A stretch of DNA of 64,000 nucleotides from the sequence record MZ475898.1, one strand, 5' to 3'. The notes under the pieces were generated by a model. It was not told the DNA's origin. It worked only from the letters and a program-made list of their open reading frames with translations, and searched no databases. Shown here piece by piece: positions 1-64,000 of this stretch. The position numbers and the translations under genes were made by a program. Within the stretch, counting starts at the first letter, position 1. Each line of letters starts with the position of its first letter.

Positions 1-1446
1 CCGAATATCAAAGAAGCGTACAGGACGGCCATGATGGGCCGTCTTGGCGTTTCCCATTTCAGTTCGGAGATCACTCGCAAAGCATTCCGCCGCATCACCA
101 AGCTGGTGGAAGTTAAAAGCGAAATAATTGAATGGGACGACTTGCTGGAAGACCCGAACTTGGCAGAAGAGTTCAGGGACAGTCTGCGTGAAGCAGATGA
201 GAAGCCAGCAAAGAGCATGAAGGGATTCGACCGCGTCTACGACAATCTGGAGAAGTATCGTCAACGCCGTGACATTATGAACATCGGTAAGATGATTGCG
301 AAAGATTTCGGTGAAGCGGATGCCGAAGAGTTCAACGAGCAAGAGTACATGCAGGGTCTGGCTGATAAGTTGGGTCAAGCGCAACGCGGCACTCGTTCGA
401 CCGAGAAAGTGCATACGTTCGGTGGTAAGAAAAGCAACGCTATCAAACTGGCGAAGCAAGTTATCCTGAACCCGAAAGAGGTGATGTACAAGACAGGCTT
501 CAAGAACTACGACAAACGAAATGGCGGTTGGCCTACAACGGGTGTCGTACTCTTAGCAGGTTCTACCTCTGGCGGTAAGTCTGTAATCTCGATGAACATC
601 GCCGATGCAATGGCAAAGATTAATGGCATCCACTGTTTGAAGGTCACCCTTGAGATGACTGCCGAGCAGGAAATGAAGCGTATGCTGTCCATGATCAGCG
701 GCATTGAGTTCAACAAAATCAAGCAGGGCAAGTTATCGAAGCGTGAGCAGAAGCAGTTGATTGAAGCTGCGAAGCAATACGACAAGATCATGACCAAGTC
801 TAAGGGACGTAACTCATTCACGTCTCCTGAGCGCGGCATGTCTATCGATGACGTCCTGTATATGTCTATCCCGTACGGCGTTCACGTAACCTTCATCGAC
901 TACGTTGGTCTGTTAGAAGGTGTGGACAACGACAACCAGTGGCGAGAACTGTCCACGATTGTTCGTAAAGCGAAAGTACATGCGAACGCAACAGGTCAGC
1001 TTGTTGTTATCCTGTGTCAGCTTGATGACCAGTCTGGTCGTATTCGTTACTCTGGTGGTATGCGTGAGCACGCCGACGTTGTATGGTCATGGAACTACTC
1101 TGACCCTGAGATTCGTGAAGGTCACGTTATCCCGATGCAGGTAATGAAAGCGCGTGATGGTGAGCTGTTCGAAATGGCAATCGCCGAAGCGTTCCACTTG
1201 ATGCGTGTGTCTGACGCAGAAGAAGGTGCCGAGATTCCTCAACGCGCCGTAACGTCAGATGATGTTGGTGGTTCTCCTGCAAAAGGTAATTTCAAGAAGA
1301 AAGGTAAGGGTAAAGACAAGATCGAAATCAAGAAGTCTCGACGTGCAGCAGCAGCCTTCCTGTCAAGCGGCAGCGACGATGATGACGACGATGAAGATCT
1401 GCCGAAGAAGAAAAAGAAACGCAAGCAATATGACGTTGCTGCGTAA
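1..1446 (+). CDS. dnaB: DnaB-like replicative helicase, 5'-truncated by the window
   Basis: Frame is open from base 1. Walker A LAGSTSGGKS, TLEM, FIDY (Walker B), LCQL and MKARDGE motifs; acidic/basic low-complexity C-tail. Confidence 0.85.
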   Translation, partial: PNIKEAYRTAMMGRLGVSHFSSEITRKAFRRITKLVEVKSEIIEWDDLLEDPNLAEEFRDSLREADEKPAKSMKGFDRVYDNLEKYRQRRDIMNIGKMIAKDFGEADAEEFNEQEYMQGLADKLGQAQRGTRSTEKVHTFGGKKSNAIKLAKQVILNPKEVMYKTGFKNYDKRNGGWPTTGVVLLAGSTSGGKSVISMNIADAMAKINGIHCLKVTLEMTAEQEMKRMLSMISGIEFNKIKQGKLSKREQKQLIEAAKQYDKIMTKSKGRNSFTSPERGMSIDDVLYMSIPYGVHVTFIDYVGLLEGVDNDNQWRELSTIVRKAKVHANATGQLVVILCQLDDQSGRIRYSGGMREHADVVWSWNYSDPEIREGHVIPMQVMKARDGELFEMAIAEAFHLMRVSDAEEGAEIPQRAVTSDDVGGSPAKGNFKKKGKGKDKIEIKKSRRAAAAFLSSGSDDDDDDEDLPKKKKKRKQYDVAA

Positions 1447-1457
1447 AGGAACTGACC

Positions 1458-1706
1458 ATGAGTGATATTCAGCTACAGGAATTCACGCAAGAAATTCGTG
1501 ATGACCTGTCGAAAGACTTTGTGTATCACATCCGTACCAAGGACGGTACGGAGCACACTGGTATGTGGCCCAACTATGCAGGCTTTCATTGTCTCAACCC
1601 AAATGAGGGCAAGCGCATTAGTATGGATGATGTTACGCACATCAGTGAGCAAATGACCTTCGACGATCACTCGGACAAATACGTCTTCAATCGTGAAAAA
1701 GTTTGA
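1458..1706 (+). CDS. hypothetical protein (82 aa)
   Basis: ORF with AAGGA RBS, tightly packed. Confidence 0.6.
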   Translation: MSDIQLQEFTQEIRDDLSKDFVYHIRTKDGTEHTGMWPNYAGFHCLNPNEGKRISMDDVTHISEQMTFDDHSDKYVFNREKV

Positions 1707-2490
1707 GGGTCCATACGGGCTAGTTGAGTCCGATAACCTTGTCCCACGTTGGACGTACCCTATTGTGCATGGTAGAGTTCGTCAGGTAGAAGCGTGGGAA
1801 CTTGATACGCTACCAAACGTTTCCACAGAAGTCCGTATGGTAAACGATATTCATGCAATTCACAGCACCCCCGTAGAGGATTATGATGACACAATCGACC
1901 TCGAAGCAGAAGCCGAAACGTATTCAAAAACTGAATCCCGACTTCTTATCAAACCTAAGCTCAATGAAATCAGAGCCCGTAAAAACCAAAGTAACACTGG
2001 TCCAGAGAACGTCTTCTCTGTAGCTCCTGAAGTTCTTGACCGTACGCTGGACAGCATTGATCAGCACAGCGAATCCTTCCGTGATTATCTGTTGCATCAA
2101 GTGTTCAGTCCAATCTTAGGCTTTGATATAGCGGCGGGTGAAGTCGAAGCAATTGCGCGTGATTGTCTCAAGACCCCTCTTGAGATCGACAGTGAACTCG
2201 TTCCCTATCTCGAACGAATCGGACTTGCTAATATCATAGGAGTGATGTTGGGCAAATCTGAGTCTGTACCAGAAATCGTGCGTGCAGACGTACTCAAAGA
2301 CTGGCTGATTAAGTCATTCGATGATATTCGTTTAGACAATAAAACGAAAGCTAACGGTACGAAGCTGCGTGATCAAATACGCCGCCTGATGCACGGTAAC
2401 GACGAGCTGGTTGCTCAAGGTGCTGGCATTGGTTCTACCCGAGGTTATTCGGAAGCGAGGAAGCAACAGAAAGAAAATGGCAAAGCCTAA
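1693..2490 (+). CDS. hypothetical protein (265 aa), positional candidate for terminase small subunit
   Basis: Long ORF overlapping the terL start; function inferred from position only. Confidence 0.55.
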   Translation: MKKFEGPYGLVESDNLVPRWTYPIVHGRVRQVEAWELDTLPNVSTEVRMVNDIHAIHSTPVEDYDDTIDLEAEAETYSKTESRLLIKPKLNEIRARKNQSNTGPENVFSVAPEVLDRTLDSIDQHSESFRDYLLHQVFSPILGFDIAAGEVEAIARDCLKTPLEIDSELVPYLERIGLANIIGVMLGKSESVPEIVRADVLKDWLIKSFDDIRLDNKTKANGTKLRDQIRRLMHGNDELVAQGAGIGSTRGYSEARKQQKENGKA

Positions 2491-5311
2491 GAAGGGTCCA
2501 GCCTTCCAACTTCGTCCCAAGCGTATAGCTGCATTCGATGCACTGCTTGGCGATGATTTTGAGGAGGCTTCATCTGAGGCGGAAGGGTTAGACTTCCTCT
2601 CAGAAAATAGCGCTAATGCCATAGACTTCCTTGAGAAAGGGGAAGTGAACGTAGTTGACTTGGTGGAGAGTGCGCTAGAGCAGCGTACCCTCGTACCACG
2701 CGACTTGAAGTTCGACGATAGCTCAATGCCGAAAGCAAAGAACTTCTTGGACTGGTGTACTAATCCAAAGTTCCTTAAAGCTGAGCCATATCTTGAGCAG
2801 GCCATGATCGGTCTGCGTTTGTTCGGTGAGATCTGCGTAAGATGTTCACCCAATCTACAATGGATGTATACAGAGAATCATGAGCCGCAGGAGGGTACTG
2901 CCGCTATTGGGAAGCATTTGCATCTTCTCCATAACGGTGTGTGTCCTCACTGCGGCGCTCGTCGTTCTGATATGATTCGTAACAAGGAGATTAACTTCTA
3001 CAACGAGCTGGCAGTGAATGCCGGTCAGCGTTGTGTGATTGCGTCTACGCCTGTAGCGACGAACAACGGTATCATGCCTATCGGTCACATGATGATCGGT
3101 CATGACACTCCTGGCTTCCACAAGCCTCGTCGCAATTTCAGTGCGCACAACGGACGTGAGATCAAAAAGGTTAGTCAAGTCTATGTGTCAAGCGAGAGTC
3201 CGACCAAGGTCATTACACTCGCTAACGGCATTTGGATTGAAGCAACACACGATCACCCTATTCGTACAGAGACGGGCTTTAAGAAGACCGATAAACTCGT
3301 GCGTGGTGAACGTGTTGAAGTAGCTGTCGGCACGAACACGTGGGGCAAGATACAGCGCCCTACGACGATCTACGAAGCTGGATTGTCTACGCGTGAAGAT
3401 GCGTTGCGATACATTGCAGACAGATCGATTCCGTTCGGCGAAAGCAAGCTACAGTACGTCTCAGACGACCCTGATGCGATTCAGATGGTGTGGTCTATTC
3501 TGCTTAACGCGGGATTTGTACCGAGCGTGCTCAGAGGCTCAGAAGGCCGTAGCGTTCTCTACTCTCTGACAGATGAGCCTCAGCGTTGTTCGAAGCACAT
3601 CGAGATCATGTTCGTTGAAGAAGGCACGCCGCAGATAACATACGACTTGCAGATGGAAGGTCTGCCTCAGTTCGTAGCGTCTGGCCTCGTACACCACAAC
3701 AGCGGTAAGTCAGTTGTTGTTGCAATGATCTCTACCTATCTGACGCACAGACTGCTTATGTCGCAGTCGCCTACGGGTATCTTGAGCATCGACAGCACAA
3801 CCGTATTGCACGGTACGTTCGTTGCTCTTACCCAGAAGCAAGCGGCCGATACATTGTGGACTCCCTACTTCAACTACATCATGGGCAGTCCCTGGTTCCA
3901 AGCATACCATGACCTGATTCGTAAACACGAACGGCGCTATGGTATCGAAGTAATGAAGATTCGTGACACGTTCATATTGTACGGTCATCGTAGCTTTGTT
4001 ATTTATCCTGCAGGTCCTGATGGACGTATTCTTCGTGGTCGAACCCGTGTACTAGCGGTAATCGATGAAGTGGCGTATTTTGACAACGACGCCCAATCGA
4101 AGAAAATCAAAGTCAGTGCTAATGCCGTGTACGGCGCTCTCGACCGCTCGCTCGCCACTGTGCGTGCTAAGGAGAAGCGGCAAGTCGAAGCCGGATATGA
4201 TGAGGCGTTTACGGGTTACTTCTGCAACATTAGTAGCCCGGTACATGCCCGCGACAAGATCAATGAACTGATGCGCATGGCAGTTGACTCGAAAACGTTG
4301 CTGGGCATTCATGCTCCTACGTGGAAGATGAACCCAGACATGCCGCGTGATTCAGAGTTCTTGCTCGAAGCGTTCCGTCGTGACCCTGTTGGTGCGGCGC
4401 GTGACTACGGTGCAGAAGCTCCGTTGTCTGCTAACCCGTTCATCACTCAGCCTATCTTTATCGAGCAGGCGATACGTGAGAAGGGTCGTTCGCTGTGCAG
4501 TTACACGCATCATATTCTACGTCACAAAGACGGACAGAGACAGCGTTACGGGTCACTCGTTAAAGCAGTTGAGACAAACAAGAACAGCATCCTCGCAATC
4601 GATGCAGGCTATTCAAACAACAGCTTCTCGCTGGTGACTGGTAGCCGTGACGAAGCAGGGATCATCTCGGTAGACTGCGTTGTGGAGATCATTCCTAAGC
4701 CAGGCATACCTCTCAACTACACGATGATATTCGATGAACTGCTTGTGCCTCTGTGTCGCCTGCGTAACGTTCGCGTAATGCTTGCTGACCAATGGCAGTC
4801 TCTCAAGTTGCTACAAGATGCGAAGATCAAATGTCCTTCAATCGAAGCTGCCGACAAGTACAGCCTCAAGTACGAGGACATGTGGACAGTTAAGACGATG
4901 TTTGAATCTCAGCCATCGCGTATCAGTCTGCCTCGTATGGGCTTTGCTAAGACCATTCAGGAGACGTTGCAGTATAACGGTGACGAGTACCCACACTGCT
5001 TTGAGAACAAGCCTACAGAGCACTTGATAATGCAGCTACAGACTGTGCAAGACACGGGCCGTGGCGTTATCAAGAACACAGGTGCAACAGATGACTTGTG
5101 GCGTGCTATGGCTCTCATGGTATATGGCTTTGAGTGTGGTGAATATGAGGAGTTCTTGTCCACTCCTGCAAAAATCAGCGTTAACCGTGACCCGAATCGT
5201 CTGGGTCGTGTTGCTGGTCGTCTCAACAAAGGCGTTGCAGGGTCTAGTGGTAAGGCAGCTCCTACTCGCGTTCTTGGTAGCGCTGCGACTCGTATGATTG
5301 GTCGCAAATAA
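2477..5311 (+). CDS. terL: terminase large subunit with intein
   Basis: Spliced Walker A AGQR|SGKS, Walker B VIDEVAYF, nuclease motifs ILAIDAG and TDDLW. Start moved to ATG 2477 (MAKPKK). Confidence 0.9.
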   Translation: MAKPKKGPAFQLRPKRIAAFDALLGDDFEEASSEAEGLDFLSENSANAIDFLEKGEVNVVDLVESALEQRTLVPRDLKFDDSSMPKAKNFLDWCTNPKFLKAEPYLEQAMIGLRLFGEICVRCSPNLQWMYTENHEPQEGTAAIGKHLHLLHNGVCPHCGARRSDMIRNKEINFYNELAVNAGQRCVIASTPVATNNGIMPIGHMMIGHDTPGFHKPRRNFSAHNGREIKKVSQVYVSSESPTKVITLANGIWIEATHDHPIRTETGFKKTDKLVRGERVEVAVGTNTWGKIQRPTTIYEAGLSTREDALRYIADRSIPFGESKLQYVSDDPDAIQMVWSILLNAGFVPSVLRGSEGRSVLYSLTDEPQRCSKHIEIMFVEEGTPQITYDLQMEGLPQFVASGLVHHNSGKSVVVAMISTYLTHRLLMSQSPTGILSIDSTTVLHGTFVALTQKQAADTLWTPYFNYIMGSPWFQAYHDLIRKHERRYGIEVMKIRDTFILYGHRSFVIYPAGPDGRILRGRTRVLAVIDEVAYFDNDAQSKKIKVSANAVYGALDRSLATVRAKEKRQVEAGYDEAFTGYFCNISSPVHARDKINELMRMAVDSKTLLGIHAPTWKMNPDMPRDSEFLLEAFRRDPVGAARDYGAEAPLSANPFITQPIFIEQAIREKGRSLCSYTHHILRHKDGQRQRYGSLVKAVETNKNSILAIDAGYSNNSFSLVTGSRDEAGIISVDCVVEIIPKPGIPLNYTMIFDELLVPLCRLRNVRVMLADQWQSLKLLQDAKIKCPSIEAADKYSLKYEDMWTVKTMFESQPSRISLPRMGFAKTIQETLQYNGDEYPHCFENKPTEHLIMQLQTVQDTGRGVIKNTGATDDLWRAMALMVYGFECGEYEEFLSTPAKISVNRDPNRLGRVAGRLNKGVAGSSGKAAPTRVLGSAATRMIGRK
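3032..3700 (+). mobile_element. intein (223 aa) in the TerL Walker A, with only a remnant endonuclease region
   Basis: Starts CVIAST, block B ATHDHP, ends YDLQM...FVASGLVHHN, followed by Ser(+1). Confidence 0.9.
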
Positions 5312-5313
5312 GC

Positions 5314-5319
5314 TAATTT
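5314..5319 (+). promoter_or_regulatory. putative late promoter core TAATTT (context TAAGCTAATTTA)
   Basis: 35 nt upstream of ATG 5349; the same 12-mer lies upstream of the - strand gene starting at 47401. Confidence 0.45.
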
Positions 5320-5348
5320 AACCAAGAAAGCCACTTGAGGAAAAGATC

Positions 5349-5567
5349 ATGGAAAACAAGTTTTACAACCCACTGACAGCCGCCGAGACTGTAAAGTCAC
5401 AGTCAAGCACGGATAAGGCAGAAAGTACGAGCGGTGCATTTCAAGTTGAAAACCCGAACGTCTGTCCTAAGTGCGCATCGTCTACTGTCCCCACTCAGTT
5501 ACTTGACGGGGAACAGGTGATGTTCTGCACATCCTGCCGTGTGAGTCTCGCCATTCCATTGAAGTGA
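5349..5567 (+). CDS. small Zn-ribbon protein
   Basis: CPKC...CTSC; GAGG RBS. Confidence 0.7.
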   Translation: MENKFYNPLTAAETVKSQSSTDKAESTSGAFQVENPNVCPKCASSTVPTQLLDGEQVMFCTSCRVSLAIPLK

Positions 5568-5574
5568 GGTTATA

Positions 5575-7500
5575 ATGGGCATTCGTGTCGGACGCCAGTA
5601 CACTGGCTCTCCACCGGAGGAGGCCAAGAAAAAGAAACAGTCTACTCTTGGCTCCGCATCCCTCCCCCGAGCAGTAGGCGAAGCTATCCGCAGTGAGAGT
5701 TCGAAGCGTCACACAGAGTTTCTTTCTCAGTCTGCTGGTGGCGCAGGAATGGCTGCTGGTAATATGCAGATTGGTACCGTACCGCTAGACATTGACTTAG
5801 AGCCAATGATGGAAGGTATGGACTATGATGCTGATGACCGACAGCTATTCAACGTCTACCGCGATATGTATCACTTCGACCCAATCTGCGGCTCTTACGT
5901 GGACTTGTTCTCAACGCTGCCGTTCTCTGATGTGAGTTTCAGTGGCGCGAAGGACAGTGTGCTTGAGCCGTATTACGAAGTGAACGAACGTCTGTCACTA
6001 ACGTCCAGTATGCCGAACATCTGTACCGACATTCAGGTTACTGGCGCGTTCATTGGCAGCATGATCTACAACAAAGACCGTAAGAAATTCATCGACCTGA
6101 TGACGCACCGTTACGACAACATCGACGTGACACCGCTTCCGTTTATCAGTCAGGACCCGATGTTTGACTTGCGTATTCCTCAGTACGTGAAGCAAGCCTT
6201 CAACAAAGAAGGTAAGCGAATCGATGCGCTCAAGAAAGAGCTGGGGCCTGGCTTTGTTGAAAAGCTGATGAACGATCAAACGATGGAGCTTGACCCTATT
6301 GGGACAATCTATATCCCTCGCAAGACGTTCACTTTCGGTGAAGGTATCTCTGTATTCCGTCGTGTGTTGCCTATCTGGCTAATTGAGAAGAACCTGTATC
6401 GTGGTACGTTGATTGAATCTGGTCGTCGTCAACGCGGTATTCTTCATGCTCAGTTGGGTGATGGCGATCAGTGGGAACCTTCGCAGGAAGAAATGGACTT
6501 CATGACAGACCTGTTGCTGTCTGCTGATAGTGACCCTATCGGTAGTATCATCACAACTCGTCTGGGCGTCAACATTAGTGAGTTCCGTCAAGGCGGTGAC
6601 TTCTGGAAGATTACCGATATCTGGGACCAGACTGCTACGTTTAAGATGCGTGCAATGGGTATCAGTGAGGCATTCCTGAGTGGCGAAGCCAACTATGATT
6701 CCGGTGCTGCTGGCCTGACTATCTTTGTCGAGGCGATGCGTGCGTTCCGTGATCATCTGACGCGTAAGGTCTACTATGAGAAAGTCTTCCCGCTTATCAG
6801 TATGATGAATGGCCTTGCTGTTCAGCGTAACGGTAAGATCGTTAAGAAGAACAATCTCATGGACGGCGGCCTGACCGAAGTTATGCACAGACTGAATGAC
6901 GGCTCTAAGCTGTTTATCCCGAATGTGCATTGGTCTAAGCAGCTTCGTCCTGATGTTGACCAAGCAATGATGGAAAACTTGCGTGCTATGACTGAGCTGG
7001 GTGTTCCAGTTCCATTGCGTGCAATCGCATCTGCTGGTGGCTACAACTTCGACCAGATTCTGATGGACCAAGATGAAGACCTCGCTATGCGCCGTAAGCT
7101 GATGGCTTATAAGAAGCGTATGGCAGAAGTTGATTCTGAGTTCAAAGCCCCAGAAGAAGGTGCAGAAGGTGGCGATAGCTTTAGTTCTGTTTCTAACGAT
7201 CTCAAGCGCCGTCGTCGTCACATTGCAGGTATCGGTTTGTCCTCGGCTGTGCTCGGCGGTGAACGTCGCAAAGGCCTGCTGGGCCGTGATTTCGGTGAGC
7301 AGTCAGAAGTCTTCGAGTTCACCAAAACCGGTAAGAAGAAACACATCATCGGTCAGGCGCGTGCTAACCATAAAGCGAACGATGCTATTTGGAAAGCAGC
7401 ACGCAACTATGAAGCCAACAAAACGATGCCTCTTGATAACGGTAAAGTGTCCTTTGAGCCTACCGCGCAAGAGCTTCGTGCTATGTCGAGACTTCGCTAA
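5575..7500 (+). CDS. probable portal protein (641 aa)
   Basis: Size, position right after terL and portal-like organisation; no decisive motif recognised. Confidence 0.6.
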   Translation: MGIRVGRQYTGSPPEEAKKKKQSTLGSASLPRAVGEAIRSESSKRHTEFLSQSAGGAGMAAGNMQIGTVPLDIDLEPMMEGMDYDADDRQLFNVYRDMYHFDPICGSYVDLFSTLPFSDVSFSGAKDSVLEPYYEVNERLSLTSSMPNICTDIQVTGAFIGSMIYNKDRKKFIDLMTHRYDNIDVTPLPFISQDPMFDLRIPQYVKQAFNKEGKRIDALKKELGPGFVEKLMNDQTMELDPIGTIYIPRKTFTFGEGISVFRRVLPIWLIEKNLYRGTLIESGRRQRGILHAQLGDGDQWEPSQEEMDFMTDLLLSADSDPIGSIITTRLGVNISEFRQGGDFWKITDIWDQTATFKMRAMGISEAFLSGEANYDSGAAGLTIFVEAMRAFRDHLTRKVYYEKVFPLISMMNGLAVQRNGKIVKKNNLMDGGLTEVMHRLNDGSKLFIPNVHWSKQLRPDVDQAMMENLRAMTELGVPVPLRAIASAGGYNFDQILMDQDEDLAMRRKLMAYKKRMAEVDSEFKAPEEGAEGGDSFSSVSNDLKRRRRHIAGIGLSSAVLGGERRKGLLGRDFGEQSEVFEFTKTGKKKHIIGQARANHKANDAIWKAARNYEANKTMPLDNGKVSFEPTAQELRAMSRLR

Positions 7501-7826
7501 TGTATCGCTTCCAGACTTGTCCCATTGAAGGTACGAAGGAGCTGGTGGTGTATCGCCACCCTTCGTTCTCCAACTACGGTCTGGCCTTAAAGGTAAATCG
7601 CACTGGTGAGCAAGACGCTGTTCAGTGCGATATTGTCTCAGGCAACATTGATGGCGTCTCTCGTCTGGACGCCATTACAGACCATACTGCTCCACTTGAT
7701 GTACAGCTATGGGCTTTTACCTGTATGCACATCTTGCGGGAATCTGTAAATATCGAGAGCATTAATCTTGATACGCTGTTTAGCAATAATGGCGGTATCG
7801 TATACTATGGTACTTCAGGAGAATAA
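7500..7826 (+). CDS. hypothetical protein (108 aa)
   Basis: TAATG coupling to the upstream gene. Confidence 0.6.
   Translation: MYRFQTCPIEGTKELVVYRHPSFSNYGLALKVNRTGEQDAVQCDIVSGNIDGVSRLDAITDHTAPLDVQLWAFTCMHILRESVNIESINLDTLFSNNGGIVYYGTSGE
7742..7751 (+). promoter_or_regulatory. ATCTGTAAAT motif (putative early/middle phage promoter)
   Basis: Exact copy of the recurring motif, upstream of 7829. Confidence 0.45.
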
Positions 7827-7828
7827 TC

Positions 7829-8215
7829 GTGAGCGGAATGTTTCCTCATCATGTAATTGAACAAAAGAAAGGCTTCGTGTTTATCGTTACTCCGATTGAG
7901 GACGATCCAGACAGTCTCGAAGCTGCGGAAGAAGTGCGTGCCGTACTCGAAGAGTCGTGGCCTACTGCACCTTCTGAGTTGACCGTGGACGACGTTCGCG
8001 ATCCTGAAGAAGCTGAGTTAATCTTGGCTGACATTCTGGAGGTTCTGGGCGAAGCAGAATCTGAGTACGCGAACAAAGTCCTGATCAACAGCGTAATTGT
8101 TGTCGGCGCTCTGGCCATCGTTAACGTCCTGCTGCTGGACGAAGAAGTCAATTCCGAAGAAGAGGAAGAAGACGATGACGCTGATCAGTCTGCGGACGAA
8201 GAAGAGTTCGAATAA
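7829..8215 (+). CDS. highly acidic protein (128 aa)
   Basis: GTG start with AGGAG RBS; 39 D/E versus 5 K/R. Confidence 0.7.
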   Translation: MSGMFPHHVIEQKKGFVFIVTPIEDDPDSLEAAEEVRAVLEESWPTAPSELTVDDVRDPEEAELILADILEVLGEAESEYANKVLINSVIVVGALAIVNVLLLDEEVNSEEEEEDDDADQSADEEEFE

Positions 8216-8222
8216 CGTAGAC

Positions 8223-8246
8223 CATGAGGACCTTCGGGTCCTCATG
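8223..8246 (+). promoter_or_regulatory. perfect 10-bp hairpin with UUCG loop, no U-tract
   Basis: CATGAGGACC-TTCG-GGTCCTCATG. Confidence 0.6.
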
Positions 8247-8378
8247 AATCTAACAGACAAGCATCCCGTACTTGCCGCCAAGTATCTCACTAATCAGACC
8301 CCTGTGTATGCGCGTGCGTTACTTGATGAACTCAACAACGAGGAAGTATCTGACCTCTACTATCAAATGGTAGCATGA
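8244..8378 (+). CDS. small hypothetical protein (44 aa, MNLTDKHP...)
   Basis: ATG within the hairpin; ends overlapping the next start. Confidence 0.45.
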   Translation: MNLTDKHPVLAAKYLTNQTPVYARALLDELNNEEVSDLYYQMVA

Positions 8379-8857
8379 TGGACAAAACAGAGAGCGCAAG
8401 CTCCAATAGCGAAAGGCACCGAATCTATTTCAGGCAGCCGCAACGAGTACCTCCCTTCGATACAGCTTTTGTTCGTGCGTCAGACACCACGAGCCTCAAG
8501 CTGCTTCTCTCGGCTGCTCCTGAACATTGTCAGATCATATTGTTTACGGACGGCACCGGCACTGCTTATGCCATGAAACGCCTCTTTAAGCGCAAATTCC
8601 TTTTGAACTCTCAAGCTCTACAACTCGATCTGCCTACGATAACACTTACAGGTCAGGTCGTTTATCAGTTCGTTCGCGGCGGCTCTGTGCGCGACAAACT
8701 GAGTCGTTACTTCTGTGCTGGACCAAGCTATCTGCATGAGCTGGCACAAACGTCCGTTGAATCAGACGTTCTCGATATGTTCTGTTTGGGCTTAGACTTC
8801 CATGCGGTATTGCGTGCGAGGGAGCGTGGCCGTTCTATTGTCTTTACGGAGGAATAA
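8375..8857 (+). CDS. hypothetical protein (160 aa)
   Basis: ORF coupled to both neighbours. Confidence 0.6.
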   Translation: MMDKTESASSNSERHRIYFRQPQRVPPFDTAFVRASDTTSLKLLLSAAPEHCQIILFTDGTGTAYAMKRLFKRKFLLNSQALQLDLPTITLTGQVVYQFVRGGSVRDKLSRYFCAGPSYLHELAQTSVESDVLDMFCLGLDFHAVLRARERGRSIVFTEE

Positions 8858-9885
8858 TGGGAAGAACGTTTGCGTCAGTGACTCGCCACTCACCTGTCGC
8901 TCAAATACCTAAGATGGAAATCAAATACGGTAAGAAGCCTATGCTTCACGTAGTTGATGCATCTAACTGGATGTGTCGTGCTTACTTTGCCACACGCGAT
9001 AAGCCTGTATATGCATCAGACGGTACACCCATCTACGGCCTGCGCCAGTTTCTGTACATGGTTCAGGACCTGATTGATATAGCAGCCAAAGACCCTAACG
9101 GTTGCTACATTGCTTTCTGCTTCGACCCAAGCTCAAACGAAACGTGGCGGTATCGTGCTCTGCAAAACTGGGCAGCAACCAAGAAGAAGAAATTCATCAG
9201 AGGTGTGTTCAAGAAAAGCAGCGACTATAAAGGCAACCGAGACCGCTCTCAGACAGCCGAGCTTGGTGTGCAGATGATTCTAGCGCGGCAGATTCTTGAA
9301 CTTGCAGGCTTCTATGTTGGCCTGAAAAAGCCATACGAGTGCGACGACCTTGTAGGAACTATCTGCCATAGATTCAAGCGCAAGTATCTGATCAAACTCT
9401 ACTCACGCGATAAGGACTATGTACAGCTTGTTGATCACAAGAACGTTGAACTCATTATGCAGGCGCAGTCTAACGCAAAAGAACGCCGCTTCGATTTCAA
9501 AACAGCGAAAGGCTTCTTCGGTGTTCCTGCAGACCGTGTTATCGATATGCTCGCGCTGTGCGGTGATGGTGTCGATAACGTTCCAGGCATTCCTGGTATT
9601 GGCGAGAAGACTGCTATTGAACATATTCATCGCCACGGTGGTGCTATTGAACTTCGTGACGCTCTGCTTAATGGCAAAGTGAAATCGAATGCGGGCTGGG
9701 CTAAAGCATTGCGCTCAGAGATTCCTTCGATGGACCTTGAACTCCAGATGGAACTTGTCACTATTTGCCGCAACGTGCCTGGCATGCCTCGCACTATCGA
9801 TGCGTTTGCTAATCGCACGCCTGATGTTAAAGCGCTCAAAGCAGTTAAGAAGCGTCTGGGCCTGACTAAACTATTACACGTATAG
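8857..9885 (+). CDS. 5'-3' exonuclease / flap endonuclease (PolI N-terminal, T4 RNase H-like)
   Basis: VVDASNWMCRAYF, YECDDLVGT, SRDKDYVQLV, LCGDGVDNVPGIPGIGEKTA (H3TH). Confidence 0.92.
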   Translation: MGRTFASVTRHSPVAQIPKMEIKYGKKPMLHVVDASNWMCRAYFATRDKPVYASDGTPIYGLRQFLYMVQDLIDIAAKDPNGCYIAFCFDPSSNETWRYRALQNWAATKKKKFIRGVFKKSSDYKGNRDRSQTAELGVQMILARQILELAGFYVGLKKPYECDDLVGTICHRFKRKYLIKLYSRDKDYVQLVDHKNVELIMQAQSNAKERRFDFKTAKGFFGVPADRVIDMLALCGDGVDNVPGIPGIGEKTAIEHIHRHGGAIELRDALLNGKVKSNAGWAKALRSEIPSMDLELQMELVTICRNVPGMPRTIDAFANRTPDVKALKAVKKRLGLTKLLHV

Positions 9886-9892
9886 GACTATC

Positions 9893-10438
9893 ATGAAACA
9901 TCCTCAGCGCGTTGCTCATTTAGAGCATTGGTTGGAGGCGGGTCGCGCCGCTTTCACCATGGGTGTGCGTACACCAAATAAAGATGGCGTGGAGCTGCTT
10001 GCTATTTTCCGTGCTGTGTCTCGTGGTACAAAAGACCAGTGCGCTGCATCAATCAAAAAGCAAACGGCAGAACTGATTGAAGACATTGAACGCGATGTGC
10101 CTGCCTTCAAAGTCATTCGTCGTCGCTTCCGCAAAGAGTTTTATCCTGACTACAACATACCAGCAGAAGTCGAGCTGTATGTTGCGCTTCTGGCGGAGAC
10201 GTTCGGTGACATTGTGCAGACGATGACGTACCTGCATCTTCGTCGCTGCGTCGATACTAAGGACCTACTGCTTAACTGGCTGCCAAATGGCTATCCAGCT
10301 AAAGACGCTATGGGTCTCCTGTGGAACTTACAGAAAGTGCCTACCGAGAACGAGTTCATGTTCACCGGAAATGCGGTAGACTGCATACAATCTGTAAATG
10401 ACCTATACAACAAAATGTATAAGACAGGAGACAAGTAA
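9893..10438 (+). CDS. hypothetical protein (181 aa)
   Basis: ORF with AGGA RBS. Confidence 0.65.
   Translation: MKHPQRVAHLEHWLEAGRAAFTMGVRTPNKDGVELLAIFRAVSRGTKDQCAASIKKQTAELIEDIERDVPAFKVIRRRFRKEFYPDYNIPAEVELYVALLAETFGDIVQTMTYLHLRRCVDTKDLLLNWLPNGYPAKDAMGLLWNLQKVPTENEFMFTGNAVDCIQSVNDLYNKMYKTGDK
10390..10399 (+). promoter_or_regulatory. ATCTGTAAAT motif
   Basis: Exact copy, 39 nt upstream of ATG 10438. Confidence 0.5.
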
Positions 10439-11025
10439 TGGATTTATCTTCTATCGGCTATGCAAACAAACCATTTCGCGTTATCCCTGTTACTTCTGGT
10501 AATATCGTAACTGATTTCATTGCCGGAAAGTTTCAGGTGATTGGCGTTGAGTGTAATGCTCGTGGTGCGTATGGCTCGCCGATTCAACAAAGCATTGCAC
10601 GCCGCTTCCCTGACGTGTTGCAGAAGATGAACGCGCTCGACTACGACCACCAGAACTTCATGGGCAGCACGTTGATGCATCCTGTGCAGACTCAGCATCG
10701 TCGTCGTTTGTTTGTCGCTAACATGTTCCTTGCACGCGGCTTTGGGTTAGGCCAGAATCGCACTCAAAGTGAAGGTCCGATTAATCGTTTCAGTGAGCGA
10801 CACTTGACGCAAGCCTTCGACAGTCTTGTTGATAGCTGTGCATCACTCAACATTAGTCTGGACCGCCAGATTGCTGTGCAGCGTTTCTACGGCGGTCTTG
10901 GTGGGGTATCTTGGGAAGAAGTATGTGAAGTGCTGGACGCTATTTGCGCCAAGCATAAATTCAACATGCTGGCTTATCTGCCTAAGAACTATAACTCTAA
11001 CTTTGTGCGGGGTTCTGCGCAATAA
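10438..11025 (+). CDS. macrodomain protein (Poa1p/TARG1/DarG-like)
   Basis: ECNARGAYGSPIQQSIARRFP, VANMF and GGLGGVSWEEV follow the macrodomain pattern. Confidence 0.7.
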   Translation: MDLSSIGYANKPFRVIPVTSGNIVTDFIAGKFQVIGVECNARGAYGSPIQQSIARRFPDVLQKMNALDYDHQNFMGSTLMHPVQTQHRRRLFVANMFLARGFGLGQNRTQSEGPINRFSERHLTQAFDSLVDSCASLNISLDRQIAVQRFYGGLGGVSWEEVCEVLDAICAKHKFNMLAYLPKNYNSNFVRGSAQ

Positions 11026-11037
11026 CTCTGGGGTGTA

Positions 11038-11373
11038 TTGATGAATACAATACGCGGTTTTGATTGGCTTTTTTATGAGGATGGCACCGACAGTGGCCAA
11101 CACTCTGTTTTAAATATCGTCTGTGAACCACAGACTAAATCAATGCAGGTAGAAGTTCGAAAGGGATGCGCCGCACCTGTAATTCAAGCAATTCAGGAAA
11201 ATGAAATCCTGTATGCTCAGACCGATGAAGGACTTTATCGAGTTCGTTATCGTTGTTCGTTTAAGCATCTTGCAGCGAACGCATTTCCTCCAGAGATGAC
11301 AGTGATCAAGTTGAAGTTGCTTGCACTCGACTTTCTTCCGGGCGTTACTACGCACGATAAACCTTTGGACTAA
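11038..11373 (+). CDS. hypothetical protein (111 aa)
   Basis: ORF in operon. Confidence 0.55.
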   Translation: MMNTIRGFDWLFYEDGTDSGQHSVLNIVCEPQTKSMQVEVRKGCAAPVIQAIQENEILYAQTDEGLYRVRYRCSFKHLAANAFPPEMTVIKLKLLALDFLPGVTTHDKPLD

Positions 11374-11378
11374 CCGCC

Positions 11379-12101
11379 ATGATTACAGCGAAACACATTG
11401 AAAGCCGTTTAAGAACAATAGACTATACCAAGCCTAATCCTGATCGGGAAATGCTTGTGGCGCTTGTGTCTGATGGACGTTCTCGTATTTTGAAGACAGC
11501 ACAGATCGATGGTCTGTGTCCGCTGTCTGATAAATATTTTGAGTTCTGCCTCAGCCAGGTCGGCTCTTTCTGCACGGCAGGTTACAACGCTGTGGAGATT
11601 GCAATGTCTATCGGTGTTCAGCCTATCTATGTTGCAGCGCACATCCATCTGCATGGCTGCGATTGGGCACACAGACTTTTAGGCTTGAAGCGATTTGCTG
11701 CGCTCGCACGTGGTCCACATACTGTGTGGTCATCAGGTGAAGCGTGGTTCGCTTTGGGTGAATGCCAGCGCCGCTCTAAGCTGCACTATGGCACTTCAAG
11801 CGGGCAGGAGGCATTGCGCAAAGCAATCCAAAAAGCAGAGATGCCTTATGTGCTTGCTGCCGCTGTCACACATCCCCATCGTCTCATGAGCATTCTCCGT
11901 CCGCGTGATGGTCTGTTGTATCGTGACCCACGTATTGAGAAGACGCTGAAACAACGTGAGAAAGCCGCTGCTGATGCAAAGGCGGAAGGCCGTTCTGTGC
12001 TAACGACTGAGAAGCGTAGCGAGTACGGCGACATGGGCAAGTTGTTTAACGGTCATCTGTCTCGCGCTGACAAGACAGGTAATCCTCGCGTAACTGAATA
12101 A
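11379..12101 (+). CDS. hypothetical protein (240 aa)
   Basis: Long ORF in operon. Confidence 0.65.
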   Translation: MITAKHIESRLRTIDYTKPNPDREMLVALVSDGRSRILKTAQIDGLCPLSDKYFEFCLSQVGSFCTAGYNAVEIAMSIGVQPIYVAAHIHLHGCDWAHRLLGLKRFAALARGPHTVWSSGEAWFALGECQRRSKLHYGTSSGQEALRKAIQKAEMPYVLAAAVTHPHRLMSILRPRDGLLYRDPRIEKTLKQREKAAADAKAEGRSVLTTEKRSEYGDMGKLFNGHLSRADKTGNPRVTE

Positions 12102-12111
12102 GGAACGTATC

Positions 12112-12492
12112 GTGGATAAGAATGAAATCACGTTGTTGATTGACAGTCTGAACGGCAATCGCAATTTCCCAATCGATCCAGAAGCTGCAATAGGCATGAC
12201 CCTTGAACAGTTCATCAAAACCAATGGGAACTTTGTGTTTCTCATGAATGATGCGCTCGTCCGTGACATGGTAAGTAAGCAGCATGAGTACGATCCAAAC
12301 TTCGTACCAGCTACTACTCTCGACGAAATCAACAACGGTCTTATGGGAACTTTCCACGGCGTCAATGTGTACAGCACTTGGGTGTATCGTGCTCCTGGGG
12401 ATCTGCCTGCGGAAGCGAAGCCTCGTTTCGGTATGTATCGCGCCGACCTAAAACAAATCTTCCCGTTGACTAAACATTTTATCGTAAAGTAA
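12112..12492 (+). CDS. hypothetical protein (126 aa)
   Basis: GTG start with AAGGA RBS. Confidence 0.6.
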   Translation: MDKNEITLLIDSLNGNRNFPIDPEAAIGMTLEQFIKTNGNFVFLMNDALVRDMVSKQHEYDPNFVPATTLDEINNGLMGTFHGVNVYSTWVYRAPGDLPAEAKPRFGMYRADLKQIFPLTKHFIVK

Positions 12493-12504
12493 AACTGTTT
12501 ACGG

Positions 12505-12510
12505 TAATTT
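12505..12510 (+). promoter_or_regulatory. TAATTT core in intergenic gap upstream of cmoA
   Basis: 39 nt upstream of ATG 12544. Confidence 0.3.
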
Positions 12511-12543
12511 CTGAAGGTCAATCAGAATAACGGAATCCTCATC

Positions 12544-13314
12544 ATGAGCAATATCGATACTACAATGCCTAAAGGCAAATGGGAGTTCAACGAGTCAGTT
12601 GCTTGCGTGTTCGATAACATGCTGCAAAACTCCATCCCGTCTTATGCCCGTATGCGTGACCTGACGTACCGTCTTGGTCGTCGCTTCGTAACTCCTGGTT
12701 CAGCTATCGTTGATCTCGGTGCCTCCTTGGGTCGCGCTATCGAACCGTTTGCAAAAGAGTTCGGCAAGTATGACTATCATCATGCTGCTGACGCTCCTGG
12801 CGAAGACTACGAAACAGGCAATCACTACAGCCTGTATGAAGTAGCTCCAGCTATGCGCGAACGTCTGGTGCAGAATGAAGTGCTTCTCTCAGTGAATGCC
12901 AAACTGGAAAGTGAATCGCTGGTAGATACTGACACGTTTATGTTCGACGGTCAGGTGCATTGCTCGTTGATTCTGAGTGTGCTAACTCTCCAGTTCACGC
13001 CGATTGAACATCGTCAACACATTCTGGAAAACGTGTACAACTCACTGCAACCAGGCGGCGCATTCATCCTCGTTGAGAAGGTGTTAGGCGATAACAACTA
13101 TCTCGACAAAATGCTGGTGGACACCTACTACCAGATGAAAGGTGGTAACGGTTACAGCGCCGAGTCGATTGCGACTAAACGTAAGTCACTGGAAGGCGTA
13201 CTCGTTCCTGTTAAAGCAGCGTGGAACGAAGAACTGTTGCGTAAAGCAGGCTTCGGTCAGGTAGAAAGTTTCTATCGCGACCTGAACTTCGCAGGATGGA
13301 TTGCTATTAAGTAA
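12544..13314 (+). CDS. cmoA: CmoA-family carboxy-S-adenosyl-L-methionine synthase
   Basis: Co-linear with E. coli CmoA: WEFNESVACVFDNM, DLGASLG, TLQF, PGGAFILVEK, NGYSAESIATKRKSLEGV (keeps the Arg equivalent to R199), LRKAGF, LNFAGWIAIK. Confidence 0.88.
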   Translation: MSNIDTTMPKGKWEFNESVACVFDNMLQNSIPSYARMRDLTYRLGRRFVTPGSAIVDLGASLGRAIEPFAKEFGKYDYHHAADAPGEDYETGNHYSLYEVAPAMRERLVQNEVLLSVNAKLESESLVDTDTFMFDGQVHCSLILSVLTLQFTPIEHRQHILENVYNSLQPGGAFILVEKVLGDNNYLDKMLVDTYYQMKGGNGYSAESIATKRKSLEGVLVPVKAAWNEELLRKAGFGQVESFYRDLNFAGWIAIK

Positions 13315-13323
13315 GGAAATACT

Positions 13324-14586
13324 ATGAAAGTAAACGGGCGTATCTTAGCTATCGTCCCACACAAGACAATGCAAGACCGTACCAAGTCGGGTGTGGGTTC
13401 GTACATTGATGGACTAGAGGCATACGGCTTCTGCGACTTTATCACGGACGGAGAGAACAGCTCCGTTACGAAAAGTCAGTGGTTCACTTACGGTGATACT
13501 ACTCTCAGTGACGGTTATAAGATAGGGCATATCCAGAGCGAGTTGCTGATTGCACTTGAGCGCTTGCCTTACCGTGCGATTATTTGCAGCACGTATGAGG
13601 CGATTGAAGCCTGCGTGTCTCTGGGACTGCCAAAGATTATGCCCGTTTACTATCGCACGCACAACAGCTTTTTGCTCACACAAGATCTCAAGGGTCTTGG
13701 TGCAGAGAAGATCCACCGTGCGTTGTTGCAAGCACGCGTCACAGGGCTGCGCATCCTTGCTAACTGTGATTCGACTGCGATCAATCTTGCTGAGCGCTAT
13801 AAGACGCCAGCACACGTGGCCTACAACTCGTTCTCGGTGCCTGACTACAACCCACCAGCGCGGCGTTCTCCGCAACTGCTGATTATCTGTCGCTATGAGA
13901 AGGTCAAGCGCACGTTGTTTGCTGCGCGTATTGCTGCTGCATCAGGGTTACCCGTTCGTGTTATGACAGGCAGTGATCGTCAAGTACGCAATTGGGAGAA
14001 AGAGCTGGCTGAGGCGGGTGTCAAAGAATATACGGTCGTCAGTGGCCTTAGTGGTAAACAGAAACTCGAATTTATAGGCGCTTGCACAGTAGCCCTTTCT
14101 ACTGCGAGCGTTGAATCTTTTGCTAACGGTGTGCGTGAGTCTATCCCCTACTGTCCTACCTTTATCGTGCAAACATCCAAGTACGATTGGGCTAAGGACT
14201 ATACGCGCTTCTGTACTGCCGACAAGCATGTTCATATCAGAACTGTTGATCGCGTATCAGACCAAGCCGTAGCCGAAATCGGAAGTGAGATAGCGCAAAC
14301 AGCTACCACACGTTATCTGACAGGGCCGCAGCGTAAACAACTACTGACTGCTTGGGCAAAGCAAGTTGATCGTGGTTGGTCCGACTTTGTTCAGAAGGCT
14401 GTTGTTGACGATGACGGCAAGCCGCTGCGCACCGAGCTGTATCAAGAACTGATCGACAAGTCAGAGATCGATTGGTCACAAACGCCCACGCTGATGCGTA
14501 CTGTAAATGCGTTACATAAATGCCACGCTCGTTTGGGCCTGACATTTGATGGCACTAAAATCAAATATAAGAGGAAGCGCAAATGA
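13324..14586 (+). CDS. GT-B (GT4-like) glycosyltransferase
   Basis: SGVGSY, LLIICRYEKVKR, and STASVESFANGVRESIPYCPTFI matching the S..E.FG....EA..G.PV donor-binding pattern. Confidence 0.75.
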   Translation: MKVNGRILAIVPHKTMQDRTKSGVGSYIDGLEAYGFCDFITDGENSSVTKSQWFTYGDTTLSDGYKIGHIQSELLIALERLPYRAIICSTYEAIEACVSLGLPKIMPVYYRTHNSFLLTQDLKGLGAEKIHRALLQARVTGLRILANCDSTAINLAERYKTPAHVAYNSFSVPDYNPPARRSPQLLIICRYEKVKRTLFAARIAAASGLPVRVMTGSDRQVRNWEKELAEAGVKEYTVVSGLSGKQKLEFIGACTVALSTASVESFANGVRESIPYCPTFIVQTSKYDWAKDYTRFCTADKHVHIRTVDRVSDQAVAEIGSEIAQTATTRYLTGPQRKQLLTAWAKQVDRGWSDFVQKAVVDDDGKPLRTELYQELIDKSEIDWSQTPTLMRTVNALHKCHARLGLTFDGTKIKYKRKRK

Positions 14587-15659
14587 GTGTTATCGGTGAT
14601 ATTTATAACATCCCACAACCGTTCGCAATGTATGTCGGGAATTGTGAGACGCGTGCTCAAGCCAAAGTTGCTGCTGGCACAATCGAGTGGGCGCCAGAGA
14701 AAGTGTGCTGCACCGTAGATGATGGTAACAACCTGTTCCCCAACGTACCTTCAATCAACCCTGCTGACGTGCATAAGACAGATGCAGAAACTTTAGTGAT
14801 TGGCTGTGCACCTTTCGGCGGCCGCATTGACGAGCACATGGACAAAGCTATTCGTAGCGCTATCTATCGTGGACGCAACATTGCTGCTGCTATGCATACG
14901 CGCCTGGCGGATAACCCCGAATACGTTGAGCTGGCCGATCGCTACAACGTCAAGCTGTATGACTTCCGTCATCGTCCTGATGCGTACCCACTAGGTACTG
15001 GTGAGAAGCGTAGCGGTCTGCGTCTGTTAACTGTCGGTACTGATAGCTCCTGCGGCAAGAAGTTTACCACGCTGTCTCTGTATCGTGAACTAAAGCGCAT
15101 CCACGCAGACACTGTGTTTTGCTCTACTGGTCAAACAGGCTTCCTGATTAGCGGTTGCGGTATCAACAACGACACGATTGTTGCTGACTTCCTTGCTGGT
15201 GCTGCTGAATCCCTTTCGCCTGCAGGTCCTGCTGATCGTATCTATCTGATTGAAGGCCAGGGCGCTATCACGCATCCAGCCTACACAGGCGGTAGCATGA
15301 GCTTGATTGCTGGCTCTCAGCCTGATCATCTCATCCTGTGCCACGCATGGAACCGCCAGAATCAGTTGGGCGTTAAGCGTAAGCCTGACCTTGATTTTGA
15401 GATGCGTGCTAACATTGAAGCGGCGCGTATTCACGGTCTCAACCCGACCTACATCGGTATCAGCATTAACTTCTCTGAGTGTGATTTGACACAGGACGAG
15501 CAAGATAAAATCCTGTACCAACTCGCATCAACGTATGAGATTCCCGTGTTCGACCCATCACAGGACACTTCTGTGCTGCGTGACCTCGCTCGTATGTTAG
15601 CAACTAAAGCCAAAGCAAGGAGCCTCGATGGCCAAGCATCCACTGCGCAAGCTGTTTGA
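14583..15659 (+). CDS. DUF1611 / DgcN-like P-loop protein
   Basis: VIGCAPFGG, TVGTDSSCGKKFT, STGQTG, VADFLAGAAE, IEGQGAITHPAY, GSQPDHLILCH. Confidence 0.88.
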   Translation: MSVIGDIYNIPQPFAMYVGNCETRAQAKVAAGTIEWAPEKVCCTVDDGNNLFPNVPSINPADVHKTDAETLVIGCAPFGGRIDEHMDKAIRSAIYRGRNIAAAMHTRLADNPEYVELADRYNVKLYDFRHRPDAYPLGTGEKRSGLRLLTVGTDSSCGKKFTTLSLYRELKRIHADTVFCSTGQTGFLISGCGINNDTIVADFLAGAAESLSPAGPADRIYLIEGQGAITHPAYTGGSMSLIAGSQPDHLILCHAWNRQNQLGVKRKPDLDFEMRANIEAARIHGLNPTYIGISINFSECDLTQDEQDKILYQLASTYEIPVFDPSQDTSVLRDLARMLATKAKARSLDGQASTAQAV

Positions 15660-16503
15660 ACAGCATGTGAAAAAAGAAGTGAAAGCAGACAAGGTAGCTG
15701 TGCTGCTTTCATCTGGCCTCGATGGTTTAGTCAGTGCGTTAGCTGCACACGACCTGGGTAAGAAGGTACATGCCTTCACATTCCAAATGGGTGACAACCC
15801 TAGCTTCGACAGTCGCCACGCACAGATCGTTGCACAAAAGATGGGCTGGGAGTTCACGCTCGTTAAAGTTCCCACCAGCGTGTCTGCTATCGCGTTAGCG
15901 TGGCGCGTGCTTCATTCCAAGTATCGCTGCATCAAGAAGCGTGACTACGAGTGTGCATATCCTATGGTCTATTGCTACAAGGCAATCAAAGACGCTGGGT
16001 ACAAGTATGTGCTAAGCGGGCTGGTGGCCGATGGCTACTTCCTGTATAACCGTAACACGCACATTCAGAAAATCAGCGGCCCTCACTCTGACGCTCAGAA
16101 GTATCATGAGTTCCGTACTCAATACTTTAGTCCGTGGCTTAAACACGGTAAGAAGTCTCTGGGCGTTGACGGGTATAACCCGAGCGGCATGTTGCAGCAT
16201 GAGATGTTGTGCGATAACTTCGGCCTGATTCACGTTAACCCGTGGATGCAGAACAAGGTGTTTGACTACTTCATCAAATACACTTGGCAGGAGTTGAATC
16301 AGCCTAAGCAGAAGATGCCGCTGACCGAAGCATGGGCTGAACATATTGCACTGGTTGGTCATCGCCCACACAGAGGCTATCAGACAGAAGCCAAAGTGCC
16401 TGAATACTTTGAGCATCTGATCGATAGCCCTGAGATTAACTTCAACGGGCGCAAGCGCATCATGGACGTTGCACGCGACTGGTCCAAACGAGAGCCTGAA
16501 TAA
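15628..16503 (+). CDS. asparagine-synthase-type ATP-dependent amide ligase (synthetase domain only)
   Basis: PP-loop LLSSGLDG, VLSGLVADGYF, PWMQNKV, KMPLTEAW, RPHRGYQ; no N-terminal glutaminase domain. Confidence 0.82.
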   Translation: MAKHPLRKLFEQHVKKEVKADKVAVLLSSGLDGLVSALAAHDLGKKVHAFTFQMGDNPSFDSRHAQIVAQKMGWEFTLVKVPTSVSAIALAWRVLHSKYRCIKKRDYECAYPMVYCYKAIKDAGYKYVLSGLVADGYFLYNRNTHIQKISGPHSDAQKYHEFRTQYFSPWLKHGKKSLGVDGYNPSGMLQHEMLCDNFGLIHVNPWMQNKVFDYFIKYTWQELNQPKQKMPLTEAWAEHIALVGHRPHRGYQTEAKVPEYFEHLIDSPEINFNGRKRIMDVARDWSKREPE

Positions 16504-16757
16504 TGCATCCTGTTATCACAGACTTTCTTGGTCCTATCGTTAAGCGGCTGGGCCTATTCACTGCTATATTCGGTTTTGTCGGCGTGCTGCTGTCTGTGAT
16601 CGCAGTGCTTGTGTGCCGCCCAGAAGTCCTTCAATACGAATACGATACTGTAAATAGACTTCGTATTGAGGGTATTGTATTCTTGGGTAAAGGCGTTCTC
16701 GTTTACATCGTAGGCGAGATACTTGAAGGCACGTTCAAGTGGAGAAAAGATGATTAA
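16503..16757 (+). CDS. small membrane protein
   Basis: Two hydrophobic segments; TAATG coupling. Confidence 0.55.
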   Translation: MHPVITDFLGPIVKRLGLFTAIFGFVGVLLSVIAVLVCRPEVLQYEYDTVNRLRIEGIVFLGKGVLVYIVGEILEGTFKWRKDD

Positions 16758-17013
16758 CAAATTCGTGATGAAGAAGACTCCGACCATTGAAGCCTGTCAG
16801 TGGAACGGGGAGAACAAGGAAGAGATTGAAGCCTTCCTTGGCAATAACGGATTCGTTGTTGGGCGTTACGTGCAGATTGGTGTTCTGGATAAATACCAGA
16901 AGCCAACTATTGCTAACGTAAGCGTAGGCAACTATGTGATCAAGCGCGATGATGGTAAGTTCGACGCCATTACTGCGCAAGATCTGTTTGAGAATTATGT
17001 ATTAGCAGATTGA
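16750..17013 (+). CDS. small conserved phage protein (KKP..IEA.QW.G.N...GDY.IK family), sponge candidate
   Basis: KKTPTIEACQWNGENK...GNYVIKRDDGKFDAITAQDLFENY. Confidence 0.65.
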   Translation: MINKFVMKKTPTIEACQWNGENKEEIEAFLGNNGFVVGRYVQIGVLDKYQKPTIANVSVGNYVIKRDDGKFDAITAQDLFENYVLAD

Positions 17014-17020
17014 GGCCATA

Positions 17021-17473
17021 ATGAATCTGTTTTCTATTTTAAAACAGCAAGTGAAGAAATCCCTGACGACCGAAGCAACGCTTGAGCCAGAAGTGCGCAA
17101 ACACTTTGACTGGCGTTTCAGTGTTGACGTCAAAGGTCTGATGTACATTGTAGGCAAGACTGGTGCTAACACCTGCTTCTATCTTGAGCCAGGTCACGTT
17201 GAGCCTACTGCCTGCTATCCTGATGAACTACTTGCGAAGATTGATAGCTGGGGCGCTGCTAAGTATGTGTCCTACGCTGTCTATTTCAAGAAGTTCACCA
17301 GTCCTGTAGCTGAAAACATCAAGACGCTTGAGCAAGCCAAGACAGGCAAGCCTAAAGCGTTTAAGAAAGGCTACTTTATCTGTGGCGTAACACCGAAAGG
17401 TAAGCGCGTCAAACTGTGTCGTCTGCACAACAGCCTAAGCGGTATGCAGTGGGTTGATGTAGACCAGAAGTAA
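17021..17473 (+). CDS. hypothetical protein (150 aa)
   Basis: GAGG RBS. Confidence 0.6.
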   Translation: MNLFSILKQQVKKSLTTEATLEPEVRKHFDWRFSVDVKGLMYIVGKTGANTCFYLEPGHVEPTACYPDELLAKIDSWGAAKYVSYAVYFKKFTSPVAENIKTLEQAKTGKPKAFKKGYFICGVTPKGKRVKLCRLHNSLSGMQWVDVDQK

Positions 17474-17487
17474 ACCAAGGAGCTTAT

Positions 17488-17808
17488 ATGATTAGCGACA
17501 TTGACATTGGCCATTATTATAGTTCTGCGAGCGGTATACCGTTTCGCGTAAAAGAACGTGCAGCACACGGACAAGATTGTTCTCTGTCGATGATCGTATT
17601 TGAGAACGTGGAGGCAACTAAGGATTACCCTGTTGGTCAAACTTGGGTGCTTCCAGAATCTCTGTTCGTGAAACAGTATTCCGAATTTACGGAAGGAAAG
17701 TATCATGAACGAAACAACGCTCTTAGAGCATCTGAAAACAAGACACTGGCAACCAGAGAAGCATTTCGGGTGGCTTTCGCCGAAGACCCTGACAGTGCCA
17801 CTGTATAG
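17488..17808 (+). CDS. DUF1653-like SH3-fold protein
   Basis: HYYSSASG.PFRV...A.HG.D...MIVF...TWVLPES.F pattern; AGGAG RBS. Confidence 0.5.
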   Translation: MISDIDIGHYYSSASGIPFRVKERAAHGQDCSLSMIVFENVEATKDYPVGQTWVLPESLFVKQYSEFTEGKYHERNNALRASENKTLATREAFRVAFAEDPDSATV

Positions 17809-18221
17809 CTTTGACCGACAGATGAGAGGCGTTCAAGTCTATACGCCTAGCGCACCGAAGAAAGACCCGAACCCCAAAGCGTGTCGTTACTTCACTCGCG
17901 TGTTCGGTGGCAAACAGTTGGTGTGGGGAACGGAAATTAGACCTATACGGGCCGACCGTTTTCTTAACTGAGTCTGTGTTCAAAGCGTGTGCGCTACATC
18001 GTCTCGGTCTCAATGCGTGGTCTGTTTTAGGCTCGAACGTGAGTGACTATTTATACCACCAGCTTAGTCTTCTTGACCTGCGTTTTGTTTGTCTAGGTGA
18101 TGCGGATAAAGCTGGTGAGGAGTTCAGTCAGACGTTTGGTCGTGGTGCTGTTAGTGCCGACTTGGACGAGATGACTGATGAGCAGTTACTCGATTTAACT
18201 CTACCACTATTAAGGAAATAG
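17705..18221 (+). pseudogene. small TOPRIM primase-like gene split by a frameshift near 17933-17937
   Basis: Frame 1 runs ...RQMRGVQVY...RYFT...LVWGTE; the next frame continues LDLYGPTVFLTESVFKA...GDADKAG...DLDE. The second part has no start of its own. Confidence 0.7.
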
Positions 18222-18222
18222 G

Positions 18223-18651
18223 ATGGAACATAAAGTTGTCGTGCGTATTCTCGGACCTGTTGGCAGCGGTAAGTCTTCTGTTTACGCCAAGCTCGTTAAA
18301 GGTCTGACTGATACTGGCGCTATCATCAAACACGCAGATGAGCAAGCGTGGAATATGCTGAATAACAGCGGTGAGGTAACTTCGGCCGACACGGTTCTCG
18401 ATGAGTTTCGCACCGAAGTTACCTTCGAAGAAGTTGTGATTCGTGACGACTACACCAAGTCTAAGAATCAGATCATGCAGTTCTTCGCGTACTCGCATCT
18501 GCCGCCTAACTTGCAAGCGATCAGTAAACCGATTGCGTTGCTCGCTCAGGAGATGGACCAGAATCTGCCTGATGGTGCTGAGAAAGCCGCTGGTCTGCGT
18601 AAGCTGCTTGAAGCGAAAGACTGTCTGGTTCGTGCGCTGGTAGCCAAGTAA
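18223..18651 (+). CDS. P-loop-like N-terminus fused to a helical-hairpin domain (FFAY.HLP...EK.AGLRKLLEAKDC)
   Basis: GPVGSGKS; QFFAYSHLPPNLQAISKP...LPDGAEKAAGLRKLLEAKDCLVRA. Confidence 0.65.
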   Translation: MEHKVVVRILGPVGSGKSSVYAKLVKGLTDTGAIIKHADEQAWNMLNNSGEVTSADTVLDEFRTEVTFEEVVIRDDYTKSKNQIMQFFAYSHLPPNLQAISKPIALLAQEMDQNLPDGAEKAAGLRKLLEAKDCLVRALVAK

Positions 18652-18665
18652 CTCGGAGAGCAAAC

Positions 18666-19055
18666 ATGCCTAATTTTATTCGCCCTCCTTCATTACTCAA
18701 GTCAGTGCCTACGTCGTCAACTGTAGAAGCAACTGACATTTTCGCATCACTCGCACCTATCAACAACGTAATTAACCTAAGTGCCGCTCAAGCTCTGCGC
18801 CGTGAGCAAATCGGTGCTGGTCATGTTGAGCAGTTCTCTGAGGCTATTGGTCTGCATCCAGAAGACCCTGCTCCTGAAAATGATCTTGTCAGCGTTCCAG
18901 CGATCACTTTCTCATTTGAAGGAGATGCATGTGAGACCTGGTATTTCTGCGGACCTGAACGTACTCTAGCTGAATGGGCTGTAGTGCGTGATGCCGTTGA
19001 ACAATCTTTTGTTGATAATTCATACCATCATGATATGAACTTCGAAATCAACTAA
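18666..19055 (+). CDS. hypothetical protein (129 aa)
   Basis: GGAG RBS; ends before a terminator. Confidence 0.6.
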   Translation: MPNFIRPPSLLKSVPTSSTVEATDIFASLAPINNVINLSAAQALRREQIGAGHVEQFSEAIGLHPEDPAPENDLVSVPAITFSFEGDACETWYFCGPERTLAEWAVVRDAVEQSFVDNSYHHDMNFEIN

Positions 19056-19061
19056 CAACAC

Positions 19062-19087
19062 AAAGGGTGGCTTCGGCTGCCCTTTTT
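19062..19087 (+). terminator. intrinsic terminator with UUCG loop
   Basis: AAAGGGTGGC-TTCG-GCTGCCC-TTTTT. Confidence 0.85.
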
Positions 19088-19089
19088 CG

Positions 19090-19099
19090 ATCTGTAAAT
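19090..19099 (+). promoter_or_regulatory. ATCTGTAAAT motif
   Basis: Intergenic, right after the terminator, 31 nt upstream of ATG 19130. Confidence 0.6.
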
Positions 19100-19129
19100 A
19101 ACTCGTATAACATCTAACGAGAAGCTACC

Positions 19130-19531
19130 ATGAGACCTGAAAACATTTCACGCACCTATCGCGTCGGTCAGTCTGACCTGGAGAAAGCACACAACGTCTG
19201 CGGAGAGAACAATGTAACACTCTCAGATGTGGTACGCAGATACATCGAAAGAATCGTACTGACTGAGGGTGAGTTCCTTATGAGCGAGCGTAAGCACGTA
19301 CCTGAGTCTCAACTGAATGTACGCCTGCCCTTTTACATTGCGCACTCCTTTGCATCTGTGTGTAAGTCTCGTGGTACGTTAGCCTCTAAAACCATTCTCA
19401 ACTTTGTCAGGAATATTGCTCTTTCAGGTACTATCCCTGAGGAGTTAAAGTACGCCTCAGACACAGAGTTGCGTGCCTATATTACCTCCGAGCGCTCTCG
19501 CCTCGATGCACTGGAAGCAAAACTTAAATGA
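19130..19531 (+). CDS. tandem ribbon-helix-helix DNA-binding protein
   Basis: Two RHH-like units: RTYRV...TLSDVVRRYIE and QLNVRL...LASKTILNFV. Confidence 0.6.
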   Translation: MRPENISRTYRVGQSDLEKAHNVCGENNVTLSDVVRRYIERIVLTEGEFLMSERKHVPESQLNVRLPFYIAHSFASVCKSRGTLASKTILNFVRNIALSGTIPEELKYASDTELRAYITSERSRLDALEAKLK

Positions 19532-20367
19532 TTCTAACTAGCCCCATTCGCTATCAGGGTAACAAGCGCACTCTGATGCCTCTTATTCTCGAACATGCGC
19601 CTGTGAAGGATTGCGTTCGCATGATAGACGCATTCGGTGGTAGTGGTACTGTTGCGCTCAACATGCCTCACAAGTTTCGCATCTACAATGAACTGAGCAC
19701 GCCTGTGTTTGAGATCGTCCAGCTGCTTGCGCATCAAGACCCGAAGAAAACATTGGGTCAGATTAAGCGTATCGTCAAGCGTTTTTGTCTAACCAATAGC
19801 AGCCAAGACAACTACGACATGTTCCGTGCGTATGTGCAGAAGAAGCCAAGTCCGTTGTTCCATTACATCGCACACAGGCACGCACGCTCTAACATGCTGC
19901 GCTTCAACCAGAAAGGTATCTACAACGTGCCCTTCGGTGAGCGTGGCCTGATTGGTAAGTTCGATCAGCTTGAACAGGAGCTGGTGCAGTTCCACGAGCG
20001 TATGCAGAACACGCACATCACCAACATGCGCTATAACCTGTTGCTCAAGTCTGTGTCAAAGCATATCGGACCGAACACGTTCATTTACTTTGACCCTCCA
20101 TATCTTGCTAGTGGTGCAATGCAGTACGGCAAGTGGACTGAGCACAACGAGCGCAACCTGTTGTCCGTGCTTGAATATCTGAATCGTCAAGGCTGCCCGT
20201 GGATGTTGAGCAACGTTCTCCAACATCGTCATCACACTAACGACCTGCTCAAGCGCTGGCTAAAGAAACACGCAACGACTGTCATCTATCCTGACAAGTC
20301 TTATTCAATGGCCAACTCTCATTCCGATAGTCACAGCACTATCGAGATTCTGGCAATGAACTACTGA
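19528..20367 (+). CDS. dam: Dam-type (D12 class) DNA adenine methyltransferase
   Basis: SPIRYQGNK, IDAFGGSGTV, IYNEL, YFDPPY. Confidence 0.9.
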   Translation: MILTSPIRYQGNKRTLMPLILEHAPVKDCVRMIDAFGGSGTVALNMPHKFRIYNELSTPVFEIVQLLAHQDPKKTLGQIKRIVKRFCLTNSSQDNYDMFRAYVQKKPSPLFHYIAHRHARSNMLRFNQKGIYNVPFGERGLIGKFDQLEQELVQFHERMQNTHITNMRYNLLLKSVSKHIGPNTFIYFDPPYLASGAMQYGKWTEHNERNLLSVLEYLNRQGCPWMLSNVLQHRHHTNDLLKRWLKKHATTVIYPDKSYSMANSHSDSHSTIEILAMNY

Positions 20368-20374
20368 GGTACAA

Positions 20375-20761
20375 ATGGTCAAACAGTATTGTGCCGATAA
20401 GTACGAGGGGGATCTTGAGGGTCACCCTGTTGTGCTGCTGCTATCGTTTAAGATAGGTGGCCCTACGCCTATGCGAATCTCAGGACGTGACCTGTATCGC
20501 TATCTGGGCATAAGCAAGAACTACAGTAGCTGGGTAAACGACTCTATTGCTGACTGTGGTCTTGTCGAGAACTCGGACTATGTGATTGAGTGGTTCAAGT
20601 CAGATGCGAATGGGCATTCGATAGAACACAAATTCACACAGCACGCCGCCATTGAGATTGCAATGCGCGGACGGAGTGTATTGTCTAAACGTATTCGTCG
20701 ATCTGTGTGTCGTCGAGATGGCTTCATTCGATTTGTAGGAGAACATAATGAACAAGATTGA
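20375..20761 (+). CDS. AntA/AntB antirepressor-like protein
   Basis: ISGRDLYRYLG.SKNYSSWV...LVENSDY...FTQHAAIEIAM. Confidence 0.7.
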   Translation: MVKQYCADKYEGDLEGHPVVLLLSFKIGGPTPMRISGRDLYRYLGISKNYSSWVNDSIADCGLVENSDYVIEWFKSDANGHSIEHKFTQHAAIEIAMRGRSVLSKRIRRSVCRRDGFIRFVGEHNEQD

Positions 20762-21212
20762 AGAACTGCGCAGCCGTCTTGCTGCTGCATTGGGCTTTCG
20801 TGTTAAGTCTCTGAACGGGGCTGACCACTACGTTGACGGCGATGATGTTCTCGGCCTAGTCGAGCATTGGCTGCCAGATGAGCCTCAGCACATCCTTGCG
20901 GTTATTGAGCGTTATGGTCTGAAAGTCGAACGTATGGTCAAAGAAGGCACTCGCCCTCGACCTGGTGACGAGCCTGTGTTCGTTTTCTGCGTGAGATCAA
21001 AGACTCTGGTATACCGCAGCCTATCTGAGAGTAATCTCGCACGCAGTAGTCTGCCTTACGTATCAGGCAACACCCTGACTGAGGCTGTTCTCCTGTGGGC
21101 TGTGTTGCGTGCGGAGCGCATTGTTGCATATAAGGCCGACCCACTAATGTCTAGCGCCTACAACTTCGACAGACTGGAAGAGCTGGTATACATAACGCGG
21201 TTTGGAGAATAG
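20748..21212 (+). CDS. hypothetical protein, possible phage ABA-sandwich-like
   Basis: ORF in operon; weak pattern only. Confidence 0.55.
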   Translation: MNKIEELRSRLAAALGFRVKSLNGADHYVDGDDVLGLVEHWLPDEPQHILAVIERYGLKVERMVKEGTRPRPGDEPVFVFCVRSKTLVYRSLSESNLARSSLPYVSGNTLTEAVLLWAVLRAERIVAYKADPLMSSAYNFDRLEELVYITRFGE

Positions 21213-21213
21213 T

Positions 21214-21516
21214 ATGGATGCACCCGAAGGTACTAACTTAAAGCTGTGGTCTATTGCGAAGCGTATGGACCGAGTGCTTGAACATGTGGCAAGAGAAGCA
21301 TGGTTCGTGTCTGGCGATCCAAAAGACACCTGCGGCGCTGTTGCGTGGGCGGGCAAATTTGATGATGAGTCTTTGATTGCTCATATTGAAATGCGTGCCG
21401 CCCAGATTGAAGAACGCCGTCGATACACAACACGTATCAGACAAGGCTCTACTGCCTATACGGTAGCGTTAGAGAATCATGCAGACGCTATTTATGCTAA
21501 GTACGGTCGCTCTTGA
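21214..21516 (+). CDS. hypothetical protein (100 aa)
   Basis: ATG with GGAG RBS. Confidence 0.55.
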   Translation: MDAPEGTNLKLWSIAKRMDRVLEHVAREAWFVSGDPKDTCGAVAWAGKFDDESLIAHIEMRAAQIEERRRYTTRIRQGSTAYTVALENHADAIYAKYGRS

Positions 21517-21517
21517 G

Positions 21518-21527
21518 ATCTGTAAAG
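21518..21527 (+). promoter_or_regulatory. ATCTGTAAAG motif variant
   Basis: Intergenic, 30 nt upstream of ATG 21557. Confidence 0.55.
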
Positions 21528-21556
21528 AAACCTAAAGCCATCTAATTGAGGTCAGT

Positions 21557-22279
21557 ATGGAATTCACCTTAGAAGAACAACTCAAAGCCTTGTCTCAGAT
21601 TCGTATCGATCAGATTCAGGCATTTGATCATATCGCTCGTCTGGTGCTGAGAAGCACGGACCCAATGGCACATACTGAACAATGGAAGTCTCACGTATGT
21701 AACGCTATGGGTCTCGATTATTCATTGTGGCCCTACTACAATGAACTGTCCAACTTCATGGTGAGTGGCATGCCTCCGTGCTTGGTTATGTTGCAGATCG
21801 CATGTACAACGTTTGTGGGTGCTGACGTGCGGGAGACAATAGCTCGCTTCTCCTCAGTTGACGCAGAGACTGCGCTCAATGCCATGGAGTTTGGTAACAA
21901 GTGGCGTGCAGACAATCAGCGAATCATCTACACAATGAAAGCCATTGATGATCTGCTTGTTTTGTATTCGTCGCTTGTGTCAGATGAAGATGCAGAGGCG
22001 GATGAAAGTCGTTGTATCGGATATCCTGGTATGCCTAACATGCATCCGTATCTGAACATGATCTTCCAGTTGATTGCAGATCATAATATGGTAATTGATG
22101 ATCGCTGGCGCACACCTGCTGAGTGGTTCAATCAGCCTAAGCGCGACTTTGCGCTGATGTACCCGCCGAATCTTTCTGAACAGCATAACGCTATCATCAA
22201 AACGGAAGTTGGTACTATCTATCTTACCAAAGCGCCAAAGCGCGGTGATACCAACTCTAACCATTTACGCTCCGTCTGA
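21557..22279 (+). CDS. hypothetical protein (240 aa)
   Basis: GAGG RBS. Confidence 0.65.
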   Translation: MEFTLEEQLKALSQIRIDQIQAFDHIARLVLRSTDPMAHTEQWKSHVCNAMGLDYSLWPYYNELSNFMVSGMPPCLVMLQIACTTFVGADVRETIARFSSVDAETALNAMEFGNKWRADNQRIIYTMKAIDDLLVLYSSLVSDEDAEADESRCIGYPGMPNMHPYLNMIFQLIADHNMVIDDRWRTPAEWFNQPKRDFALMYPPNLSEQHNAIIKTEVGTIYLTKAPKRGDTNSNHLRSV

Positions 22280-22286
22280 GGTCAGT

Positions 22287-23030
22287 ATGGAACACGAAGA
22301 AAACATTGCAGATCGTCCTGACGTTATCGTCAACGGTTTTCAGTTCAACGATGCCAACACGAAGCTGCTGGCGTATGCGCTTAATCTCCATCGTCTGGGT
22401 GCAAAGATTGGTCCTGAGTTTTGGGCGCAACATATCATTAGCGATGTTGTAGAACAGTCCGACGACGGCTTCGATAAACTTGCAGGCGTGGACGAACCTA
22501 CTCGTCCTATTACGTCTTCTGATTTGCTTATGCATCAACTGACTGTAGTGGGTCCTGTTATCACTCGCCGTGACTTCTGCCTGTTCGACAGCCTTGAGAA
22601 GTGCCGGAATGATGCTGCTGTTGTTCTTGAAGCGCTGGGCAGAGGTCTGCTGCATATGCATGGCTCAATGATTGAGATCTGGGCGATCATTGCGGACAAC
22701 CCTGTTAAAGTGTTGACTGAGAAGCAGGTAAAAAGCCTGGGTCGTGGTGCGCTGCGTTATCTTACCAGTAGCGCTAAGCTGGATGAACAGGACGAGCGGG
22801 TGTCTGTAGCTACGGTACATGCTGACTCTGAGCCTGTGCTGATTCATGTGCCTACAACGCCAGTCGATCAGTACGTGTTTAGCGGTAGCTGGACGCATGT
22901 GTCTCATCTCGGTCCTCGCGCAGACAAGCTGCGTCTGTGGTATTACAACCACCAGCTCACGCGCTTCCGTATGCAGCAACTGCTGAACATCTTCCTCACT
23001 CTCGATTTCCCCGAAAAGTTTAAGGCCTGA
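22287..23030 (+). CDS. hypothetical protein (247 aa)
   Basis: GAGG RBS; start moved to ATG 22287. Confidence 0.65.
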   Translation: MEHEENIADRPDVIVNGFQFNDANTKLLAYALNLHRLGAKIGPEFWAQHIISDVVEQSDDGFDKLAGVDEPTRPITSSDLLMHQLTVVGPVITRRDFCLFDSLEKCRNDAAVVLEALGRGLLHMHGSMIEIWAIIADNPVKVLTEKQVKSLGRGALRYLTSSAKLDEQDERVSVATVHADSEPVLIHVPTTPVDQYVFSGSWTHVSHLGPRADKLRLWYYNHQLTRFRMQQLLNIFLTLDFPEKFKA

Positions 23031-23032
23031 TT

Positions 23033-23377
23033 ATGTCCATCGCGCTCGTTGTAGAAATGAATCATGTGGAACAGATTGACACTGGCTACGAGAACAGTCC
23101 TATCTTTCGCATTCAGTACATCGCAGACAAATCGGTAGCTCCTGCTGATTATATCCGCGAAAAGCTCGTACCGAAAGCATTCCCGTTCGGTGTGGACAAA
23201 GCAGTAGTGCAAGGCCATGACTATATGGTGCTTACTGCTATCATCGACGGTACTGAGCACGATGTTTGTCCTGGCGATCTGCTTGTCTATCACGTTGGTG
23301 GTCGTGTGACGTATATCGCAGGCGCCACCAAAGACTGTCTCGTAATCAACGGAGACGGAACAATTGTCATCAGTTAA
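23033..23377 (+). CDS. hypothetical protein (114 aa)
   Basis: ORF in operon. Confidence 0.55.
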   Translation: MSIALVVEMNHVEQIDTGYENSPIFRIQYIADKSVAPADYIREKLVPKAFPFGVDKAVVQGHDYMVLTAIIDGTEHDVCPGDLLVYHVGGRVTYIAGATKDCLVINGDGTIVIS

Positions 23378-23762
23378 TCAGTTACGTGATCAATTGACCG
23401 AAGCTGAATACGCAGAACTTGAGCGCACGACAGCACGGTCAATCATGGAACAAGTGTGGGCACTACGCGGCTGGACGGTTAAGCTCGACTGGTGCAACTA
23501 TATGTGCGACGACGTTGATTGGTTATTCCATGGTAATGAACGTAAAGCACCAGTTGACCACGCTATGCCGAATTCTGGTGTTGGCACTAGCATTGAGCAG
23601 CATCGCCTTAATGTCGTGTTTACTCCTACTGAGGTTAGCGTTACGAACTCACTGGTAGATAGTCCTGTCACTGGTACTGGTATGTCACTGCGCTGTGCTT
23701 ACTGCGCGTGGCTTTTAGAAATCGAAAAACAAAAGGCTGCCAATGCGCTGCAATCTGACTGA
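23364..23762 (+). CDS. hypothetical protein (132 aa)
   Basis: ORF in operon; start uncertain. Confidence 0.5.
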   Translation: MSSVNQLRDQLTEAEYAELERTTARSIMEQVWALRGWTVKLDWCNYMCDDVDWLFHGNERKAPVDHAMPNSGVGTSIEQHRLNVVFTPTEVSVTNSLVDSPVTGTGMSLRCAYCAWLLEIEKQKAANALQSD

Positions 23763-24258
23763 ACTGCCTATCAAACTCGATCAGGCTGAAAACATTATGG
23801 GCAGCGTGTTTGCGCTTGCTGCTGGCTCTAAGTCCAAACGCCGTGCTACTGCTGCAATGCTCATCCATTTCCATGAAGGCTACCCTACGATCATCAGTAG
23901 TGGTGTCAATGGTACTGTGCCTGGTGAAAGCAACGTGTGTGAGAATGAAGACCTCACTCTGACGTTTGCTCACGTCACCCACGCAGAAGCTAACTGCCTC
24001 AATCGCATGGACGAATACAGTCTGTGGCCAGAAGAAGAGGACATCCTGTTTTGTACTGACAGCCCATGTCCTGATTGTTTGCAGCAACTCGAATCTGCTG
24101 GTGTGCAGACCATCGTTTATGCGCGTGAATACAGACTCACAGAGCACCTGGATAAGTCTGCTATTCGCATGTATTGTCTCGATATTGAGAACGTGAGGGC
24201 GTCTTTGCTGAAATCTGTAAATCGTATAGACGAAGTGATTGCAACCACACCTACTTAA
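23743..24258 (+). CDS. dCMP deaminase
   Basis: SSGVNGT, HAEANC, SPCPDC Zn-deaminase motifs. Confidence 0.9.
   Translation: MRCNLTELPIKLDQAENIMGSVFALAAGSKSKRRATAAMLIHFHEGYPTIISSGVNGTVPGESNVCENEDLTLTFAHVTHAEANCLNRMDEYSLWPEEEDILFCTDSPCPDCLQQLESAGVQTIVYAREYRLTEHLDKSAIRMYCLDIENVRASLLKSVNRIDEVIATTPT
24213..24222 (+). promoter_or_regulatory. ATCTGTAAAT motif
   Basis: Exact copy, 54 nt upstream of ATG 24276. Confidence 0.5.
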
Positions 24259-24275
24259 ATACCATAAGGATTGTC

Positions 24276-24956
24276 ATGATGGACAAGAATCTGACTATTG
24301 AGTTTTTTGCGCCCCGCATTGAAGGAAAGACAGTGCATGTTGGACCTAAGCCTATCGATGCACCTTCTTGGGAAGAGCAGATGGCTACTGTGTCTGGAGA
24401 GACTACCTACCAGATGCGCCAGCGTGCGTTTGACCGCATGGATAAGGAATTCAAATTCACTATTCAAGACATTGCAGATTCTTTGGACTGTCGTGACAAT
24501 CCTTCCAGTCCTACAGGTCGTATTCAAGACCCGTATCGTCCGCGTCTGCACAATATCAATCTTCGCCCTGAACAGGCCGCAGTGCTGCGTGAAGTAATGA
24601 GTCCTCCTCGCCACATGGGTGGCCTGCCTGTTGAGTTAATGCAGGGAACTGAGTCTTCTCTTAATGCCCGCGCTCTCTTTGAGCATACCAAAGAGCATTT
24701 TCGTAAGGAAGGACCTATCGTTACGATTGATAGTATCCCTGTTGAGTTCACACAGAAAGGTGATGACAGTATCGTCATTGCAGAAGATAAGATCGGTCAA
24801 CAGGCGTGGGGGCGCACGCTTCGTATCGACTATGAATCACGTTCTGACTGGTCGATGAATCGCACCAACCGAGCTGCAACGCCTGCTAAAAGCCGCAGCA
24901 AACTTCGCGCAAAGGGTCGTGCTCAAAAGCAAGCACGCAAGCGCCAAAGAGGATAA
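24276..24956 (+). CDS. hypothetical protein with basic C-terminus (226 aa)
   Basis: AAGGA RBS. Confidence 0.6.
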   Translation: MMDKNLTIEFFAPRIEGKTVHVGPKPIDAPSWEEQMATVSGETTYQMRQRAFDRMDKEFKFTIQDIADSLDCRDNPSSPTGRIQDPYRPRLHNINLRPEQAAVLREVMSPPRHMGGLPVELMQGTESSLNARALFEHTKEHFRKEGPIVTIDSIPVEFTQKGDDSIVIAEDKIGQQAWGRTLRIDYESRSDWSMNRTNRAATPAKSRSKLRAKGRAQKQARKRQRG

Positions 24957-24961
24957 CAATA

Positions 24962-25459
24962 ATGAGCGACATTAATCAATTACGCCGCAACTGGTTACAG
25001 TCTATGGACGTGCCTGAAGAGCTGGTGGACAAAGTATGCGGCACTGACATTGAACAGCAAGATCTGTTTGAGCGTCTGAGCGCACAGCAACAACGCAAAG
25101 TAACGATCGGCCTTGCGCTGCTTCATCTGCAAGTGCCTGATGAAATTCGTTTCGATTTGCTCACCAATCATCTGGACGAGACTGAGCGTTTGGTCAAAGA
25201 GCAATTCGAAGAACTGGCAGCACGTCTCGTTAATCAAGTGACGCAGACGGGTTCACCGGAGAAGCAATCAATGACAGGCGGTGTTCGTTTAGCAATGCTG
25301 ATGAACATCCTTGGCTTTGATGATACTACGCTGCACGGTATCATGTCGAACCCCAGCTTGATGCGTCAGGCGGGCCTTGTTGCTATGACTGGCCTTCAAG
25401 ATATGGGACAGAAAATACAGCAACTTTACGACGGAAATAAAAGCAATGAGCCAAAATGA
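24962..25459 (+). CDS. hypothetical protein (165 aa)
   Basis: GAGGA RBS. Confidence 0.6.
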   Translation: MSDINQLRRNWLQSMDVPEELVDKVCGTDIEQQDLFERLSAQQQRKVTIGLALLHLQVPDEIRFDLLTNHLDETERLVKEQFEELAARLVNQVTQTGSPEKQSMTGGVRLAMLMNILGFDDTTLHGIMSNPSLMRQAGLVAMTGLQDMGQKIQQLYDGNKSNEPK

Positions 25460-25583
25460 ATTAGACGATTTCGACATTCCTGATCTGGACGAAGCCGAAC
25501 AACGCGCAGAAGCTAAGCGTGATGGTGGTGGGGAAGTTGTCGAAGCATCTGATGAATGTGAAGGCGGCGCCTGCAAAATCTAA
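25446..25583 (+). CDS. 45-aa acidic peptide ending ECEGGACKI (NrdA C-terminal tail-like)
   Basis: Hand-translated, below the ORF-track cutoff: MSQNELDDFDIPDLDEAEQRAEAKRDGGGEVVEASDECEGGACKI*; fills the gap between two genes. Confidence 0.7.
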   Translation: MSQNELDDFDIPDLDEAEQRAEAKRDGGGEVVEASDECEGGACKI

Positions 25584-25627
25584 TTCATGGGGCCTCGTGC
25601 CCCATTTCTGTTTCTCGGAGAGAACCT

Positions 25628-26062
25628 ATGGACTACGTGATTTTAGATCCTCATGAGCGCGAGTTTATGCTCGACAAGATTCACGGCTGGTATAACTTGA
25701 GCGCACAGAAGTCTGCGTATCTTGATCTCATGACTGACGTTGACCGCATCTTGTCCGAAGTGCGTTTTGCTATCATGGCAGAAAACACTATTCAACGTGC
25801 GCAAGGTCTTGTGGACAAAGCACTGAGTGAATGGTCTGCGCGAAATTCAAGTTGCCCTCATCTGCAAGATCGTTCACGCTTCTGGATTAAGCTATCGCGG
25901 AAAGAATGGCAAGAGCCGGAACTGTTGTTTGTTGAGCGCAGCTCCGAACTCCAGTATCTTGCGACAGGTACCTGCTACGGAACCAACTTGGTTGATGCCC
26001 AGAAATGGCCTGACAACGTTATCTCTAAGGCGTACTACGAAATAAAAGCACGAGGCGTCTGA
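25628..26062 (+). CDS. hypothetical protein (144 aa)
   Basis: GGAG RBS. Confidence 0.6.
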   Translation: MDYVILDPHEREFMLDKIHGWYNLSAQKSAYLDLMTDVDRILSEVRFAIMAENTIQRAQGLVDKALSEWSARNSSCPHLQDRSRFWIKLSRKEWQEPELLFVERSSELQYLATGTCYGTNLVDAQKWPDNVISKAYYEIKARGV

Positions 26063-26592
26063 TGGAAATTGGTTATCGCTGTGTCAACTGCCGCCACGTC
26101 TATCAAGACATTATCGGCAAGTGTGATTGCAACAACGACAAGTTCGTGTTCAAGCGTGTTGCAATCATTGACGTGCCTGACGAGGAAGAAAAGATTCCTC
26201 AACTGAATGAGTTGCATCATTCACGCGGTCCTCGTTTAGTTAACTACCGCAATGGCAGTTCGTGGAATGGCGTGTATGAGTATCAAGGCCTGCATGAGAA
26301 CGGCCGACCTCGCGTAGGCATTCTCGGTAACATGGGCAGTAGCTATGATCATGTAGAAATGTCTAAACAGTTCGGTGATCGTAACATGCAGTCCAACTGT
26401 GTTCTGGCTGCTGCTGGTCCTGAGTTGCTGGAAGTTGCCTACATGTGCTACAACTATTTCAATACGAAGCGCAAGGTGCAGGGCAACAGCCCTAAAACTG
26501 AAATGCGTATCAAACTAATCGCGCAGGCTATTCACGCTGCGACTGACCTTTCCGTATACAAGGAACCGCAAGATGCTCCAGTATCTAAGTGA
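26062..26592 (+). CDS. hypothetical protein with N-terminal CxxC...CxC
   Basis: TGATG coupling. Confidence 0.6.
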   Translation: MEIGYRCVNCRHVYQDIIGKCDCNNDKFVFKRVAIIDVPDEEEKIPQLNELHHSRGPRLVNYRNGSSWNGVYEYQGLHENGRPRVGILGNMGSSYDHVEMSKQFGDRNMQSNCVLAAAGPELLEVAYMCYNYFNTKRKVQGNSPKTEMRIKLIAQAIHAATDLSVYKEPQDAPVSK

Positions 26593-27214
26593 CCCACATT
26601 TTATGACGCGCCTTCTGTGCGCAGTAATTCTGATTATCGTTGCTTATCTGATTTGGCAGAAATTGAAGATCAGACGCGCAGAGAGCATGAACAACTACCG
26701 CGCTTCGTTGGCGGTACGTGCCGGTGATTTCAATTTCGGGCGTTGCTGGCGTCATCGCAGTTCGGGCCGTGATTACGTTATACTGTGGATGACCAACCTT
26801 ACTGCTAACAAGCAGGGCTGGGAAGTTATGGTAACGTACACAAACAACCATCGCGATCTGTACACGCGTCCTGTGTCGCAGTTCTACGCTAAGTTCCGTC
26901 GTATGCCTGACTCTGATAGTGTGAAAGACCTGTCGCTGTCTGAGCTGCTTACTCTGGCTACAGCTAACTGTAAGATGCGCGTACCACTTGCGGGTGAGAC
27001 GTGGGTTCGTGAAACCTCGTTGAATCTTAATGGCACGGAAGGTTCGTCCATCACAGAAGCCACAATCACTGACGTGTTGGCGCTTGACACGTCTCGTCCT
27101 GTTGTCACGTATACTGTAAATGGTAAACACACAGCAATGCTGATGTATGTTTTCCTCGCTGATTTCAAACTAAAGGAAGTGCAACGTGAGCAACAACCAA
27201 AAGTTACCGCCTAA
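26573..27214 (+). CDS. membrane-anchored protein with DUF1653-like SH3 domains
   Basis: N-terminal TM helix; WRHRSSGRDYVI...VTY...LYTRPVSQFYAKF. Confidence 0.6.
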   Translation: MLQYLSDPHFMTRLLCAVILIIVAYLIWQKLKIRRAESMNNYRASLAVRAGDFNFGRCWRHRSSGRDYVILWMTNLTANKQGWEVMVTYTNNHRDLYTRPVSQFYAKFRRMPDSDSVKDLSLSELLTLATANCKMRVPLAGETWVRETSLNLNGTEGSSITEATITDVLALDTSRPVVTYTVNGKHTAMLMYVFLADFKLKEVQREQQPKVTA

Positions 27215-27542
27215 CGTTTTCAAATACGTGATGTTCTTGCTGGTCAAAGACGAGCGCACGAACAAAGATCGCACGCATATCCCTATAATCTTCCCACGTC
27301 ATATCATGCACAGTGATATGGGTGATGAGATGCGCGGCTATGCGATACATAACGGTTACGTGGAGAATCGTTACCACCAGACAATGGAACCTGTTAGCGC
27401 AGGCTTTGTTGATCTCAACACTCTGTCGTGCTTCGGCGAATCTGAGTCTATGGAACTCAAGTCTCGTCCAGAAGAAGACAGCCTAATCCTTCGTGAGTAT
27501 TTCAAAGATGATGGAAAACTTCCTGAAGTACCTGTGGAGTGA
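27186..27542 (+). CDS. hypothetical protein (118 aa)
   Basis: GTG start with AAGGA RBS. Confidence 0.6.
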   Translation: MSNNQKLPPNVFKYVMFLLVKDERTNKDRTHIPIIFPRHIMHSDMGDEMRGYAIHNGYVENRYHQTMEPVSAGFVDLNTLSCFGESESMELKSRPEEDSLILREYFKDDGKLPEVPVE

Positions 27543-27846
27543 TGCGTTCTGGTCCTCTCCTGCTTCTGCGTTCGCACCCACTGTTGTAATCATCTCATGG
27601 TTTGTGTTCTGTGAGATTCGTGAACGCCGTGCATTACGTGCAGCACAGCGCGTTGTAGCAAGCGGCTGGGAGCCTGTTGAACATGCCACGTATCAACACA
27701 AATGGCTGCCGTGGGTGAAGTGCTATGTCATGTTCTATACTGTCAGTCTGAACGATAAGTTCATGCCTGCTGTGTACGTGCTAAGAGGCAAGCATAGTTC
27801 TGAAATTCCCATGCACAAATTCCATTCTCGTTGGAGTTTAGTATGA
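27508..27846 (+). CDS. hypothetical membrane protein
   Basis: One hydrophobic segment. Confidence 0.5.
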   Translation: MMENFLKYLWSDAFWSSPASAFAPTVVIISWFVFCEIRERRALRAAQRVVASGWEPVEHATYQHKWLPWVKCYVMFYTVSLNDKFMPAVYVLRGKHSSEIPMHKFHSRWSLV

Positions 27847-28160
27847 CACCCCTCATTATGTTTGATGCACGAACCATTCGCGTGCTCAAGCAAAGTTTCG
27901 GTCAGGACAAGCCTTTTGTTGTAGCGGGATTAAACCCAATCGTTGGCAACAAAGGCGACCGTGTTACTCTCGCTAATGCCTGTAGCGTAGTCGCCATCCC
28001 TCGTGTGATGGGACTTGAAGTAGGTCAAGTGCTTTACGTAGGCACGGATGATGAAGTCTACGCATGGCCTTCTGATATGGTGATGGAATTTGCTTCTGTC
28101 TCTGATAACCAAACTCGGACCATTGCTTATGCATTGCGTCCAATACTCTCGGATGATTAA
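27843..28160 (+). CDS. hypothetical protein (105 aa)
   Basis: GGAG RBS. Confidence 0.55.
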   Translation: MTPLIMFDARTIRVLKQSFGQDKPFVVAGLNPIVGNKGDRVTLANACSVVAIPRVMGLEVGQVLYVGTDDEVYAWPSDMVMEFASVSDNQTRTIAYALRPILSDD

Positions 28161-28162
28161 AA

Positions 28163-29263
28163 ATGACAGGCCCTCTCGATCTCACTAACCCACAGCACTT
28201 CGAACTGTACTCGCTGCACAGCGTTGATGCACAGTATATCAATCTGTGTGACGCACTCCTCACTCAGGGTACGCACGAATCTGACCCAGATCGCACTGCC
28301 GATACGTGGCATACGCTGATCGGTATTGGCTTCCAGTTGTCTAACACCAACATCGCTTTCCCTGCGCTGCTGTCTAAGCGTGTCAACGTCCGTGCAGCTA
28401 TCGATGAATCATGCTGGTTCGCACGCGGTGAAACGAACATCGCAACTCTCGGTTCTAAAATCTGGAACGAGTGGGCAGACGAAGAAGGTGAGAACGGTCC
28501 TATCTACGGCTTCCAGTATCGCAACTGGCCTGACATTAAAGTGTTCAACACTGTCGAAGGTATGATTGAGCAGCACATCCCACCAGCAATGATTGAGCGC
28601 ATCTCGAAAGAGATCAACCGCATGAAGGCGCAGGGCTATATCGAAACTGCGTTGCCTGATGGTCGCGTGCTGTATGAAGGCTATATCGATCAGTACGCTG
28701 ATGCACTACGTCAAATCATGGCGCGTAGTCGTAGCCGCCGCATTCGTGTGCAAGCGTTCAACCCTGGTTACGTTGGTATGCAGAGCCTGCCTCCGTGTCA
28801 CACTGAGTTTGAGTTCAACGTGACCAAAGCTACTGCGTATGAAATTGCGCAGATGGAAGCACGCTCAATGCGTCCTGACGCCGACTCACTGCATATCGTG
28901 GTGACGATGCGCAGCAATGATGCACTTCTCGGGCGCCCCTTCAACATCGTTGGCTACAGCGCCATGCACCAGTTGTTTGCGAAGTGGGCGGGTCTGAACG
29001 TTGGTTCGTTTACTCTGAATGTGACCAATATGCACATGTACGATCACCACCGCGAAGCGTATGCACAACAGCGTGAGCAGTGGCTGGAACTACAGACGCA
29101 GATGCAGACGACAGGCAAACCTGTTGTTTACCCTACCCTCGAAATCACTGACGACATTCTGGGCCTGACGCCAGAAGAGCTGCTGGATAACGTCAACGTC
29201 GATTGGTTCGAGCTGGTGGACTACTCTCCTAAACCTGCTGTTAAAGGACGCGTAACCAAATGA
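28163..29263 (+). CDS. thyA: thymidylate synthase
   Basis: IWNEWAD, GPIYGFQYRNW, LPPCH, MRSNDALLGRPFN, HMYDHH. Confidence 0.93.
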   Translation: MTGPLDLTNPQHFELYSLHSVDAQYINLCDALLTQGTHESDPDRTADTWHTLIGIGFQLSNTNIAFPALLSKRVNVRAAIDESCWFARGETNIATLGSKIWNEWADEEGENGPIYGFQYRNWPDIKVFNTVEGMIEQHIPPAMIERISKEINRMKAQGYIETALPDGRVLYEGYIDQYADALRQIMARSRSRRIRVQAFNPGYVGMQSLPPCHTEFEFNVTKATAYEIAQMEARSMRPDADSLHIVVTMRSNDALLGRPFNIVGYSAMHQLFAKWAGLNVGSFTLNVTNMHMYDHHREAYAQQREQWLELQTQMQTTGKPVVYPTLEITDDILGLTPEELLDNVNVDWFELVDYSPKPAVKGRVTK

Positions 29264-29922
29264 TGCTAATCAGCCGCATTGCTGCATTCCTGTATGTTGG
29301 GTATGCAGAGTCAGTGGAAGACATTCCACGTTTGCTCGTCGAAAAAGTTAAGGTGCGCATCGAAGATCCCGATTGGGACCCGTTTGATGACGTTACCGTC
29401 GAAGATGCACCGCCTATTCTCGAAATGACAGGCAAGGTCATCTATCATCTGCCTCTTAACTGCTTCCTGATCGACGGTCGCATGGAGCAGGACGAATCGT
29501 CCGAAGATACTCTCAAGATGCAGAAGCATTGTCAGACCAACTTCTTCAAGCACAAGCAGACGCGTAATGGCCGTGTAGGCATTGCCGTGGACAGCATGAT
29601 CAGAGAACTGTCTTATGCAGAGGCACAGCACCCTAACTGGCCTACTGAGCCTCTGCACGCTGGTGCTATCCTTGCAGAAGAAGCTGGTGAGTGTCTGCGT
29701 GATTGCGTGTCATACGATGAAACAGGGCGTGAAGATCTGCTTGCATCTATGGCAGAAGAAGCGGTGCAGACAGGCGCTATGGCGATTCGTTTTCTGATCA
29801 ATGCGCATCGCTCTAAAGAGCGCACGCTGCCTCGCTCTACAGTCCGTGACCTGCTGTCAGACACATCCATTCCTCTGGCTGAGCGTGTTGCTAAACTTCT
29901 TGATGTGGTGGACGCTAAATGA
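29260..29922 (+). CDS. protein with C-terminal MazG-like NTP pyrophosphohydrolase domain
   Basis: AILAEEAGE...MAEEAVQTGAMAIRF. Confidence 0.7.
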   Translation: MMLISRIAAFLYVGYAESVEDIPRLLVEKVKVRIEDPDWDPFDDVTVEDAPPILEMTGKVIYHLPLNCFLIDGRMEQDESSEDTLKMQKHCQTNFFKHKQTRNGRVGIAVDSMIRELSYAEAQHPNWPTEPLHAGAILAEEAGECLRDCVSYDETGREDLLASMAEEAVQTGAMAIRFLINAHRSKERTLPRSTVRDLLSDTSIPLAERVAKLLDVVDAK

Positions 29923-30830
29923 AACTACTTGCACTTATTCCAGCTGCTACCACCAATGTTTTCCGCACGCTGCATTGTGTAGGCACGGCAGAAGAGTTCC
30001 CTGTAGGCGAGCATCCTAAGTGGTCTGGCTTTGGTTTGAATATGACTAACGTCAAAATCATTCCTGACCTGGCTAAAGACGCCGTGCCTGATTCGTTCTA
30101 TGTTACTATCGATAGCCACCTCGACTGGTCTGTTGATCTTGACCGTATCGATACGTTCAGCGCTGATTATCTCATCTGGTGCGGTAAGCATACGCCTTCA
30201 ATTGAAGCTGTGCTCGAAGCCCACATGATTAAAGGCCAGCTGCCGAATCTGGTGCAGGACTTCGATGCTTTTGTCGCTGATCTGCAAGAGCGTCTGGACA
30301 ACATGACCAGCCTAGCCAAAGATCGTATGACCATCTCAGGCAGCACGCTGATCGATAGCGACACCACAGCCAAATACAACTTGTGGGCTATCTATCGTCA
30401 CTGTCTGATGTTAGACAACAAGATGGTCCTGCTGTACGGTAAAGACAATCACATCCATGTGTCCGACACGCACGTATCTGAAAAGGGTATCGGCTGGTGG
30501 TTGACCGAGCACAACAAACACATGATGAGCATTGCACAGCAAAACGATCTGCTGGCCGCTTACATTACGTTTGAGCGCGATAGCTCTGGCTATACGTTTG
30601 TTGGTGCTGACGGTACTCAGGTTAAACGTCCTGTCGAGAGCAGCGAGTTCATGCACATGGCGCATCACGGCCTGTTCCCTAAAGTGGTAGTGCGTGAAGA
30701 CGCAGACGGCCGTAACTTTGAACTGTCGTTTGATTACGCCGAATACTTCCCGCAAGCGTATCACGATTTCGTCAATCATGCGTGGGCCGGCCGTTCTGAT
30801 CGTTCACGCGATTTGGTTCGCTTCGTCTGA
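29919..30830 (+). CDS. hypothetical protein (303 aa)
   Basis: Long ORF overlapping upstream stop (ATGA-type coupling). Confidence 0.65.
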   Translation: MKLLALIPAATTNVFRTLHCVGTAEEFPVGEHPKWSGFGLNMTNVKIIPDLAKDAVPDSFYVTIDSHLDWSVDLDRIDTFSADYLIWCGKHTPSIEAVLEAHMIKGQLPNLVQDFDAFVADLQERLDNMTSLAKDRMTISGSTLIDSDTTAKYNLWAIYRHCLMLDNKMVLLYGKDNHIHVSDTHVSEKGIGWWLTEHNKHMMSIAQQNDLLAAYITFERDSSGYTFVGADGTQVKRPVESSEFMHMAHHGLFPKVVVREDADGRNFELSFDYAEYFPQAYHDFVNHAWAGRSDRSRDLVRFV

Positions 30831-30834
30831 TCGT

Positions 30835-30882
30835 TGCGCTGTCTGCTGTCAGTAATTTGAAGCTACTATAGGAGACAGCGCA
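30835..30882 (+). promoter_or_regulatory. RBS-sequestering hairpin with TAATTT in the loop
   Basis: TGCGCTGTCT (30835-44) pairs perfectly with AGACAGCGCA (30873-82), covering part of GGAG and the A of ATG; TAATTT at 30853-58. Confidence 0.65.
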
Positions 30883-31220
30883 TGAAATATGATAAGACCA
30901 AAGACTACCAACCGTTCAAGTATCTTGAGCCGGACCCAAAGGCTCCAAGAGTAGGCTTCTACGGTTCGACTGGCCACACTGTCACAAAGGACGTTCTGAT
31001 AGGGCAGGACGTATGCGAGTTTGAGTTCAAGCCTGAAGAGTTGAACAATATGAATCGCGGTACGCTGCTCTTCCGTGCTAAAGATAGTGGCGGAACTATT
31101 GTCGTAAAGAAATGCTCTGTGCTTGGATTGAAAATGGTAATTACGCTAGAGAGAAGGGTGATTCAGTTCGGCAAGGTTCAAGCTGAATGGATGACCACAT
31201 CCCGACTGTATAACTACTAA
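30882..31220 (+). CDS. hypothetical protein (112 aa), putatively late
   Basis: AGGAG RBS. Confidence 0.6.
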   Translation: MKYDKTKDYQPFKYLEPDPKAPRVGFYGSTGHTVTKDVLIGQDVCEFEFKPEELNNMNRGTLLFRAKDSGGTIVVKKCSVLGLKMVITLERRVIQFGKVQAEWMTTSRLYNY

Positions 31221-31228
31221 CTGTAAAT
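31220..31228 (+). promoter_or_regulatory. ACTGTAAAT motif variant
   Basis: 35 nt upstream of parB ATG. Confidence 0.45.
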
Positions 31229-31262
31229 ACATTGTACAGAAGCAACTACAAGAGAAAAGAGA

Positions 31263-31961
31263 ATGGCAAAAATTGCTAAAGCAAAGGAAGGGAAAAAGAA
31301 AAGCAACCCTATGTTGATTGACCTGAAAAAGTTCAAGTCAGTTAAACAGCTTAAGGGTGCGAAGTACAACCCTCGTTTCATTACAGACAGCCGACTGAGA
31401 GCGCTCGAAGGTTCTTTGGGCAGCTTCGGTGATTTGTCTGGCGTGGTGTTCAACAACAGCGTAGACAGTGGCGTATTGATCTCAGGCCACCAGCGTCTCA
31501 AGTCGATTGAGAAGTGGGACTCGCGCATTGAGATTCAACAAACGTCTGACAAGTACGGCACGGTAGCGTTGGGTTATATCCATGCTACCAGCGCCAAAGG
31601 TAAAACGATCAGCATCCCACTGCGTATCGTTAACTGGTCAGATAAGAAAGTGGAGTTTGCTGCTAACATTGCTGCGAATGCCCACGGCGGTGAGTTCGAT
31701 AACAAAAAGCTCGCGTCTCTTGTTGAGAAGCTGGACCTGACTACAATCAAGCCAGCTCTTATCGGGCTTGACCCGTTAGAGATTCGCGGCCTGCAACAGA
31801 CGCTGAGCAAACAAGCTATCGTCGAGCAGGAAAAGCGTGTTGGTAAAACAACAGGCAAAATGAACGGCAGTACTGGCGAGTTCAAAGAGTACACGACTGA
31901 TGAAGTTGGTACTGCGCTGACCTGCACCTGCCCACGTTGTGGCTTTAAGTTCGAGGGATAA
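31263..31961 (+). CDS. ParB/Srx-like N-terminal domain protein with C-terminal Zn-ribbon
   Basis: YNPRFIT, SLGSFG, ISGHQRL, ANIAAN..GGEFD, CTCPRCGFKF. Confidence 0.85.
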   Translation: MAKIAKAKEGKKKSNPMLIDLKKFKSVKQLKGAKYNPRFITDSRLRALEGSLGSFGDLSGVVFNNSVDSGVLISGHQRLKSIEKWDSRIEIQQTSDKYGTVALGYIHATSAKGKTISIPLRIVNWSDKKVEFAANIAANAHGGEFDNKKLASLVEKLDLTTIKPALIGLDPLEIRGLQQTLSKQAIVEQEKRVGKTTGKMNGSTGEFKEYTTDEVGTALTCTCPRCGFKFEG

Positions 31962-31962
31962 C

Positions 31963-34098
31963 ATGATCATCAAGCCGCCTACAATGAAAGAGATTAATAA
32001 GCTGCCCAAGCCTTGGTCAGGTATGAGTTTCTTTGCAGGTTGCGGTGGTTCATCTACCGGTCACAAGATGGCCGGTATTAACATCCTACTGAGCAACGAG
32101 TTCGTGGACGCGGCTCGTGAATCGTATGAAGCGAACCATCCAACAACCAAAGTGTTGCCCCACGATATTCGTCGTCTTGACCCGAAAAAGCTGCTTAGCT
32201 ATTGCGGCCTGAGTCAGGGCGAACTGGACTTGCTCGACGGCAGTCCTCCGTGCTTCACCGAAGACACGTTCATTCATACCGACACTGGTATGAAGTTCAT
32301 CACTGATATGCGCATCGGTGACTTCGCTATGACCTCTGTTGGTAAGTATCATCCAGTGTATGACACGATGGTACGTCCGTATGACGGTCAGATGCACAGA
32401 ATTGAAACGCTGCTTGGTCAGAACAATGCAACGCCTGAACATCCGTTCTTTGTTCGTCGTCAGAATGAAGAAACTGGCGGGTACAGTGCGCCGTTCTGGT
32501 GTGACGCTAAAGATGTGCAGGAAGGTGACCTGTTAGGTACGCCTCGTGTTACGCCTGATATGGGCGAAGCACACACGCATGAGATTATCTCGTCGTTGAC
32601 TGCGCAGCTTGTGCGTTGGATTGCATTGCCTGAGTTCTGGTGGCTGATTGGTCACTGGTGCAATCGCGGTGCAATCGATAAGATTCGTGGTGTCGATGTT
32701 ATTCAATTCACCTCGATGACAGCGATGGAAAACTCGCTGGTGGAACAAGCGTTCGACGTGCTCAAGTTAAGCAGCATCAACAGCGCTTCGTCCGACATGG
32801 GCGTTCATCGTAAGACCGTTCGTGTTGTTATGGACACAGACCTGTTGCTGTTCTTGCGTATGTTTATCGCGCAGGGCAAGAAGTCTATGTCCCGCCGTCT
32901 GCCTGGCATGATCTTCCATCTGGCTAAAGAGCTGAAACAGCAATTCATTCTCGGCTATCTGGGTCGTGATTACGTCACAGCAATGGGCGTTGGTCATGCG
33001 TTAGAGGCTGACTCAAAGCGCTTCCTAGTTGAGATGAATTACCTGTGCTGCTCTGCGTTCAACAGACCGCTGTTCGATGCAATGTTGTTCACTGACTTGC
33101 ATTACGGTAGTCCGATGTTACCACCGAGTCGCTTCATTACCAAAGAGCACATCGGCTTCCTGTTCTTGCAAGAAGAGGTTAATTTCTTCTTTGAGTTCGA
33201 GCCGGAAGACCCGCATCTGTGGGTTGAAGTGATTGAGAACTTTACGCATCATGAAACGTGCAACGTCTATAACTTCTCAGTCAGTGTTGATGAGACGTAT
33301 GTTGCTAACGGCATGGTCGTGCATAACTGCAAAGGGTTCTCGACTGCTGGCGTGAAAGAAGACGGCTGGGGCAAAGAGGTTAAGTACAGCGGCAACAAGT
33401 ATCAGCAAGTCGATGACCTGTTCGATCAGTATTGCCGTATGCTCAAGCACATGCAGCCTAAAACGTTCACTGCGGAAAACGTTAGTGGCCTCGTTAAAGG
33501 TGCGTCGAAGGGTTACTTCATTGAAATCATGAAGACCTTTGATCAGCTGGGCTACTATGTGCGAGCGCCGTTGCTTAATGCTGCGTGGCTTGGTGTGCCT
33601 CAGTCTCGTGAGCGTATCATCTTTATGGGTGTGCGCAAAGACGTGGCGAAAGCACTCGGCTATAAAACTGCGTTGACTGCTGTGCCTGATGTAACACCTC
33701 AATCAAGCATGGCGTTCCTTGCAGATGCATTGCCGAACATTCGTCGCTATAAAGGTACGGAGCGTGACATTATCAAGTATCTGCCTGCTGTTAACGGCCC
33801 GATGCCTACGATTACCGCTGCTGATGCTATCGCATACGAAACAGCACGCTTCTCCTCTGCTGGCTTCATTGAAGACGACAAAGGGCACAGACGCAAGCTG
33901 ACGATTGACGAACTCAAAGTTGTGTCAGGCATGCCTAGTGATTACGTGCTCACAGGTAAGTTTGAAGAACAATGGGAACGTCTCGGTCGTGTGTGCGTAC
34001 CTGCAATGACGTGTGCTGCGGCAAGCGCGTTGATACGCCATGTGCTTGAGCCTTACGCAAAGCTGCGTAAAAAGAAACCTGGGGATCGTTTTCGTTAA
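31963..34098 (+). CDS. C5-cytosine methyltransferase homolog with intein; predicted carboxymethyltransferase (CmoX-like)
   Basis: Motif I FFAGCGG, IV DGSPP|CKGFS, VI AENVSGL, VIII PQSRER; motif X reads ERLGRVCVP (Arg where Asn is normal). Confidence 0.88.
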   Translation: MIIKPPTMKEINKLPKPWSGMSFFAGCGGSSTGHKMAGINILLSNEFVDAARESYEANHPTTKVLPHDIRRLDPKKLLSYCGLSQGELDLLDGSPPCFTEDTFIHTDTGMKFITDMRIGDFAMTSVGKYHPVYDTMVRPYDGQMHRIETLLGQNNATPEHPFFVRRQNEETGGYSAPFWCDAKDVQEGDLLGTPRVTPDMGEAHTHEIISSLTAQLVRWIALPEFWWLIGHWCNRGAIDKIRGVDVIQFTSMTAMENSLVEQAFDVLKLSSINSASSDMGVHRKTVRVVMDTDLLLFLRMFIAQGKKSMSRRLPGMIFHLAKELKQQFILGYLGRDYVTAMGVGHALEADSKRFLVEMNYLCCSAFNRPLFDAMLFTDLHYGSPMLPPSRFITKEHIGFLFLQEEVNFFFEFEPEDPHLWVEVIENFTHHETCNVYNFSVSVDETYVANGMVVHNCKGFSTAGVKEDGWGKEVKYSGNKYQQVDDLFDQYCRMLKHMQPKTFTAENVSGLVKGASKGYFIEIMKTFDQLGYYVRAPLLNAAWLGVPQSRERIIFMGVRKDVAKALGYKTALTAVPDVTPQSSMAFLADALPNIRRYKGTERDIIKYLPAVNGPMPTITAADAIAYETARFSSAGFIEDDKGHRRKLTIDELKVVSGMPSDYVLTGKFEEQWERLGRVCVPAMTCAAASALIRHVLEPYAKLRKKKPGDRFR
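32251..33327 (+). mobile_element. intein (359 aa) with degenerate LAGLIDADG endonuclease
   Basis: Starts CFTEDT, block B ATPEHPF, ends VYNFSV...YVANGMVVHN, followed by Cys(+1), the catalytic Cys. Confidence 0.92.
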
Positions 34099-34107
34099 GG
34101 AGCAGTT

Positions 34108-34191
34108 ATGTTGTGGGTCGGGTTTATTTTAGGTTTTATGCTCGGCACACTGCTAACGTTGCTGCTGCCTATCCCTTACTTGTCATGGTGA
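34108..34191 (+). CDS. 27-aa membrane peptide
   Basis: AAGGAG RBS; MLWVGFILGFMLGTLLTLLLPIPYLSW. Confidence 0.5.
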   Translation: MLWVGFILGFMLGTLLTLLLPIPYLSW

Positions 34192-34261
34192 CAATCTGTG
34201 TATTATCTCCGAAGCCTGTCACATTTGAAGGTGGGCATGTCGTCCACTAGGAGATAGTATT

Positions 34262-34432
34262 ATGACAAACGTAAACACAAACGAAATCGAAACCCCTTGG
34301 TACGAAGCAGACGATGAGCAGCTAACCGCAGAGCACATTGCAATCATTCAGCAAAAGGCTAATGCTGATGCGATAGCTCGCGGAAAGCCGTTGCCAGATG
34401 CGGATGACCCGAGCTGGATTCGTCTGTTCTAA
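34262..34432 (+). CDS. hypothetical protein (56 aa)
   Basis: AGGAG RBS; hand-translated MTNVNTNEIETPWY...SWIRLF. Confidence 0.55.
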   Translation: MTNVNTNEIETPWYEADDEQLTAEHIAIIQQKANADAIARGKPLPDADDPSWIRLF

Positions 34433-34469
34433 AATAAACTTGGGACAAGGATGTCCTTTGGAGAATGCC

Positions 34470-34604
34470 ATGAACGATCCCGTTGTTCTTTGGTCTATTA
34501 TCGGTGTGCTGTTGTTTCTGCTTGCGTGCGGTGGTGCGTTCATCTATTTCTTGCTGCGCACTGTATCGGAGACAATCTTCCGGAGTCTCTGGGGTGGACA
34601 CTAG
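34470..34604 (+). CDS. small membrane protein (44 aa)
   Basis: GGAG RBS; one TM helix. Confidence 0.5.
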   Translation: MNDPVVLWSIIGVLLFLLACGGAFIYFLLRTVSETIFRSLWGGH

Positions 34605-34773
34605 ACTTCGTGTGGGTCTAGCCTTCATCATTACAGGTGCACTCACATTCATGTCCTGTAGATCACTGGATATGTTATTTGATGACGCCCTACCAATATC
34701 TTTAGTGTTCGGCACTCTTGTCGCACTGCATGAGTTTCATTATCTCATGTCAATGAGGGATTTTGAAAATTGA
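34594..34773 (+). CDS. small membrane protein (59 aa)
   Basis: GTG start with GGAG 8 nt upstream; two hydrophobic segments. Confidence 0.4.
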   Translation: MDTRLRVGLAFIITGALTFMSCRSLDMLFDDALPISLVFGTLVALHEFHYLMSMRDFEN

Positions 34774-35006
34774 AAATACCTAAAAAGTGGCGAACGGCTT
34801 CGAACTCGTTGGCGCACACTGTTGAGATTATTAACGATAATGCGCAACTCGTTGTCGTGTATAAAGTGTGGTACGCTAGGCGCAAACGCTGGGAGTATTG
34901 TGCTGAGCCTATCGAAGTCGTCTTGTATATCATTAAGGACCTGCATTTTGGCGGGTCTCTTGCCGAACTCCGAGCAATTAAAGCCAGTCGAAAAAACAGC
35001 AACTGA
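34770..35006 (+). CDS. hypothetical protein (78 aa)
   Basis: TTG start overlapping the previous stop. Confidence 0.45.
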   Translation: MKIPKKWRTASNSLAHTVEIINDNAQLVVVYKVWYARRKRWEYCAEPIEVVLYIIKDLHFGGSLAELRAIKASRKNSN

Positions 35007-35125
35007 AATACTACACAGGCAAACCGAATGTGTCTTGGCCAGACCAAGACGAAACCGCCGAGTAATCGGCACTCATGGTGTGAGACACACAAGTGAACTC
35101 ACCCTCTACCTAAAAGGTATGTAAT

Positions 35126-35992
35126 ATGACTAAGCAACACACTAACTACAGCTCCGCATTCGCTATCAATGAAATGGCCGTGCTGTCTTTTGATAGCTTC
35201 GGTTCGGATAAGCTGTACGGCGTTGTATCAGGCGTTATGTTCTACGGCCCACAACGTATGTATCGCGTCAGTATATTCGCCAACGACGGTCCTGAGTCGG
35301 CGCCTACTGCGTTCCTGCATGAAGGTCGTCCTATCGATGGATTCATTGCAGATGACCTGCTGCCTGTAACTGACCAGTACGTCCCTCATATCGGTCATGT
35401 TGGTCGCTACGAATCAACTGACCACAAGACGTTTGGTGACTCACCATTCACTAGTGGTCAATTGGTTGAAATCAAGATCAAAGATATTGCCGACAGCTTT
35501 AACGTGCCTGTTCTCATCACAGGCGTCACTTACGTTGAAGGTAAGATCATGTACGATGTGAGCATCGAGCGCGCCTACTACAGGGATGGTCGTGTTAACG
35601 GTGGTCGTCTGGTGCGTGATACTCTTACCGGCATTGATGGTATCTTCATCAAACCTGTTGGTGGCTGGCCAGAAGAAGGCGATGACATTAGTGAGTATGC
35701 GCTGGAGATTGGCGTTGAAGACAGCGCTGTGCCTATCTCAAACGAGATTTTTGATACGGCGTATGATGCGCATCTCTTAGGTGTTCAGTGCGGTGAACTC
35801 AACAAGAACGCTGCACGTAATTTCTTAGGCGCTTACATCAACGCTGAGAATGCGCGTGTGGAAAAGTATCTCGGTGCCCGTACAGGTCGCTGGGACACAA
35901 ACAAACTGAATGAGAGCTCCAAACCTCGTTCAGTATCAGACATTGATACGTCGAAGATCTCCCAAGTTCAGCCTTGGCCAAAAGATGAATAA
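35126..35992 (+). CDS. hypothetical protein (288 aa)
   Basis: Long ORF ending before a terminator. Confidence 0.65.
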   Translation: MTKQHTNYSSAFAINEMAVLSFDSFGSDKLYGVVSGVMFYGPQRMYRVSIFANDGPESAPTAFLHEGRPIDGFIADDLLPVTDQYVPHIGHVGRYESTDHKTFGDSPFTSGQLVEIKIKDIADSFNVPVLITGVTYVEGKIMYDVSIERAYYRDGRVNGGRLVRDTLTGIDGIFIKPVGGWPEEGDDISEYALEIGVEDSAVPISNEIFDTAYDAHLLGVQCGELNKNAARNFLGAYINAENARVEKYLGARTGRWDTNKLNESSKPRSVSDIDTSKISQVQPWPKDE

Positions 35993-35998
35993 ATAACT

Positions 35999-36024
35999 AA
36001 AGGGTGGCTTCGGCTGCCCTTTTT
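35999..36024 (+). terminator. intrinsic terminator with UUCG loop, identical to the one at 19062
   Basis: AAAGGGTGGC-TTCG-GCTGCCC-TTTTT. Confidence 0.85.
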
Positions 36025-36026
36025 AG

Positions 36027-36036
36027 ATCTGTAAAC
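36027..36036 (+). promoter_or_regulatory. ATCTGTAAAC motif variant
   Basis: Intergenic after the terminator, 24 nt upstream of ATG 36060. Confidence 0.55.
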
Positions 36037-36059
36037 AACTTATACAAGAGGAGCATACA

Positions 36060-36413
36060 ATGAAAGACTATGTTATGAAGCGCCTTGCGGAAGACAATAT
36101 CGATCCTGAAAACAAGGATATGATTATGAGCCGCATCCGCGATATTATGGGAGGTGTGTTGCGTGCGCAGCCTACCTTGCCTCATATGTTCGGGGCACTG
36201 GAACACTCACGCGTACCGTCACTGTTTGATGCAATGGTTGTCTGCGACCACACGAACAACTCTGAGGAGGATATTGCAAACAACATCCTTAACGTTTCTA
36301 TTCTCCCTCGCACTCCAGTACAACAAATTTATTTCAACATCGATTCTGGGAGCAAAGAAGATGCGTCTTTTATTTCAAAGACTGTTAAAGTTTCTAAGTC
36401 TGAGCAGCAATAA
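36060..36413 (+). CDS. stand-alone tail-sheath C-terminal-domain-like protein (117 aa)
   Basis: MVVCDHTNNSEEDIANNILNVSILPRTPVQQIYFN resembles T4 gp18-type VVCD.TNN...ID.N......P...I. Confidence 0.6.
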   Translation: MKDYVMKRLAEDNIDPENKDMIMSRIRDIMGGVLRAQPTLPHMFGALEHSRVPSLFDAMVVCDHTNNSEEDIANNILNVSILPRTPVQQIYFNIDSGSKEDASFISKTVKVSKSEQQ

Positions 36414-36810
36414 GCCTAAGCAGGTTCATGATCGTGAGCTGCGCAAGTATCTGGCGCCTAAGCGCGAGCCATTCAACCCAGCTAAAGGCCCTCGTATTCC
36501 GCCGGTAGTCGACCGTGATTTGGAGTATCGTCGTCGCGTGCTCGCTACTGGCGGTCATCCGCCTAAGGCCGACCCTTCTTTGCGATCCAGCCCTCAGCGC
36601 CGTAGAGACGATGTACTTCCGTCACAAGTTGTGATGATGGATGTTAGTACAGGCTTCGGTCCTACTAAGAAGATCCCATCGCATAGCCAGCGTGATTCTG
36701 ATTCTTACTGTTCACCACATCATACGCACCACACGCCGAGTCACACACCGTCTGATAACTATGATGGTGGCTCGAACGATGGTGGCGGTGGAGGAGGTTC
36801 TTGTGATTAA
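36361..36810 (+). CDS. hypothetical protein with His/Gly/Ser-rich tail
   Basis: ATG 36361; ends HHTHHTPSH...DGGGGGGSCD. Confidence 0.55.
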   Translation: MRLLFQRLLKFLSLSSNKPKQVHDRELRKYLAPKREPFNPAKGPRIPPVVDRDLEYRRRVLATGGHPPKADPSLRSSPQRRRDDVLPSQVVMMDVSTGFGPTKKIPSHSQRDSDSYCSPHHTHHTPSHTPSDNYDGGSNDGGGGGGSCD

Positions 36811-37141
36811 AGTGTTATTGAACGCGATCGGTCTTCGCCTGATTACTAAAGCGAATCGCCGTAAGATCGAACAACACCACTACATGATGCAGGCCTGTAC
36901 GGATGTGTATGACTGGTGTGGTGCAGAGTTTCCTCAAGCTGCTGAGGCTGTTGAGCACGTTCGCACACGCGCACTAGGCTATGAAGGACGCTCTGGTCAC
37001 AATAGCAAAATCATGACCCCGTACGAAGCACATACGGGCATCAGCAACTGGCGTGAACTTATGCGCAATAAGTATAAGGACTGGCCGCCCGTTGATTTCC
37101 CTCTTGAGTATAAGAAAGACAATGAGCAAGAACGGCGATAA
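36803..37141 (+). CDS. hypothetical protein (112 aa)
   Basis: GTG start with GGAGG RBS. Confidence 0.55.
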   Translation: MIKVLLNAIGLRLITKANRRKIEQHHYMMQACTDVYDWCGAEFPQAAEAVEHVRTRALGYEGRSGHNSKIMTPYEAHTGISNWRELMRNKYKDWPPVDFPLEYKKDNEQERR

Positions 37142-37229
37142 AGAAAAGCTGCAAGAGTTCCGAGACGAACTTGAGCGCGACTGTGACGGCGAAGAGGAAG
37201 AGGACTTCGATTTCACCGATCATCAATAA
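37122..37229 (+). CDS. 35-aa acidic peptide
   Basis: Hand-translated MSKNGDKEKLQEFRDELERDCDGEEEEDFDFTDHQ. Confidence 0.45.
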   Translation: MSKNGDKEKLQEFRDELERDCDGEEEEDFDFTDHQ

Positions 37230-37257
37230 CCTGCTTCATCTATACCGAGAATAAAAT

Positions 37258-37479
37258 ATGACACACGAAACTCAAGGCATTATCTTACTGACCTGGCTGC
37301 TGGTCGGCATCTTTGTTTCACTTGCGAAGACCTTTCGTCTGCTTGGTGAATCAGACCGCAGCTACAAGAATGCACCCTTCTGGCTGTTCATCTTCAACAT
37401 GTTCTTCTGTCTGATTGTATGGCCGTTCCCTGTTGTGTTTTGTTCAGCACACCAGCGACTCCTCAATCGCTTCTGGTAA
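37258..37479 (+). CDS. small membrane protein (73 aa)
   Basis: Two TM helices. Confidence 0.55.
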   Translation: MTHETQGIILLTWLLVGIFVSLAKTFRLLGESDRSYKNAPFWLFIFNMFFCLIVWPFPVVFCSAHQRLLNRFW

Positions 37480-37488
37480 GGGACTACT

Positions 37489-38028
37489 GTGGAAAAGAAT
37501 TTAGACAAGAAAATCATCGTGCTGGACATAGACCGTTTCGCACAACTGTTAGCGCTTGCATCAGTCGGTGATCAGGAGCTTTGCGGCCAAACGAATCTGG
37601 AAGAGATTATACGCCATGTGCGTAAGTTCAATCCAGTGTTAAAAGCAGCGCAGGACGAAGAACAGAAGGAAGAACGCGAACGCCGTAAAGCTGCACATCG
37701 TGAGCGTGCAAAGGCCAATCGCATTCTGACTAACAGAACGGTGCACAGTTGGCCTTATGAGTCTCGGGGCTGTGGTACGTTTGAGCAAGTACACAAGGAA
37801 GAGCCTCGTGTTTTCTATTACCTGTATGATCATGAAAAGCTGGCGTTCCCTGTTCATGTTCTCGGTCCGTCAAGCAATGCCATTGGCCTCCTCTGCGTCT
37901 CGTTCCTCACTAAAGATCATATTCATCTCGCAGGCCAATACTTTATCCAGATTAATTGCCCTGCTCGAAGCATAGCAGAGAGACTAAAAGATATTCCTGA
38001 AGGCTACACGCTCATGGAGGTCGAATGA
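37489..38028 (+). CDS. hypothetical protein (179 aa)
   Basis: GTG start with AAGGGA RBS. Confidence 0.6.
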   Translation: MEKNLDKKIIVLDIDRFAQLLALASVGDQELCGQTNLEEIIRHVRKFNPVLKAAQDEEQKEERERRKAAHRERAKANRILTNRTVHSWPYESRGCGTFEQVHKEEPRVFYYLYDHEKLAFPVHVLGPSSNAIGLLCVSFLTKDHIHLAGQYFIQINCPARSIAERLKDIPEGYTLMEVE

Positions 38029-38270
38029 TCGGCAACATGATCGTCCTAATTTTGCTAGGCTCTTTCTTGTTTGCATTCTGTGCTTATATAGCCTACAAGT
38101 TGGAGAGTAGCCACAAAGAGAAAGCAGATCAAGGTATCTATGCCTACCGCATAGCCTTCAATATGAAACGCTATCTGTTAGCGCGGCTGCTGTGGCGAAT
38201 CTCTAGCGCAGTCTATTGCGTGCTCTTTGCGTTCGCGCTTTGCTATCTATATTTCACAGGACAACTATGA
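38025..38270 (+). CDS. small membrane protein (81 aa)
   Basis: Two TM helices; GGAGG RBS. Confidence 0.55.
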   Translation: MIGNMIVLILLGSFLFAFCAYIAYKLESSHKEKADQGIYAYRIAFNMKRYLLARLLWRISSAVYCVLFAFALCYLYFTGQL

Positions 38271-38665
38271 AAGCACTATCTATCAGGCAGCCTTGGGCAT
38301 GGCTCATCGTTCAAGGCCACAAGAAAGTTGAGAACCGTACGTGGGATACAAAGAAGCGCGGACGTTTCCTCATTCACGCGAGTTCTAAGCGTCCGTCCGA
38401 TGATGACATGGCTGCGGCTCAAGCTATCTGTGACAAGCTGAACGTAACGCTGCCACAAAAGTCTGAGTTCGTGCTCGGTTCCATTGTAGGCTATGCGACA
38501 CTTATCGGCACAGTGACTGAATCGCGTGACCCGTTCTTCTTTGGTCCTGTGGGTCACTTGCTCAAAGACTGCCGCGCTGTCGAACCTGTGCAGTTTAAAG
38601 GAGCACTCAGTTTCTTTAATACACCGTTCTGTATTGTAGGCGGTAAGCTAGTTCGCTCACGATGA
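38267..38665 (+). CDS. ASCH domain protein
   Basis: MKALSIRQPWAWLIVQGHKKVENRTW...RGRFLIHAS. Confidence 0.9.
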   Translation: MKALSIRQPWAWLIVQGHKKVENRTWDTKKRGRFLIHASSKRPSDDDMAAAQAICDKLNVTLPQKSEFVLGSIVGYATLIGTVTESRDPFFFGPVGHLLKDCRAVEPVQFKGALSFFNTPFCIVGGKLVRSR

Positions 38666-38889
38666 GTAGACCTATCTTGCTACATGGTTCTGGTCACTGT
38701 GCGTTTGCTCGGCAGTCAGGCATTGACGGTAAACTCGTATACTTTGTCCGTGACATAAACATCAAAGGGCACTCAGCTTTGATGGTAGGGTCCACAACGG
38801 TAGATAACGTTATCTTCCTCTACCAGTACGTTCCTAACGCAGATGACGCAGAAGTAATCATAGCTTATAAAAACAAGGGTGGCCATTAG
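38662..38889 (+). CDS. hypothetical protein (75 aa)
   Basis: ATGA coupling. Confidence 0.5.
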   Translation: MSRPILLHGSGHCAFARQSGIDGKLVYFVRDINIKGHSALMVGSTTVDNVIFLYQYVPNADDAEVIIAYKNKGGH

Positions 38890-38900
38890 GCTGCCCTTTT
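38875..38900 (+). terminator. intrinsic terminator, same stem family as 19062/35999
   Basis: AAGGGTGGCC-ATTA-GGCTGCCCTTTT. Confidence 0.75.
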
Positions 38901-38972
38901 CTGTTTAATTTGCCAGTGACGAGGGTCCTACACAAGTAGGAAATTTAACTAGCAACAGCTTAAGGAACTATC

Positions 38973-39977
38973 ATGCAACTAGCATTCCCCAGAAAGAGCG
39001 ACGACCATGTAAGTCTAATGCGCCGTTCGTTGAGTCGTCTATATTTTTTCGATGATGCCGCACCTAAAGAAAGCATGAAAGCAGGCCACCTTAATTGGTT
39101 ACAGAACCTGCCTATGTGCAAAGCTATGGGTGTCGGCAGAACTGATAATGTTGTGAGCACAGGTCAGCTACAGGGTCAAGGTGATAATAACCGCTGGTAT
39201 GTTGCTACTGGTGGCTATGTAGGTACGGCAGATGCCTACAACTTTATCAATATGACGTATGCTTCCTTTGGTCAAACAGATGTTGTGTCTGATACGACAA
39301 CGCCTGTAAGTAATCCTACCACACAAGCAGAAGTCATAGGTTCTACGCTGCTTCCTTCAAACAGACTGATGACAGCCTGCCAATATTCAGGCACGATCTA
39401 TGTAGGCAACAATAGTGGCGGCACTGTCGGTCTAACCGTGTCTGAGATAACGCGCTGGCCTAGTGGCGGCGTACACTACAATGACACATACACGCAAAAG
39501 TTGCGTTCGTACCGATTCTGGGTAGCGAACAACGCATTGACCTCAGTGTCTGGCGTTGATGGTACAGCCAGTTCAGTAGCTGCTAACGGTACGTATCAGG
39601 TATCTTCGTCCACCAGCGCTCCGTTCTTTGCGTTTGTGTCAGCGTACTACACTCTAGTGAGATTGTCGTATAACGCGAGTGGCGAAGCAAGCGGAGGAGG
39701 AGGCACGTTTGATTACAATGGTGTGTACTCGTCGTTCTCTCGCAACAGAACTGCGCAGCCTATATATCTGCCACGAACTGCTGCTAAAGCTGCGGTGAAT
39801 ATTACGTGGGCTGGAATATTTGTAAAGTACCAACAAGCTGAATCTTATTTGCTTCTGGACTCTGCTGATATACTCAACGTAAGTACCACAGAGCCAGGGC
39901 AATACGCCCAGATACAGATCGCAGACATTGAACCGCTCTTAGCTCAATGGTCACCTGCTCGCCAAATCATGTTATAA
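38973..39977 (+). CDS. displaced paralog of the 57443-61712 virion fibre family (334 aa)
   Basis: RRSLSRLYFFDD...LQNLPMCKAMGVG matches TRAMSSLYLFDS...LQSVPECRAMTCG of 59552..60649; S/T/G/N/Y-rich. Confidence 0.7.
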   Translation: MQLAFPRKSDDHVSLMRRSLSRLYFFDDAAPKESMKAGHLNWLQNLPMCKAMGVGRTDNVVSTGQLQGQGDNNRWYVATGGYVGTADAYNFINMTYASFGQTDVVSDTTTPVSNPTTQAEVIGSTLLPSNRLMTACQYSGTIYVGNNSGGTVGLTVSEITRWPSGGVHYNDTYTQKLRSYRFWVANNALTSVSGVDGTASSVAANGTYQVSSSTSAPFFAFVSAYYTLVRLSYNASGEASGGGGTFDYNGVYSSFSRNRTAQPIYLPRTAAKAAVNITWAGIFVKYQQAESYLLLDSADILNVSTTEPGQYAQIQIADIEPLLAQWSPARQIML

Positions 39978-39986
39978 GGAGTCGTC

Positions 39987-40406
39987 ATGTTACCTTTTGC
40001 CCCTCGGACGTTAGTGGTTAGTATGCGCAATGGCAACAAAGAGTTTGATGTACGCATCGACCGCGAATCTATGTGGGGCAATAAGTTCTACATGAAGAAC
40101 GAAAGCAAGGAAGAACGTGCGCGAGTTATCTATGAGTATGGCGTGTGGTTGTGGACTAAAATCTACAACGGAGACATTACACTAAGTCAGCTAGACGCAT
40201 TATACGGTAAGCGTCTAGGCTGCTGGTGCTCACCTAAGCCTTGTCATGGTGATGAATTGAGAAAAGCCGTAGAATGGGCACACGCTACAATCTGTAAATG
40301 GGAACGTATATCACGCACATACGCAAGGAGAAAGAAACATGGGCACAGGCAGACCAAGAAAAGAAAAAGCGATGACAGCAGCCGAGCGTTCAAAAAAGCT
40401 GCGTAA
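39987..40406 (+). CDS. DUF4326 domain protein
   Basis: IDRESMWGNKF...LYGKRLGCWCSPKPCHGDEL. Confidence 0.88.
   Translation: MLPFAPRTLVVSMRNGNKEFDVRIDRESMWGNKFYMKNESKEERARVIYEYGVWLWTKIYNGDITLSQLDALYGKRLGCWCSPKPCHGDELRKAVEWAHATICKWERISRTYARRKKHGHRQTKKRKSDDSSRAFKKAA
40290..40299 (+). promoter_or_regulatory. ATCTGTAAAT motif
   Basis: Exact copy, 40 nt upstream of ATG 40339. Confidence 0.5.
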
Positions 40407-40620
40407 TCGTATGGCCCCTTTGGGCAAGCGAGTTGATATTTATATGGACGAGGAGACTCTTAAGGCGATTGACCGTGAAGTAGCTCAACGTCCTGCGCTT
40501 GTGGGCATTACGCCCGCTGTTGCACGTAGCCAGTTGCTGCGTGAGATTCTTACAGGTCGTGAGTTCCTTGCTGACCTGACTGCATTCGAATACCACAGAG
40601 GTCAGACACGCGATGCGTAA
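40339..40620 (+). CDS. CopG/RHH-like DNA-binding protein
   Basis: AMTAAERSKKLR...KRVDIYMDEETLKAID...RSQLLREIL. Confidence 0.6.
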   Translation: MGTGRPRKEKAMTAAERSKKLRNRMAPLGKRVDIYMDEETLKAIDREVAQRPALVGITPAVARSQLLREILTGREFLADLTAFEYHRGQTRDA

Positions 40621-41164
40621 CAAAGAAAAAGTAAGACGCCGTTTCCTTTCTGCGGGTCGTTCGTTGGACGCTATCAGTTCTCAGGTGTTCACAAGCCCGT
40701 ACTCGGGATTAGCCTACGGCAGCTTTAGCTTAGCTGTGGGTTCGAGTTTTGTGCATATTCACGCGCTGGATGAGAGCACTGTCCCAGAGTCTGACGTTCT
40801 GTATCTGATGAAAGTCGATGCTGTTATTCGTCACCTCAAGGACTACATCGCGTTGTTGACTGATTGGGCTGATGGTCATGCTCGTATGTGGCTGAACCCT
40901 GAAGGCTCTGCTGCTACAGGCTGTGTCGCGTACCACCACGATGTATCGCACCCAGAGAAGCTCGCCTTCTTTGAGCTATCGTCCTGTAGTCAAACGTTCC
41001 GTTTGCAGATGATGACCTTCACGCATAAGGAATACAAGAAGCACATTAACCTGCTGTCCAAAATTAAGGACCATCTTATTCGCCATCGCTTTGATATGGA
41101 TGACTGGATGAAGGCTATTACTGCTGAGTCTGCACGGCTCATGGATTCTGTAAATGAACAATAA
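40613..41164 (+). CDS. hypothetical protein (183 aa)
   Basis: GAGG RBS. Confidence 0.6.
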   Translation: MRNKEKVRRRFLSAGRSLDAISSQVFTSPYSGLAYGSFSLAVGSSFVHIHALDESTVPESDVLYLMKVDAVIRHLKDYIALLTDWADGHARMWLNPEGSAATGCVAYHHDVSHPEKLAFFELSSCSQTFRLQMMTFTHKEYKKHINLLSKIKDHLIRHRFDMDDWMKAITAESARLMDSVNEQ

Positions 41165-41273
41165 CAACGATTGCTGCTGGTGTGCTTTCGGTATGGGTAT
41201 AGTTCTCGGACTATTTATCGGCCTGTCGATTGCTGCCTTCGCTGTTAAATACGGCGTCTTCATAAAACTATAG
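41154..41273 (+). CDS. 39-aa membrane peptide
   Basis: Hand-translated MNNNNDCCWCAFGMGIVLGLFIGLSIAAFAVKYGVFIKL. Confidence 0.45.
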   Translation: MNNNNDCCWCAFGMGIVLGLFIGLSIAAFAVKYGVFIKL

Positions 41274-41287
41274 GACAAAAGTACCTC

Positions 41288-41956
41288 ATGCTTACTAACA
41301 TTGCTCGACTTGCTGCGACTAACGCACACGCAAAACAAACTCGCCGCTTCACTGGTGAACCGTACATCAACCATCCACTAGCTGTCGTTCAATTCCTTGA
41401 ACGCTTCCACGTGGGTGAACAGATTCTCGCTGCTGCCTGGTGCCACGATGTGTTGGAAGATTGTGGCATCTGCTACGAAGCTCTGGAACTTTGCATCGGT
41501 ACGACTGCGACCGACATCGTGTTCGAAGTAACGAACAAAGAGTTTCCAGAAGGCACGCCACGCATTGAGAAATATTGGCATAACATCGAACGTCTGGTGA
41601 GGGCTTCGCATCAGGCGCAGACGCTCAAGTGCGGTGACATTTACGATAACTGCAAAGATGTATATGAGCGTGACCAACACTACGGCGCTAAGTACATCGC
41701 AGAGAAGTATTTCCTGATTCGCATGTTTGCGCGTGCTCAATCTGATGTACGTCAGACCGTTATGCAGATGCTGCATGATCGCTATCTGTCAATGACGCCG
41801 GATGATCGCATGTACTGCTTAGAGTATATGGCGCGTCTCGATAAAGAATGTCCAGCTGACCTGCGTTCTTTGTTTGACCAGGCCCGCAAAGAAGCTGGTA
41901 TTGAAAGCCTCTGCTGTGGAGAACATGATGGAGCTACCTGCATTCAAAACGCGTAA
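41288..41956 (+). CDS. HD-domain hydrolase, SpoT/Mesh1 (small alarmone hydrolase)-like
   Basis: AHAKQTRRFTGEPYINHPLAV, AWCHDVLED, LKCGDIYDN. Confidence 0.88.
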   Translation: MLTNIARLAATNAHAKQTRRFTGEPYINHPLAVVQFLERFHVGEQILAAAWCHDVLEDCGICYEALELCIGTTATDIVFEVTNKEFPEGTPRIEKYWHNIERLVRASHQAQTLKCGDIYDNCKDVYERDQHYGAKYIAEKYFLIRMFARAQSDVRQTVMQMLHDRYLSMTPDDRMYCLEYMARLDKECPADLRSLFDQARKEAGIESLCCGEHDGATCIQNA

Positions 41957-42302
41957 CGCTCTGGTTGAAAGCCTCACCATTCGTGACAAGCAAGCGTCTG
42001 CTTTAGTGCGCGTGTACGAAACGAGCTGGTGGGGTTTCTGCAAACGTGACCTGTGCGTTGCTATCAACTGCCGTAAGATAACGCGCAAGGAACTCAAGTG
42101 GTCTAGCTATGTGCGGTGGTCTGAAGGTTATCAGATTCTGCCTGTATGCGAAGACAGCGAAGTCCTTCAGGTAGCAAACAGTGCGCTGAAAGATATGCGC
42201 CATCTTGGTTACACCAAGTATGAGCAGCTTCTGGCGTATCGTCTCCAAATTCACATGAGAAAGCACAATGCCAAAGAAAATTCTCACGCTCATTCACACT
42301 GA
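41925..42302 (+). CDS. hypothetical protein (125 aa)
   Basis: ATG with GGAG RBS. Confidence 0.55.
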   Translation: MMELPAFKTRNALVESLTIRDKQASALVRVYETSWWGFCKRDLCVAINCRKITRKELKWSSYVRWSEGYQILPVCEDSEVLQVANSALKDMRHLGYTKYEQLLAYRLQIHMRKHNAKENSHAHSH

Positions 42303-42657
42303 TGTGGAAGACCAGAAGGCGTATCTGGAAGACCGCTTTCATCGCAGCATTATGTTCATGCACACGACGACGAACCGCGACCCGTACAAACGTGAATCGA
42401 ATCCGTGTACGTTCTGCATATATAAAGTGGAAGGCGCGAATGTGTATATCAACCTTCACGGCAACAATGAGATGCCAGAAGAGTTGGCGAGCACTCTCGG
42501 CTTGGTCAAAGTAAAAGAGTGGACTCTTATCCGCCGTCAGTCGAACGTCTTCTTTGTAGGACGTAGCTCCGAAGCTATCATCGCAGAGAACGTTGTACCA
42601 ATGGAAATTCGTGTTGAAGGAGCGCGTGATGCTGAACGATGCTGGTCCGGACATTGA
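42268..42657 (+). CDS. hypothetical protein (129 aa)
   Basis: ORF in operon. Confidence 0.55.
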   Translation: MPKKILTLIHTDVEDQKAYLEDRFHRSIMFMHTTTNRDPYKRESNPCTFCIYKVEGANVYINLHGNNEMPEELASTLGLVKVKEWTLIRRQSNVFFVGRSSEAIIAENVVPMEIRVEGARDAERCWSGH

Positions 42658-43243
42658 GTTCGAAGCAATTGATATTGAGAAGTATTGGCAGGGTCGTATC
42701 TATCTCGAAGCTGGTCATCTGCAAGACGTAGAATCCAAGCTGGAGAATGTGGCGTATACCACCGATACGATTAAGCCCTACATCGAAGCCGCGACTAAGA
42801 TCGTTGCATCGAAGCGTGAGCTGCACGAGGAAGGCACTGACTTGCCTCAGGTGGAGTTGGGTGAAGGGCACACGATGAGTCCGTACTTTGTCATTGTGTT
42901 CTGTCTGATGTTCGAAGCGGAAGGCGTTATCAATGCGCAGACACGCAATGCCCTTAAGGGTTTGTCTCAGGCCGAGCGTGATAAAAAGATACGCATTGAG
43001 ATTGCTGGGCATAGCAGCAAAATCGGTGTGAGTCTTCTCAAAGAGCTGGAAGCATCTATCTCTGATCGCTTTCATGACCGTCGCCCCGACTTCGCGTTTG
43101 CAGAGCTGTCCGAGCCTCGTGAGAAGAAGCCTACGTTTCGTGCTAATGCCCATCTCAAGCAAGGTCGTGTTGGCAGACACAGCGGCAATCAGCGATTCAA
43201 TGCTAAGCCGCAGCGTCAGAACTTTAAAGGTCGTGGTAGATGA
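42629..43243 (+). CDS. hypothetical protein (204 aa)
   Basis: AAGGAG RBS. Confidence 0.6.
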   Translation: MLNDAGPDIEFEAIDIEKYWQGRIYLEAGHLQDVESKLENVAYTTDTIKPYIEAATKIVASKRELHEEGTDLPQVELGEGHTMSPYFVIVFCLMFEAEGVINAQTRNALKGLSQAERDKKIRIEIAGHSSKIGVSLLKELEASISDRFHDRRPDFAFAELSEPREKKPTFRANAHLKQGRVGRHSGNQRFNAKPQRQNFKGRGR

Positions 43244-43608
43244 GCAAAATCTTCTATGCTACGGAGTATATTGATAATAAGCCTGTGGCAGTTCATCGCT
43301 TTCCTGCTGTTGAGCAAGGTCGAGCACTATCTGATTACCGTTCCTTGATCTCATTGGGTGCGTTCGATAAGCGTCAGACCGAGCAGTGTCTCAAAGACTG
43401 CATGGTGCGTCGATTCTACGTGAAGAACAAACGCGACTATGAGGCAGACAAGGAGATCTTGCAGAAGTCCTCTGCGCGTCTCAATCTACCTGAGGTAGGG
43501 CTAAGCACTGTCGAACACAAAGACGTGTGGGCATTCTATAAAGCTGTCGGTTATGACTACCGTACTAAAACTCTGGGAGTGAAAGCAGATGACAAGCAAC
43601 CTGTCTGA
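43240..43608 (+). CDS. hypothetical protein (122 aa)
   Basis: ATGA coupling. Confidence 0.55.
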   Translation: MSKIFYATEYIDNKPVAVHRFPAVEQGRALSDYRSLISLGAFDKRQTEQCLKDCMVRRFYVKNKRDYEADKEILQKSSARLNLPEVGLSTVEHKDVWAFYKAVGYDYRTKTLGVKADDKQPV

Positions 43609-44326
43609 CATTAAATTCGGTAGTCCATTGCCTGATATGGCGCAGAAGTTAGGCGAAGAAATCATCAAAGGCCGTATCGCAATCCCCAACACTCTGTGGG
43701 ATTTGCATATTCAGTCTAATGTGCAGCTTCGTCCTATGACTGAGTTGGATATGGCTCTGACAAATACACTGAACGGCTCATGGACTTACGTGCCCAAATA
43801 CTTGGGTCCAGCGCGAGCAATGCGTCAGGCATACAGCTTAGGCCGAACTGTGACAAGCGATGAGCCTCGTGCAGGCTATGAATTGCTGTTGAACCAAATG
43901 ACCCGTCAGGCGGAGCAGCAATTCTTCTACAAGCCGCTGGGTGTGTTGCGCGATCATCTGCTCATTGACGGTAAAATCCGTATGCCTAAACGCTGGCATG
44001 TTGAGATTGGTCCGAAGTTTGCACTGACTGTTGCCTCTTCCTCGTTTGAGTTGTTCCTCAATCAGGTAGATCACCAGGAAATGCTGCGTACCGTGTATGA
44101 TATGCTATCGAGTGCGCTGGATAATAACGATCCCGCGAATGCATCACACGTGGTGTGCTCTGATAGTTCTCGCGGTCCTACGGATGTGCATGTGCTGAAC
44201 ACGCAAGCAACTCCACCAGCAGGTTCTGTCAATATGACCAATATTTTCAGATTCCTGCTGCATCCAATCGGTCATGATCTGACGCAAGACAGACTTCAGG
44301 ACTATTTGGAATCTGTAAATAACTGA
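43589..44326 (+). CDS. hypothetical protein (245 aa)
   Basis: ORF in operon. Confidence 0.6.
   Translation: MTSNLSDIKFGSPLPDMAQKLGEEIIKGRIAIPNTLWDLHIQSNVQLRPMTELDMALTNTLNGSWTYVPKYLGPARAMRQAYSLGRTVTSDEPRAGYELLLNQMTRQAEQQFFYKPLGVLRDHLLIDGKIRMPKRWHVEIGPKFALTVASSSFELFLNQVDHQEMLRTVYDMLSSALDNNDPANASHVVCSDSSRGPTDVHVLNTQATPPAGSVNMTNIFRFLLHPIGHDLTQDRLQDYLESVNN
44311..44320 (+). promoter_or_regulatory. ATCTGTAAAT motif
   Basis: Exact copy, 52 nt upstream of ATG 44372. Confidence 0.5.
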
Positions 44327-44371
44327 TGTAAGCAAGCGCCACTCTTTTAATCTAATGTTAAGGAATAAGTA

Positions 44372-45037
44372 ATGTCTGAGAAAACTAGCGGTATCGCTAA
44401 AGCACCTAAATCTCGCAACGGTGCAATGATCTCCCAAACGTATGCAGGCGCAGAAGTTGGTTCTGCCCGTGCTCCAGGTATCAGCACTGCTGGCTCTATC
44501 GTCAATCGCATCAACAATCTGTCCAATGAAGCGTATTCTTTACGCGACACTCTGCGTCAGATTGGTGTTATCGTAGAAGTGCCCGCTAAAGGTTCTGCGG
44601 GTGAAGCTAAAGCTGCCGCGCCTTCTATGCTGCTGGACGTTATCAAAACCGAACTGGGCGACGTTGTGCGTTTCACACAGAATGTGGTGAACGAAGCCGT
44701 CCATGGTGCTGATTGCGGTCACGAAGACAAAGACTGCGGTGAGGAAGAAGATAAAGAGAACGAAGGCTCTATCCTCTCTACCGAATATGGCCGCACTATC
44801 TTCTACGCCGTTGGTCGCACTACTGATCGTCTGAGCGATATTCGTCGTCAGGTGGAAACAATCGACCGCACGTTCTTTGGCGATAAGCCGAATGACAACG
44901 TTAGCCGTGTGCAGAACAGCTCCGAATCTGTTGTTGCTTCGGTTAGCGTCCTGATCGACAACCTCGATGACACCATCGTCGCTATCCAGCGTCTGAACGG
45001 TGATCTGCGTGCTAACATTCTGGGTGAGAACGTTTAA
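44372..45037 (+). CDS. helical hypothetical protein (221 aa)
   Basis: AAGGA RBS; highly expressed-type codon usage. Confidence 0.7.
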   Translation: MSEKTSGIAKAPKSRNGAMISQTYAGAEVGSARAPGISTAGSIVNRINNLSNEAYSLRDTLRQIGVIVEVPAKGSAGEAKAAAPSMLLDVIKTELGDVVRFTQNVVNEAVHGADCGHEDKDCGEEEDKENEGSILSTEYGRTIFYAVGRTTDRLSDIRRQVETIDRTFFGDKPNDNVSRVQNSSESVVASVSVLIDNLDDTIVAIQRLNGDLRANILGENV

Positions 45038-45039
45038 TT

Positions 45040-45957
45040 ATGATTGATTGGTCACAAGTAAACGTGAAGTGGGAAGAGGGCACTAACGGTGTTCACGTTC
45101 CCTATGTACTTGAGCGCGGCCCGAAAGGTCGTTTCGTAAAACGCTACCTGACTGACGCTGAGCAGAACGAATACAAACGTTCGCATCATAGTGCAAGCGT
45201 ATCAGCCTCATCTGATCCAGTTAATCTGAGCGCAGGTGAGGCTGGTCCTGTGGGTCCTGGTCCTTGTCCGCAGGGTCCTGCTAATGCATACGACCCAGCC
45301 CCTGAGCCTCTGTACGAAAGCGATGTTGATCTGGGTGCTGCTACACGTCTGGCACGGCGTAGCACAACGCTGTTGCTGTCTGTGCAACGTCTATCTGCTG
45401 CGCTGTATGACTTCGGTCTGATCTACGATAACTCGTTTGCAGAGATTATCAACCGCGCTAAATCGCTTAACCAAAATCAGGAAGCGGACTCAAGTTCGCC
45501 TACTCAGGCTGATTACAACGACACTGATTCTAACTTCCTGCGTCTGGCTGGCTTGTTAAATCACTCGTGGTATATGGATCGCGGCGCTTCTCCTGCGCGT
45601 GTTATCGGTAACTATGCTGCACCAACTCTGGTGACGTTGCAGTATCTGCTGGGTCTGGCGCTGCCTGATTCTGATTGCTGCATCCGTGCTTCTCACGACG
45701 AGCTGATGTTCCGCACCGATGCACAGCAAGTGCCTGCGCTGGCTAACGATCTGCTGAACGAATACAACCACATTCAGTCATGCATCACTGCGCTGTGTCA
45801 GAACCTGGCGGGCCATGATATTCCACAGTCTGGCGGCGACATGCAGTACCCACAGAATGCGTCTATCATCGAATACGTCAGCGGCGTTGATGATCTGATT
45901 AGCTATCTGGTTGAACGTGTTGATGCCCTGTCTGAGATTATCGAAGGCACGATGTAA
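45040..45957 (+). CDS. helical hypothetical protein (305 aa)
   Basis: Long ORF ending at the strand switch. Confidence 0.7.
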   Translation: MIDWSQVNVKWEEGTNGVHVPYVLERGPKGRFVKRYLTDAEQNEYKRSHHSASVSASSDPVNLSAGEAGPVGPGPCPQGPANAYDPAPEPLYESDVDLGAATRLARRSTTLLLSVQRLSAALYDFGLIYDNSFAEIINRAKSLNQNQEADSSSPTQADYNDTDSNFLRLAGLLNHSWYMDRGASPARVIGNYAAPTLVTLQYLLGLALPDSDCCIRASHDELMFRTDAQQVPALANDLLNEYNHIQSCITALCQNLAGHDIPQSGGDMQYPQNASIIEYVSGVDDLISYLVERVDALSEIIEGTM

Positions 45958-45974
45958 CAACAGTTTGGACAAAT

Positions 45975-46012
45975 AAAAAGGGCGACTCTCAATCACGAGG
46001 GCCGCCCTTTTT
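45975..46012. terminator. bidirectional terminator between convergent gene blocks
   Basis: AAAAAGGGCG...CGCCCTTTTT. Confidence 0.8.
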
Positions 46013-46015
46013 CGA

Positions 46016-46483
46016 TCACAACGCCAATCCAATCCCTATCGCTGCAACAATACGCGTAAACCAAATCTGCATGTTGGCCGACTTCTGGTCTTCTATACGC
46101 GCCTTCCTTTCTGCTGCTAAGTCTTCGGAATAACCGTTAGCACGCACCTCTTCGGCTTGTGCAAGTCTCAGCAACTTGTTGCGCTCATCAATCGTCAGGT
46201 TAAGAGTCTCAAGCAGCTTGTTACGCTCCTCAGTTCTGTCCTTACCTGCCTTGTACAGATTTATTAGATCAACCATCCCTTTCTTGTCCAGAGTTGCCAG
46301 CTTCTGATCGTCAACTTGCTTGAGCACAATCTGAGGCTTGGCAGGGACCTTTTCTGATTCCCACTGGACTTTGTTGATCTGCTGAACATCCTGCATGGTA
46401 GTCTTTTTCTGAGCATCAATGTTACTCAGATTGGACGAACATCCGCACAGAATAAGGCACAACAGCACAATGATAGTTTTCAT
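46016..46483 (-). CDS. spanin-like lipoprotein with additional C-terminal TM helix
   Basis: Signal MKTIIVLLCLILCG|CSS, coiled-coil body, C-terminus IWFTRIVAAIGIGLAL. Confidence 0.65.
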   Translation of the reverse strand: MKTIIVLLCLILCGCSSNLSNIDAQKKTTMQDVQQINKVQWESEKVPAKPQIVLKQVDDQKLATLDKKGMVDLINLYKAGKDRTEERNKLLETLNLTIDERNKLLRLAQAEEVRANGYSEDLAAERKARIEDQKSANMQIWFTRIVAAIGIGLAL

Positions 46484-46785
46484 AGCTTGTTGTATTTCTC
46501 CGCCAGATCATCCATAGAATCGTTTTCAGATGCGGGCTTAGGGTCAGTCTCAGGCTTCCGTTCGTTCAAGCCTGCCACAGCATCGTTGACAGTCTTGCTG
46601 TCTTGGACCTGATTGGCGATAGCTTGTTCTCGCGTATTCTCTGCGGCTTTCTCTTCACCTGACGTGATTGATTCACTCGCTTTCGGACGACGAAAGAAAA
46701 GTGCGGCAACAATCAACACGACTACTGAGGCGAAAATCTTCCAGTACTTCTTAAAAATTTCAATAGCCTTCGACATACCAATCAC
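46480..46785 (-). CDS. i-spanin-like protein
   Basis: Basic N-terminus, single TM (IFASVVVLIVAALFF), polar periplasmic tail; next to a lipoprotein. Confidence 0.55.
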   Translation of the reverse strand: MIGMSKAIEIFKKYWKIFASVVVLIVAALFFRRPKASESITSGEEKAAENTREQAIANQVQDSKTVNDAVAGLNERKPETDPKPASENDSMDDLAEKYNKL

Positions 46786-47106
46786 CTATTGGTTGTTATC
46801 GTTCTGATCAGTGTTCTGACCGTCAGCATCTTCTTTCTTCGACTTGGAGATTTGAGTGTTAATCAAGTTCTCTACCGTAAAAGCAAGAGAGAAATAGGTA
46901 AGATGATCTGTTTGGCCACTGCGAATCAAACTAATCATCATGCCTGTAGAGACGCATAGTGCCGCGATACTTGCGACAGGATTGAGCGTCCAGTACTCTT
47001 TCCATCCCAAGTGTTCGCGTCGCGTCTTAACGATATAGTTCATCAACACTCCGCCGATGTATGTGCAGGTGAAGGCGAAAATATCGGTATACGACAAATG
47101 CTCCAT
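46786..47106 (-). CDS. putative holin
   Basis: 2-3 hydrophobic segments, charged C-tail, upstream of spanin-like genes. Confidence 0.5.
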   Translation of the reverse strand: MEHLSYTDIFAFTCTYIGGVLMNYIVKTRREHLGWKEYWTLNPVASIAALCVSTGMMISLIRSGQTDHLTYFSLAFTVENLINTQISKSKKEDADGQNTDQNDNNQ

Positions 47107-47127
47107 TGATCAATACTCCGTATCGAC

Positions 47128-47155
47128 AAAAGAAAAGGGAAGCCGAAGCCTCCCT
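47128..47155 (-). terminator. intrinsic terminator with UUCG loop
   Basis: On - strand AGGGAGGC-TTCG-GCTTCCCT-TTTCTTTT. Confidence 0.8.
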
Positions 47156-47161
47156 CATGTA

Positions 47162-47401
47162 TCACAGCTGATCAGCGGTAATCTGACCTGCTTGATATAG
47201 TTCACGTTTGCGTTCTTTCCATGTAGATGATACTTCTGAGAAGAACTCTTTCAGACGGTCGTCATCTAGCTCGAACGGCTGATCAACGCCATACTTGGTG
47301 CATAAGGCATTGAACGTGGATTGGTACTCAGATTGCAGTAAGGACTTACCAGCACTAACTGACGTATATTCCTTAGCTGCCAAAGCAACTCGAATTTGCA
47401 T
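47162..47401 (-). CDS. small putative virion protein (79 aa)
   Basis: GAGGAG RBS; own TAATTT motif. Confidence 0.6.
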   Translation of the reverse strand: MQIRVALAAKEYTSVSAGKSLLQSEYQSTFNALCTKYGVDQPFELDDDRLKEFFSEVSSTWKERKRELYQAGQITADQL

Positions 47402-47409
47402 AACAGGCT

Positions 47410-47458
47410 CCTCGTATTAGACTCTAGTAAATTAGCTTACTTGAAAGTAATAACGAGG
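47410..47458 (-). promoter_or_regulatory. RBS-sequestering hairpin with TAATTT in the loop
   Basis: mRNA CCUCGU(U)AUUA pairs with UAAUACGAGG; TAATTT at 47434-47429. Confidence 0.6.
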
Positions 47459-48042
47459 TCGTTGATTACTGTGGCTTTCGACTGATCATTGCCTGTTGTA
47501 GCGTTGGCATAGACCTTACCACCAGCAATGCGTAGTTCTGCACTGCTGTTCTCGTTACCCACTGAACCCACTGCAAGGAAGTCACAGTAGTATGAAGAGG
47601 TAGGCAGACCTGTTGTCAGATTCAGTGCTAACCCACCTCCAGCAACAAGAGCAAACCACGTAGGCGTTGCGTCCTTCGTGATATAGCTGTTGCGGGTATC
47701 GGTGTTAGCAGCAACCAGTTTGGTGTTCATGGCAGCACCGAGAGTAATCGGTACGTTACTTGCCATAAGCGTTATGCTAGGCTTTAAGCCGGCAACGCCA
47801 CCAACGTAGTCTGCATTGCGTGCAGTCAGGAACGAAGTCAGGTTCTGATAACATGCGTTCGAGCCTGCGTGCTGCGTAGCGCCGTTCAGGAAAGCATTCA
47901 TCTCAGCTTTAGTTGGCTGAGTACCTGTGAACAGCAACACTGCCACGTTCATTGAAGCATACGCGGTAGGCACAGAGCCAGACACATATGTTGAGATAGC
48001 GTTGCGCTGCATTGCGTTTGCTGTAGCTGGTAACATTCTCAT
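47437..48042 (-). CDS. virion fibre paralog, short type A (201 aa)
   Basis: LLFTGTQPT...ATPTWF...VGSVGNENSSAELRIAGG. Confidence 0.75.
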   Translation of the reverse strand: MRMLPATANAMQRNAISTYVSGSVPTAYASMNVAVLLFTGTQPTKAEMNAFLNGATQHAGSNACYQNLTSFLTARNADYVGGVAGLKPSITLMASNVPITLGAAMNTKLVAANTDTRNSYITKDATPTWFALVAGGGLALNLTTGLPTSSYYCDFLAVGSVGNENSSAELRIAGGKVYANATTGNDQSKATVINDLVITFK

Positions 48043-48944
48043 TACACACTCTCCAGGAAGTTATCAGCGATGCGGAACGACAGGTCAGGCACGGCTTGCT
48101 GTGTGAACTTACCTATGTTAGGCACACCCAGCGTCATATCTGTAGGCACGTCAAGCACCAGACCGTAATAGTCGTCTGCAACGTTACCCAGATAGTTGTT
48201 CGCGCCAGAAGGCATAGCAAGCAGCAACGGAACCAACACAACGTGCGTGAGAGCAGCACTAACGTATTCACTGGACCGTTCTGCATATAGCGTGAATGAC
48301 TGATAGGCTGTGGTTGCTGTCTTGCATGTGATGCGAATACGACGAGTAGTAATGTCCAAACCATCATTCATGCCTTGAGCAAGCCCTGTGATTGACGTCC
48401 ACACGTTGTTGCTATCCAGATAGCTAATGTCAAACCAGCCACTGCTTGGAAGCTGTGCAGAGTTAATCATCATACCACGGATATGCAACGAGCGACCGTA
48501 ATCGTACTCAACCACATCACCTAACGCCCATGAAGGAGAAACAGGACTAGTGAAGTCGAATGCGGCAGAGAGCTGTGAGCACACTTGCTGTGGTGTATTG
48601 TTAGTACCGATAGCAGGCGTGAGACGCGAATACTCAGGGTAAGTAGCAAACGTATCAACAGATGCACCAGCAATGAACTGCGTGCGCTTCTGACCGTAGC
48701 CTCCAATAGGAAGCATTGAACGACCACGACTGAACTGACGCGTCAACAGGCCATTTGCTTCTGTGCCTTGAGACTGGAACTTATATTCCACAGCACAACG
48801 TGAGCTTGCAATCAAGTCCATGAGTGTGCGTGGAATGGATGCGCTACTACCGTTACGGAAGAAAGCAGCAAACCCGCTAGAGTTAGCGGCCGTGCCTACT
48901 GTCTGTAAGAACTGGTATAGCGCAACTTTTTCAGAGACTAACAT
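48042..48944 (-). CDS. virion fibre paralog, long type B with F5/8C-like insert (300 aa)
   Basis: VEYDYG...RRIRIT; TAATG coupling to type A gene. Confidence 0.7.
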   Translation of the reverse strand: MLVSEKVALYQFLQTVGTAANSSGFAAFFRNGSSASIPRTLMDLIASSRCAVEYKFQSQGTEANGLLTRQFSRGRSMLPIGGYGQKRTQFIAGASVDTFATYPEYSRLTPAIGTNNTPQQVCSQLSAAFDFTSPVSPSWALGDVVEYDYGRSLHIRGMMINSAQLPSSGWFDISYLDSNNVWTSITGLAQGMNDGLDITTRRIRITCKTATTAYQSFTLYAERSSEYVSAALTHVVLVPLLLAMPSGANNYLGNVADDYYGLVLDVPTDMTLGVPNIGKFTQQAVPDLSFRIADNFLESV

Positions 48945-48953
48945 CGTGCCTCC

Positions 48954-49484
48954 TTAGAGCTTGATGCGAATGTCAGATGGACGCACGGCAACGTTAGCAG
49001 TTACGGTACCGCCAACGATTTTAAGATCCGCTGTGGAGTTCTCATCGCCGACAGTTCCCCAGACCAACGCACTGCACGTAGTAGATGCAGACCAGTTTGC
49101 AAAAGCAGATCCCGCTGAGGCCGCTGCACACAGACGCATCATGAACCAAGTAGGAGTACCTGACGTGGCAATCGCAAAGTTGTTAGCCTGTGAACTGAGA
49201 GGGATAACAAGCGACAACGCATCTGGGTCGATAGTAGGTACGATAGACAGACACGCTAAGTCACCGAGAAAGTTTGACGCTGTAGCGAAAGGTGCAACCG
49301 CAGCAGCCGTCCACGTAGGCAGCTGACTGGAGCCCAACAGAGCAAGGACCTGATCGTCTGTAGGCATAGTTCCGTTGAACAGACCTACATGCAGCACGTT
49401 GTCCAACATAGTTGAGTTAGGAACAAAACGCAGCAGCAGGTTGACCAAACTCTGGTTACTATTAAAAGAAGCAGATACACGCAT
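48954..49484 (-). CDS. virion fibre paralog, type A (176 aa)
   Basis: VGLFNGTMPT...GTPTWF...GTVGDENSTADLKIVGG; start moved to 49484. Confidence 0.75.
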   Translation of the reverse strand: MRVSASFNSNQSLVNLLLRFVPNSTMLDNVLHVGLFNGTMPTDDQVLALLGSSQLPTWTAAAVAPFATASNFLGDLACLSIVPTIDPDALSLVIPLSSQANNFAIATSGTPTWFMMRLCAAASAGSAFANWSASTTCSALVWGTVGDENSTADLKIVGGTVTANVAVRPSDIRIKL

Positions 49485-50548
49485 TAGTAGTTCTCCAGAG
49501 TTACAGGACGCAGGTTGATAACAAGACTCGGGCACAGTTGCTCCTGTGCGGGAATCACAGTCGCGTCAGGCATAAGAATGTCGTTTGACGCAGAGACTTT
49601 CAGATCGTCTGTCACGCTAAGGCCAAAGTGGTTGAAGACGCGTCCGTAGTTATACCCAGACTGGTTCGACACCGCAGGGATAGCAGTGAATGACGTGGCA
49701 AAAGCAAACAAGCATCCCACCATGTGACCGATTTTACTCAGGGTACGCGGTGAAGTGCCTGAAACGTAGTCGCCATAGAAGTGCAGAGCAAACTGACCAA
49801 AGCCCGTAGACCACTGAGTCGCTACGTTAGCAGCTTTAGTGACTAAACGGAAACGACGGCCAGTAACAGTTGAAGGTAACTGGAAGTATTTCTCCGAGGC
49901 TGCGCTGGCGTTGAACAGGTTAGCTGTTACGCTAGTAACGTCAGTCCAGCTACTACCATTCTGCACCTGCAGGAAGACCATATACGGAGCAGATGAGACC
50001 AAGACGTTGTTGCTGCCTGTAGCGAACGTCAATGACGCCAGAGAGTTGATAGCAACATCAGCACCAAAATCGTACTCAGCAATCGTCCACGAACCATCTG
50101 TGTTCTGCACACGAGGTTGAGGCAGAGAAGCTGTAGCATTCGCAGGGAATGGAAGAAGGTTAGCTACGGTAGTTGACGCACAACGGTGAGCCAGAATAGT
50201 GAAAAAGATTTGATCTAACTGTAGAGCAACGTTGGTCAATGAGTTCTGCGACAGCACGTTCGCATAGTCTGCGCTGTACGTAGGCAGATTCACTTTAGGC
50301 AACACGCGTTTGCCACGATAGCCTTGCACAGTAGTCCACGCAGGCGCAGGAGATACCTGGTATGCCGTCACTGCGTTAGGAGTAGCTGTGAACTGACCGC
50401 CACTTGGCGCCGCTGTAAAAGAACGCGCAGACACCATGCTGTTCAGCACAGTTTGTAGATCATAGTTCAAGGGGTCAGGCATAGCCCCCTCAAGGAATGC
50501 GCCGTAGATTTGCTGCGTGGTACTCGAATTAAATGGAGCGAGTTTCAT
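49484..50548 (-). CDS. virion fibre paralog, type B (354 aa)
   Basis: AEYDFGADV, LPSTVTGRRFRLV, FALHFYGDY, VTDDL; start moved to 50548. Confidence 0.75.
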   Translation of the reverse strand: MKLAPFNSSTTQQIYGAFLEGAMPDPLNYDLQTVLNSMVSARSFTAAPSGGQFTATPNAVTAYQVSPAPAWTTVQGYRGKRVLPKVNLPTYSADYANVLSQNSLTNVALQLDQIFFTILAHRCASTTVANLLPFPANATASLPQPRVQNTDGSWTIAEYDFGADVAINSLASLTFATGSNNVLVSSAPYMVFLQVQNGSSWTDVTSVTANLFNASAASEKYFQLPSTVTGRRFRLVTKAANVATQWSTGFGQFALHFYGDYVSGTSPRTLSKIGHMVGCLFAFATSFTAIPAVSNQSGYNYGRVFNHFGLSVTDDLKVSASNDILMPDATVIPAQEQLCPSLVINLRPVTLENY

Positions 50549-50599
50549 ATTATGCCCTTGTGTTGAAGACACATCAAATTAATGAGTGCGGCACATATA
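50546..50599 (-). promoter_or_regulatory. start-codon-sequestering hairpin with TAATTT in the loop
   Basis: mRNA UAUAUGUGCC pairs with GGCAU(A)AUAUG; TAATTT at 50581-50576. Confidence 0.45.
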
Positions 50600-50614
50600 G
50601 CACCGCACGCAATC

Positions 50615-51145
50615 TTATACCTGGAACGACAGATCGAGGAAGCGATAAGCCTGACTGGTCTTAATCGTACCACCGATGAACTGGAGCTCCGCATCAGACC
50701 CTTCTGCACCGACCGTACCGATAAGTACAGGACCTGCAAGCAGCGTACCCGGGGAGGACGTTAGCATAAAGTTAGCCCACGAAGCCACAGCAGCCGCACC
50801 AGCAGCGGCAACGATACGCGCTACGAAGTAGGTAGGTGTACCATCAGCCACGCCAACAAGTGTACGACTACTACCCGCAAGAGGCAGAGAGATTGTACGA
50901 GATGAAGGGTTGACAGAAGGTGTAAGGTTATCAATGGCGATAGAGCCAAGGAAGTTAGCCTGACTCAAACCTAAACCTGTAATACCCAGCACGTTCCAGC
51001 CTGATGTAAGAGACAGAGCCATGAGATTTTTCATCTGAGGCTTAGTGCCTTTAAACAAACCAATATGCAACGTATTTGCCGCAATTGCGGTAGCGGGAAA
51101 CACTGAGTTCAGTTGAGCCAAAGAAAGGCCACGGTTACTAATCAT
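50615..51145 (-). CDS. virion fibre paralog, type A (176 aa)
   Basis: IGLFKGTKP...GTPTYF...GTVGAEGSDAELQFIGG. Confidence 0.75.
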   Translation of the reverse strand: MISNRGLSLAQLNSVFPATAIAANTLHIGLFKGTKPQMKNLMALSLTSGWNVLGITGLGLSQANFLGSIAIDNLTPSVNPSSRTISLPLAGSSRTLVGVADGTPTYFVARIVAAAGAAAVASWANFMLTSSPGTLLAGPVLIGTVGAEGSDAELQFIGGTIKTSQAYRFLDLSFQV

Positions 51146-52218
51146 ACGCCTCTCCCTACGATTGCGTCAGCACGAACTTTGAAAGCAGGCACAGGCACGT
51201 CCGTAAACTTATCCAGCGTGTAAGTTGCGTCACGCATGTAGATGTCCGAAGTCGCTGCTTTCGTCAGGTCATCTGTGATAGTCACGTGGAACATCGCGCA
51301 GTAACGGCCAAGCACTGTAGTAATAGCAGCAGGATAGTTGAAAGCCCACTCAGTGGTAGTAGTATAGCCCGCGGCAGGAATTACATGCAGCATAGTCATG
51401 TGCTTGTACTTGCCCAATGTACGTGGCTTGGTAATGGTATAGTTGCCAAAGAAATGCAAACCAAACGGATAGTGACCAACAGTAGACCACGGGAAGGTCG
51501 GGTTCTTGTTTACGAGGCGGAACTTCTGCGCTTTAACAGAAGAAGGCAACACGTAATGATTAGAACCGTAGTTAGTGGACACACGGGTAGCTGCGTATAC
51601 GTCTACTGCATCTATCCACTGCCCGTCAACTTGAGCCTGCAAAATAGTTTGCTGGGTATTCGTTATCATGTACGTGCTGTTGGTAGAACCACATGTTGTG
51701 CCGAGGATGCTCTTGAGTTCAATCTCTGCACCGAAGTCATATTCAGCACACAGCCACCAGCCTTCCGTAGTCGTGTTATAGATATTGCTCAACACACGGT
51801 TACCTGATGTAGAAAAGGCAACAATCGTATCAAAGTGATGTGCAATCATCGCAGCAGCTATAGCCTCGTTGTAATACTGAGCCTGAATAGAGAAACGCTG
51901 ATCGATAGGTGCGAAACGAATTTTAGGCACGATACGCTTAGCACCAGCAGGCACGGTAATAGCCGAGTTACGTGGAACGGTTTCGATCCAAGAAGGAACA
52001 AAGTTGTTACCGCTAAACGTTGTATTGCTAATGCTTGGCGTAAACTGAGAAGCGATCGGCGATCCAATACGGGCCATGTTAAACAGACGCATAGCAACAG
52101 CTTCATTGAATGCGCTGTGAATCCCTTTCTCACCATCGGCAGGTGCGTCAGTATCGTAGAGTAGACCAAAATACTGAGCGTTGCCTGACAGCAGAGGGTT
52201 GTACGGTAGAATCTCCAT
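51142..52218 (-). CDS. virion fibre paralog, type B (358 aa)
   Basis: AEYDFGAEI, LPSSVKAQKFRLV, FGLHFFGNY, ITDDL. Confidence 0.75.
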   Translation of the reverse strand: MEILPYNPLLSGNAQYFGLLYDTDAPADGEKGIHSAFNEAVAMRLFNMARIGSPIASQFTPSISNTTFSGNNFVPSWIETVPRNSAITVPAGAKRIVPKIRFAPIDQRFSIQAQYYNEAIAAAMIAHHFDTIVAFSTSGNRVLSNIYNTTTEGWWLCAEYDFGAEIELKSILGTTCGSTNSTYMITNTQQTILQAQVDGQWIDAVDVYAATRVSTNYGSNHYVLPSSVKAQKFRLVNKNPTFPWSTVGHYPFGLHFFGNYTITKPRTLGKYKHMTMLHVIPAAGYTTTTEWAFNYPAAITTVLGRYCAMFHVTITDDLTKAATSDIYMRDATYTLDKFTDVPVPAFKVRADAIVGRGV

Positions 52219-52225
52219 AATGTCC

Positions 52226-52807
52226 TCAGCTAAAAGTTATGTTATTGAGAACGATAGGACCGCTCAGTGTGTAAGTACCATCACCATTATCCGTGAGAGT
52301 CGCACCCATCTGAGTCAAGTCAGCAGGCGTAAGCTCAATAACGGAGGGTATCGCAGTTGTTGTACCGATGGAGGCAACGCCACTGAGGAACAAATACATG
52401 CGATTGAACGGTTGCGTGTATGTGATGCGACCCAAGTTCTGAATCAGAATATCCAACATACGAGTACCATCACCCTGATTGATGATACGCACGGCGTTAG
52501 AACTGGAATTCACGACTGCACTCATCGTACAGTTAACGCCAGCAGCAGTCAGCGCTGTGCTCAGAGCATTGATCGTGATGTTCGACGCATACAACGTATT
52601 CCAAATAGAGTCTGGAATGGTATCGCCCGTAGAGAAAAGAATAGCTGCTCCTACTTCGGTACTGTACGGAGCACCGCCGCCTTGCACAGCAACAGCGTTA
52701 TAGGGGGTCACTAGTGCTGGCACCCAAGGCGCATCCACTGGAGAACTTGAGTTGTTAGAACTCAGAGCATCACCACGCATGTTCATCATGGCTTTAGAAA
52801 TATACAT
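52226..52807 (-). CDS. putative virion protein (193 aa), divergent A-like
   Basis: AILFSTGDTIP; position in array. Confidence 0.6.
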   Translation of the reverse strand: MYISKAMMNMRGDALSSNNSSSPVDAPWVPALVTPYNAVAVQGGGAPYSTEVGAAILFSTGDTIPDSIWNTLYASNITINALSTALTAAGVNCTMSAVVNSSSNAVRIINQGDGTRMLDILIQNLGRITYTQPFNRMYLFLSGVASIGTTTAIPSVIELTPADLTQMGATLTDNGDGTYTLSGPIVLNNITFS

Positions 52808-53709
52808 CAGCTACTCCTTGTGGTGAAGCGCAGCTTAGGACAATACATGATTGTCTTCTGGTTAGGAATAACGTCGCCCACGATCTTGAATGGACCTGAC
52901 GTACCGCACGCACCCGCCGCAAACATAATGTCATCAGAGTAGTCAATGCTACCATGAGTGAACGTATTGCAGTGAGTGAAAGCAGCCCACGTAGGAGCAG
53001 TTGCAGCAGCGCTTGGTGCAGCATCTACGGAACTCAACAGGATGCGAGGCATGGACGCAGTGGTGCCTGAGTATTTGAAGCGATAGCGCTTAGCAGCACG
53101 CGGTGTAGACAGAGCAAGACAAGTAGCCTCACCTGCAACAGCCGTAGCACTACCTAACGCGTATTCAGTTGCACCATCGTCAGACAACGCTACCAGCGTA
53201 AAGCCGTCAGAAACAGTACCGAGGAACTTGATGTGCGTTACGGTAACCGCAGTGTCAAACTCAATGTCCGTATTGCTTGAGGCGAAACGTGAGTACACGG
53301 ACGCTACGGACCCAACGCCAAGAGGCAGCGTGATGTTTCTGTCAGTGAAACCGCTACGCGTAATGCGATTAGGCAGAAGCTGATTAACAGCGAGCGCAGC
53401 AGTTCCCACAGTCCCGTAGTACGAAACGCCTTTAGGTATATACTGCGACTGTAGAGCAAGCGCAATAACGTTACCGTTCTCTGTTCCTGTCACTGGGTTA
53501 CGCACAATACCAATTGCTTGGTTGTACATGTCAGCAAGTGACTTCTGGTTGAAAGCCGCAGCGAAGCCCGCATCAGATGTAGGCAGCTTACCGCTAAATG
53601 CAAAGATATTCCAGCCGGCGCCTACGTTAGGGTCATTCAGGACACCAGCTACGTTTGAGGCCGACCCAACAACTGCTTGAGCCATTTGGCGAGTATTGAT
53701 GATTTTCAT
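52807..53709 (-). CDS. virion fibre paralog, type B (300 aa)
   Basis: IFAFSGKLPT, DIEFDTAVTVTHIKF, AKRYRFKY, PTWAAF. Confidence 0.7.
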   Translation of the reverse strand: MKIINTRQMAQAVVGSASNVAGVLNDPNVGAGWNIFAFSGKLPTSDAGFAAAFNQKSLADMYNQAIGIVRNPVTGTENGNVIALALQSQYIPKGVSYYGTVGTAALAVNQLLPNRITRSGFTDRNITLPLGVGSVASVYSRFASSNTDIEFDTAVTVTHIKFLGTVSDGFTLVALSDDGATEYALGSATAVAGEATCLALSTPRAAKRYRFKYSGTTASMPRILLSSVDAAPSAAATAPTWAAFTHCNTFTHGSIDYSDDIMFAAGACGTSGPFKIVGDVIPNQKTIMYCPKLRFTTRSS

Positions 53710-54167
53710 TATCCCACCACCGGTGCAACAGGTTTGTTGGTAACTTTCGTATCGGACAGATCGAGATTGCCTGTCTGCACACGAAACACGATGTTATCAA
53801 ACAGCACGTCCAGTGTTGCTGTTGTGACGAACTGTCCACACACCACAGGCGCGTACTGCACAGGCGCTGGTGGGTTTGAGTTGAACGACTCAGGCATAAA
53901 CTTAGACTGAGACTGCGTAGCCAGCACAGGTTTAAGTGTCAGCGTATCAACAGCCGCAGTACGCTTGCGCTGAATAAGCGACCACACATTCGCACCAAGC
54001 GTCAACGAAATAGCGGTAGCGCTAGTACGCGTCAGACTAATAGCCGACTGGTTTTCGTTGTCGTACTTACGGTTGGGCTGAGAGGAGCTGCTAATCTCTT
54101 GCTGTGAAAGCACGAACGTAAAGTCCGCAAACATATCTGGGTCGTATGTGACGACAGGAATAAACAT
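53709..54167 (-). CDS. putative virion protein, type D (MFIPVVTYD, 152 aa)
   Basis: N-terminus shared with 56232..56879. Confidence 0.65.
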   Translation of the reverse strand: MFIPVVTYDPDMFADFTFVLSQQEISSSSQPNRKYDNENQSAISLTRTSATAISLTLGANVWSLIQRKRTAAVDTLTLKPVLATQSQSKFMPESFNSNPPAPVQYAPVVCGQFVTTATLDVLFDNIVFRVQTGNLDLSDTKVTNKPVAPVVG

Positions 54168-54169
54168 CG

Positions 54170-55264
54170 TTACACTCCTTGGCGAATGCTGTATTTGTCA
54201 ATGATAGGCGTGTAGGCCGCATTCGCACTTGAACCATAGCCGCCTGTAACGATACTACCAGTAACATTCGGCTTAACAATCGCATACGTGAAGCTATCCA
54301 CAACAGTACCGTTGATGGAAATAGTATGGATGTTTGACAGTGCGTTATACACATACTTGATGTGGACGTTGCTGGCGGTTTTCATCGCGGCATACGCAGC
54401 AATAGGACGAACCACTTTAGCAGCAGCCGCACCGCCACCTGAGTTGTTCCACAACAGGAAGCCTTTCTCGTTCGAACGGTCAAAGGATAGCGTCAGTCTG
54501 TCAGTTAACGTGGTGCCCATCTTGAGCAGCGTGAACTCAGAGTAGTCCGTAGTGCTTGACTGACGATAATCAAACTCAATGGTGAATGACTGACTCAGAT
54601 CGATATTGGACGTGAGAGACATAACGCCTGTCGTGCCTAAATCGATACCAGCAGCACCGTCAGCAGGAGCTTTAGCGTTACCACTTACAGTCGCAGTGGC
54701 TCCAAGATAGTCAGCAAAGCTGGTGGCGCCAGGCGTCCACAACGAACTGTCCAGAGCTACAACCTCTGAACCGCCAAGCCATGTCGCTGTTGTGTTCTCT
54801 ACCCACATGTTGGTCAGTGGAATAGTGAAGCTGTTGATCGTAATCTGCGTCTTATACCCCGCTGCATCGTACTTGATGTTCAGGTCAGGATAAAGCAGAG
54901 TAACGTCCGTGCCTACAGTCAGACACACAGGCAAGATGCCACCCAGAATAAGATGAGTAGGCACGCCTTCTGCAACTGCGGTCAACAGGCAATCAGATAC
55001 GGAAATCTTCTGACGGTCGATAGTGCGAACGCAGTTGGTGCCTTTAGCCAGCACAGTACAGATACCGCTAGACGCTGCTAGTGCTGCATCAAACGAGTAA
55101 CCTGCACCAGTCTGTGTCTGATAGTTAAGGCACTTATTAATGTCTGTCTCAGTGAATCCGTTGTTGAGACGAACGAGATAACAGGACTTATCGTCGGCGG
55201 TAGCCTGAGCAAACAGACGAGTAAGCTGAGGTACGGCAGATGCTGCAAATAAACTGTATTTCAT
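54170..55264 (-). CDS. virion protein with A-like N-terminus and C-terminal LamG/ConA-like domain (364 aa)
   Basis: AVAEGVPTHL; FTIEFDY...HIKYVYN...ISING...IDKYSIRQGV; start moved to 55264. Confidence 0.7.
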   Translation of the reverse strand: MKYSLFAASAVPQLTRLFAQATADDKSCYLVRLNNGFTETDINKCLNYQTQTGAGYSFDAALAASSGICTVLAKGTNCVRTIDRQKISVSDCLLTAVAEGVPTHLILGGILPVCLTVGTDVTLLYPDLNIKYDAAGYKTQITINSFTIPLTNMWVENTTATWLGGSEVVALDSSLWTPGATSFADYLGATATVSGNAKAPADGAAGIDLGTTGVMSLTSNIDLSQSFTIEFDYRQSSTTDYSEFTLLKMGTTLTDRLTLSFDRSNEKGFLLWNNSGGGAAAAKVVRPIAAYAAMKTASNVHIKYVYNALSNIHTISINGTVVDSFTYAIVKPNVTGSIVTGGYGSSANAAYTPIIDKYSIRQGV

Positions 55265-55265
55265 G

Positions 55266-56222
55266 TTATACCTCAGTAGACAGGCGCATCTGAGCGATAG
55301 TAGCGAACTCACCCGGGCCCAATGCGGTAGCCTGTACTTCGATTGGCTTACCACTACCGATAGCTCCGACTTCGCAAGCGAAATAAGTTGGGATGTAGTT
55401 GCCATTTGCCAAAGCACCATAGTTGGTATCTTGAATCACGACGATAGCGCTTTGCACAGTCTTGTAACTCGCATTCACACCAACATCAGATGCAGTCACA
55501 GGAATAGCGCGGCGGTTAGCTACAGAGTGGACAAGTCTAAAGCGATTGCTTGCAGCAGGCACGGTGGCCAGCATGTTACCTTCCTGGTTGGCTGCAATAG
55601 ACCACGCAACAGCAGTTCCAATAGAACCATCACTGTTGATAGGAGCAATCGTGCCGCTCGTAATCAGCGACTGATCGTTAACGTCAGACAGCATGGCATT
55701 AATCGTTACCACGTTGTCATACGTCAGGTCAGTAGTTGATAAGTGAATCCCAGGCTGCGCTGCATCGTGAGGGATACCCGCATAGTCCCAAGGACGATAG
55801 CCCGCTTGACCAATACCCCACAGTGCTTTGTTGCCTGCATCGATCGAGGTAGTGTACGCAGTTTGAATCGCAACGTTTGCAGCAGCCGAGTAGCCTACAG
55901 GAAATGCCTTAGAAGGATAGTGAATCGTTGCCCCGTTCTTTGGTTCGTACACAGAACCCGAACGCGCTTTCCATCCCTCAGACAAATCGAGCAGTGGCAG
56001 CAGGCCTTCTGTTGTTGGACGCAATACTACCTTAGTTGCTGCAACTGCGTTGTTGAACAGGTTACGCATGTCAGTCAAATGCTGACGGAAGTTGCCTTGA
56101 TCTGCAATGGTGTTCTCAAAGAAGAACACGTTGGCGATAATACCATTGGACGCTGTATTCGCCCAGCCGGAGCCTTGCTGTAGCACAGACAGCGGCAGAA
56201 TGTTATGTCCTAAGATACGCAT
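55266..56222 (-). CDS. virion fibre paralog, divergent type B (318 aa)
   Basis: ASNRFRLV, CEVGAIGSG. Confidence 0.65.
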   Translation of the reverse strand: MRILGHNILPLSVLQQGSGWANTASNGIIANVFFFENTIADQGNFRQHLTDMRNLFNNAVAATKVVLRPTTEGLLPLLDLSEGWKARSGSVYEPKNGATIHYPSKAFPVGYSAAANVAIQTAYTTSIDAGNKALWGIGQAGYRPWDYAGIPHDAAQPGIHLSTTDLTYDNVVTINAMLSDVNDQSLITSGTIAPINSDGSIGTAVAWSIAANQEGNMLATVPAASNRFRLVHSVANRRAIPVTASDVGVNASYKTVQSAIVVIQDTNYGALANGNYIPTYFACEVGAIGSGKPIEVQATALGPGEFATIAQMRLSTEV

Positions 56223-56231
56223 CAGAACCTC

Positions 56232-56879
56232 TTAATCATATAAAAATACACCAGCACGCAGACGCACTCTATCAATAACTCCAAACGGTCCAGCGACATT
56301 TCCATATCTGCCTATAGCCCAAGGCGTATCGCTTACTTTCGGCATAGCCTGTACGACTTGAGCAACTTGTTGGCCATTGACAAAGATCGTGTGGGTCTTA
56401 GCTGTTGCGTCATAGACATACTTGAAAGGGACCATGCTCAAAGTCAACAGGCCGCCAAGAACACCAGACTGAGCAATTTGCTTTTCTGCCCATGAGCCGC
56501 CCGTGCTATACCAAACGCCTATGCGAATGTTAGAGCCATTCCATTGGTTCTGCATCAACAGCTCCACCTTGTCTGGGTTAGACTTTAGGTAGGACATGAA
56601 TATGAACTGTGCTAACACATTCGTATCAGTCTGTGCATAGAGCAAATCAAGCGTATATGAGGCAGTCGTATCAAACAGCAGATTACCTGCGGTCTTCACG
56701 TTACCACCACAGACAATACCTACATCAGACAGAGACAATGAAGAAGCAGCAAACTGATTGCCTACATAATCAGTGAACCCGTCTGCGGAGAAGTTGTCAC
56801 GGTCAAAGGCCACCAGCTCATCGCCTGTGAACCAAGGAGGCACGTCCGCTATTTCGTATGAAACGACAGGAATATGCAT
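56232..56879 (-). CDS. type D N-terminus plus LamG/ConA-like domain (215 aa)
   Basis: MHIPVVSYE; KYVYDAT...IFVNG...WAIG...IDRVRLRAGV. Confidence 0.7.
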   Translation of the reverse strand: MHIPVVSYEIADVPPWFTGDELVAFDRDNFSADGFTDYVGNQFAASSLSLSDVGIVCGGNVKTAGNLLFDTTASYTLDLLYAQTDTNVLAQFIFMSYLKSNPDKVELLMQNQWNGSNIRIGVWYSTGGSWAEKQIAQSGVLGGLLTLSMVPFKYVYDATAKTHTIFVNGQQVAQVVQAMPKVSDTPWAIGRYGNVAGPFGVIDRVRLRAGVFLYD

Positions 56880-56880
56880 G

Positions 56881-57378
56881 TTAGAACTCCTTAGAGTCTC
56901 TGCATACAGTCGCTAAGAACTTACCGTTACGCAAGTTGTCTGAACTAAGAATCAGGTCAGCACCCGAACCCGCAGCACCGATAGTCAAGATCAAGAAGCC
57001 ACCGTAAGGCGTGCTTGCAATGCTCTTGTTGAACACAATCACGTTGTACTGAGCAAGCAACTCGGTGATTGTTCCAGCAAACGTTCCCTGAAGTGTGGCA
57101 GCAAGTTTGAATTTATATTTATTGCCTGAACCGTGAATCCAGCGAACAGGATTGTTAGTCACAGACGTTAGGTCAAGCACAGCAGTTGCGCCAATCGCAG
57201 CCTGAACGGTAGTACCATCAGCAACTACGATGTTCGCAGGGTCAGGCACTTTCGCAAAGCAGATTGTTTTCTGCATGTTTGAAAGGCCATACTTCAACGG
57301 CGGATCAGCAGCAGGACGTTTGCCTGCGTCTGGGATAACGATGCCGTTAGCGACCAGCGGGAAAGAAATGATTTCCAT
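56881..57378 (-). CDS. putative virion protein, A-like (165 aa)
   Basis: LTIGAAGSGADLILSS. Confidence 0.65.
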   Translation of the reverse strand: MEIISFPLVANGIVIPDAGKRPAADPPLKYGLSNMQKTICFAKVPDPANIVVADGTTVQAAIGATAVLDLTSVTNNPVRWIHGSGNKYKFKLAATLQGTFAGTITELLAQYNVIVFNKSIASTPYGGFLILTIGAAGSGADLILSSDNLRNGKFLATVCRDSKEF

Positions 57379-57379
57379 T

Positions 57380-57441
57380 ATAGTTCTCCAGTTGTTTCGC
57401 GTTTAAATTACTGACTGCATGTGGTAAGTGCGGAACACTAT
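57380..57441 (-). promoter_or_regulatory. RBS-sequestering hairpin with TAATTT in the loop
   Basis: mRNA AUAGUGUUCC pairs with GGAGAACUAU (one mismatch, one GU); TAATTT at 57410-57405. Confidence 0.5.
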
Positions 57442-57442
57442 G

Positions 57443-58498
57443 CTACAGCGAAACGGTTTTTGTTAGCGCAACGTCTGTGATAGTTGCTACGGATATCTGA
57501 GGGATATCGCCAGGCAGCGTAGATGTAGCGTGAGTGAAGTCCGTACCTTCGCGCAGCACTTGCACCATACACGGATGCTGTGGGTCAAACGCTATTGGAA
57601 GCATAGCCCACGTCAGTTTGGTTGCTGGCGTATCAGCACGCGTAACAAGAGGCACAGAATACAGACGATCTGTTTCAACAAAGTTCGTGGTGTTATTCAG
57701 CGCACCCTTTGAGTATGATGTGCTGTACGACCAACCACCTCCTGAGAAATAGCGCGTACCGTACACGTTAGTTCTCCACGAATACAGAACACGCAGGCTT
57801 CTAGCAGGCGCAGAACTCAACGTAGTCTGAGCATTGGCTATGAGCGCACTCTGACCTACAATACCAGACCGCACCGTTACGTTCGTTGCGTCAGAGTAGG
57901 TATAGGTATCCATATAGACGTTAGTGATAGAGCTGGAATCACTAGAAGACCAGTTACCTATTGTGCCTATGTTACCACTGTTAGAGTCAGACATGGGTAC
58001 AGTCACACCTGTCTGCACTGCACACTTAGGGCTTAGGTTAGCTTCTGTGATTGTACTGTCAAATACAGGCAACAACATAGAAGCAGATGAAGGAATGCGC
58101 TTACCATCAATGTTCGTATTGTCCAGTAAGCTGCCTTGCATTGTAACAACAGAACCTTCTGCAAACAAAGTACCGACGCTGTAGTAACGTCTGAATACTT
58201 CTTGAGGAGTCCAGACAACGGATTCGGCAGCTGTAGGCAACGTTGACCCGTACGTAGGGTTATCTATCATTGTGTGATAGTATCGCATACTACGATAGCC
58301 TGCCATGCGCGTACATTGAAAGGTATCGTTTGCTACATACTGAGAGAACGAACGCGCCAAGTTAATCGTGTTCATTGCAGAGGCTGCGGTAGACTGTGCT
58401 GTTGGAGGAACTGTGTCATCCGTGAACAGAAATACCCTTCTTCTAGCTAGTGCTAGTTTCTTCTCCAACAGCTTAGCCCCACTTGAGGCAAATAACAT
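57443..58498 (-). CDS. virion fibre paralog, type C (351 aa)
   Basis: MLFASSG...RRRVFLF...LARS. Confidence 0.7.
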   Translation of the reverse strand: MLFASSGAKLLEKKLALARRRVFLFTDDTVPPTAQSTAASAMNTINLARSFSQYVANDTFQCTRMAGYRSMRYYHTMIDNPTYGSTLPTAAESVVWTPQEVFRRYYSVGTLFAEGSVVTMQGSLLDNTNIDGKRIPSSASMLLPVFDSTITEANLSPKCAVQTGVTVPMSDSNSGNIGTIGNWSSSDSSSITNVYMDTYTYSDATNVTVRSGIVGQSALIANAQTTLSSAPARSLRVLYSWRTNVYGTRYFSGGGWSYSTSYSKGALNNTTNFVETDRLYSVPLVTRADTPATKLTWAMLPIAFDPQHPCMVQVLREGTDFTHATSTLPGDIPQISVATITDVALTKTVSL

Positions 58499-58507
58499 AA
58501 ACTCTCC

Positions 58508-59542
58508 TTAGACAGAGATAACCGATGCAACCCCGGGGACAGCGAGCGTTTGGAGAAATGATACATCGGGCTCAACGTTTGTCTGTTGCTGTACGTTGTT
58601 TTTGAAGTCAGTACCTTTGCGGAAGATCTCACAGCTAATCTTCTCGCCGTTCCATATAGGACAGCCCAGCCATTCAATGTCGAATGCAGGAGTGTCAGCA
58701 GGCGCAGTTGACGCAAAGCCGATCTTAACAACAGGCTTATGTTGAAGCGGAACGTCTACGTTACCTGGTCTGGAGTACGTCCAGGTATTCACGTTATTGC
58801 CTACAAGCGTGTTATAGATATAGTTCTGCACACCGTACACAGAGGCCATACCCGCAACAGGAGCGGAACCAAACAGTCGTATGATATTACCTATCGAGGA
58901 AGAACCAAAGCTGATGTTGCCTTGAGCATATGAGTTATCCTCAGTTCCGTACGAGGCTCTTGATGCAAAGTACGTGTAGCTCCAACTGTTGTTACTACCA
59001 CTGCCAGACGAGTTGTATGTGCCAGTCCTATCAGGGAAGTGACCACCTACTCCGTAAAGAGACGCGTACTTCTTAGGAATCAGCACGGTCTTTATCGTGC
59101 CAACAACAGGCAGATGGCTAGGGTTATACGTGTCATAAGCAGAAGGTGCAGACAACGACACAGGACCTGCCAGTGGGTTAGCAAACGAATTGTCTGCATT
59201 TAGATAGCTCATCACACCGTGCTTGAGAGCGCGTTGTTGGGCAGTAAGCGTATCTGACATGCTGAATATCGGTGAGTTGTTCACAGTGCGCTCATAGGCA
59301 TCATGATTCACCTCAGCAGGAAAGAAATACTGACTCGCAATGCCACTGCATGAACACCCGAGTAGTTTGTTGTCTGCTACACTATACCCGATAGAGCGAG
59401 CTTCTACCATATTCTTTACCCATGCCACAGGGTCAGTGAGTGCAGCTTCTGGTGTTATTGAACTGTCAAACATGAAGGCACGCTTACGCGCAACAGCCAT
59501 AAGCGTCTTCTGGATGTTTCCACCTGACGATGCAAAAATCAT
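58508..59542 (-). CDS. virion fibre paralog, type C (344 aa)
   Basis: MIFASSGG...RKRAFMFD...VEARS. Confidence 0.7.
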   Translation of the reverse strand: MIFASSGGNIQKTLMAVARKRAFMFDSSITPEAALTDPVAWVKNMVEARSIGYSVADNKLLGCSCSGIASQYFFPAEVNHDAYERTVNNSPIFSMSDTLTAQQRALKHGVMSYLNADNSFANPLAGPVSLSAPSAYDTYNPSHLPVVGTIKTVLIPKKYASLYGVGGHFPDRTGTYNSSGSGSNNSWSYTYFASRASYGTEDNSYAQGNISFGSSSIGNIIRLFGSAPVAGMASVYGVQNYIYNTLVGNNVNTWTYSRPGNVDVPLQHKPVVKIGFASTAPADTPAFDIEWLGCPIWNGEKISCEIFRKGTDFKNNVQQQTNVEPDVSFLQTLAVPGVASVISV

Positions 59543-59551
59543 ATTATTGCC

Positions 59552-60649
59552 TCATAGCGTAATAGAGGACGGGGCATTGCACCAGTCTTTAACTGCTTGA
59601 GCAACTACCAAGTCAGCTTGTTGGGCTACTGTCGTCCCTGTCTGCTTAATATCGGCGGAATCGTCCTGTGCAATATCGAACATAGCGAGCCTGTACCCAC
59701 CAACAGTCTCGTAAGCAATGGCACCAACAGTCAGCACACACGCACCATCATCAGCCATGCCTGTTACAATGACAGAAGGAACATCGGGAATAGTCATTGC
59801 ATTCTGATCTGCGTTCGGCGTTAGTCCTTCATTGAATGAGTTGTTAGTGGTACCTCCACCTATAGGGTACGTGGTGAAGCGCCGCTCCTGCATAGTGATT
59901 ACCATAGCGCCCGACACCGTGTTGAATGCCTGGGGATCGAATACATCTGCCCAATTGCCATTCCCGCCATAAGTCGTATCGTTCGGCAGCATAATATCAA
60001 TATAGTTTTGCGCCTGATAAGTATTAGGTATAGGGTAGAACACAGCAGACGAATAGAACTGGTCATAGTAATAGTTAACACCAGATTGACCTGAACTACG
60101 AAACGATATTGTCGCGTTATTGAGAAACTTAGGCTGGTACTGCGTCTTATTCTTCGTACTACGCATACTGGTGACGATGCGCTGCGGATAAAGATACAAG
60201 CGAGAGGCCAGCTTTGCTTTATCGTACTGCCCAACAAGAGTAGAGCCAAGAATGTTGCTCGTCTTGTCTCCGATAGTACCCCTGGGTGCGAGATACTTCA
60301 CGGTGCAATAGCGGTCAGCTTGTTGGTCTGGCGTGTTGCCGTCTGAGGAAACGTTATACATGCCATTCCATGAAGCACTATTCGACGCGTTGTTCTGGTT
60401 GAATAGCTGAATGTTTGCGCTGTGTGCAGGGTAATAGCGATTGGACTTTACACCACTAAGCGCTGTTGATTTAAGAGCGTCTACGGTACCGCAAGTCATC
60501 GCACGACATTCAGGCACGGACTGTAATAGATACTGGCGTGCTTGTCTGATAGTGTCTTTACTGATTGTGCTGTCAAACAGATATAAGGAGGACATTGCAC
60601 GAGTTCGCACAGCTTTATCTCGTACTCCTCCGACGGAAGCGAATAGCAT
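59552..60649 (-). CDS. virion fibre paralog, type C (365 aa)
   Basis: MLFASVGG...SLYLFD...PECRA. Confidence 0.7.
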   Translation of the reverse strand: MLFASVGGVRDKAVRTRAMSSLYLFDSTISKDTIRQARQYLLQSVPECRAMTCGTVDALKSTALSGVKSNRYYPAHSANIQLFNQNNASNSASWNGMYNVSSDGNTPDQQADRYCTVKYLAPRGTIGDKTSNILGSTLVGQYDKAKLASRLYLYPQRIVTSMRSTKNKTQYQPKFLNNATISFRSSGQSGVNYYYDQFYSSAVFYPIPNTYQAQNYIDIMLPNDTTYGGNGNWADVFDPQAFNTVSGAMVITMQERRFTTYPIGGGTTNNSFNEGLTPNADQNAMTIPDVPSVIVTGMADDGACVLTVGAIAYETVGGYRLAMFDIAQDDSADIKQTGTTVAQQADLVVAQAVKDWCNAPSSITL

Positions 60650-60656
60650 AGCTACC

Positions 60657-61712
60657 TCATAGTGTGTAGGATTTCGTTGTTACTAAGGCAGCCAACACCG
60701 CACTCGAACAAGTAAAAGCAGGCTGAGTGCCTACCGAAGTGCCTGTCGTCAGTGTTAGGTCCGAACCAATGTCCATCACCATAAGCTCGCTGGATTGTTC
60801 CGTGGCTACAGCGATAGCGCCAAAGCTCAATGCTGCATCTGGGTCATCGGCCTGAGTAACATCAATGTAAGGCAGTTCGACGCACACCTCATTGGGTGTA
60901 CCGTTTCGCCAGTTCTGACCACTGCCATAGCTCGTATACCACGTGGCGTTAGCGAACCATGTGCGCGTGTAGTTATACTGTGGGTTTATCATGTACAGAC
61001 CGCCATACTCTGTACGCAGCGCACCTAAAGCAGTAGGCGTACTGTTTTCATAGTAACCAGCACCAACAGGGAAAGATACACCAGGCATCGTCCAGAATCG
61101 AGAAACACCAGAACCCAGAGAGATGAATCCAGGAGTTATGCTCTGCGTATAATCAAAGTAGTCCGTGCTCGTACCGGTACGTCCTCCCATCGTGCTCTTT
61201 GGCCGGAGTTTAACGGACTTGCCGCCAAACAAAGAAAGCCGGGATGTAGGCAGCAGATACGTACGGCTCATGCTATCGAATGAAGTAACACCACCGTAAC
61301 CAGATTGCGTACCGAGCATGTTGCCTGTAGCGACATCAAAAGCAGCTTTAGTTGCAGGCGAGGCTACCGTAACAAAACGCGCAGCATAGTTCTCAACAGT
61401 CTGACCGTCGCTTATACCATTTGTCAGACGGAAGAACCAACCGTTGTTACTGGACACAGGACTGAACTGACCGATACGTCCTGTATGCGACAAATAAAAC
61501 TTATTGTTCTTTATACCGCCTATAGCAGTAGCATCCAGAGTATTACCTGTCATTGTGTGCGTGCAGCTACGCGCTTCATGGCACACGTTCAGCAAACCTA
61601 CAGGGGTGCGAACATTCTGTTTGTCTACGGACGTGTCAAACAAAAATAGGTGCTGCATAGCGGACTTGCGAATGTTTTCCTGTATAACAGCTCCAGCAGA
61701 AACGAATAGCAT
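60657..61712 (-). CDS. virion fibre paralog, type C (351 aa)
   Basis: MLFVSAG...HLFLFD...HEARS; start moved to 61712 (GGAG RBS). Confidence 0.7.
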   Translation of the reverse strand: MLFVSAGAVIQENIRKSAMQHLFLFDTSVDKQNVRTPVGLLNVCHEARSCTHTMTGNTLDATAIGGIKNNKFYLSHTGRIGQFSPVSSNNGWFFRLTNGISDGQTVENYAARFVTVASPATKAAFDVATGNMLGTQSGYGGVTSFDSMSRTYLLPTSRLSLFGGKSVKLRPKSTMGGRTGTSTDYFDYTQSITPGFISLGSGVSRFWTMPGVSFPVGAGYYENSTPTALGALRTEYGGLYMINPQYNYTRTWFANATWYTSYGSGQNWRNGTPNEVCVELPYIDVTQADDPDAALSFGAIAVATEQSSELMVMDIGSDLTLTTGTSVGTQPAFTCSSAVLAALVTTKSYTL

Positions 61713-61723
61713 ACAAGCTCCTA

Positions 61724-61760
61724 AAACGAAAGAGGGCAGACACCTTTCGATGCCCACCCT
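61724..61760 (-). terminator. intrinsic terminator with GAAA loop
   Basis: On - strand AGGGTGGGCATC-GAAA-GGTGTCTGCCCT-CTTTCGTTTT. Confidence 0.7.
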
Positions 61761-61765
61761 TTAGA

Positions 61766-62347
61766 TCACACGAGCAGGCGTCCTGCGATAGTGATCGCCA
61801 CACCGTTAAGCGTAGTATCAGCAGTATCAGGCGCAACGATGCGAAGCTGATCACCAGATACGAGAATGATTTCCTGATCTTGGTAAGCAGCAAGCGGAGC
61901 AAATACGCCAGATTTTGAACCAGCACCGAATGAGACGGTACCAAGCTGGATAACAGCCGCAGTTGCAGAGTCATACGCGCTGATCTTAAAAGCAGAAGCA
62001 GCGGTAGCAGCAACGTCGGCAGTAGCCAGAGAACCTGCAAAGTTTTTAGTGATAGCTGTTGTGCGCACAGAGAGGAAACGAGAAATCTCCTGGCCACCAG
62101 CGTAACGCTTGAGCACGTTCATGCCCAAGTCGTATGGGTTGTATGATTGTAGTTGATTAACCCACTTTGCTCGCACTTGGCTATACACGTATAAGCCAGG
62201 CTGGTTAGCACCAGACACAGCAGTCAGGTTCCACACGCGGCCGTTAGTCGGGCTAGCAGGGAAAGTTGGGCCAGAAGAATTGGGATCACCTGGGGCGCGA
62301 ATAATCTGAGAGTTCACACCTGCAAGCTGTAGACCGTAAGATAACAT
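61766..62347 (-). CDS. putative virion/tail protein (193 aa)
   Basis: FPASPTNGRVW...GLYVY...KW; C-terminal jelly-roll-like LRIVAPDTADTTL. Confidence 0.65.
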   Translation of the reverse strand: MLSYGLQLAGVNSQIIRAPGDPNSSGPTFPASPTNGRVWNLTAVSGANQPGLYVYSQVRAKWVNQLQSYNPYDLGMNVLKRYAGGQEISRFLSVRTTAITKNFAGSLATADVAATAASAFKISAYDSATAAVIQLGTVSFGAGSKSGVFAPLAAYQDQEIILVSGDQLRIVAPDTADTTLNGVAITIAGRLLV

Positions 62348-62358
62348 CAGTATTCTCC

Positions 62359-62580
62359 TTAGGCGATTCGCACTTCACCAGTCACCGCGTACGGGAAGGT
62401 AATCTTAACAGTGTCCGAGTCAACGATGACTACATCCAGCGGCAGCACTTGATGTAGCTTACCATCAGGTTGCATAGTGCATGTAGTCACGGCGACAGGA
62501 CGCCCGAAGTTGTGCAGAATCGTCCATTCAGAAGCAGGCGTGTCTTGCTTGAAGCTACGCCCCATCGAATAGTTGAGCAT
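62359..62580 (-). CDS. single HNLG-type beta-sandwich virion protein (73 aa)
   Basis: WTILHNFGRPVAV...DSDTVKITFPYAVTG. Confidence 0.7.
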   Translation of the reverse strand: MLNYSMGRSFKQDTPASEWTILHNFGRPVAVTTCTMQPDGKLHQVLPLDVVIVDSDTVKITFPYAVTGEVRIA

Positions 62581-62601
62581 AAGAGCCTCGCGATTGTGGC
62601 G

Positions 62602-63198
62602 TTAGTACAGGATTACAGTGCCAGACTCAGGATTGTCGAAGGTAATCGTCAACTGGCTGGTGCTGTCATGCACGATAGACTTAGGCTGTACTTCGTTCGC
62701 ACCTTGATAGATACGCACCGCAGGGTTATAACCGAGATTATGCACAACAACCCACGTAGCCAGATTCTCATAAGATGCAGTGAATGCAACGGTAGGAGTA
62801 GGCAGACCTGACTCAACGCCAGACAACAGTACAGCAGTACCGGCCACGGCAGAAGGGAAGAGGACAACGATGTTGTTAGCATCATCAGCGTGAATTGAAG
62901 ATGGCTGCACCACGTCACCATTCTCATCGTAGCACTGTACGATAGGCGTAGCGGTATTCATCTTGTGGTTAATCTCCCAACGAGACGAAGCGGTAGGCTG
63001 CGAGTAGCGAACCATAGTCATCTGTTGAGTTAATGGAACCCAGACAGGAACATCTTCGATAGACACGCAGAACATCAGACGCTTGTCCATGAAGATAGCC
63101 ATACCAGGCTTAGGGTTAAGAGGCCAGTCAGTCGCTACATCAAACGCGAAGTTAGCAAGTGAGCCAAACTCTAAATCAAGAGTCCCTAGGACTTTCAT
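62602..63198 (-). CDS. virion protein with two HNLG-type domains (198 aa)
   Basis: WEINHKMNT...DANNIVVLF and WVVVHNLGYNP...STSQLTITF. Confidence 0.7.
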   Translation of the reverse strand: MKVLGTLDLEFGSLANFAFDVATDWPLNPKPGMAIFMDKRLMFCVSIEDVPVWVPLTQQMTMVRYSQPTASSRWEINHKMNTATPIVQCYDENGDVVQPSSIHADDANNIVVLFPSAVAGTAVLLSGVESGLPTPTVAFTASYENLATWVVVHNLGYNPAVRIYQGANEVQPKSIVHDSTSQLTITFDNPESGTVILY

Positions 63199-63218
63199 AA
63201 ATCTTTCTCCTGAGAGGT

Positions 63219-63248
63219 AAAAGGGGCAGGCAGAAGCCCACCCCTTTT
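63219..63248 (-). terminator. intrinsic terminator
   Basis: On - strand GGGGTGGGC-TTCT-GCCTGCCCC-TTTT. Confidence 0.75.
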
Positions 63249-63261
63249 GTTTGTGTCGTTA

Positions 63262-63999
63262 TTACTCAGCCGGAGTATAAGCGTTCGCACCAGTAACGAA
63301 TGCGATTGCCACTTTCTTCTCGGTGGTCAGTTCAACACGCAGCGTGTTAGCGTCAACAAACACGACCTCATCAGGGATGATCTGATAGCCGGTATCATCA
63401 ACGACGGTAACGGTACCGTATTTGACGCCTGCATTGTGTGCGAAGGTGTGAGTGGTATTAGCCACGTCACCGCTTGCAGTTTTGTCGTACTGGTACAGCT
63501 TAGCAGCAGAACCGCTTGAGCCAGCAGCAATCGCATCGTCAACATATTTCTTGCTGACAACAGACTCATCAACCAGCGCTTCGGTGCCGGTCAGAGTAAG
63601 GGCTTCGACAGCGCCGCCTTCACCAGCGATGAAACCAGCGCTTTTTAAGGCGTCTTGGTCCACGATGATTTTGCTGTTGGTAGTGTCCTGTTTCAGGCCA
63701 GTACCCAGAGCAGCGCCTGCAATCTGCGCATAACCAACGCCACCATCAGTGATTGCCAGACCATCAGCAGTACGTGACAGAGTAGCGCCGTCCAGTTTAA
63801 CGCGAGTAGCACCAGCGTTATCTTCCAGGCCACCAGCAGCGTCCAGCTTAGCAGTAACAGCGTTGCTAGTGATTTCGATACCAGCGCCAGTAACCACGTT
63901 AACGACGTTCGAAACTTTCTCCAAACCATTGCCTGGGTTGAAGTCAGAAGCGCCGCCGAAGGTAGTCCACTGAGTAGCGTCGAAGCGACGGTATTCTTT
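63262..63999 (-). CDS. tail fibre-like protein, 5'-truncated by the window
   Basis: Frame open to the window end; WTTFGG...GNGLEK, AGAGIEI repeats; C-terminal HNLG-type domain. Confidence 0.7.
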   Translation of the reverse strand, partial: KEYRRFDATQWTTFGGASDFNPGNGLEKVSNVVNVVTGAGIEITSNAVTAKLDAAGGLEDNAGATRVKLDGATLSRTADGLAITDGGVGYAQIAGAALGTGLKQDTTNSKIIVDQDALKSAGFIAGEGGAVEALTLTGTEALVDESVVSKKYVDDAIAAGSSGSAAKLYQYDKTASGDVANTTHTFAHNAGVKYGTVTVVDDTGYQIIPDEVVFVDANTLRVELTTEKKVAIAFVTGANAYTPAE

Positions 64000-64000
64000 G

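Follow-up and report, generated by a model that had tools for sequence, protein, structure and literature searches.

The closest described system is the CmoA-CmoX-CmoY pathway of Synechococcus phage S-B43, published in December 2025 (Yang et al., Nat Commun 2025, PMC12783734). The functions of the three enzymes were shown biochemically: CmoA converts SAM and prephenate to carboxy-SAM (Cx-SAM), CmoX (SpCmoX; PDB 8YF3) transfers the carboxymethyl group to C5 of cytosine in DNA to give 5-carboxymethylcytosine (5cxmC), and the ligase CmoY joins glycine to the 5cxmC carboxylate, giving 5-glycylcarboxymethylcytosine; 5cxmC was shown to block HhaI. Two other groups of characterized proteins are relevant to the locus described here: DgcN, a D-glutamate N-acetyltransferase of the DUF1611 family (EC 2.3.1.312; PDB 7XRJ; Yu et al., ISME J 2023), and the retaining GT4 GT-B glycosyltransferases, including enzymes with small acceptors (BshA, MshA, SenB, GlgM) and phage DNA-base glycosyltransferases such as the HY126 GT (PDB 9IR0), from a phage that arabinosylates a modified DNA cytosine (PMC13326640).

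We analyzed nt 1-64000 of the Erwinia jumbo phage pEa_SNUABM_25 (the window; record MZ475898.1). Homologs of all three S-B43 enzymes are present, and two additional enzymes are inserted between CmoA and the ligase in the same operon; the main text of PMC12783734 does not mention a glycosyltransferase (GT), DUF1611, or a racemase. A preliminary description, made from the sequence alone, had proposed that these genes specify an extended carboxymethylcytosine DNA modification and had pointed to the S-B43 pathway; each of its sequence-level claims held, that pathway is real, and its interpretation is supported, although the chemistry beyond the 5cxmC amide is inferred. The genes of the operon and a downstream candidate accessory gene are as follows.

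12544..13314 (+), CmoA homolog (carboxy-SAM synthase), 256 aa, pI 5.3
13324..14586 (+), predicted GT-B/GT4-like glycosyltransferase, 420 aa, pI 9.2, with a poly-Lys/Arg C-terminal tail
14583..15659 (+), DUF1611 (DgcN-family) two-domain P-loop protein, 358 aa, pI 5.7
15628..16503 (+), CmoY-like ATP-dependent amide ligase (Asn-synthase synthetase domain only), 291 aa, pI 9.3
17021..17473 (+), phrog_23597 protein, 150 aa, basic, candidate accessory of the module

The four genes at 12544-16503 are translationally coupled, with junctions that are a 9-nt gap, a 4-nt overlap, and a 32-nt overlap; the last three are preceded by AAGGA, GAGGAAG, and AAGGAG, respectively. The CmoA homolog matches TIGR00740 (E=3e-40), phrog_4752 (6e-78), and PDB 4GEK (3e-28), is 28% identical to SpCmoA (E=4e-26), and retains the equivalent of E. 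coli R199 ('ATKRKSLEGV' aligned with 'SQKRSMLENV'); however, its TIGR00740 score (138 bits) is below the equivalog cutoff (193 bits). In the ligase (PF00733, 2e-13), positions 2-132 of the Asn_synthase profile map to residues 6-138, so there is no room for a glutaminase domain; the ligase is 33% identical over its full length to SpCmoY (3e-50).

The cytosine C5-methyltransferase (C5-MTase) is located 18.6 kb from the operon, directly downstream of a ParB-like gene, and is interrupted by an intein.

31263..31961 (+), ParB-like protein (phrog_620, 2e-31)
31963..32250 (+), CmoX N-extein (motifs I-IV, up to ...DGSPP)
32251..33327 (+), intein of 359 aa (CFTEDT...TPEH...VVHN), inserted before the catalytic Cys
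33328..34098 (+), CmoX C-extein, starting with the catalytic Cys (CKGFSTAG...), with the motif X Arg at nt 33988

The N-extein (PF00145) is 51-56% identical to the N-terminal parts of module-linked MTases. The best PDB hit of the C-extein is SpCmoX (8YF3, E=6e-33 vs 3e-12 for HaeIII), and its 'ERLGRVCVP' aligns with 'ERVGR350MVPP', that is, the Arg that binds the Cx-SAM carboxylate is present. The intein is identified by Intein_splicing and Hint_2 hits and splits the enzyme exactly at the catalytic Cys; an intein-less allele in a metagenomic relative (L013; the L numbers denote our gene layouts) reads GSPPCSAFS across the same site, and L011 carries a different intein at that site. If the intein is spliced out, as we expect, the SPPC catalytic loop is restored.

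We also considered whether the cluster might modify RNA (tRNA cmo5U-type chemistry) or make a Cx-SAM-derived small molecule: the cellular role of CmoA is tRNA modification, RefSeq annotates the gene as 'tRNA methyltransferase', and Cx-SAM is also used in natural-product biosynthesis (PMC12783734). We regard this as very unlikely. A tblastn search with E. coli CmoB gives a best E of 2.4 in the window, that is, no CmoB was found there, whereas E. coli CmoA gives a hit at 2.5e-30; an Arg-type DNA C5-MTase homolog closest to the crystallized CmoX is present; and the ligase is the closest relative of an enzyme shown to act on 5cxmC in DNA.

Although CmoX is not adjacent to the operon in pEa_SNUABM_25, the C5-MTase is directly adjacent to the module in three independent metagenomic layouts as well as in PaBG, S-B43, and a Staphylococcus phage; it is confirmed as Arg-type in L011, L013, L027, PaBG, and S-B43. 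In L011-L013, the Arg-type CmoX is directly adjacent to GT-DUF1611-ligase-CmoA, and in L027 to DUF1611-ligase-CmoA. The ParB-CmoX pairing also occurs in PaBG and L011/L013, and PMC12783734 reports a ParB-like gene beside CmoX in many contigs. All 34 of the 34 DUF1611-bearing phage records also carry CmoX, and in the phage collection DUF1611 occurs only in genomes that carry the module; phage JA11 lacks CmoA, the ligase, and the C5-MTase together (PMC6143709).

The DUF1611 protein has PF07755 (8e-47) and PF17396 (6e-18) domains, that is, the two-domain architecture of DgcN, with about 40% identity, the P-loop GTDxxCGKK, and a match to 7XRJ at 4e-50. It hits the DgcN model NF041892 at 3e-85, but its 286 bits are below the 480-bit equivalog cutoff. 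The phage proteins form a separate clade; 54 of 63 family-invariant positions, including the P-loop, are kept, but three residues that are invariant in cellular DgcN-type enzymes are replaced in this clade (R180C, H219x, and D221Y), so the chemistry may differ from N-acetyl transfer and the assignment as an acetyltransferase is not secure. There is no DgcA racemase partner; instead, the gene is always followed by a CmoY-like ligase.

The presence of DUF1611 is correlated with the subtype of the ligase. Ligases encoded next to DUF1611 are 60-87% identical to that in the window even when CmoA is only 41-59% identical; in contrast, sister jumbo phages with 77-83%-identical CmoA but no DUF1611 have a ligase that is only 24-29% identical. 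The ligase of pEa_SNUABM_25 belongs to a long-branched clade (100/100 support) that is sister to SpCmoY, is found only with DUF1611, and has a deviant PP-loop (SSGLDG), so the amine is probably not glycine. The DUF1611 clade has 100/99 support and a topology congruent with that of the ligase clade; L027 lies outside both, which indicates a second, independent recruitment of DUF1611.

In some relatives, an alanine-racemase-fold gene with the PLP-Lys motif is inserted between DUF1611 and the ligase; relatives also encode an AroFGH-type DAHP synthase that scores above its equivalog cutoff, consistent with prephenate supply for CmoA. Like the GT, these are optional additions to the module, and neither is mentioned in the main text of PMC12783734.

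No Pfam, NCBIfam, or PHROG hit was obtained for the GT, so its assignment rests on its predicted fold and the EX7E motif. The AF2 model (pLDDT 80.6, pTM 0.80) matches BshA, MshA, SenB, GlgM, and the HY126 GT at probability 1.00, although with only 10-16% sequence identity; E264 and E272 (EX7E) as well as R190 and K195 are invariant in the family, and homologs show weak to near-threshold Glycos_transf_1 hits (two just above the gathering score). The family is small (10 representatives at E<1e-30 among 1.84 billion proteins), and the protein has an extra C-terminal region of about 100 residues that ends in the poly-basic tail. The GT also occurs without DUF1611 in a CmoA-GT-ligase arrangement (L035).

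With the core steps resting on homology to characterized enzymes, and without chemical data or, in the literature we searched, any paper on DNA modification in these phages, we propose as the probable explanation a post-replicative DNA cytosine hypermodification. CmoA makes carboxy-SAM from SAM and host prephenate; CmoX, after splicing, transfers the carboxymethyl group to C5 of cytosine in phage DNA; and the ligase adenylates the 5cxmC carboxylate and joins it to an external amine. Two further steps are inferred. First, DUF1611 acts on the small-molecule side and makes or tailors the amine donor, thereby fixing what the ligase attaches; the donor is probably an amino acid derivative and possibly D-configured, because relatives insert the alanine-racemase-fold PLP enzyme. 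A plain N-acetylation of an α-amino acid would block the amine that the ligase needs, so either the donor has a second amine or the enzyme does something else. Second, the GT adds a sugar from a host NDP-sugar to the adduct on DNA; however, its best structural matches (BshA, MshA, SenB) use small-molecule acceptors, so it could instead glycosylate the amine donor before ligation. The product would be a glycosylated amide derivative of 5cxmC, that is, a more elaborate and still undescribed modified base that would most plausibly protect phage DNA from host nucleases.

A different order of the same steps, as in the preliminary description (in which acetyl groups are added after amidation), is possible but less likely: the ligase would first attach a diamine or diamino acid to 5cxmC, DUF1611 would then N-acylate the remaining free amine on the DNA adduct, and the GT would act on a hydroxyl of the adduct. 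The nearest characterized relative of DUF1611 is an acetyl-CoA-dependent N-acetyltransferase (7XRJ), most of the family-invariant residues are kept, and N-acetylated amino-modified bases appear to occur in other phages. However, the three replaced residues argue against this order, and the strict codivergence of DUF1611 with one ligase clade fits a shared small-molecule substrate better than a downstream step. The charges of the proteins point in the same direction: DUF1611 is acidic in all nine lineages, and CmoA, DUF1611, the racemase, and the DAHP synthase have pI values of 5-7, whereas the ligase clade, GT, CmoX, and ParB have values of 8.9-9.9 in all lineages. This argument is weak, because the DNA-acting SpCmoY is itself acidic (pI 5.8).

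It is also conceivable, but improbable, that only CmoA, CmoX, and the ligase modify DNA, giving a simple 5cxmC amide as in S-B43, and that the GT and DUF1611 genes are unrelated passengers that act on host metabolites, the cell envelope, or virion proteins. The structural neighbors of the GT are small-molecule or glycan GT4 enzymes, DgcN-type enzymes are catabolic in bacteria, and both genes are absent from many phages that have the core pathway. However, both sit between CmoA and the ligase with overlapping reading frames, and they keep that association in at least six rearranged, distantly related contexts; also, DUF1611 was recruited twice to CmoX-ligase-CmoA modules, and the ligase subtype switches with its presence.

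Finally, homologs of the phrog_23597 protein are found inside or next to the CmoA module in PaBG, L007, L012, L027, and L035 despite rearranged gene orders, and this protein also is not mentioned in the main text of PMC12783734; its predicted structure is confident (pLDDT 88) but has no PDB match.

Four ORFs on the + strand of the Erwinia amylovora jumbo phage pEa_SNUABM_25 (MZ475898.1; 263 kb) constitute the cluster:

12544-13314 (+), ORF1, a CmoA (carboxy-SAM synthase) homolog
13324-14586 (+), ORF2, a predicted GT-B/GT4-type glycosyltransferase (GT)
14583-15659 (+), ORF3, a member of the DUF1611 family
15628-16503 (+), ORF4, a CmoY-like ligase (the synthetase half of an asparagine synthase)

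The junctions between the ORFs are a 9-nt gap, a 4-nt overlap, and a 32-nt overlap, and Shine-Dalgarno-like sequences precede the last three genes; a scan for promoters and terminators around the operon gave no signal above the shuffled expectation. In GenBank, the four genes are annotated as 'hypothetical protein'; in RefSeq, the first is annotated as 'tRNA methyltransferase'. The RefSeq relative pEa_SNUABM_7 belongs to the genus Snuvirus; more distant relatives are Alexandravirus (Alexandra and Dickeya phage AD1), Rivsvirus, and Sasquatchvirus.

ORF1 matches the curated CmoA model (TIGR00740, E=3e-40), although its score (138 bits) is below the equivalog cutoff (193 bits); the biochemically proven phage enzyme SpCmoA, to which ORF1 is 28% identical, is equally divergent. 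The best PDB hits are all CmoA (4GEK, 1IM8, and 4IWN; 3e-28 for 4GEK), and ORF1 is 30% identical to E. coli CmoA. The Arg equivalent to R199 of E. coli CmoA is conserved, that is, KRKSLEGV aligns with KRSMLENV, and the Arg falls at chain position 213 of 4GEK (R199 after the 14-residue tag). However, in the BLAST alignment the active SpCmoA (L003 5192-5887, from the cyanophage S-B43) has Glu at the position of R199 and an Arg four residues later (KEKELRD versus KRKSLEG), so conservation of R199 itself may not be a strict requirement for Cx-SAM synthase activity. A search with E. coli CmoB found nothing in the window (best E=2.4); given the absence of CmoB from the window, we rejected tRNA modification as the function of the cluster.

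The 420-aa protein encoded by ORF2 has no hit in Pfam, NCBIfam, or PHROGs; its assignment as a GT was resolved only by fold prediction and a profile search. An AlphaFold2 model built on eight homologs (pLDDT 80.6, pTM 0.80) is a GT-B fold that matches the retaining GT4 enzymes BshA, MshA, SenB, and GlgM as well as the GT of phage HY126, all with a Foldseek probability of 1.00 (TM 0.55-0.66 to many GT4 structures); the BFVD model of an ortholog agrees with ours (TM 0.94). HY126 is a phage that arabinosylates 5-hydroxycytosine in DNA (PMC13326640). The EX7E pair (E264 and E272) and the NDP-binding residues R190 and K195 are invariant in the alignment of the family.

ORF3 has both domains of the DUF1611 family (PF07755 and PF17396, both above cutoff), and its best PDB hit is 7XRJ, the D-glutamate N-acetyltransferase DgcN (4e-50). 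However, its score against the DgcN model (NF041892) is 286 bits with a cutoff of 480 bits, so we regard it as a member of the DUF1611 family and not as a DgcN equivalog. In ORF4, PF00733 profile positions 2-132 map to residues 6-138 of a 291-aa protein, with the PP-loop located near residue 27, so no glutaminase domain can be present. A PDB sequence search gave nothing for the ligase at E<=0.01; tblastn against phage genomes instead identified SpCmoY, to which it is 33% identical over its full length (3e-50) and which is, outside of its own clade, its closest relative among phage genomes. Thus, the preliminary description of this locus as adjacent or overlapping genes encoding a CmoA homolog that retains the R199 equivalent, a GT-B glycosyltransferase, a DUF1611/DgcN-like protein, and a glutaminase-less Asn-synthase domain, with no recognizable CmoB in the window, is confirmed in every detail.

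The C5-methyltransferase (MTase) is encoded in the same genome, 18.6 kb from CmoA, and is interrupted by an intein:

31963-34098, C5-MTase (CmoX homolog; PF00145, 6e-38)
32251-33327 (+), intein of 359 aa

The intein begins with CFTEDT, has a TPEH block B, and ends with VVHN; the Cys that follows is the catalytic Cys of the SPPC motif, that is, GSPP|C is split by the intein and the +1 Cys of the C-extein would restore SPPC on splicing. In a metagenomic relative (L011 6137-7288), a very different intein (about 19% identity) is found at the same site, while its near-identical allele (L013 1712-2737) has none, giving an occupied/empty-site pair; this is a neat case of a mobile element located in the active site of a DNA-modification enzyme. 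The exteins were searched separately. The best PDB match of the C-extein is SpCmoX (8YF3, 6e-33; 3e-12 for HaeIII), and ERLGRVCVP aligns with ERVGR350MVPP, that is, the Arg is conserved at the SpCmoX R350 position (N304 in HhaI). SPPC and R350 are the two criteria that were used previously to define CmoX candidates (PMC12783734). The same Arg is present in all of the module-linked MTases except that from Staphylococcus phage F1, in which a pattern scan found neither motif. A ParB-like gene is located directly upstream of the MTase (phrog_620, 2e-31), an association also reported in PMC12783734.

That paper (December 2025) established for cyanophage S-B43 that CmoA makes Cx-SAM, CmoX makes 5cxmC at GC sites, CmoY ligates glycine, with ATP, onto 5cxmC in DNA, and virion DNA carries 5gcxmC; 5,615 CmoX candidates and 2,251 associated ligases in several clusters, with possibly different amines, were also reported. 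The core of the pathway is already known. The main text of that paper does not mention glycosyltransferases, DUF1611, racemases, Erwinia, or inteins, and we found no other paper on phage CmoA or on DNA modification in these phages in the literature we could search.

The site between CmoA and the ligase varies in a modular way. The gene order is CmoA-ligase in Rivsvirus SNUABM_5, Y3, and Yersinia phage fHe-Yen9-02; CmoA-DUF1611-ligase in Alexandra and AD1; CmoA-GT-DUF1611-ligase in this window; and CmoA-GT-DUF1611-racemase-ligase in pEa_SNUABM_3. Y3, which has a different ligase type and no DUF1611 or GT, carries a 2OG-Fe(II) oxygenase gene just downstream (L031 4978-5616) that may be another accessory module of the pathway. 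An IMG/VR scan with a DUF1611 alignment returned only the same Erwinia/Dickeya group plus one metagenomic genome; the useful diversity was obtained from exact-protein look-ups of distant homologs, in which distant metagenomic phages repeat the association in other gene orders.

Gene orders in loci (L numbers) from distant metagenomic phages.
L007: CmoA-GT-DUF1611-racemase-like-ligase-DAHP synthase
L011-L013: ParB-CmoX-GT-DUF1611-ligase-CmoA (CmoX with or without intein)
L024: DUF1611-ligase
L025: DUF1611-racemase-ligase
L026: GT-DUF1611-racemase-ligase
L027: CmoX-DUF1611-ligase-CmoA
L035: CmoA-GT-ligase, no DUF1611
L036: GT-DUF1611

CmoX and the CmoA module are adjacent in L012/L013, L027, PaBG, S-B43, and Staphylococcus phage F1, and all 34 phage records with DUF1611 also have the CmoX. 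CmoA, the Asn synthase, and the C5-MTase are listed as jointly present in AD1 and Y3 and absent from JA11 (PMC6143709). Because the co-occurrence is repeated in rearranged contexts, we rejected the possibility that the GT and DUF1611 genes are passengers.

The comparisons also identify DUF1611 and the ligase as a pair. Ligases proximal to DUF1611 remain 60-87% identical to the ligase in the window, even where the identity of CmoA has dropped to 41-59%; in contrast, sister jumbo phages with 77-83%-identical CmoA but no DUF1611 have a ligase that is only 24-29% identical. In a maximum-likelihood tree, nine DUF1611-linked ligases form a clade (100/100) on a long stem that is sister to SpCmoY (100/99); these share a deviant PP-loop (SSGLDG, residues ~27-32 in the ligase of the window) instead of the canonical SGG(V/L)DS found in SpCmoY (SGGVDS) and the other ligase types. 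The long stem and the pairing with DUF1611 suggest that the amine is not glycine. In a tree of 76 DUF1611 proteins, eight phage proteins form a clade (100/99). L027 falls outside both clades, so DUF1611 was recruited to a CmoX-ligase-CmoA module at least twice.

Of the 63 positions that are conserved at 93% or more in 67 cellular relatives, the phage DUF1611 clade retains 54, including the P-loop; however, three otherwise invariant residues are replaced (R to C180, H to variable at 219, and D to Y221), whereas L027 retains the cellular residues. The scaffold is therefore retained, but the pocket (inferred without placing these three residues on the active site described for DgcN; PMC10030869, doi 10.1038/s41396-023-01364-6), and possibly the chemistry, has changed. 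DUF1611, CmoA, the racemase-like proteins, and the DAHP synthase are acidic to neutral in every lineage (pI 5-7), while the ligase clade, GT, CmoX, ParB, and phrog_23597 are basic (pI 8.9-9.9); this fits a division between metabolite-side and DNA-side enzymes, although the argument is weak because SpCmoY, which acts on DNA, is itself acidic.

Alanine-racemase-fold proteins that retain the PLP-lysine motif (PVVKGxxYGxG) are inserted between DUF1611 and the ligase in four lineages (L004 4324-5259, L007 10322-11287, L025 11055-12038, and L026 9055-9957) but are absent from this window; these point to a D-amino acid somewhere in the synthesis of the donor. In L007, an AroFGH-type DAHP synthase (12162-13025; TIGR00034, 180 bits with a cutoff of 173), only 287 aa and lacking the first ~45 profile positions, directly follows the ligase, consistent with boosting the flux of the shikimate pathway to prephenate for CmoA.

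From homology to characterized enzymes, the first three steps of the pathway are probably Cx-SAM synthesis, cytosine C5 carboxymethylation, and ATP-dependent amide ligation. We infer that DUF1611, with a racemase in some lineages, makes or tailors the amine donor that this ligase clade attaches, and that the GT then glycosylates the adduct on DNA. The main alternative is that DUF1611 N-acylates a free amine of the adduct after ligation (the preliminary description proposed the addition of sugar and/or acetyl groups after amidation); the GT could also act on the donor before ligation. A plain N-acetylation of an α-amino acid would block the nucleophile of the ligase, so the donor needs a second amine or the enzyme does something other than DgcN does; the sequence evidence does not discriminate between these possibilities. 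It is about as likely as not that these Erwinia/Dickeya jumbo phages carry an undescribed DNA base, that is, 5-carboxymethylcytosine joined by an amide bond to a non-glycine amine (a tailored, possibly D-configured, amino-acid derivative produced by a re-purposed DUF1611 enzyme) and, in the GT-bearing lineages such as this one, further glycosylated. In that case, DUF1611 would be a new enzyme class in DNA hypermodification, and the natural series (ligase only; plus DUF1611; plus GT; plus racemase) would be a set of pathway intermediates.

Only one downstream product of the carboxymethyl handle, the glycine amide, was described with it. This locus and its relatives suggest that the handle has been elaborated in a modular way, much like the long-known hydroxymethyl-pyrimidine systems, with enzymes not previously linked to DNA modification in the literature we could search: the small GT4 family, the DUF1611 clade paired with its own ligase clade, the racemase-fold enzyme in relatives, and a recurrent phrog_23597 neighbor; the DAHP synthase as a supply gene in relatives and the intein in the CmoX active site are likewise undescribed there. 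The cultured phages are closely related and differ by exactly these modules; they could provide new hypermodified bases, a function for a DUF family, tools for site-directed DNA functionalization, and an explanation of how these biocontrol-candidate phages evade restriction.

Additional genes in the vicinity of the cluster are as follows:

10438-11025 (+), ORF upstream of the cluster
16503-16757 (+), 84-aa ORF with a hydrophobic stretch
17021-17473 (+), phrog_23597 protein, 150 aa, basic
19528-20367 (+), Dam-like N6-adenine DNA methyltransferase (PF02086, 2e-25)
23743-24258 (+), gene annotated as dCMP deaminase in the RefSeq relative

The upstream ORF is annotated in relatives as a macro-domain protein (O-acetyl-ADP-ribose deacetylase/Appr-1-p processing) but gave no Pfam hit at E<=0.01. 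The 84-aa ORF overlaps the stop codon of the ligase; in AD1, Alexandra, pEa_SNUABM_3, and Y3 this position is occupied by a conserved ~206-aa ORF of unknown function (no Pfam or PHROG hit) that the window lacks. The phrog_23597 protein (unknown function) is located inside or next to the CmoA module in PaBG, L007, L012, L027, and L035 despite different gene orders, although it was not found in the regions of S-B43 or the Staphylococcus phage that were examined. It has no Pfam hit, and its AF2 model, which is mostly β-strand, is confident (pLDDT 88) but has no structural match in the PDB (best E=0.03); G45, K46, E61, K110, G117, G122, and W144 are invariant. Given the Dam-like methyltransferase, the genome probably carries 6mA in addition to the cytosine modification.

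What the first reader, a model, noticed from the sequence alone, without database searches (positions are those of the whole stretch)
25446..25583. Free-standing 45-aa peptide that ends like the redox tail of ribonucleotide reductase NrdA
Seen: an ORF missed by the track, acidic and likely disordered, ending DECEGGACKI. Known: E. coli NrdA ends GCESGACKI, whose two Cys shuttle electrons from thioredoxin/glutaredoxin to the active site. It lies in the nucleotide-metabolism region between dCMP deaminase and thyA. Inference: a trans-acting RNR tail that boosts or redirects dNTP synthesis, a separately encoded tail for a tail-less phage NrdA, or a decoy for Trx/Grx.
Basis: partly seen in the sequence, partly recalled or inferred. 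Interest (0 to 1): 0.75.

Follow-up and report, generated by a model that had tools for sequence, protein, structure and literature searches.

The report
Free-standing ribonucleotide-reductase tail peptide in phage
A jumbo Erwinia phage with no ribonucleotide reductase of its own encodes a conserved 45-residue acidic peptide whose end copies the cysteine-bearing redox tail of the bacterial enzyme's large subunit, and this uncharacterised peptide family is widespread in large phages and also sits in Neisseria chromosomes.

Summary
The ORF is real (25446..25583, +, 45 aa) and the likeness to the NrdA tail is specific. Its last 21 residues, from an R-D-G hinge to the final CEGGACKI, match complete C-terminal tails of class Ia NrdA in E. 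coli, Tatumella, Yersinia, Proteus and marine phages. Pattern scans for the terminal octapeptide plus stop codon returned only NrdA ends or members of this peptide family.

- GenBank already annotates the ORF, as hypothetical.
- The phage (Erwinia phage pEa_SNUABM_25) has no NrdA, no NrdB, no other RNR class, and no Trx/Grx-like motif. "Tail for a tail-less phage NrdA" therefore fails.

The peptide belongs to an uncharacterised family (phrog_10239; no Pfam or NCBIfam model). It has two modules: an N-terminal acidic/hydrophobic motif and the NrdA-type tail. Members occur in about 80 jumbo-phage records and 55 clusters among 1.84 billion proteins. Some are fused to unrelated domains. One sits between iscS and iscU in Neisseria.

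Best reading (inferred): a trans-acting dithiol tail that plugs into the host NrdA and Grx/Trx relay, more likely supporting than blocking it. Direction and target are untested.

The parts
25446..25583 (+). 45-aa peptide gene (GenBank pEaSNUABM25_00040), stop codon included
   Evidence: Homologues found by tblastn in about 80 phage records. Matches phrog_10239 at E 5e-5. 55 clusters at E<=1e-3 among 1.84 billion representatives.
25455..25493 (+). N-terminal acidic/hydrophobic motif (about residues 4-16), alternating Asp and hydrophobic residues
   Evidence: Aligned across 24 free-standing members. Resembles NrdB C-terminal octapeptides: p=0.014 for this peptide, p<=0.0008 in marine and FBKp24-like members, not significant in other lineages.
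25518..25580 (+). NrdA-type flexible tail (residues 25-45), from the R-D-G hinge to the terminal K-I
   Evidence: tblastn matches to the extreme C-termini of phage NrdA. Compared with about 100 bacterial NrdA tails, whose median length after the hinge is 27 residues. The family profile's best PDB hits are E. coli NrdA 751-761, aligned end to end.
25557..25574 (+). Cys38-x4-Cys43 pair (TGT 25557-25559, TGC 25572-25574)
   Evidence: Both Cys are invariant in alignments A1 (10 of 10) and A2 (8 of 8). Same spacing and position as the NrdA pair. Codon changes in the tail across lineages include many synonymous ones.
25587..25615 (+). Terminator-like hairpin (7-bp stem, 5 G-C pairs) followed by a T-rich run
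   Evidence: Terminators are annotated right after the homologues in Klebsiella phage Miami and Yersinia phage phiR1-37.
24962..25459 (+). Upstream 165-aa ORF that overlaps the peptide start by 14 nt (probable translational coupling); function unknown
   Evidence: Homologues only in Snuvirus- and Alexandravirus-type phages. No Pfam, PHROG or NCBIfam family. Not related to the genes upstream of the peptide in Miami, PCH45 or FBKp24, nor to the fused N-domains.
23743..24258 (+). dCMP deaminase, the first recognisable gene of the same-strand run that ends at the terminator
   Evidence: Pfam dCMP_cyt_deam_1, E 1.1e-9. RefSeq names it dCMP deaminase in the 96%-identical phage SNUABM_7.
28163..29263 (+). 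Thymidylate synthase homologue (366 aa), nucleotide-metabolism context
   Evidence: Pfam Thymidylat_synt, E 2e-56.

Best explanation
The gene makes a small, very acidic, probably unstructured peptide. It is a free-standing copy of the flexible C-terminal redox tail of host-type class Ia NrdA, preceded by a short acidic/hydrophobic docking motif. The phage has no RNR and no recognisable thioredoxin or glutaredoxin. The proposal is that the peptide is reduced by host Grx1/Trx, as NrdA's own tail is. It then exchanges its dithiol/disulfide with the active-site cysteine pair of host NrdA in trans. This would add reducing capacity to the host enzyme that must supply dNDPs for a 263-kb genome. Shown: the gene, its conservation, the tail identity, the absence of phage RNR, and the family's distribution. 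Inferred: translation, reduction by Grx/Trx, contact with NrdA, and the sign of the effect.
For: 1. The tail is a complete NrdA tail in register with both ends. From R-D-G to K-I it spans 21 residues, against 20-45 in about 100 NrdA proteins.
2. The terminal octapeptide plus stop occurs only in NrdA or in this family. In IMG/VR: 15 NrdA loci versus 34 family loci. In genomes: about 100 NrdA versus 14 free peptides.
3. The family profile's top PDB hits are NrdA C-termini. For the Neisseria member the top hit is 1qfn_B, a free 25-mer NrdA tail peptide. 1QFN is cited among E. coli glutaredoxin structures in PMC10897161. That it is the Grx1 mixed-disulfide complex is my own knowledge.
4. There is no NrdA, NrdB or other RNR in the phage, and no CGPC, CPYC or CxQC motif in any ORF of 60-260 aa.
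5. Protein-level selection is evident: both Cys are invariant, and tail codons differ synonymously between lineages.
6. The peptide-bearing phage PCH45 carries an nrdB 80% identical to E. coli NrdB but no nrdA. That phage must therefore work through host NrdA.
7. Genes for the family sit beside nucleotide-metabolism or replication genes in unrelated phages: dCMP deaminase and ThyA here; ThyA, dCTP deaminase and endonuclease I in marine phiKZ-like contigs; ThyX, PolA, primase-helicase and 5'-3' exonuclease elsewhere.
8. That the large subunit's C-terminal cysteine pair mediates between the active site and Trx/Grx is established (PMC6382339, citing Zhang et al. 2007).
Against: - There is no expression or binding data for this phage.
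- In phiR1-37 the homologue g117 is almost untranscribed: 3.9, 1.5 and 1.2, against 34,486 for g118 (Table S2 of PMC4848604).
- A free peptide would have to compete with NrdA's own tethered tail, so a boost is not obviously efficient. The same chemistry could equally make it a competitor.
- Neisseria keeps a tail on its own NrdA (7MDI) yet has the peptide inside the isc operon. Other bacterial members sit next to flavin reductases or an aldehyde dehydrogenase. The module is also fused to unrelated domains. All of this points to clients other than RNR.
- Peptide tails do not track host NrdA tails strictly. phiR1-37 and PCH45 differ from the Yersinia and Serratia-type tails seen.
- The host's own (Erwinia amylovora) NrdA tail was not retrieved.
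Confidence: 0.35

Rival explanations
1. Decoy or inhibitor. The peptide competes with NrdA's own tail for Grx1/Trx or for the active-site channel. Where the N-terminal motif looks like the NrdB tail, it also competes for the beta-tail cleft on NrdA. The result would be to damp host RNR, in the manner of yeast Sml1 or of R2 C-terminal peptide inhibitors.
For: It rests on the same tail identity as the best explanation. In marine and FBKp24-like members the N-terminal motif cannot be told apart from NrdB C-terminal octapeptides (p<=0.0008). For the window peptide the match is marginal (p=0.014). Sml1 is a small inhibitor of the large subunit (PMC6382339). dCMP deaminase and ThyA beside the gene would fit a phage that recycles host dNMPs.
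Against: The phage has no RNR of its own to spare from inhibition. PCH45 adds a host-compatible NrdB, which argues for use of host RNR rather than shutdown. In NrdB the binding motif is at a free C-terminus, whereas here it is N-terminal or internal. The NrdB-likeness is absent in Alexandravirus, Miami and Neisseria members.
Confidence: 0.2
2. General portable dithiol handle. The tail is a Trx/Grx-recognised shuttle that can be attached to, or work beside, different client proteins: Fe-S assembly in Neisseria, and unknown phage proteins. RNR would be only the place where it was first seen.
For: The Neisseria member lies between iscS and iscU in every species seen. Moraxella and Thalassolituus members follow an OYE-type and a CysJ-like flavin reductase. 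The whole two-module unit ends proteins with at least four unrelated N-domains: N4 gp49-like, families A3 and A4, and the 123-aa and 263-aa proteins. The genes upstream of the peptide differ between phage lineages.
Against: No client has been identified. In phages the neighbours are mostly nucleotide-metabolism or replication genes. The tail is conserved to the last residue exactly as in NrdA, which suggests the same partners as NrdA.
Confidence: 0.2
3. Metal-binding or other role. An acidic peptide with two Cys might bind iron or zinc, for example in diiron-cofactor or Fe-S supply. The likeness to the NrdA tail would then reflect ancestry rather than shared function.
For: The isc-operon position in Neisseria. 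The high Asp/Glu content. The co-occurrence with nrdB only in PCH45.
Against: Two Cys and carboxylates make a poor defined metal site. The K-I terminus and the hinge are conserved exactly as in NrdA. No metal-related neighbours were seen in phages.
Confidence: 0.1
4. Separately encoded tail for a tail-less NrdA of the phage (a split gene).
For: The tail likeness alone.
Against: There is no NrdA anywhere in the 263,017-bp genome. PCH45 also lacks nrdA. Every peptide-bearing phage record shows a single tail-like place.
Confidence: 0.01
5. Non-functional remnant of an nrdA 3' end, a chance ORF, or a RiPP precursor.
For: Its small size. The very low transcription of the phiR1-37 homologue. One automatic UniRef label, 'FxLD family lantipeptide', on a Neisseria member.
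Against: 55 diverged clusters with invariant Cys and synonymous change. It has its own terminator and is coupled to the upstream ORF. No maturase-like neighbour was found in any context examined. There is no DNA similarity to E. coli nrdA.
Confidence: 0.05

Closest known systems
C-terminal redox tail of class Ia ribonucleotide reductase alpha subunit (NrdA; E. coli Cys754/Cys759)
   Same: It has the same terminal sequence, differing from E. coli at one of the last eight residues and identical to Tatumella, Yersinia, Pectobacterium and Proteus. It also has the same Cys-x4-Cys spacing, the same acidic run before the first Cys, the same R-D-G hinge, and a length within the NrdA range.
   Different: It is not attached to any RNR catalytic domain. 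It is encoded alone, in a genome without RNR, and carries an extra N-terminal motif.
The 25-residue NrdA tail peptide of PDB 1QFN (complex with E. coli glutaredoxin 1, by my own knowledge of the entry)
   Same: Both are free peptides carrying this tail. 1qfn_B is the top PDB hit of the Neisseria family member, and the window peptide's family profile hits the same NrdA residues.
   Different: 1QFN is a laboratory fragment, whereas this is a natural gene product. No interaction has been shown for it.
Sml1 / Spd1-type small regulators of the RNR large subunit (yeasts)
   Same: Both are small proteins proposed to act on the large subunit at the step where its C-terminal cysteine pair regenerates the active site (PMC6382339).
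   Different: There is no sequence relationship (no Pfam hit). Those regulators are inhibitors without the cysteine tail, whereas here the tail itself is copied.
C-terminal tail of NrdB (the alpha-binding peptide) and R2-derived peptide inhibitors
   Same: In some family members the N-terminal motif equals NrdB terminal heptapeptides of other organisms.
   Different: The match is marginal in the window peptide (p=0.014). The motif is not at a free C-terminus, and it is absent in several lineages.
Glutaredoxin domain fused to NrdB (Rozman Grinberg et al. 2018, cited in PMC10897161)
   Same: It is another natural rearrangement of the RNR reduction relay into a new polypeptide context.
   Different: That case moves the reductant onto the enzyme. 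This one detaches the enzyme's own shuttle.

Membership tests
Class Ia RNR alpha subunit (NrdA) | Catalytic ten-stranded barrel (Pfam Ribonuc_red_lgC/lgN), with or without an ATP-cone | tested here: not met
   The 45-aa product has no Pfam hit. No NrdA-like sequence lies elsewhere in the genome.
Class Ia RNR alpha subunit (NrdA) | Flexible C-terminal tail with Cys-x4-Cys at the extreme end | tested here: met
Class Ia RNR alpha subunit (NrdA) | Partner nrdB gene adjacent or in the genome | tested here: not met
   No NrdB by tblastn in the whole genome.
phrog_10239 / free-standing two-module tail peptides (uncharacterised) | Match to the PHROG profile | tested here: met
   E 5.2e-5 over residues 5-45. 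phrog_14561 is weaker.
phrog_10239 / free-standing two-module tail peptides (uncharacterised) | N-terminal Asp/hydrophobic motif plus terminal Cys-x4-Cys-K-I in one short product | tested here: met
   Alignments. Profile search returned 55 clusters.
Sml1/Spd1-type RNR regulators | Sequence homology to the family | tested here: not met
   No Pfam family at E<=0.01. No PDB hit other than NrdA tails.
Sml1/Spd1-type RNR regulators | Binds the large subunit and interferes with its C-terminal tail | not testable with these tools
NrdB C-terminal alpha-binding peptide mimic | Match to the terminal octapeptide profile of NrdB | tested here: inconclusive
   Position-specific score against 5000 shuffles: window peptide p=0.014; four other members p<=0.0008; most others not significant.
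NrdB C-terminal alpha-binding peptide mimic | Motif lies at the free C-terminus | tested here: not met
   The motif occupies about residues 4-16 of 45.
RiPP precursor peptide | Adjacent maturase (radical SAM, lanthionine synthetase, YcaO or similar) | tested here: not met
   Neighbours here and in eight other contexts carry no such family.
Thioredoxin/glutaredoxin substrate of the NrdA-tail type | Sequence equivalent to the tail segment that pairs with glutaredoxin in 1QFN | tested here: met
   1qfn_B is the top PDB hit of the Neisseria member. The family profile aligns to the same NrdA residues.
Thioredoxin/glutaredoxin substrate of the NrdA-tail type | Is actually reduced by Trx/Grx | not testable with these tools
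   Requires measurement.

The most novel reading that the evidence does not exclude
A previously unrecognised class of RNR accessory microprotein. It would be a portable 'double-tail' module, with an NrdB-tail-like anchor and an NrdA-type dithiol tail. Jumbo phages without RNR, and Neisseria from within its isc operon, would use it to feed or gate the class Ia RNR redox cycle in trans.
Probability: 0.3. Interest if true: 0.85.

Novelty: new variant of a known kind. Interest (0 to 1): 0.72.

Why it matters
The C-terminal cysteine tail of RNR is textbook chemistry, but it is known only as part of the enzyme. A natural, conserved, separately encoded tail would be a new way to tune dNTP supply, whether by a virus that owns no RNR or by a bacterium. 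The family is found in about 80 phage genomes and in marine phiKZ-like phages. Its Neisseria member is listed in 10,931 blocks of the sequence collection, each holding at least one contig that carries it.

The family gives a concrete, small, synthesisable object for studying how the tail is recognised by Grx/Trx and by the active site. The Neisseria member matters because class Ia RNR is being pursued as a gonorrhoea drug target (PMC8865847). It also flags a 42-50-aa gene family that Pfam and NCBIfam do not cover.

Tried and rejected
- Split-tail hypothesis: rejected, because there is no NrdA or NrdB in the genome.
- Recent capture from host nrdA: no DNA similarity to any of 5,426 E. coli genomes.
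- RNA element explaining the 91% nucleotide identity of the last 66 nt with Klebsiella phage Miami: no Rfam match. Other lineages show many synonymous changes, so the constraint is on the protein.
- Conserved operon partner: the upstream 165-aa ORF is shared only with Alexandravirus-type phages. It is unrelated to the upstream genes in Miami, PCH45 and FBKp24, and to the fused N-domains, by BLAST and profile-profile comparison.
- Named families: no Pfam or NCBIfam hit; the PHROG hits have unknown function.
- Literature: searches for the terminal motif strings returned nothing. Searches on jumbo phages and RNR tails found no description of such a peptide.
- Phage-encoded reductant: no Trx, Grx or NrdH active-site motif.
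- Host/peptide tail covariation: not resolved.
- Skurnik 2012 and Zhang 2007 are not held in the library.
- RNR content was checked in full only for this phage and PCH45. Miami, FBKp24, phiR1-37 and Alexandra were not fetched whole.

Full report
**What the window is.** Megablast places the window at positions 1-64000 of Erwinia phage pEa_SNUABM_25 (MZ475898.1). This is a 263,017-bp jumbo phage of Erwinia amylovora, 100% identical over the query. Close relatives share 95-98% identity.

**The ORF.**
- The ORF runs 25446..25583 on the + strand and encodes 45 aa.
- GenBank already annotates it as a hypothetical protein, so it was not missed by annotation.
- Its ATG lies 14 nt inside the end of a 165-aa ORF (24962..25459).
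- A 7-bp G+C-rich hairpin followed by a T-rich run comes four bases after its stop.
- The same-strand run starts with a dCMP deaminase. A thymidylate synthase homologue lies 2.6 kb downstream.
- The product has 15 acidic and 4 basic residues, with a calculated charge near -11.5.

**Is the likeness to NrdA real?** Yes, and it now rests on tool-derived sequences.
- tblastn with the peptide against 50,697 phage records returned two kinds of hit: homologous small ORFs, and the extreme C-termini of annotated NrdA genes of Colwellia phage 9A and two Pseudoalteromonas phages.
- E. coli NrdA, fetched through a DNA search, ends DDGCESGACKI. The peptide ends SDECEGGACKI.
- Many Enterobacterales and marine gammaproteobacteria have NrdA ending in exactly CEGGACKI. 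These include Tatumella (Erwiniaceae), Pectobacterium, Brenneria, Yersinia, Proteus and Morganella.
- The match is longer than the motif. The peptide's last 21 residues begin with the R-D-G that ends the folded part of NrdA, then run through an acidic stretch to the cysteines. NrdA tails measured the same way are 20-45 residues long, with a median of 27.
- A profile of the peptide family searched against all PDB sequences puts E. coli NrdA residues 751-761 first, aligned end to end, and also finds N. gonorrhoeae NrdA (7MDI) residues 763-773. The E-values (0.26-5.6) are weak, as expected for 11 residues.

**Specificity of the motif.**
- An IMG/VR scan for the terminal octapeptide (S or G at the third position) plus a stop codon gave 49 loci.
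  - 15 are NrdA genes, verified by BLAST, most with nrdB alongside.
  - 29 are ORFs of 40-86 aa.
  - 5 encode proteins of 123-263 aa ending in the same module.
  - About 100 are NrdA ends.
  - 14 are free-standing small ORFs.
- No unrelated protein carries the motif.

**Is it a real gene?**
- Homologues occur in about 80 phage records: Snuvirus, Alexandravirus, Dickeya AD1 and JA phages, Klebsiella Miami and FBKp24, Serratia PCH45, Yersinia phiR1-37 and others.
- A profile search of 1.84 billion cluster representatives found 55 clusters at E<=1e-3, 11 of them at E<=1e-10. None is of NrdA length.
- Both cysteines are invariant: 10 of 10 in A1 and 8 of 8 in A2.
- In the last 15 codons, PCH45, phiR1-37 and FBKp24 differ from the window at 6-7 codons synonymously. 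This indicates selection on the protein.
- No Rfam family matches the region.
- Against strong expression everywhere: published RNA-seq values for phiR1-37 g117 are 3.9, 1.5 and 1.2, while the next gene has 34,486.

**Anatomy of the family.** Free-standing members share two modules.
- Near the N-terminus is a short run of alternating Asp and hydrophobic residues.
- After a variable linker of about 15-25 residues comes the NrdA-type tail.
- I scored the N-terminal parts against a position-specific matrix built from 45 distinct NrdB terminal octapeptides taken from fetched loci, and compared each with 5000 shuffles of itself.
  - Marine phiKZ-like and FBKp24-like members score p<=0.0008. Some are letter-for-letter NrdB endings of other organisms.
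  - The window peptide scores p=0.014.
  - Alexandravirus, Miami, phiR1-37 and Neisseria members are not significant.
- The NrdB-tail likeness is therefore a lead, not a finding, for this window.

**Does the phage have an RNR?** No.
- I fetched the rest of the genome and ran tblastn with two NrdA and two NrdB proteins. No RNR gene was found, and the best NrdA hit in the whole genome is the peptide.
- Pfam on all 34 ORFs of at least 470 aa found PolA, NAD ligase, DnaB, GyrB/GyrA-like, RecA-like, SNF2 and structural proteins, but no RNR family of any class.
- No ORF of 60-260 aa carries a Trx, Grx or NrdH active-site motif. This is a crude test.
- The split-gene reading fails, and any partner must be a host protein.

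**PCH45.** The whole genome of the peptide-bearing phage PCH45 has an nrdB 80% identical to E. coli NrdB but no nrdA. That phage evidently works through host NrdA. This is the main reason I rank 'supports host RNR' above 'blocks host RNR'.

**Context elsewhere.**
- In marine phiKZ-like contigs of 186-192 kb, the gene lies between head genes and a cluster containing endonuclease I, thymidylate synthase and dCTP deaminase.
- In other viral contigs it sits next to 5'-3' exonuclease, ThyX, PolA or primase-helicase.
- The upstream 165-aa ORF is conserved only with Alexandravirus-type phages. It is unrelated to the upstream genes in other lineages and to the N-domains of the fused forms.
- The module is fused to an N4 gp49/Sf6 gp66-like domain and to two unknown domain families.

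**Bacterial members.**
- Neisseria species carry a 42-aa member, always in the order IscR, IscS, peptide, IscU, IscA, HscB.
- That member is listed in 10,931 blocks of the collection, each holding at least one contig that carries it, and is named only 'hypothetical'.
- Neisseria NrdA has its own tail, so the peptide is an addition and not a split.
- Other bacterial members follow an OYE-type flavin oxidoreductase, a CysJ-like diflavin reductase, or an aldehyde dehydrogenase.
- These contexts are redox-related but not RNR genes. They are the main evidence for a broader 'portable dithiol handle' reading.

**Mechanism.** The established background is that the C-terminal cysteine pair of the large subunit carries reducing equivalents from Trx/Grx to the active-site pair (PMC6382339, citing Kolberg 2004 and Zhang 2007). 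A free 25-mer of the E. coli tail is in the PDB (1qfn_B).
- Inferred: the phage peptide is recognised by the same partners.
- My ranking:
  - trans-acting shuttle that supports host NrdA, 0.35
  - decoy or inhibitor, 0.2
  - general handle for other clients, 0.2
  - metal-related or other role, 0.1
  - remnant, chance ORF or RiPP precursor, 0.05
  - split tail, 0.01
- The remainder is left unassigned.

**Novelty.** No Pfam or NCBIfam model covers the family, the PHROG is of unknown function, and no paper in the library quotes the motif or describes such a peptide. I class it as a new variant of a known kind: the RNR redox tail, detached and portable.

**Limits.**
- The host's own NrdA tail was not retrieved.
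- Only two peptide-bearing phage genomes were checked in full for RNR.
- Nothing here measures translation, binding or activity.

Noticed in passing
L192-L196 (Serratia phage PCH45, NC_091964.1); nrdB at L194:24783-25886: This peptide-bearing chimallivirus-type phage encodes an NrdB 80% identical to E. coli NrdB but has no nrdA. Similar host-like nrdB genes occur in many jumbo phages (Ea35-70, RAY, OBP, pEt-SU, AH04/AH06) and in 52-kb GJ1-like phages.
   Followed up: partly
L201:6001-6129 (Neisseria chromosome); also L074, L102, L112, L131, L139, L144: A 42-aa family member lies between iscS and iscU in many Neisseria species, although N. gonorrhoeae NrdA (7MDI) keeps its own tail. It is annotated only as hypothetical.
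   Followed up: partly
L148:375-527 (-), L140:1759-1998 (+), L106:1493-1753 (-): Other bacterial members sit directly downstream of an OYE-type NADH:flavin oxidoreductase (Moraxella caprae), a CysJ-like diflavin reductase (Thalassolituus) and an aldehyde dehydrogenase (a Neisseria MAG).
   Followed up: partly
L068:1196-1585; L037:1055-1843; L054:5790-6158; P0038-P0052: The whole two-module unit also forms the C-terminus of larger proteins. These include an N4 gp49/Sf6 gp66-like protein, a 263-aa protein, a 123-aa protein, and two unknown N-domain families of 160-300 aa.
   Followed up: partly
window 31939-34098 (+): A 719-aa ORF combines a C-5 cytosine DNA methylase with Hint/intein-splicing domains. 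It is probably an intein-containing methylase.
   Followed up: no
window 28163-29263 (+): The thymidylate synthase homologue is 366 aa, against a 266-position Pfam model that it matches over residues 24-364. It therefore carries roughly 75 extra residues.
   Followed up: no
window 24276-24956 (+): A 226-aa ORF between the dCMP deaminase and the 165-aa ORF has no family hit and a strongly basic C-terminal end.
   Followed up: no
L005:5956-6111 (Yersinia phage phiR1-37 g117): The homologue stands alone behind a predicted sigma-70 promoter and is nearly silent in published RNA-seq: 3.9, 1.5 and 1.2, against 34,486 for g118.
   Followed up: yes
window 25518-25583 vs L002:5001-5066 (Klebsiella phage Miami): The last 66 nt are about 91% identical between otherwise unalignable Erwinia and Klebsiella/Stenotrophomonas/Raoultella phages. 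In the last 15 codons plus the stop codon there are only 4 differences, all synonymous. This suggests a closer history of this small gene than of its surroundings.
   Followed up: partly
P0054 (89 aa, metagenomic): One database protein joins an IscU-like N-terminal stretch to the Neisseria-type peptide. It may be a gene-call or assembly artefact.
   Followed up: no

Follow-up and report, generated by a model that had tools for sequence, protein, structure and literature searches.

A TAATTT motif within ribosome-binding-site hairpins of an Erwinia jumbo phage: a candidate T4-like translational gate at g50 and, more weakly, at g82

Results

The window analyzed here comprises bases 1-64000 (64,000 nucleotides) of the Erwinia phage pEa_SNUABM_25, a 263-kb Snuvirus. 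It contains four sites, upstream of g50, g82, g86 and g95 (sites 1 to 4), at which the hexamer TAATTT precedes a start codon and a stretch further upstream is complementary to the ribosome-binding site (RBS; Table 1). The lineage is that of the jumbo phages of the PaBG/Lu11/Alexandra group and is not T-even. A sequence-only reading of the window had described these sites as a recurrent gate, in which each hairpin hides the RBS and holds a putative late promoter in its loop. All four pairings are present where that reading placed them, exact at site 1, with one bulge at site 2, with one bulge and two G-U pairs at site 3, and with one mismatch and one G-U pair at site 4. TAATTT lies 29, 33, 33 and 32 nt before the ATG at sites 1, 2, 3 and 4, and at each site the 3' arm touches the Shine-Dalgarno (SD) sequence and/or the AUG. 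As a whole, the reading is partly supported; within the window "recurrent" is an overstatement, with g50 a clear case, g82 a plausible one, and g86 and g95 rejected. No Rfam family reached its gathering score anywhere in the window.

Table 1. Features of the window discussed in the text
Feature	Position	Strand	Remarks
g47 (thymidylate synthase, Pfam PF00303), g48, g49	28163..30830	+	Genes upstream of g50; from gene order and Pfam
g50 gate, 5' arm	30835..30849	+	TGCGCTGTCT g CTGT; pairs with 30868-30882
TAATTT (context tCAGTAATTT)	30853..30858	+	In 18-nt loop of g50 hairpin, 29 nt before ATG; putative late-promoter -10-like element
g50 gate, 3' arm	30868..30882	+	ATAG g AGACAGCGCA; covers SD AGGAG (30870-30874) and A of ATG (30882)
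g50, candidate gated gene	30882..31220	+	Annotated CDS, 112-aa conserved protein
CTGTAAA motif	31221..31227	+	Second promoter-like class; just after g50, 42 nt before g51 (ParB-like)
g82 outer 5' arm	47448..47458	-	CCTCGTTATTA; in last codons of g83; CCTC is anti-SD
g82 inner helix	47422..47445	-	TAATTT (47434-47429) at tip; last motif bases part of 3' side
g82 outer 3' arm	47410..47419	-	TAATACGAGG; covers GAGG of SD GAGGAG (47413-47408); start codon 47401-47399
Terminator-like GC hairpin	50586..50608	-	GTGCGGTGC..GTGCCGCAC, then TCATTAATTT; from terminator scan
TAATTT upstream of g86	50576..50581	-	g86 start 50548; motif real, gate unsupported
TAATTT upstream of g95	57405..57410	-	g95 start 57378; motif real, gate (57441-32 / 57389-80) unsupported
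TAATTT	5314..5319	+	Between terminase large subunit gene and g5/portal, 35 nt before ATG; motif class member, no consistent gate
TAATTT	12505..12510	+	39 nt before g17; motif class member, no consistent gate
TAATTT	38906..38911	+	Directly after terminator-like hairpin and T-run, 67 nt before g66

Across the genome, the occurrence of TAATTT is strongly non-random: it is rarer than expected (53 copies observed vs 99.5 expected), yet at least 22 copies lie on the coding strand 28-51 nt (median 35.5) upstream of annotated starts, in spacers that make up only about 5% of the genome. About nine copies stand directly 3' of strong terminator hairpins with T-runs. The extended consensus is approximately W-C-G-N-TAATTT, with no -35-like partner. 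Among the genes downstream of the motif are those for two tail sheath paralogs and a PAAR protein, whereas the genes for DNA polymerase I, helicase, SSB and a sigma factor are without it and carry a different motif, aATCTGTAAAta, instead. Of 21 orthologous sites in the Dickeya phage AD1, 20 retain TAATTT, and their spacing agrees to within 0-4 nt; the motif is also retained in distant relatives at about 50% amino-acid identity. By this distribution, gene class, avoidance elsewhere and conservation, the motif found between the hairpin arms is promoter-like, and it is most likely the -10-like element of late or structural promoters in this phage group. Sigma70-type promoters were rejected as an explanation, a consensus scan for them yielding no more than shuffles do, and a search of the literature for reports of the motif or of transcriptomics in this phage group returned nothing relevant.

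The phage encodes a sigma factor of its own, the 345-aa product of g243, which matches PHROG 17569 ("RNA polymerase sigma factor") at E = 3e-156 and has no Pfam match at E <= 0.01. AD1 gp237 carries the same sigma factor annotation, and a sigma70-like factor has been reported for this phage group (PMC7412058). The polymerase that reads TAATTT is probably the host enzyme equipped with a sigma factor of the phage, for which g243 would be the candidate. Transcription would then begin just past the motif and late in infection.

Alternatively, TAATTT might be a site of RNA processing rather than a promoter. The stems could be RNase III targets or protective 3' or 5' stem-loops, or an RNase E-type cut could fall in the AU-rich UAAUUU loop, and such a cut would itself free the RBS. 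The motif is indeed AU-rich, is single-stranded in loops and occurs in intergenic spacers of long operons, and the stem-loop at g82 comes right after a stop codon, as a 3' stabilizer would. The copies that directly follow strong terminators argue for a promoter, however, since a new start is needed there and little RNA is left to cut. Restriction to one gene class and avoidance elsewhere are typical of promoters as well, and most motif sites have no stem around them. We consider processing an improbable account.

The clearest hairpin is that of g50. The TGA stop of g49 occupies 30828-30830 and the 5' arm begins 5 nt later, a distance of 2-9 nt in all relatives. The 51-nt spacer between g49 and g50 holds only the hairpin and no terminator-like element; the hairpin itself was rejected as an intrinsic terminator, as no T-run follows it. 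Since the CTGTAAA motif comes right after g50, the gene forms a TAATTT island inside a region of the other promoter class. The segment TGCGCTGTCT (30835-44) is the exact reverse complement of AGACAGCGCA (30873-82), and the full stem has 14 bp and one mismatch. Its minimum free energy (MFE) is -27.2 kcal/mol (z = -4.26), and none of 200 shuffles folds as well. In the predicted ensemble, pairing of the RBS to sequence 5' of the motif has a probability of 0.86-0.91 in this phage and 0.72-0.93 in the orthologous leaders of eight relatives, and a leader that begins at 30866 folds into no structure (MFE 0). In a transcript started upstream, the SD and AUG of g50 are thus predicted to be base-paired.

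RNAalifold found no consensus structure for the g50 leaders when they were aligned with plain MAFFT, because the lineages differ by indels and in helix register, and a fixed-column count over seven sequences was weak. Conservation was then assessed by folding each sequence separately, by testing cognate against non-cognate arms and by aligning the leaders with a covariance model. The hairpin keeps its position while its sequence changes in about 11 lineages, with compensatory and G-U changes, and the architecture is the same in 10 individually folded lineages and one metagenome contig; a metagenome scan for g50 relatives added this one new lineage only. Cognate arms pair at -21.7 kcal/mol vs -16.6 kcal/mol for non-cognate arms (permutation p = 5e-5). 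On the model-fitted alignment, which is fitted to the structure and consists of related sequences, 78% of cells pair and double changes occur in five pairs (13 cells), a result that 0 of 500 shuffles reach; slid controls on the same alignment pair in 33-59% of cells. TAATTT in the loop is invariant in all relatives. Conserved and carrying compensatory changes, the g50 hairpin is under selection.

Two alternatives bear directly on this hairpin. The first is that the inverted repeats act in DNA, as the operator of a dimeric regulator or as a cruciform or hairpin promoter structure; they do bracket or include the putative promoter motif, and at g82 the motif lies at the center of the palindrome. 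Nevertheless, many of the kept pairs are G-U, in the g50 hairpin on the sense strand only, and would be A-C mismatches on the other strand or in a DNA palindrome. The arm sequences also differ wholly between lineages while complementarity is kept, unlike a protein-binding site, and the 3' arm always coincides with the SD. We regard a DNA-level element as very improbable.

The second is translational coupling, in which the hairpin at g50, and perhaps those at g82 and g165 (described below), would close the RBS until its 5' arm is melted by a ribosome completing the preceding gene. On polycistronic RNA, g50 would then depend for its translation on that of g49, and the loop TAATTT would either act as a separate promoter or be incidental. 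With the g49 stop so near the 5' arm here and in all relatives, terminating ribosomes could open the hairpin, which would be coupling and not silencing. Conserved RBS-to-upstream pairing is also present at genes without TAATTT, such as g87, whose start overlaps the end of g88. Against this, some 13-19 nt separate the stop from the anti-SD portion of the arm, which, going by established footprint sizes, would be at or beyond the reach of a terminating ribosome. Furthermore, the motif is invariant in the loop, at the ATG distance typical of its class, in every lineage, and coupling alone needs no such thing. Coupling is in our judgment unlikely.

The g50 protein matched no Pfam or PHROG family, and its AlphaFold2 model is of low confidence (pLDDT 52); orthologs are 61-67% identical. 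As the function of g50 is unassigned, there is no independent reason for the gene to be late, which counts against a gate.

At g82, the fold is only weakly more stable than its controls (z = -1.86, with 11 of 200 shuffles as good). Conservation is evident even on a plain, unfitted MAFFT alignment, on which RNAalifold recovers both the anti-SD:SD helix and a 10-bp inner helix, 97% of cells pair and four pairs are compensatory; 0 of 500 shuffles reach the score. All 12 relatives compared preserve the CCUC:GAGG helix, whose sole changes, C-to-U, retain G-U pairs. Conserved and with compensatory changes, this structure too is under selection. RBS-to-upstream pairing probability is 0.66-0.68 in this phage and 0.26-0.79 in relatives. 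Counting against a gate, the SD-covering helix is only 4 bp long in most relatives and shows no compensatory change. Since the closing anti-SD:SD helix is short, gating at g82 would be weaker than at g50, though it is plausible. The gene also lies inside a block of the TAATTT class, so read-through would come from promoters of the same class and a temporal gate makes little sense there. As at g50, no T-run follows the hairpin, and it was rejected as an intrinsic terminator.

The remaining two gates were rejected. At g86, the MFE structure is the hairpin at 50608-50586, with nine pairs, six of them G-C, and the tail TCATTAATTT, a GC-rich stem-loop with a T-rich tract. This hairpin lies upstream of the motif, contains the proposed 5' arm (50599-50590) and competes with the gate pairing, which is at chance level. 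It is kept in all relatives with different stem sequences, and the adjacent TAATTT is invariant in 14 relatives. RBS-to-upstream pairing probability at g86 is 0.05 in this phage and at most 0.26 in nine phages. The g95 leader is less stable than its shuffles (z = +1.18), with a pairing probability of 0.01-0.15; in relatives the upstream sequence is not conserved and the pairing is inconsistent (0.02-0.39). TAATTT upstream of g95 is kept even in the distant relatives L046 and L047. Two of the checks proposed with the sequence-only reading came out accordingly: covariation in related phages bears out g50 and g82 and fails at g86 and g95, and folding against shuffled controls upholds site 1, lends weak weight to site 2 and speaks against both site 3, where the predicted fold is the terminator-like hairpin, and site 4.

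We also compared the pairings with a null in which each RBS is paired with the upstream regions of other TAATTT sites, over 22 motif sites. This null has a mean of -9.5 kcal/mol (sd 3.1), with 40% of its pairs at or below -10, and the duplex energies of sites 2, 3 and 4 (-10.8, -10.6 and -9.4 kcal/mol) fall within its bulk. RBSs of the 22 sites were not enriched for pairing with their own over non-cognate upstream regions. Mean duplex energy is -10.45 kcal/mol at TAATTT sites vs -9.53 at controls, and mean pairing probability 0.246 vs 0.217. In a two-genome control covering 185 orthologous gene starts in pEa_SNUABM_25 and AD1, pairing was conserved at 2 of 17 motif genes vs 3 of 166 others, a difference that is not significant (Fisher p = 0.069). 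At 5314..5319, pairing probability is 0.24 in pEa_SNUABM_25 and 0.72 in AD1. We therefore make no claim that RBS pairing is a property of the TAATTT class; about 3 of some 22 motif sites carry a gate-like hairpin.

These comparisons raise the possibility that anti-SD-like words upstream pair with a purine-rich SD by chance and without function at any of the four sites, in keeping with the null-range energies of sites 2-4, the instability of site 4 and the class-level results. That would leave unexplained the stability of site 1, its persistence through changes in both arms across about 11 lineages and the cognate-arm result, as well as the pairing and compensatory changes of site 2 on an unfitted alignment, and for the four sites together we find chance distinctly improbable. 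It remains the best account of sites 3 and 4, where the pairings are chance complementarity.

A third good case, of the same layout, lies outside the window: the tail sheath paralog g165 (genome position 135011), downstream of replication genes. The pairing is kept in 14 of 15 relatives and includes an A-U to G-C exchange, and the structure is under selection.

Discussion

The account we favor, with somewhat better than even confidence, is that TAATTT serves as a late promoter and that a T4-like hairpin hides the RBS at g50 and, more weakly, at g82, the pairings at g86 and g95 being due to chance. At g50 and less firmly at g82, sequence upstream of TAATTT is complementary to the SD/AUG region, so RNAs begun further upstream would fold the hairpin and bury the RBS. 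At g50, such long RNAs would come from the thymidylate synthase-g48-g49 unit, a member of another promoter class; gene order suggests that transcription of this region runs into g50, a TAATTT gene, matching T4 logic. Transcripts that start just past TAATTT would be free of the 5' arm; their leader would be open, and they would be translated. The T4-like logic put forward by the sequence-only reading thus fits g50 well and g82 moderately; it does not extend to g86 and g95, where the pairings are at chance level and absent in relatives.

A broader proposal, which we offer tentatively and hold to be rather less than evenly probable, joins three elements: a two-code transcription program in the PaBG/Lu11/Alexandra/Snuvirus jumbo group, RNA gates that evolved independently of T4, and a role for the hairpin tip at g82. 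Here aATCTGTAAAta would serve replication-type genes, and WCGN-TAATTT would serve late genes read by the phage sigma factor. RNA gates would silence those late genes that are exposed to read-through from earlier units, such as g50 and the tail sheath gene g165. That the g82 motif occupies the tip of a conserved stem-loop gives a hint of some additional role, which might be pausing, processing, or telling read-through from locally initiated RNA within a late block.

These phages, with genomes of about 260 kb, are under development against fire blight, and their annotation is almost wholly hypothetical. For this group of Erwinia and Dickeya phages, the analysis yields a candidate consensus for late promoters together with another promoter-like motif, and such motifs would aid operon maps, timing classes and engineering. 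It also flags g50 as a gene whose early expression may harm the phage. If confirmed, the gate would mean that the T4 solution, in which early read-through RNA carries a late gene silently and the RBS is unmasked only on RNA from a promoter inside the hairpin, has also emerged, under a different promoter code, in jumbo phages of an unrelated lineage. As a caution, two of the four similar-looking 10-bp pairings are no better than chance.

The closest known systems are the T4 genes e (lysozyme), soc, 49 and I-TevI. On longer transcripts of these genes, begun upstream, a helix locks away the SD and/or AUG; the late promoter sits directly before the RBS, and late transcripts, which are without the 5' strand of the helix, are translated (PMC3014915). 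As in T4, the genes that precede g50 and g165 are of another class (nucleotide metabolism or replication), whereas g82, inside a block of its own promoter class, departs from the T4 logic. The hairpins described here also differ in belonging to an unrelated jumbo-phage lineage, in using TAATTT where T4 uses TATAAATA, and in being known from sequence alone. The motif itself resembles T4-type late promoters (gp55) as a short AT-rich -10-like element with no conserved -35, about 30-40 nt before the starts of structural genes, in a phage that encodes its own sigma-family factor. It does not match the T4 consensus TATAAATA at -10, so the likeness is one of logic and not of membership.

Two other arrangements invite comparison. 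Coupling hairpins of polycistronic operons and RNA phages likewise close an RBS by upstream pairing near the preceding stop; unlike them, the g50 hairpin has a conserved promoter-like motif in its loop and a 51-nt spacer. The spacer of g86 resembles an intrinsic terminator followed by a promoter, with a GC-rich stem-loop and then a T-rich tail, conserved with changed stems. It differs from a plain terminator-then-promoter arrangement in that its T-rich tail, TCATTAATTT, at which termination is predicted, overlaps TAATTT.

A conserved TAATTT motif and a second motif

The window matches pEa_SNUABM_25 (MZ475898.1), a 263-kb jumbo phage infecting Erwinia amylovora, exactly over bases 1-64000. Genes 1-78 of the phage are on the plus strand, and those from 46 kb to 185 kb are on the minus strand. 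Phage pEa_SNUABM_7 (genus Snuvirus) matches it at 99.8% identity over the query, and about 35 more records, Alexandravirus phages of Erwinia and Dickeya, keep the gene order at 60-80% DNA identity.

TAATTT is rarer than expected, both in the window (14 copies versus 23.9 in shuffles) and genome-wide (53 observed versus 99.5 expected). Seven of the window's copies fall in short coding-strand spacers, and at least 22 copies in the genome lie 28-51 nt (median 35.5) upstream of annotated starts, spacers making up about 5% of the sequence. Roughly nine come directly after a terminator-like hairpin and T-run. The flanks give the consensus W-C-G-N-TAATTT, with no conserved -35-like position. Two tail sheath paralog genes and one for a PAAR protein are among those it precedes, and one copy separates the terminase and portal genes. 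In AD1, the Dickeya phage used for comparison, 20 of 21 orthologous positions carry TAATTT, with spacing within 0-4 nt. The phage also encodes a sigma-family protein, g243 (PHROG 17569, E = 3e-156; no Pfam match at E <= 0.01); AD1 gp237 is annotated likewise, and a sigma70-like factor has been described for this phage group (PMC7412058). Taken together, distribution, gene class, conservation and the sigma-family protein make a putative promoter element of the late/structural class the best reading of TAATTT.

A second motif, aATCTGTAAAta, occurs 58 times genome-wide against about 32 expected, 35-50 nt upstream of replication and nucleotide-metabolism genes and often directly 3' of terminators. 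It, not TAATTT, precedes replication-type genes such as those for DNA polymerase I, SSB, primase, the sigma factor and the ParB-like g51, and is probably promoter-like, of an early or middle class. The TAATTT/CTGTAAA pair may be a by-product of broader use than the gates described below.

Several side observations accompany these motifs. A near-identical terminator stem-loop (GGGTGGCTTCGGCTGCCC, then a T-run) recurs at several spacers, at several of which CTGTAAA or TAATTT lies downstream. A stretch without annotated genes in the structural block sits directly upstream of the TAATTT preceding the PAAR-like g121, and AD1 has a similar gap.

Positions of features in pEa_SNUABM_25 (window and genome numbering)
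Feature	Position	Strand	Remark
aATCTGTAAAta motif	window 21520-21526, 24215-24221, 31221-31227, 44313-44319	+	
GGGTGGCTTCGGCTGCCC stem-loop	window ~19066-19090, ~36010-36034	+	
GGGTGGCTTCGGCTGCCC stem-loop	genome ~135040, 146400, 163340		
g47	window 28163-29263	+	thymidylate synthase (Pfam PF00303); hypothetical only in the record
g50 hairpin arms	window 30835-30849 / 30868-30882	+	14 bp, one G-G mismatch, 18-nt loop
g52	window 31963-34098	+	711 aa, DNA methyltransferase PHROG matches; hypothetical only in the record
g83	window 47437-48042	-	PHROG 17152 match, in common with g87
g87	window 50615-51145	-	PHROG 17152 match, in common with g83
g86 local hairpin	window 50549-50575	-	in leader, 3' of TAATTT
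g86 upstream hairpin	window 50608-50586	-	9 bp, GC
g96-g99	window 57443-61712	-	four adjoining ~350-aa genes, tandem paralog array by appearance
g165	genome 133308-135016 (L006:19308-21016)		tail sheath paralog at 135011, outside window
Unannotated stretch	genome 86379-87696 (L005:22379-23696)		1.3 kb without annotated gene, outside window
Paired genes without TAATTT	window 50615-51145; genome 64903-65646, 162209-163288	-	

A predicted translational gate before g50

The sequence-only reading proposed that hairpins at four sites, before g50, g82, g86 and g95, hide the ribosome-binding site or start codon in their 3' arm and hold TAATTT between the arms. The four pairings and motif positions are present in the sequence as described, with TAATTT 29, 33, 33 and 32 nt from the respective start codons. 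None of the relatives examined shows any change in the motif at the four sites, and at g82 and g95 it is kept even at about 50% protein identity.

The four vary widely in strength. The g50 hairpin has a folding energy of -27.2 kcal/mol (z = -4.26), with none of 200 shuffles as good, and its duplex (-25.7 kcal/mol) is an outlier against a cross-paired null in which each RBS is matched to sequence taken from 5' of the other TAATTT sites (mean -9.5 kcal/mol, sd 3.1; -10 or lower in 40% of null pairs). In a partition-function fold of read-through RNA, the SD-AUG region has a probability of 0.91 of pairing 5' of the motif, and RNA from 30866 onward is predicted to be wholly unstructured.

The g50 comparison drew on sequence 5' of the orthologs in GenBank relatives, IMG/VR genomes and a single metagenome contig, about 11 distinct lineages in all. 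Each has a stem whose 5' arm falls after the upstream stop codon and before cagTAATTT and whose 3' arm runs over the SD to the AUG, with arm sequences varying by lineage (e.g., TGCGCTGTCT/AGACAGCGCA, GAGTCTCCC/GGGAGACTC, GGCCTCTTGT/ACAGGAGGCC, AGGTCTCCTGT/ACAGGAGACCT) and exact exchanges between close relatives (GTTGGC/GCTAAC, GTCGGC/GCTGAC, TTCGGC/GCCGAC). All 10 lineages folded singly show the same architecture (z -1.4 to -4.4), and cognate arms pair at -21.7 versus -16.6 kcal/mol for non-cognate arms (permutation p = 5e-5). No consensus structure emerged from plain MAFFT alignment because the lineages differ in indels and register. A covariance-model alignment had 78% of cells paired (33-59% in slid-partner controls) and double changes in five pairs and 13 cells, matched by 0 of 500 shuffles; since the structure guided this alignment and the sequences share ancestry, the count is supportive but short of proof. 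The conserved wobbles are sense-strand G-U pairs, a pattern that favours an element acting as RNA over a palindrome read at the DNA level.

Two other readings concern the RNA itself. The stop codon 5-9 nt before the 5' arm would suit translational coupling to the upstream gene, and the hairpin could be a processing or stability element with its AU-rich loop as the cleavage site. Genomic context bears on the gate: g50 follows thymidylate synthase (Pfam), g48 and g49 without an intervening terminator, and a CTGTAAA motif and then the ParB-like gene come immediately after it, so g50 is a TAATTT-class island amid a region of the other class. We lean modestly toward a mechanism in which TAATTT is the -10-like element of a late promoter read with a phage sigma factor. 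Read-through RNA would fold the gate and leave g50, and with less certainty g82, untranslated, and the short RNA begun just 3' of the motif, free of the 5' arm, would be translated.

A conserved structure before g82

Site 2 folds as proposed (z = -1.86), with RBS pairing upstream of the motif at 0.67 here by partition function and 0.26-0.79 across phages. For 12 lineages aligned by MAFFT without fitting to the structure, RNAalifold predicts two helices, an outer CCUC:GAGG joining the last g83 codons to the SD and an inner one of 10 bp with loop (GA)UAAU and the motif at its tip; the longer 10-bp pairing first proposed belongs to the Snuvirus lineage only. In this alignment 97% of cells are paired (slid controls, 30-52%) and four inner pairs are compensatory (e.g., GCTT/AAGC to GCAT/ATGC), matched by 0 of 500 shuffles. 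The outer helix is unbroken throughout, its changes being C-to-U only with G-U pairs kept; it has 4 bp, both sides of which are otherwise constrained, as coding sequence and as SD. By these comparative measures the g82 structure is real. Its predicted gating role is plausible but weaker, and a temporal purpose is not evident because the upstream genes are also of the TAATTT class (g86 has the motif).

Probable chance complementarity at g86 and g95

Chance complementarity, which does not hold for g50, best explains the other two proposed gates. Before g86, the predicted fold is a GC hairpin lying wholly upstream of TAATTT, including the proposed 5' arm and classed as terminator-like in a consensus scan; RBS-upstream pairing is 0.05 here (partition function) and at most 0.26 in nine phages. 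In all relatives a GC-rich stem-loop stops immediately 5' of tcatTAATTT, with differing stem sequences (GTGCGGTGC.., GGTGGCGTTC.., CGTGGTGGCttcgGCTGCCACG, CAGTGGTG..), and judged by this conservation the element is a terminator-like hairpin followed by TAATTT. The gate was rejected given the low RBS pairing and this competing stem-loop. Separately, a small local hairpin in the g86 leader overlaps the SD (UGUCUUU..AAGGGCA in relatives, AUGUGUCU..AAGGGCAU in pEa_SNUABM_25); with some start sites, even a short transcript could contain it.

The g95 gate was rejected on both fold and conservation. Its fold is less stable than shuffles (z = +1.18), and RBS-upstream pairing is 0.01 here (partition function) and inconsistent across phages (0.02-0.39). 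Sequences 5' of the motif are unrelated between lineages; the region is not conserved because g96-g99 vary in number and sequence among relatives. Of the four proposed gates, that at g50 is supported and that at g82 more weakly so; those at g86 and g95 are not.

Recurrence and comparison with T4

The gate had also been called recurrent. Against the cross-paired null, the duplexes of sites 2-4 (-10.8, -10.6 and -9.4 kcal/mol) are ordinary. As a class property of TAATTT sites, recurrence is not established: RBS-upstream pairing at 22 motif sites shows no excess over that null, and among 185 gene starts compared between pEa_SNUABM_25 and AD1, pairing of at least 0.6 in both phages occurs at 2/17 motif genes versus 3/166 others (Fisher p = 0.069). 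Taken individually, the good cases are g50 and g165, with g82 weaker. The tail sheath paralog g165, outside the window, has arms ATTTATCTCCT/AGGAGATAAAT forming a perfect 11-bp anti-SD:SD pairing around TAATTT, preserved across 14 of the 15 distinct relatives and showing a covarying A-U to G-C exchange; it lies downstream of a terminator and of replication-type genes. RBS-upstream pairing is also kept in both phages at genes without TAATTT, where it may reflect translational coupling or merely conserved coding sequence.

No Rfam family matched in the window. Among known systems the nearest is T4, whose leader hairpins at genes e, soc, 49 and I-TevI serve in a setting like that of g50, a gene of one class amid a region of the other (PMC3014915). 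Phage lineage and promoter motif are different, and only a minority of motif sites here carry the device. Both strong cases, g50 and g165, are placed where earlier-class transcription could enter a TAATTT gene, which fits the T4 logic as a pattern of two only. That logic is alike in the two phages, with the gate in pEa_SNUABM_25 predicted from sequence.
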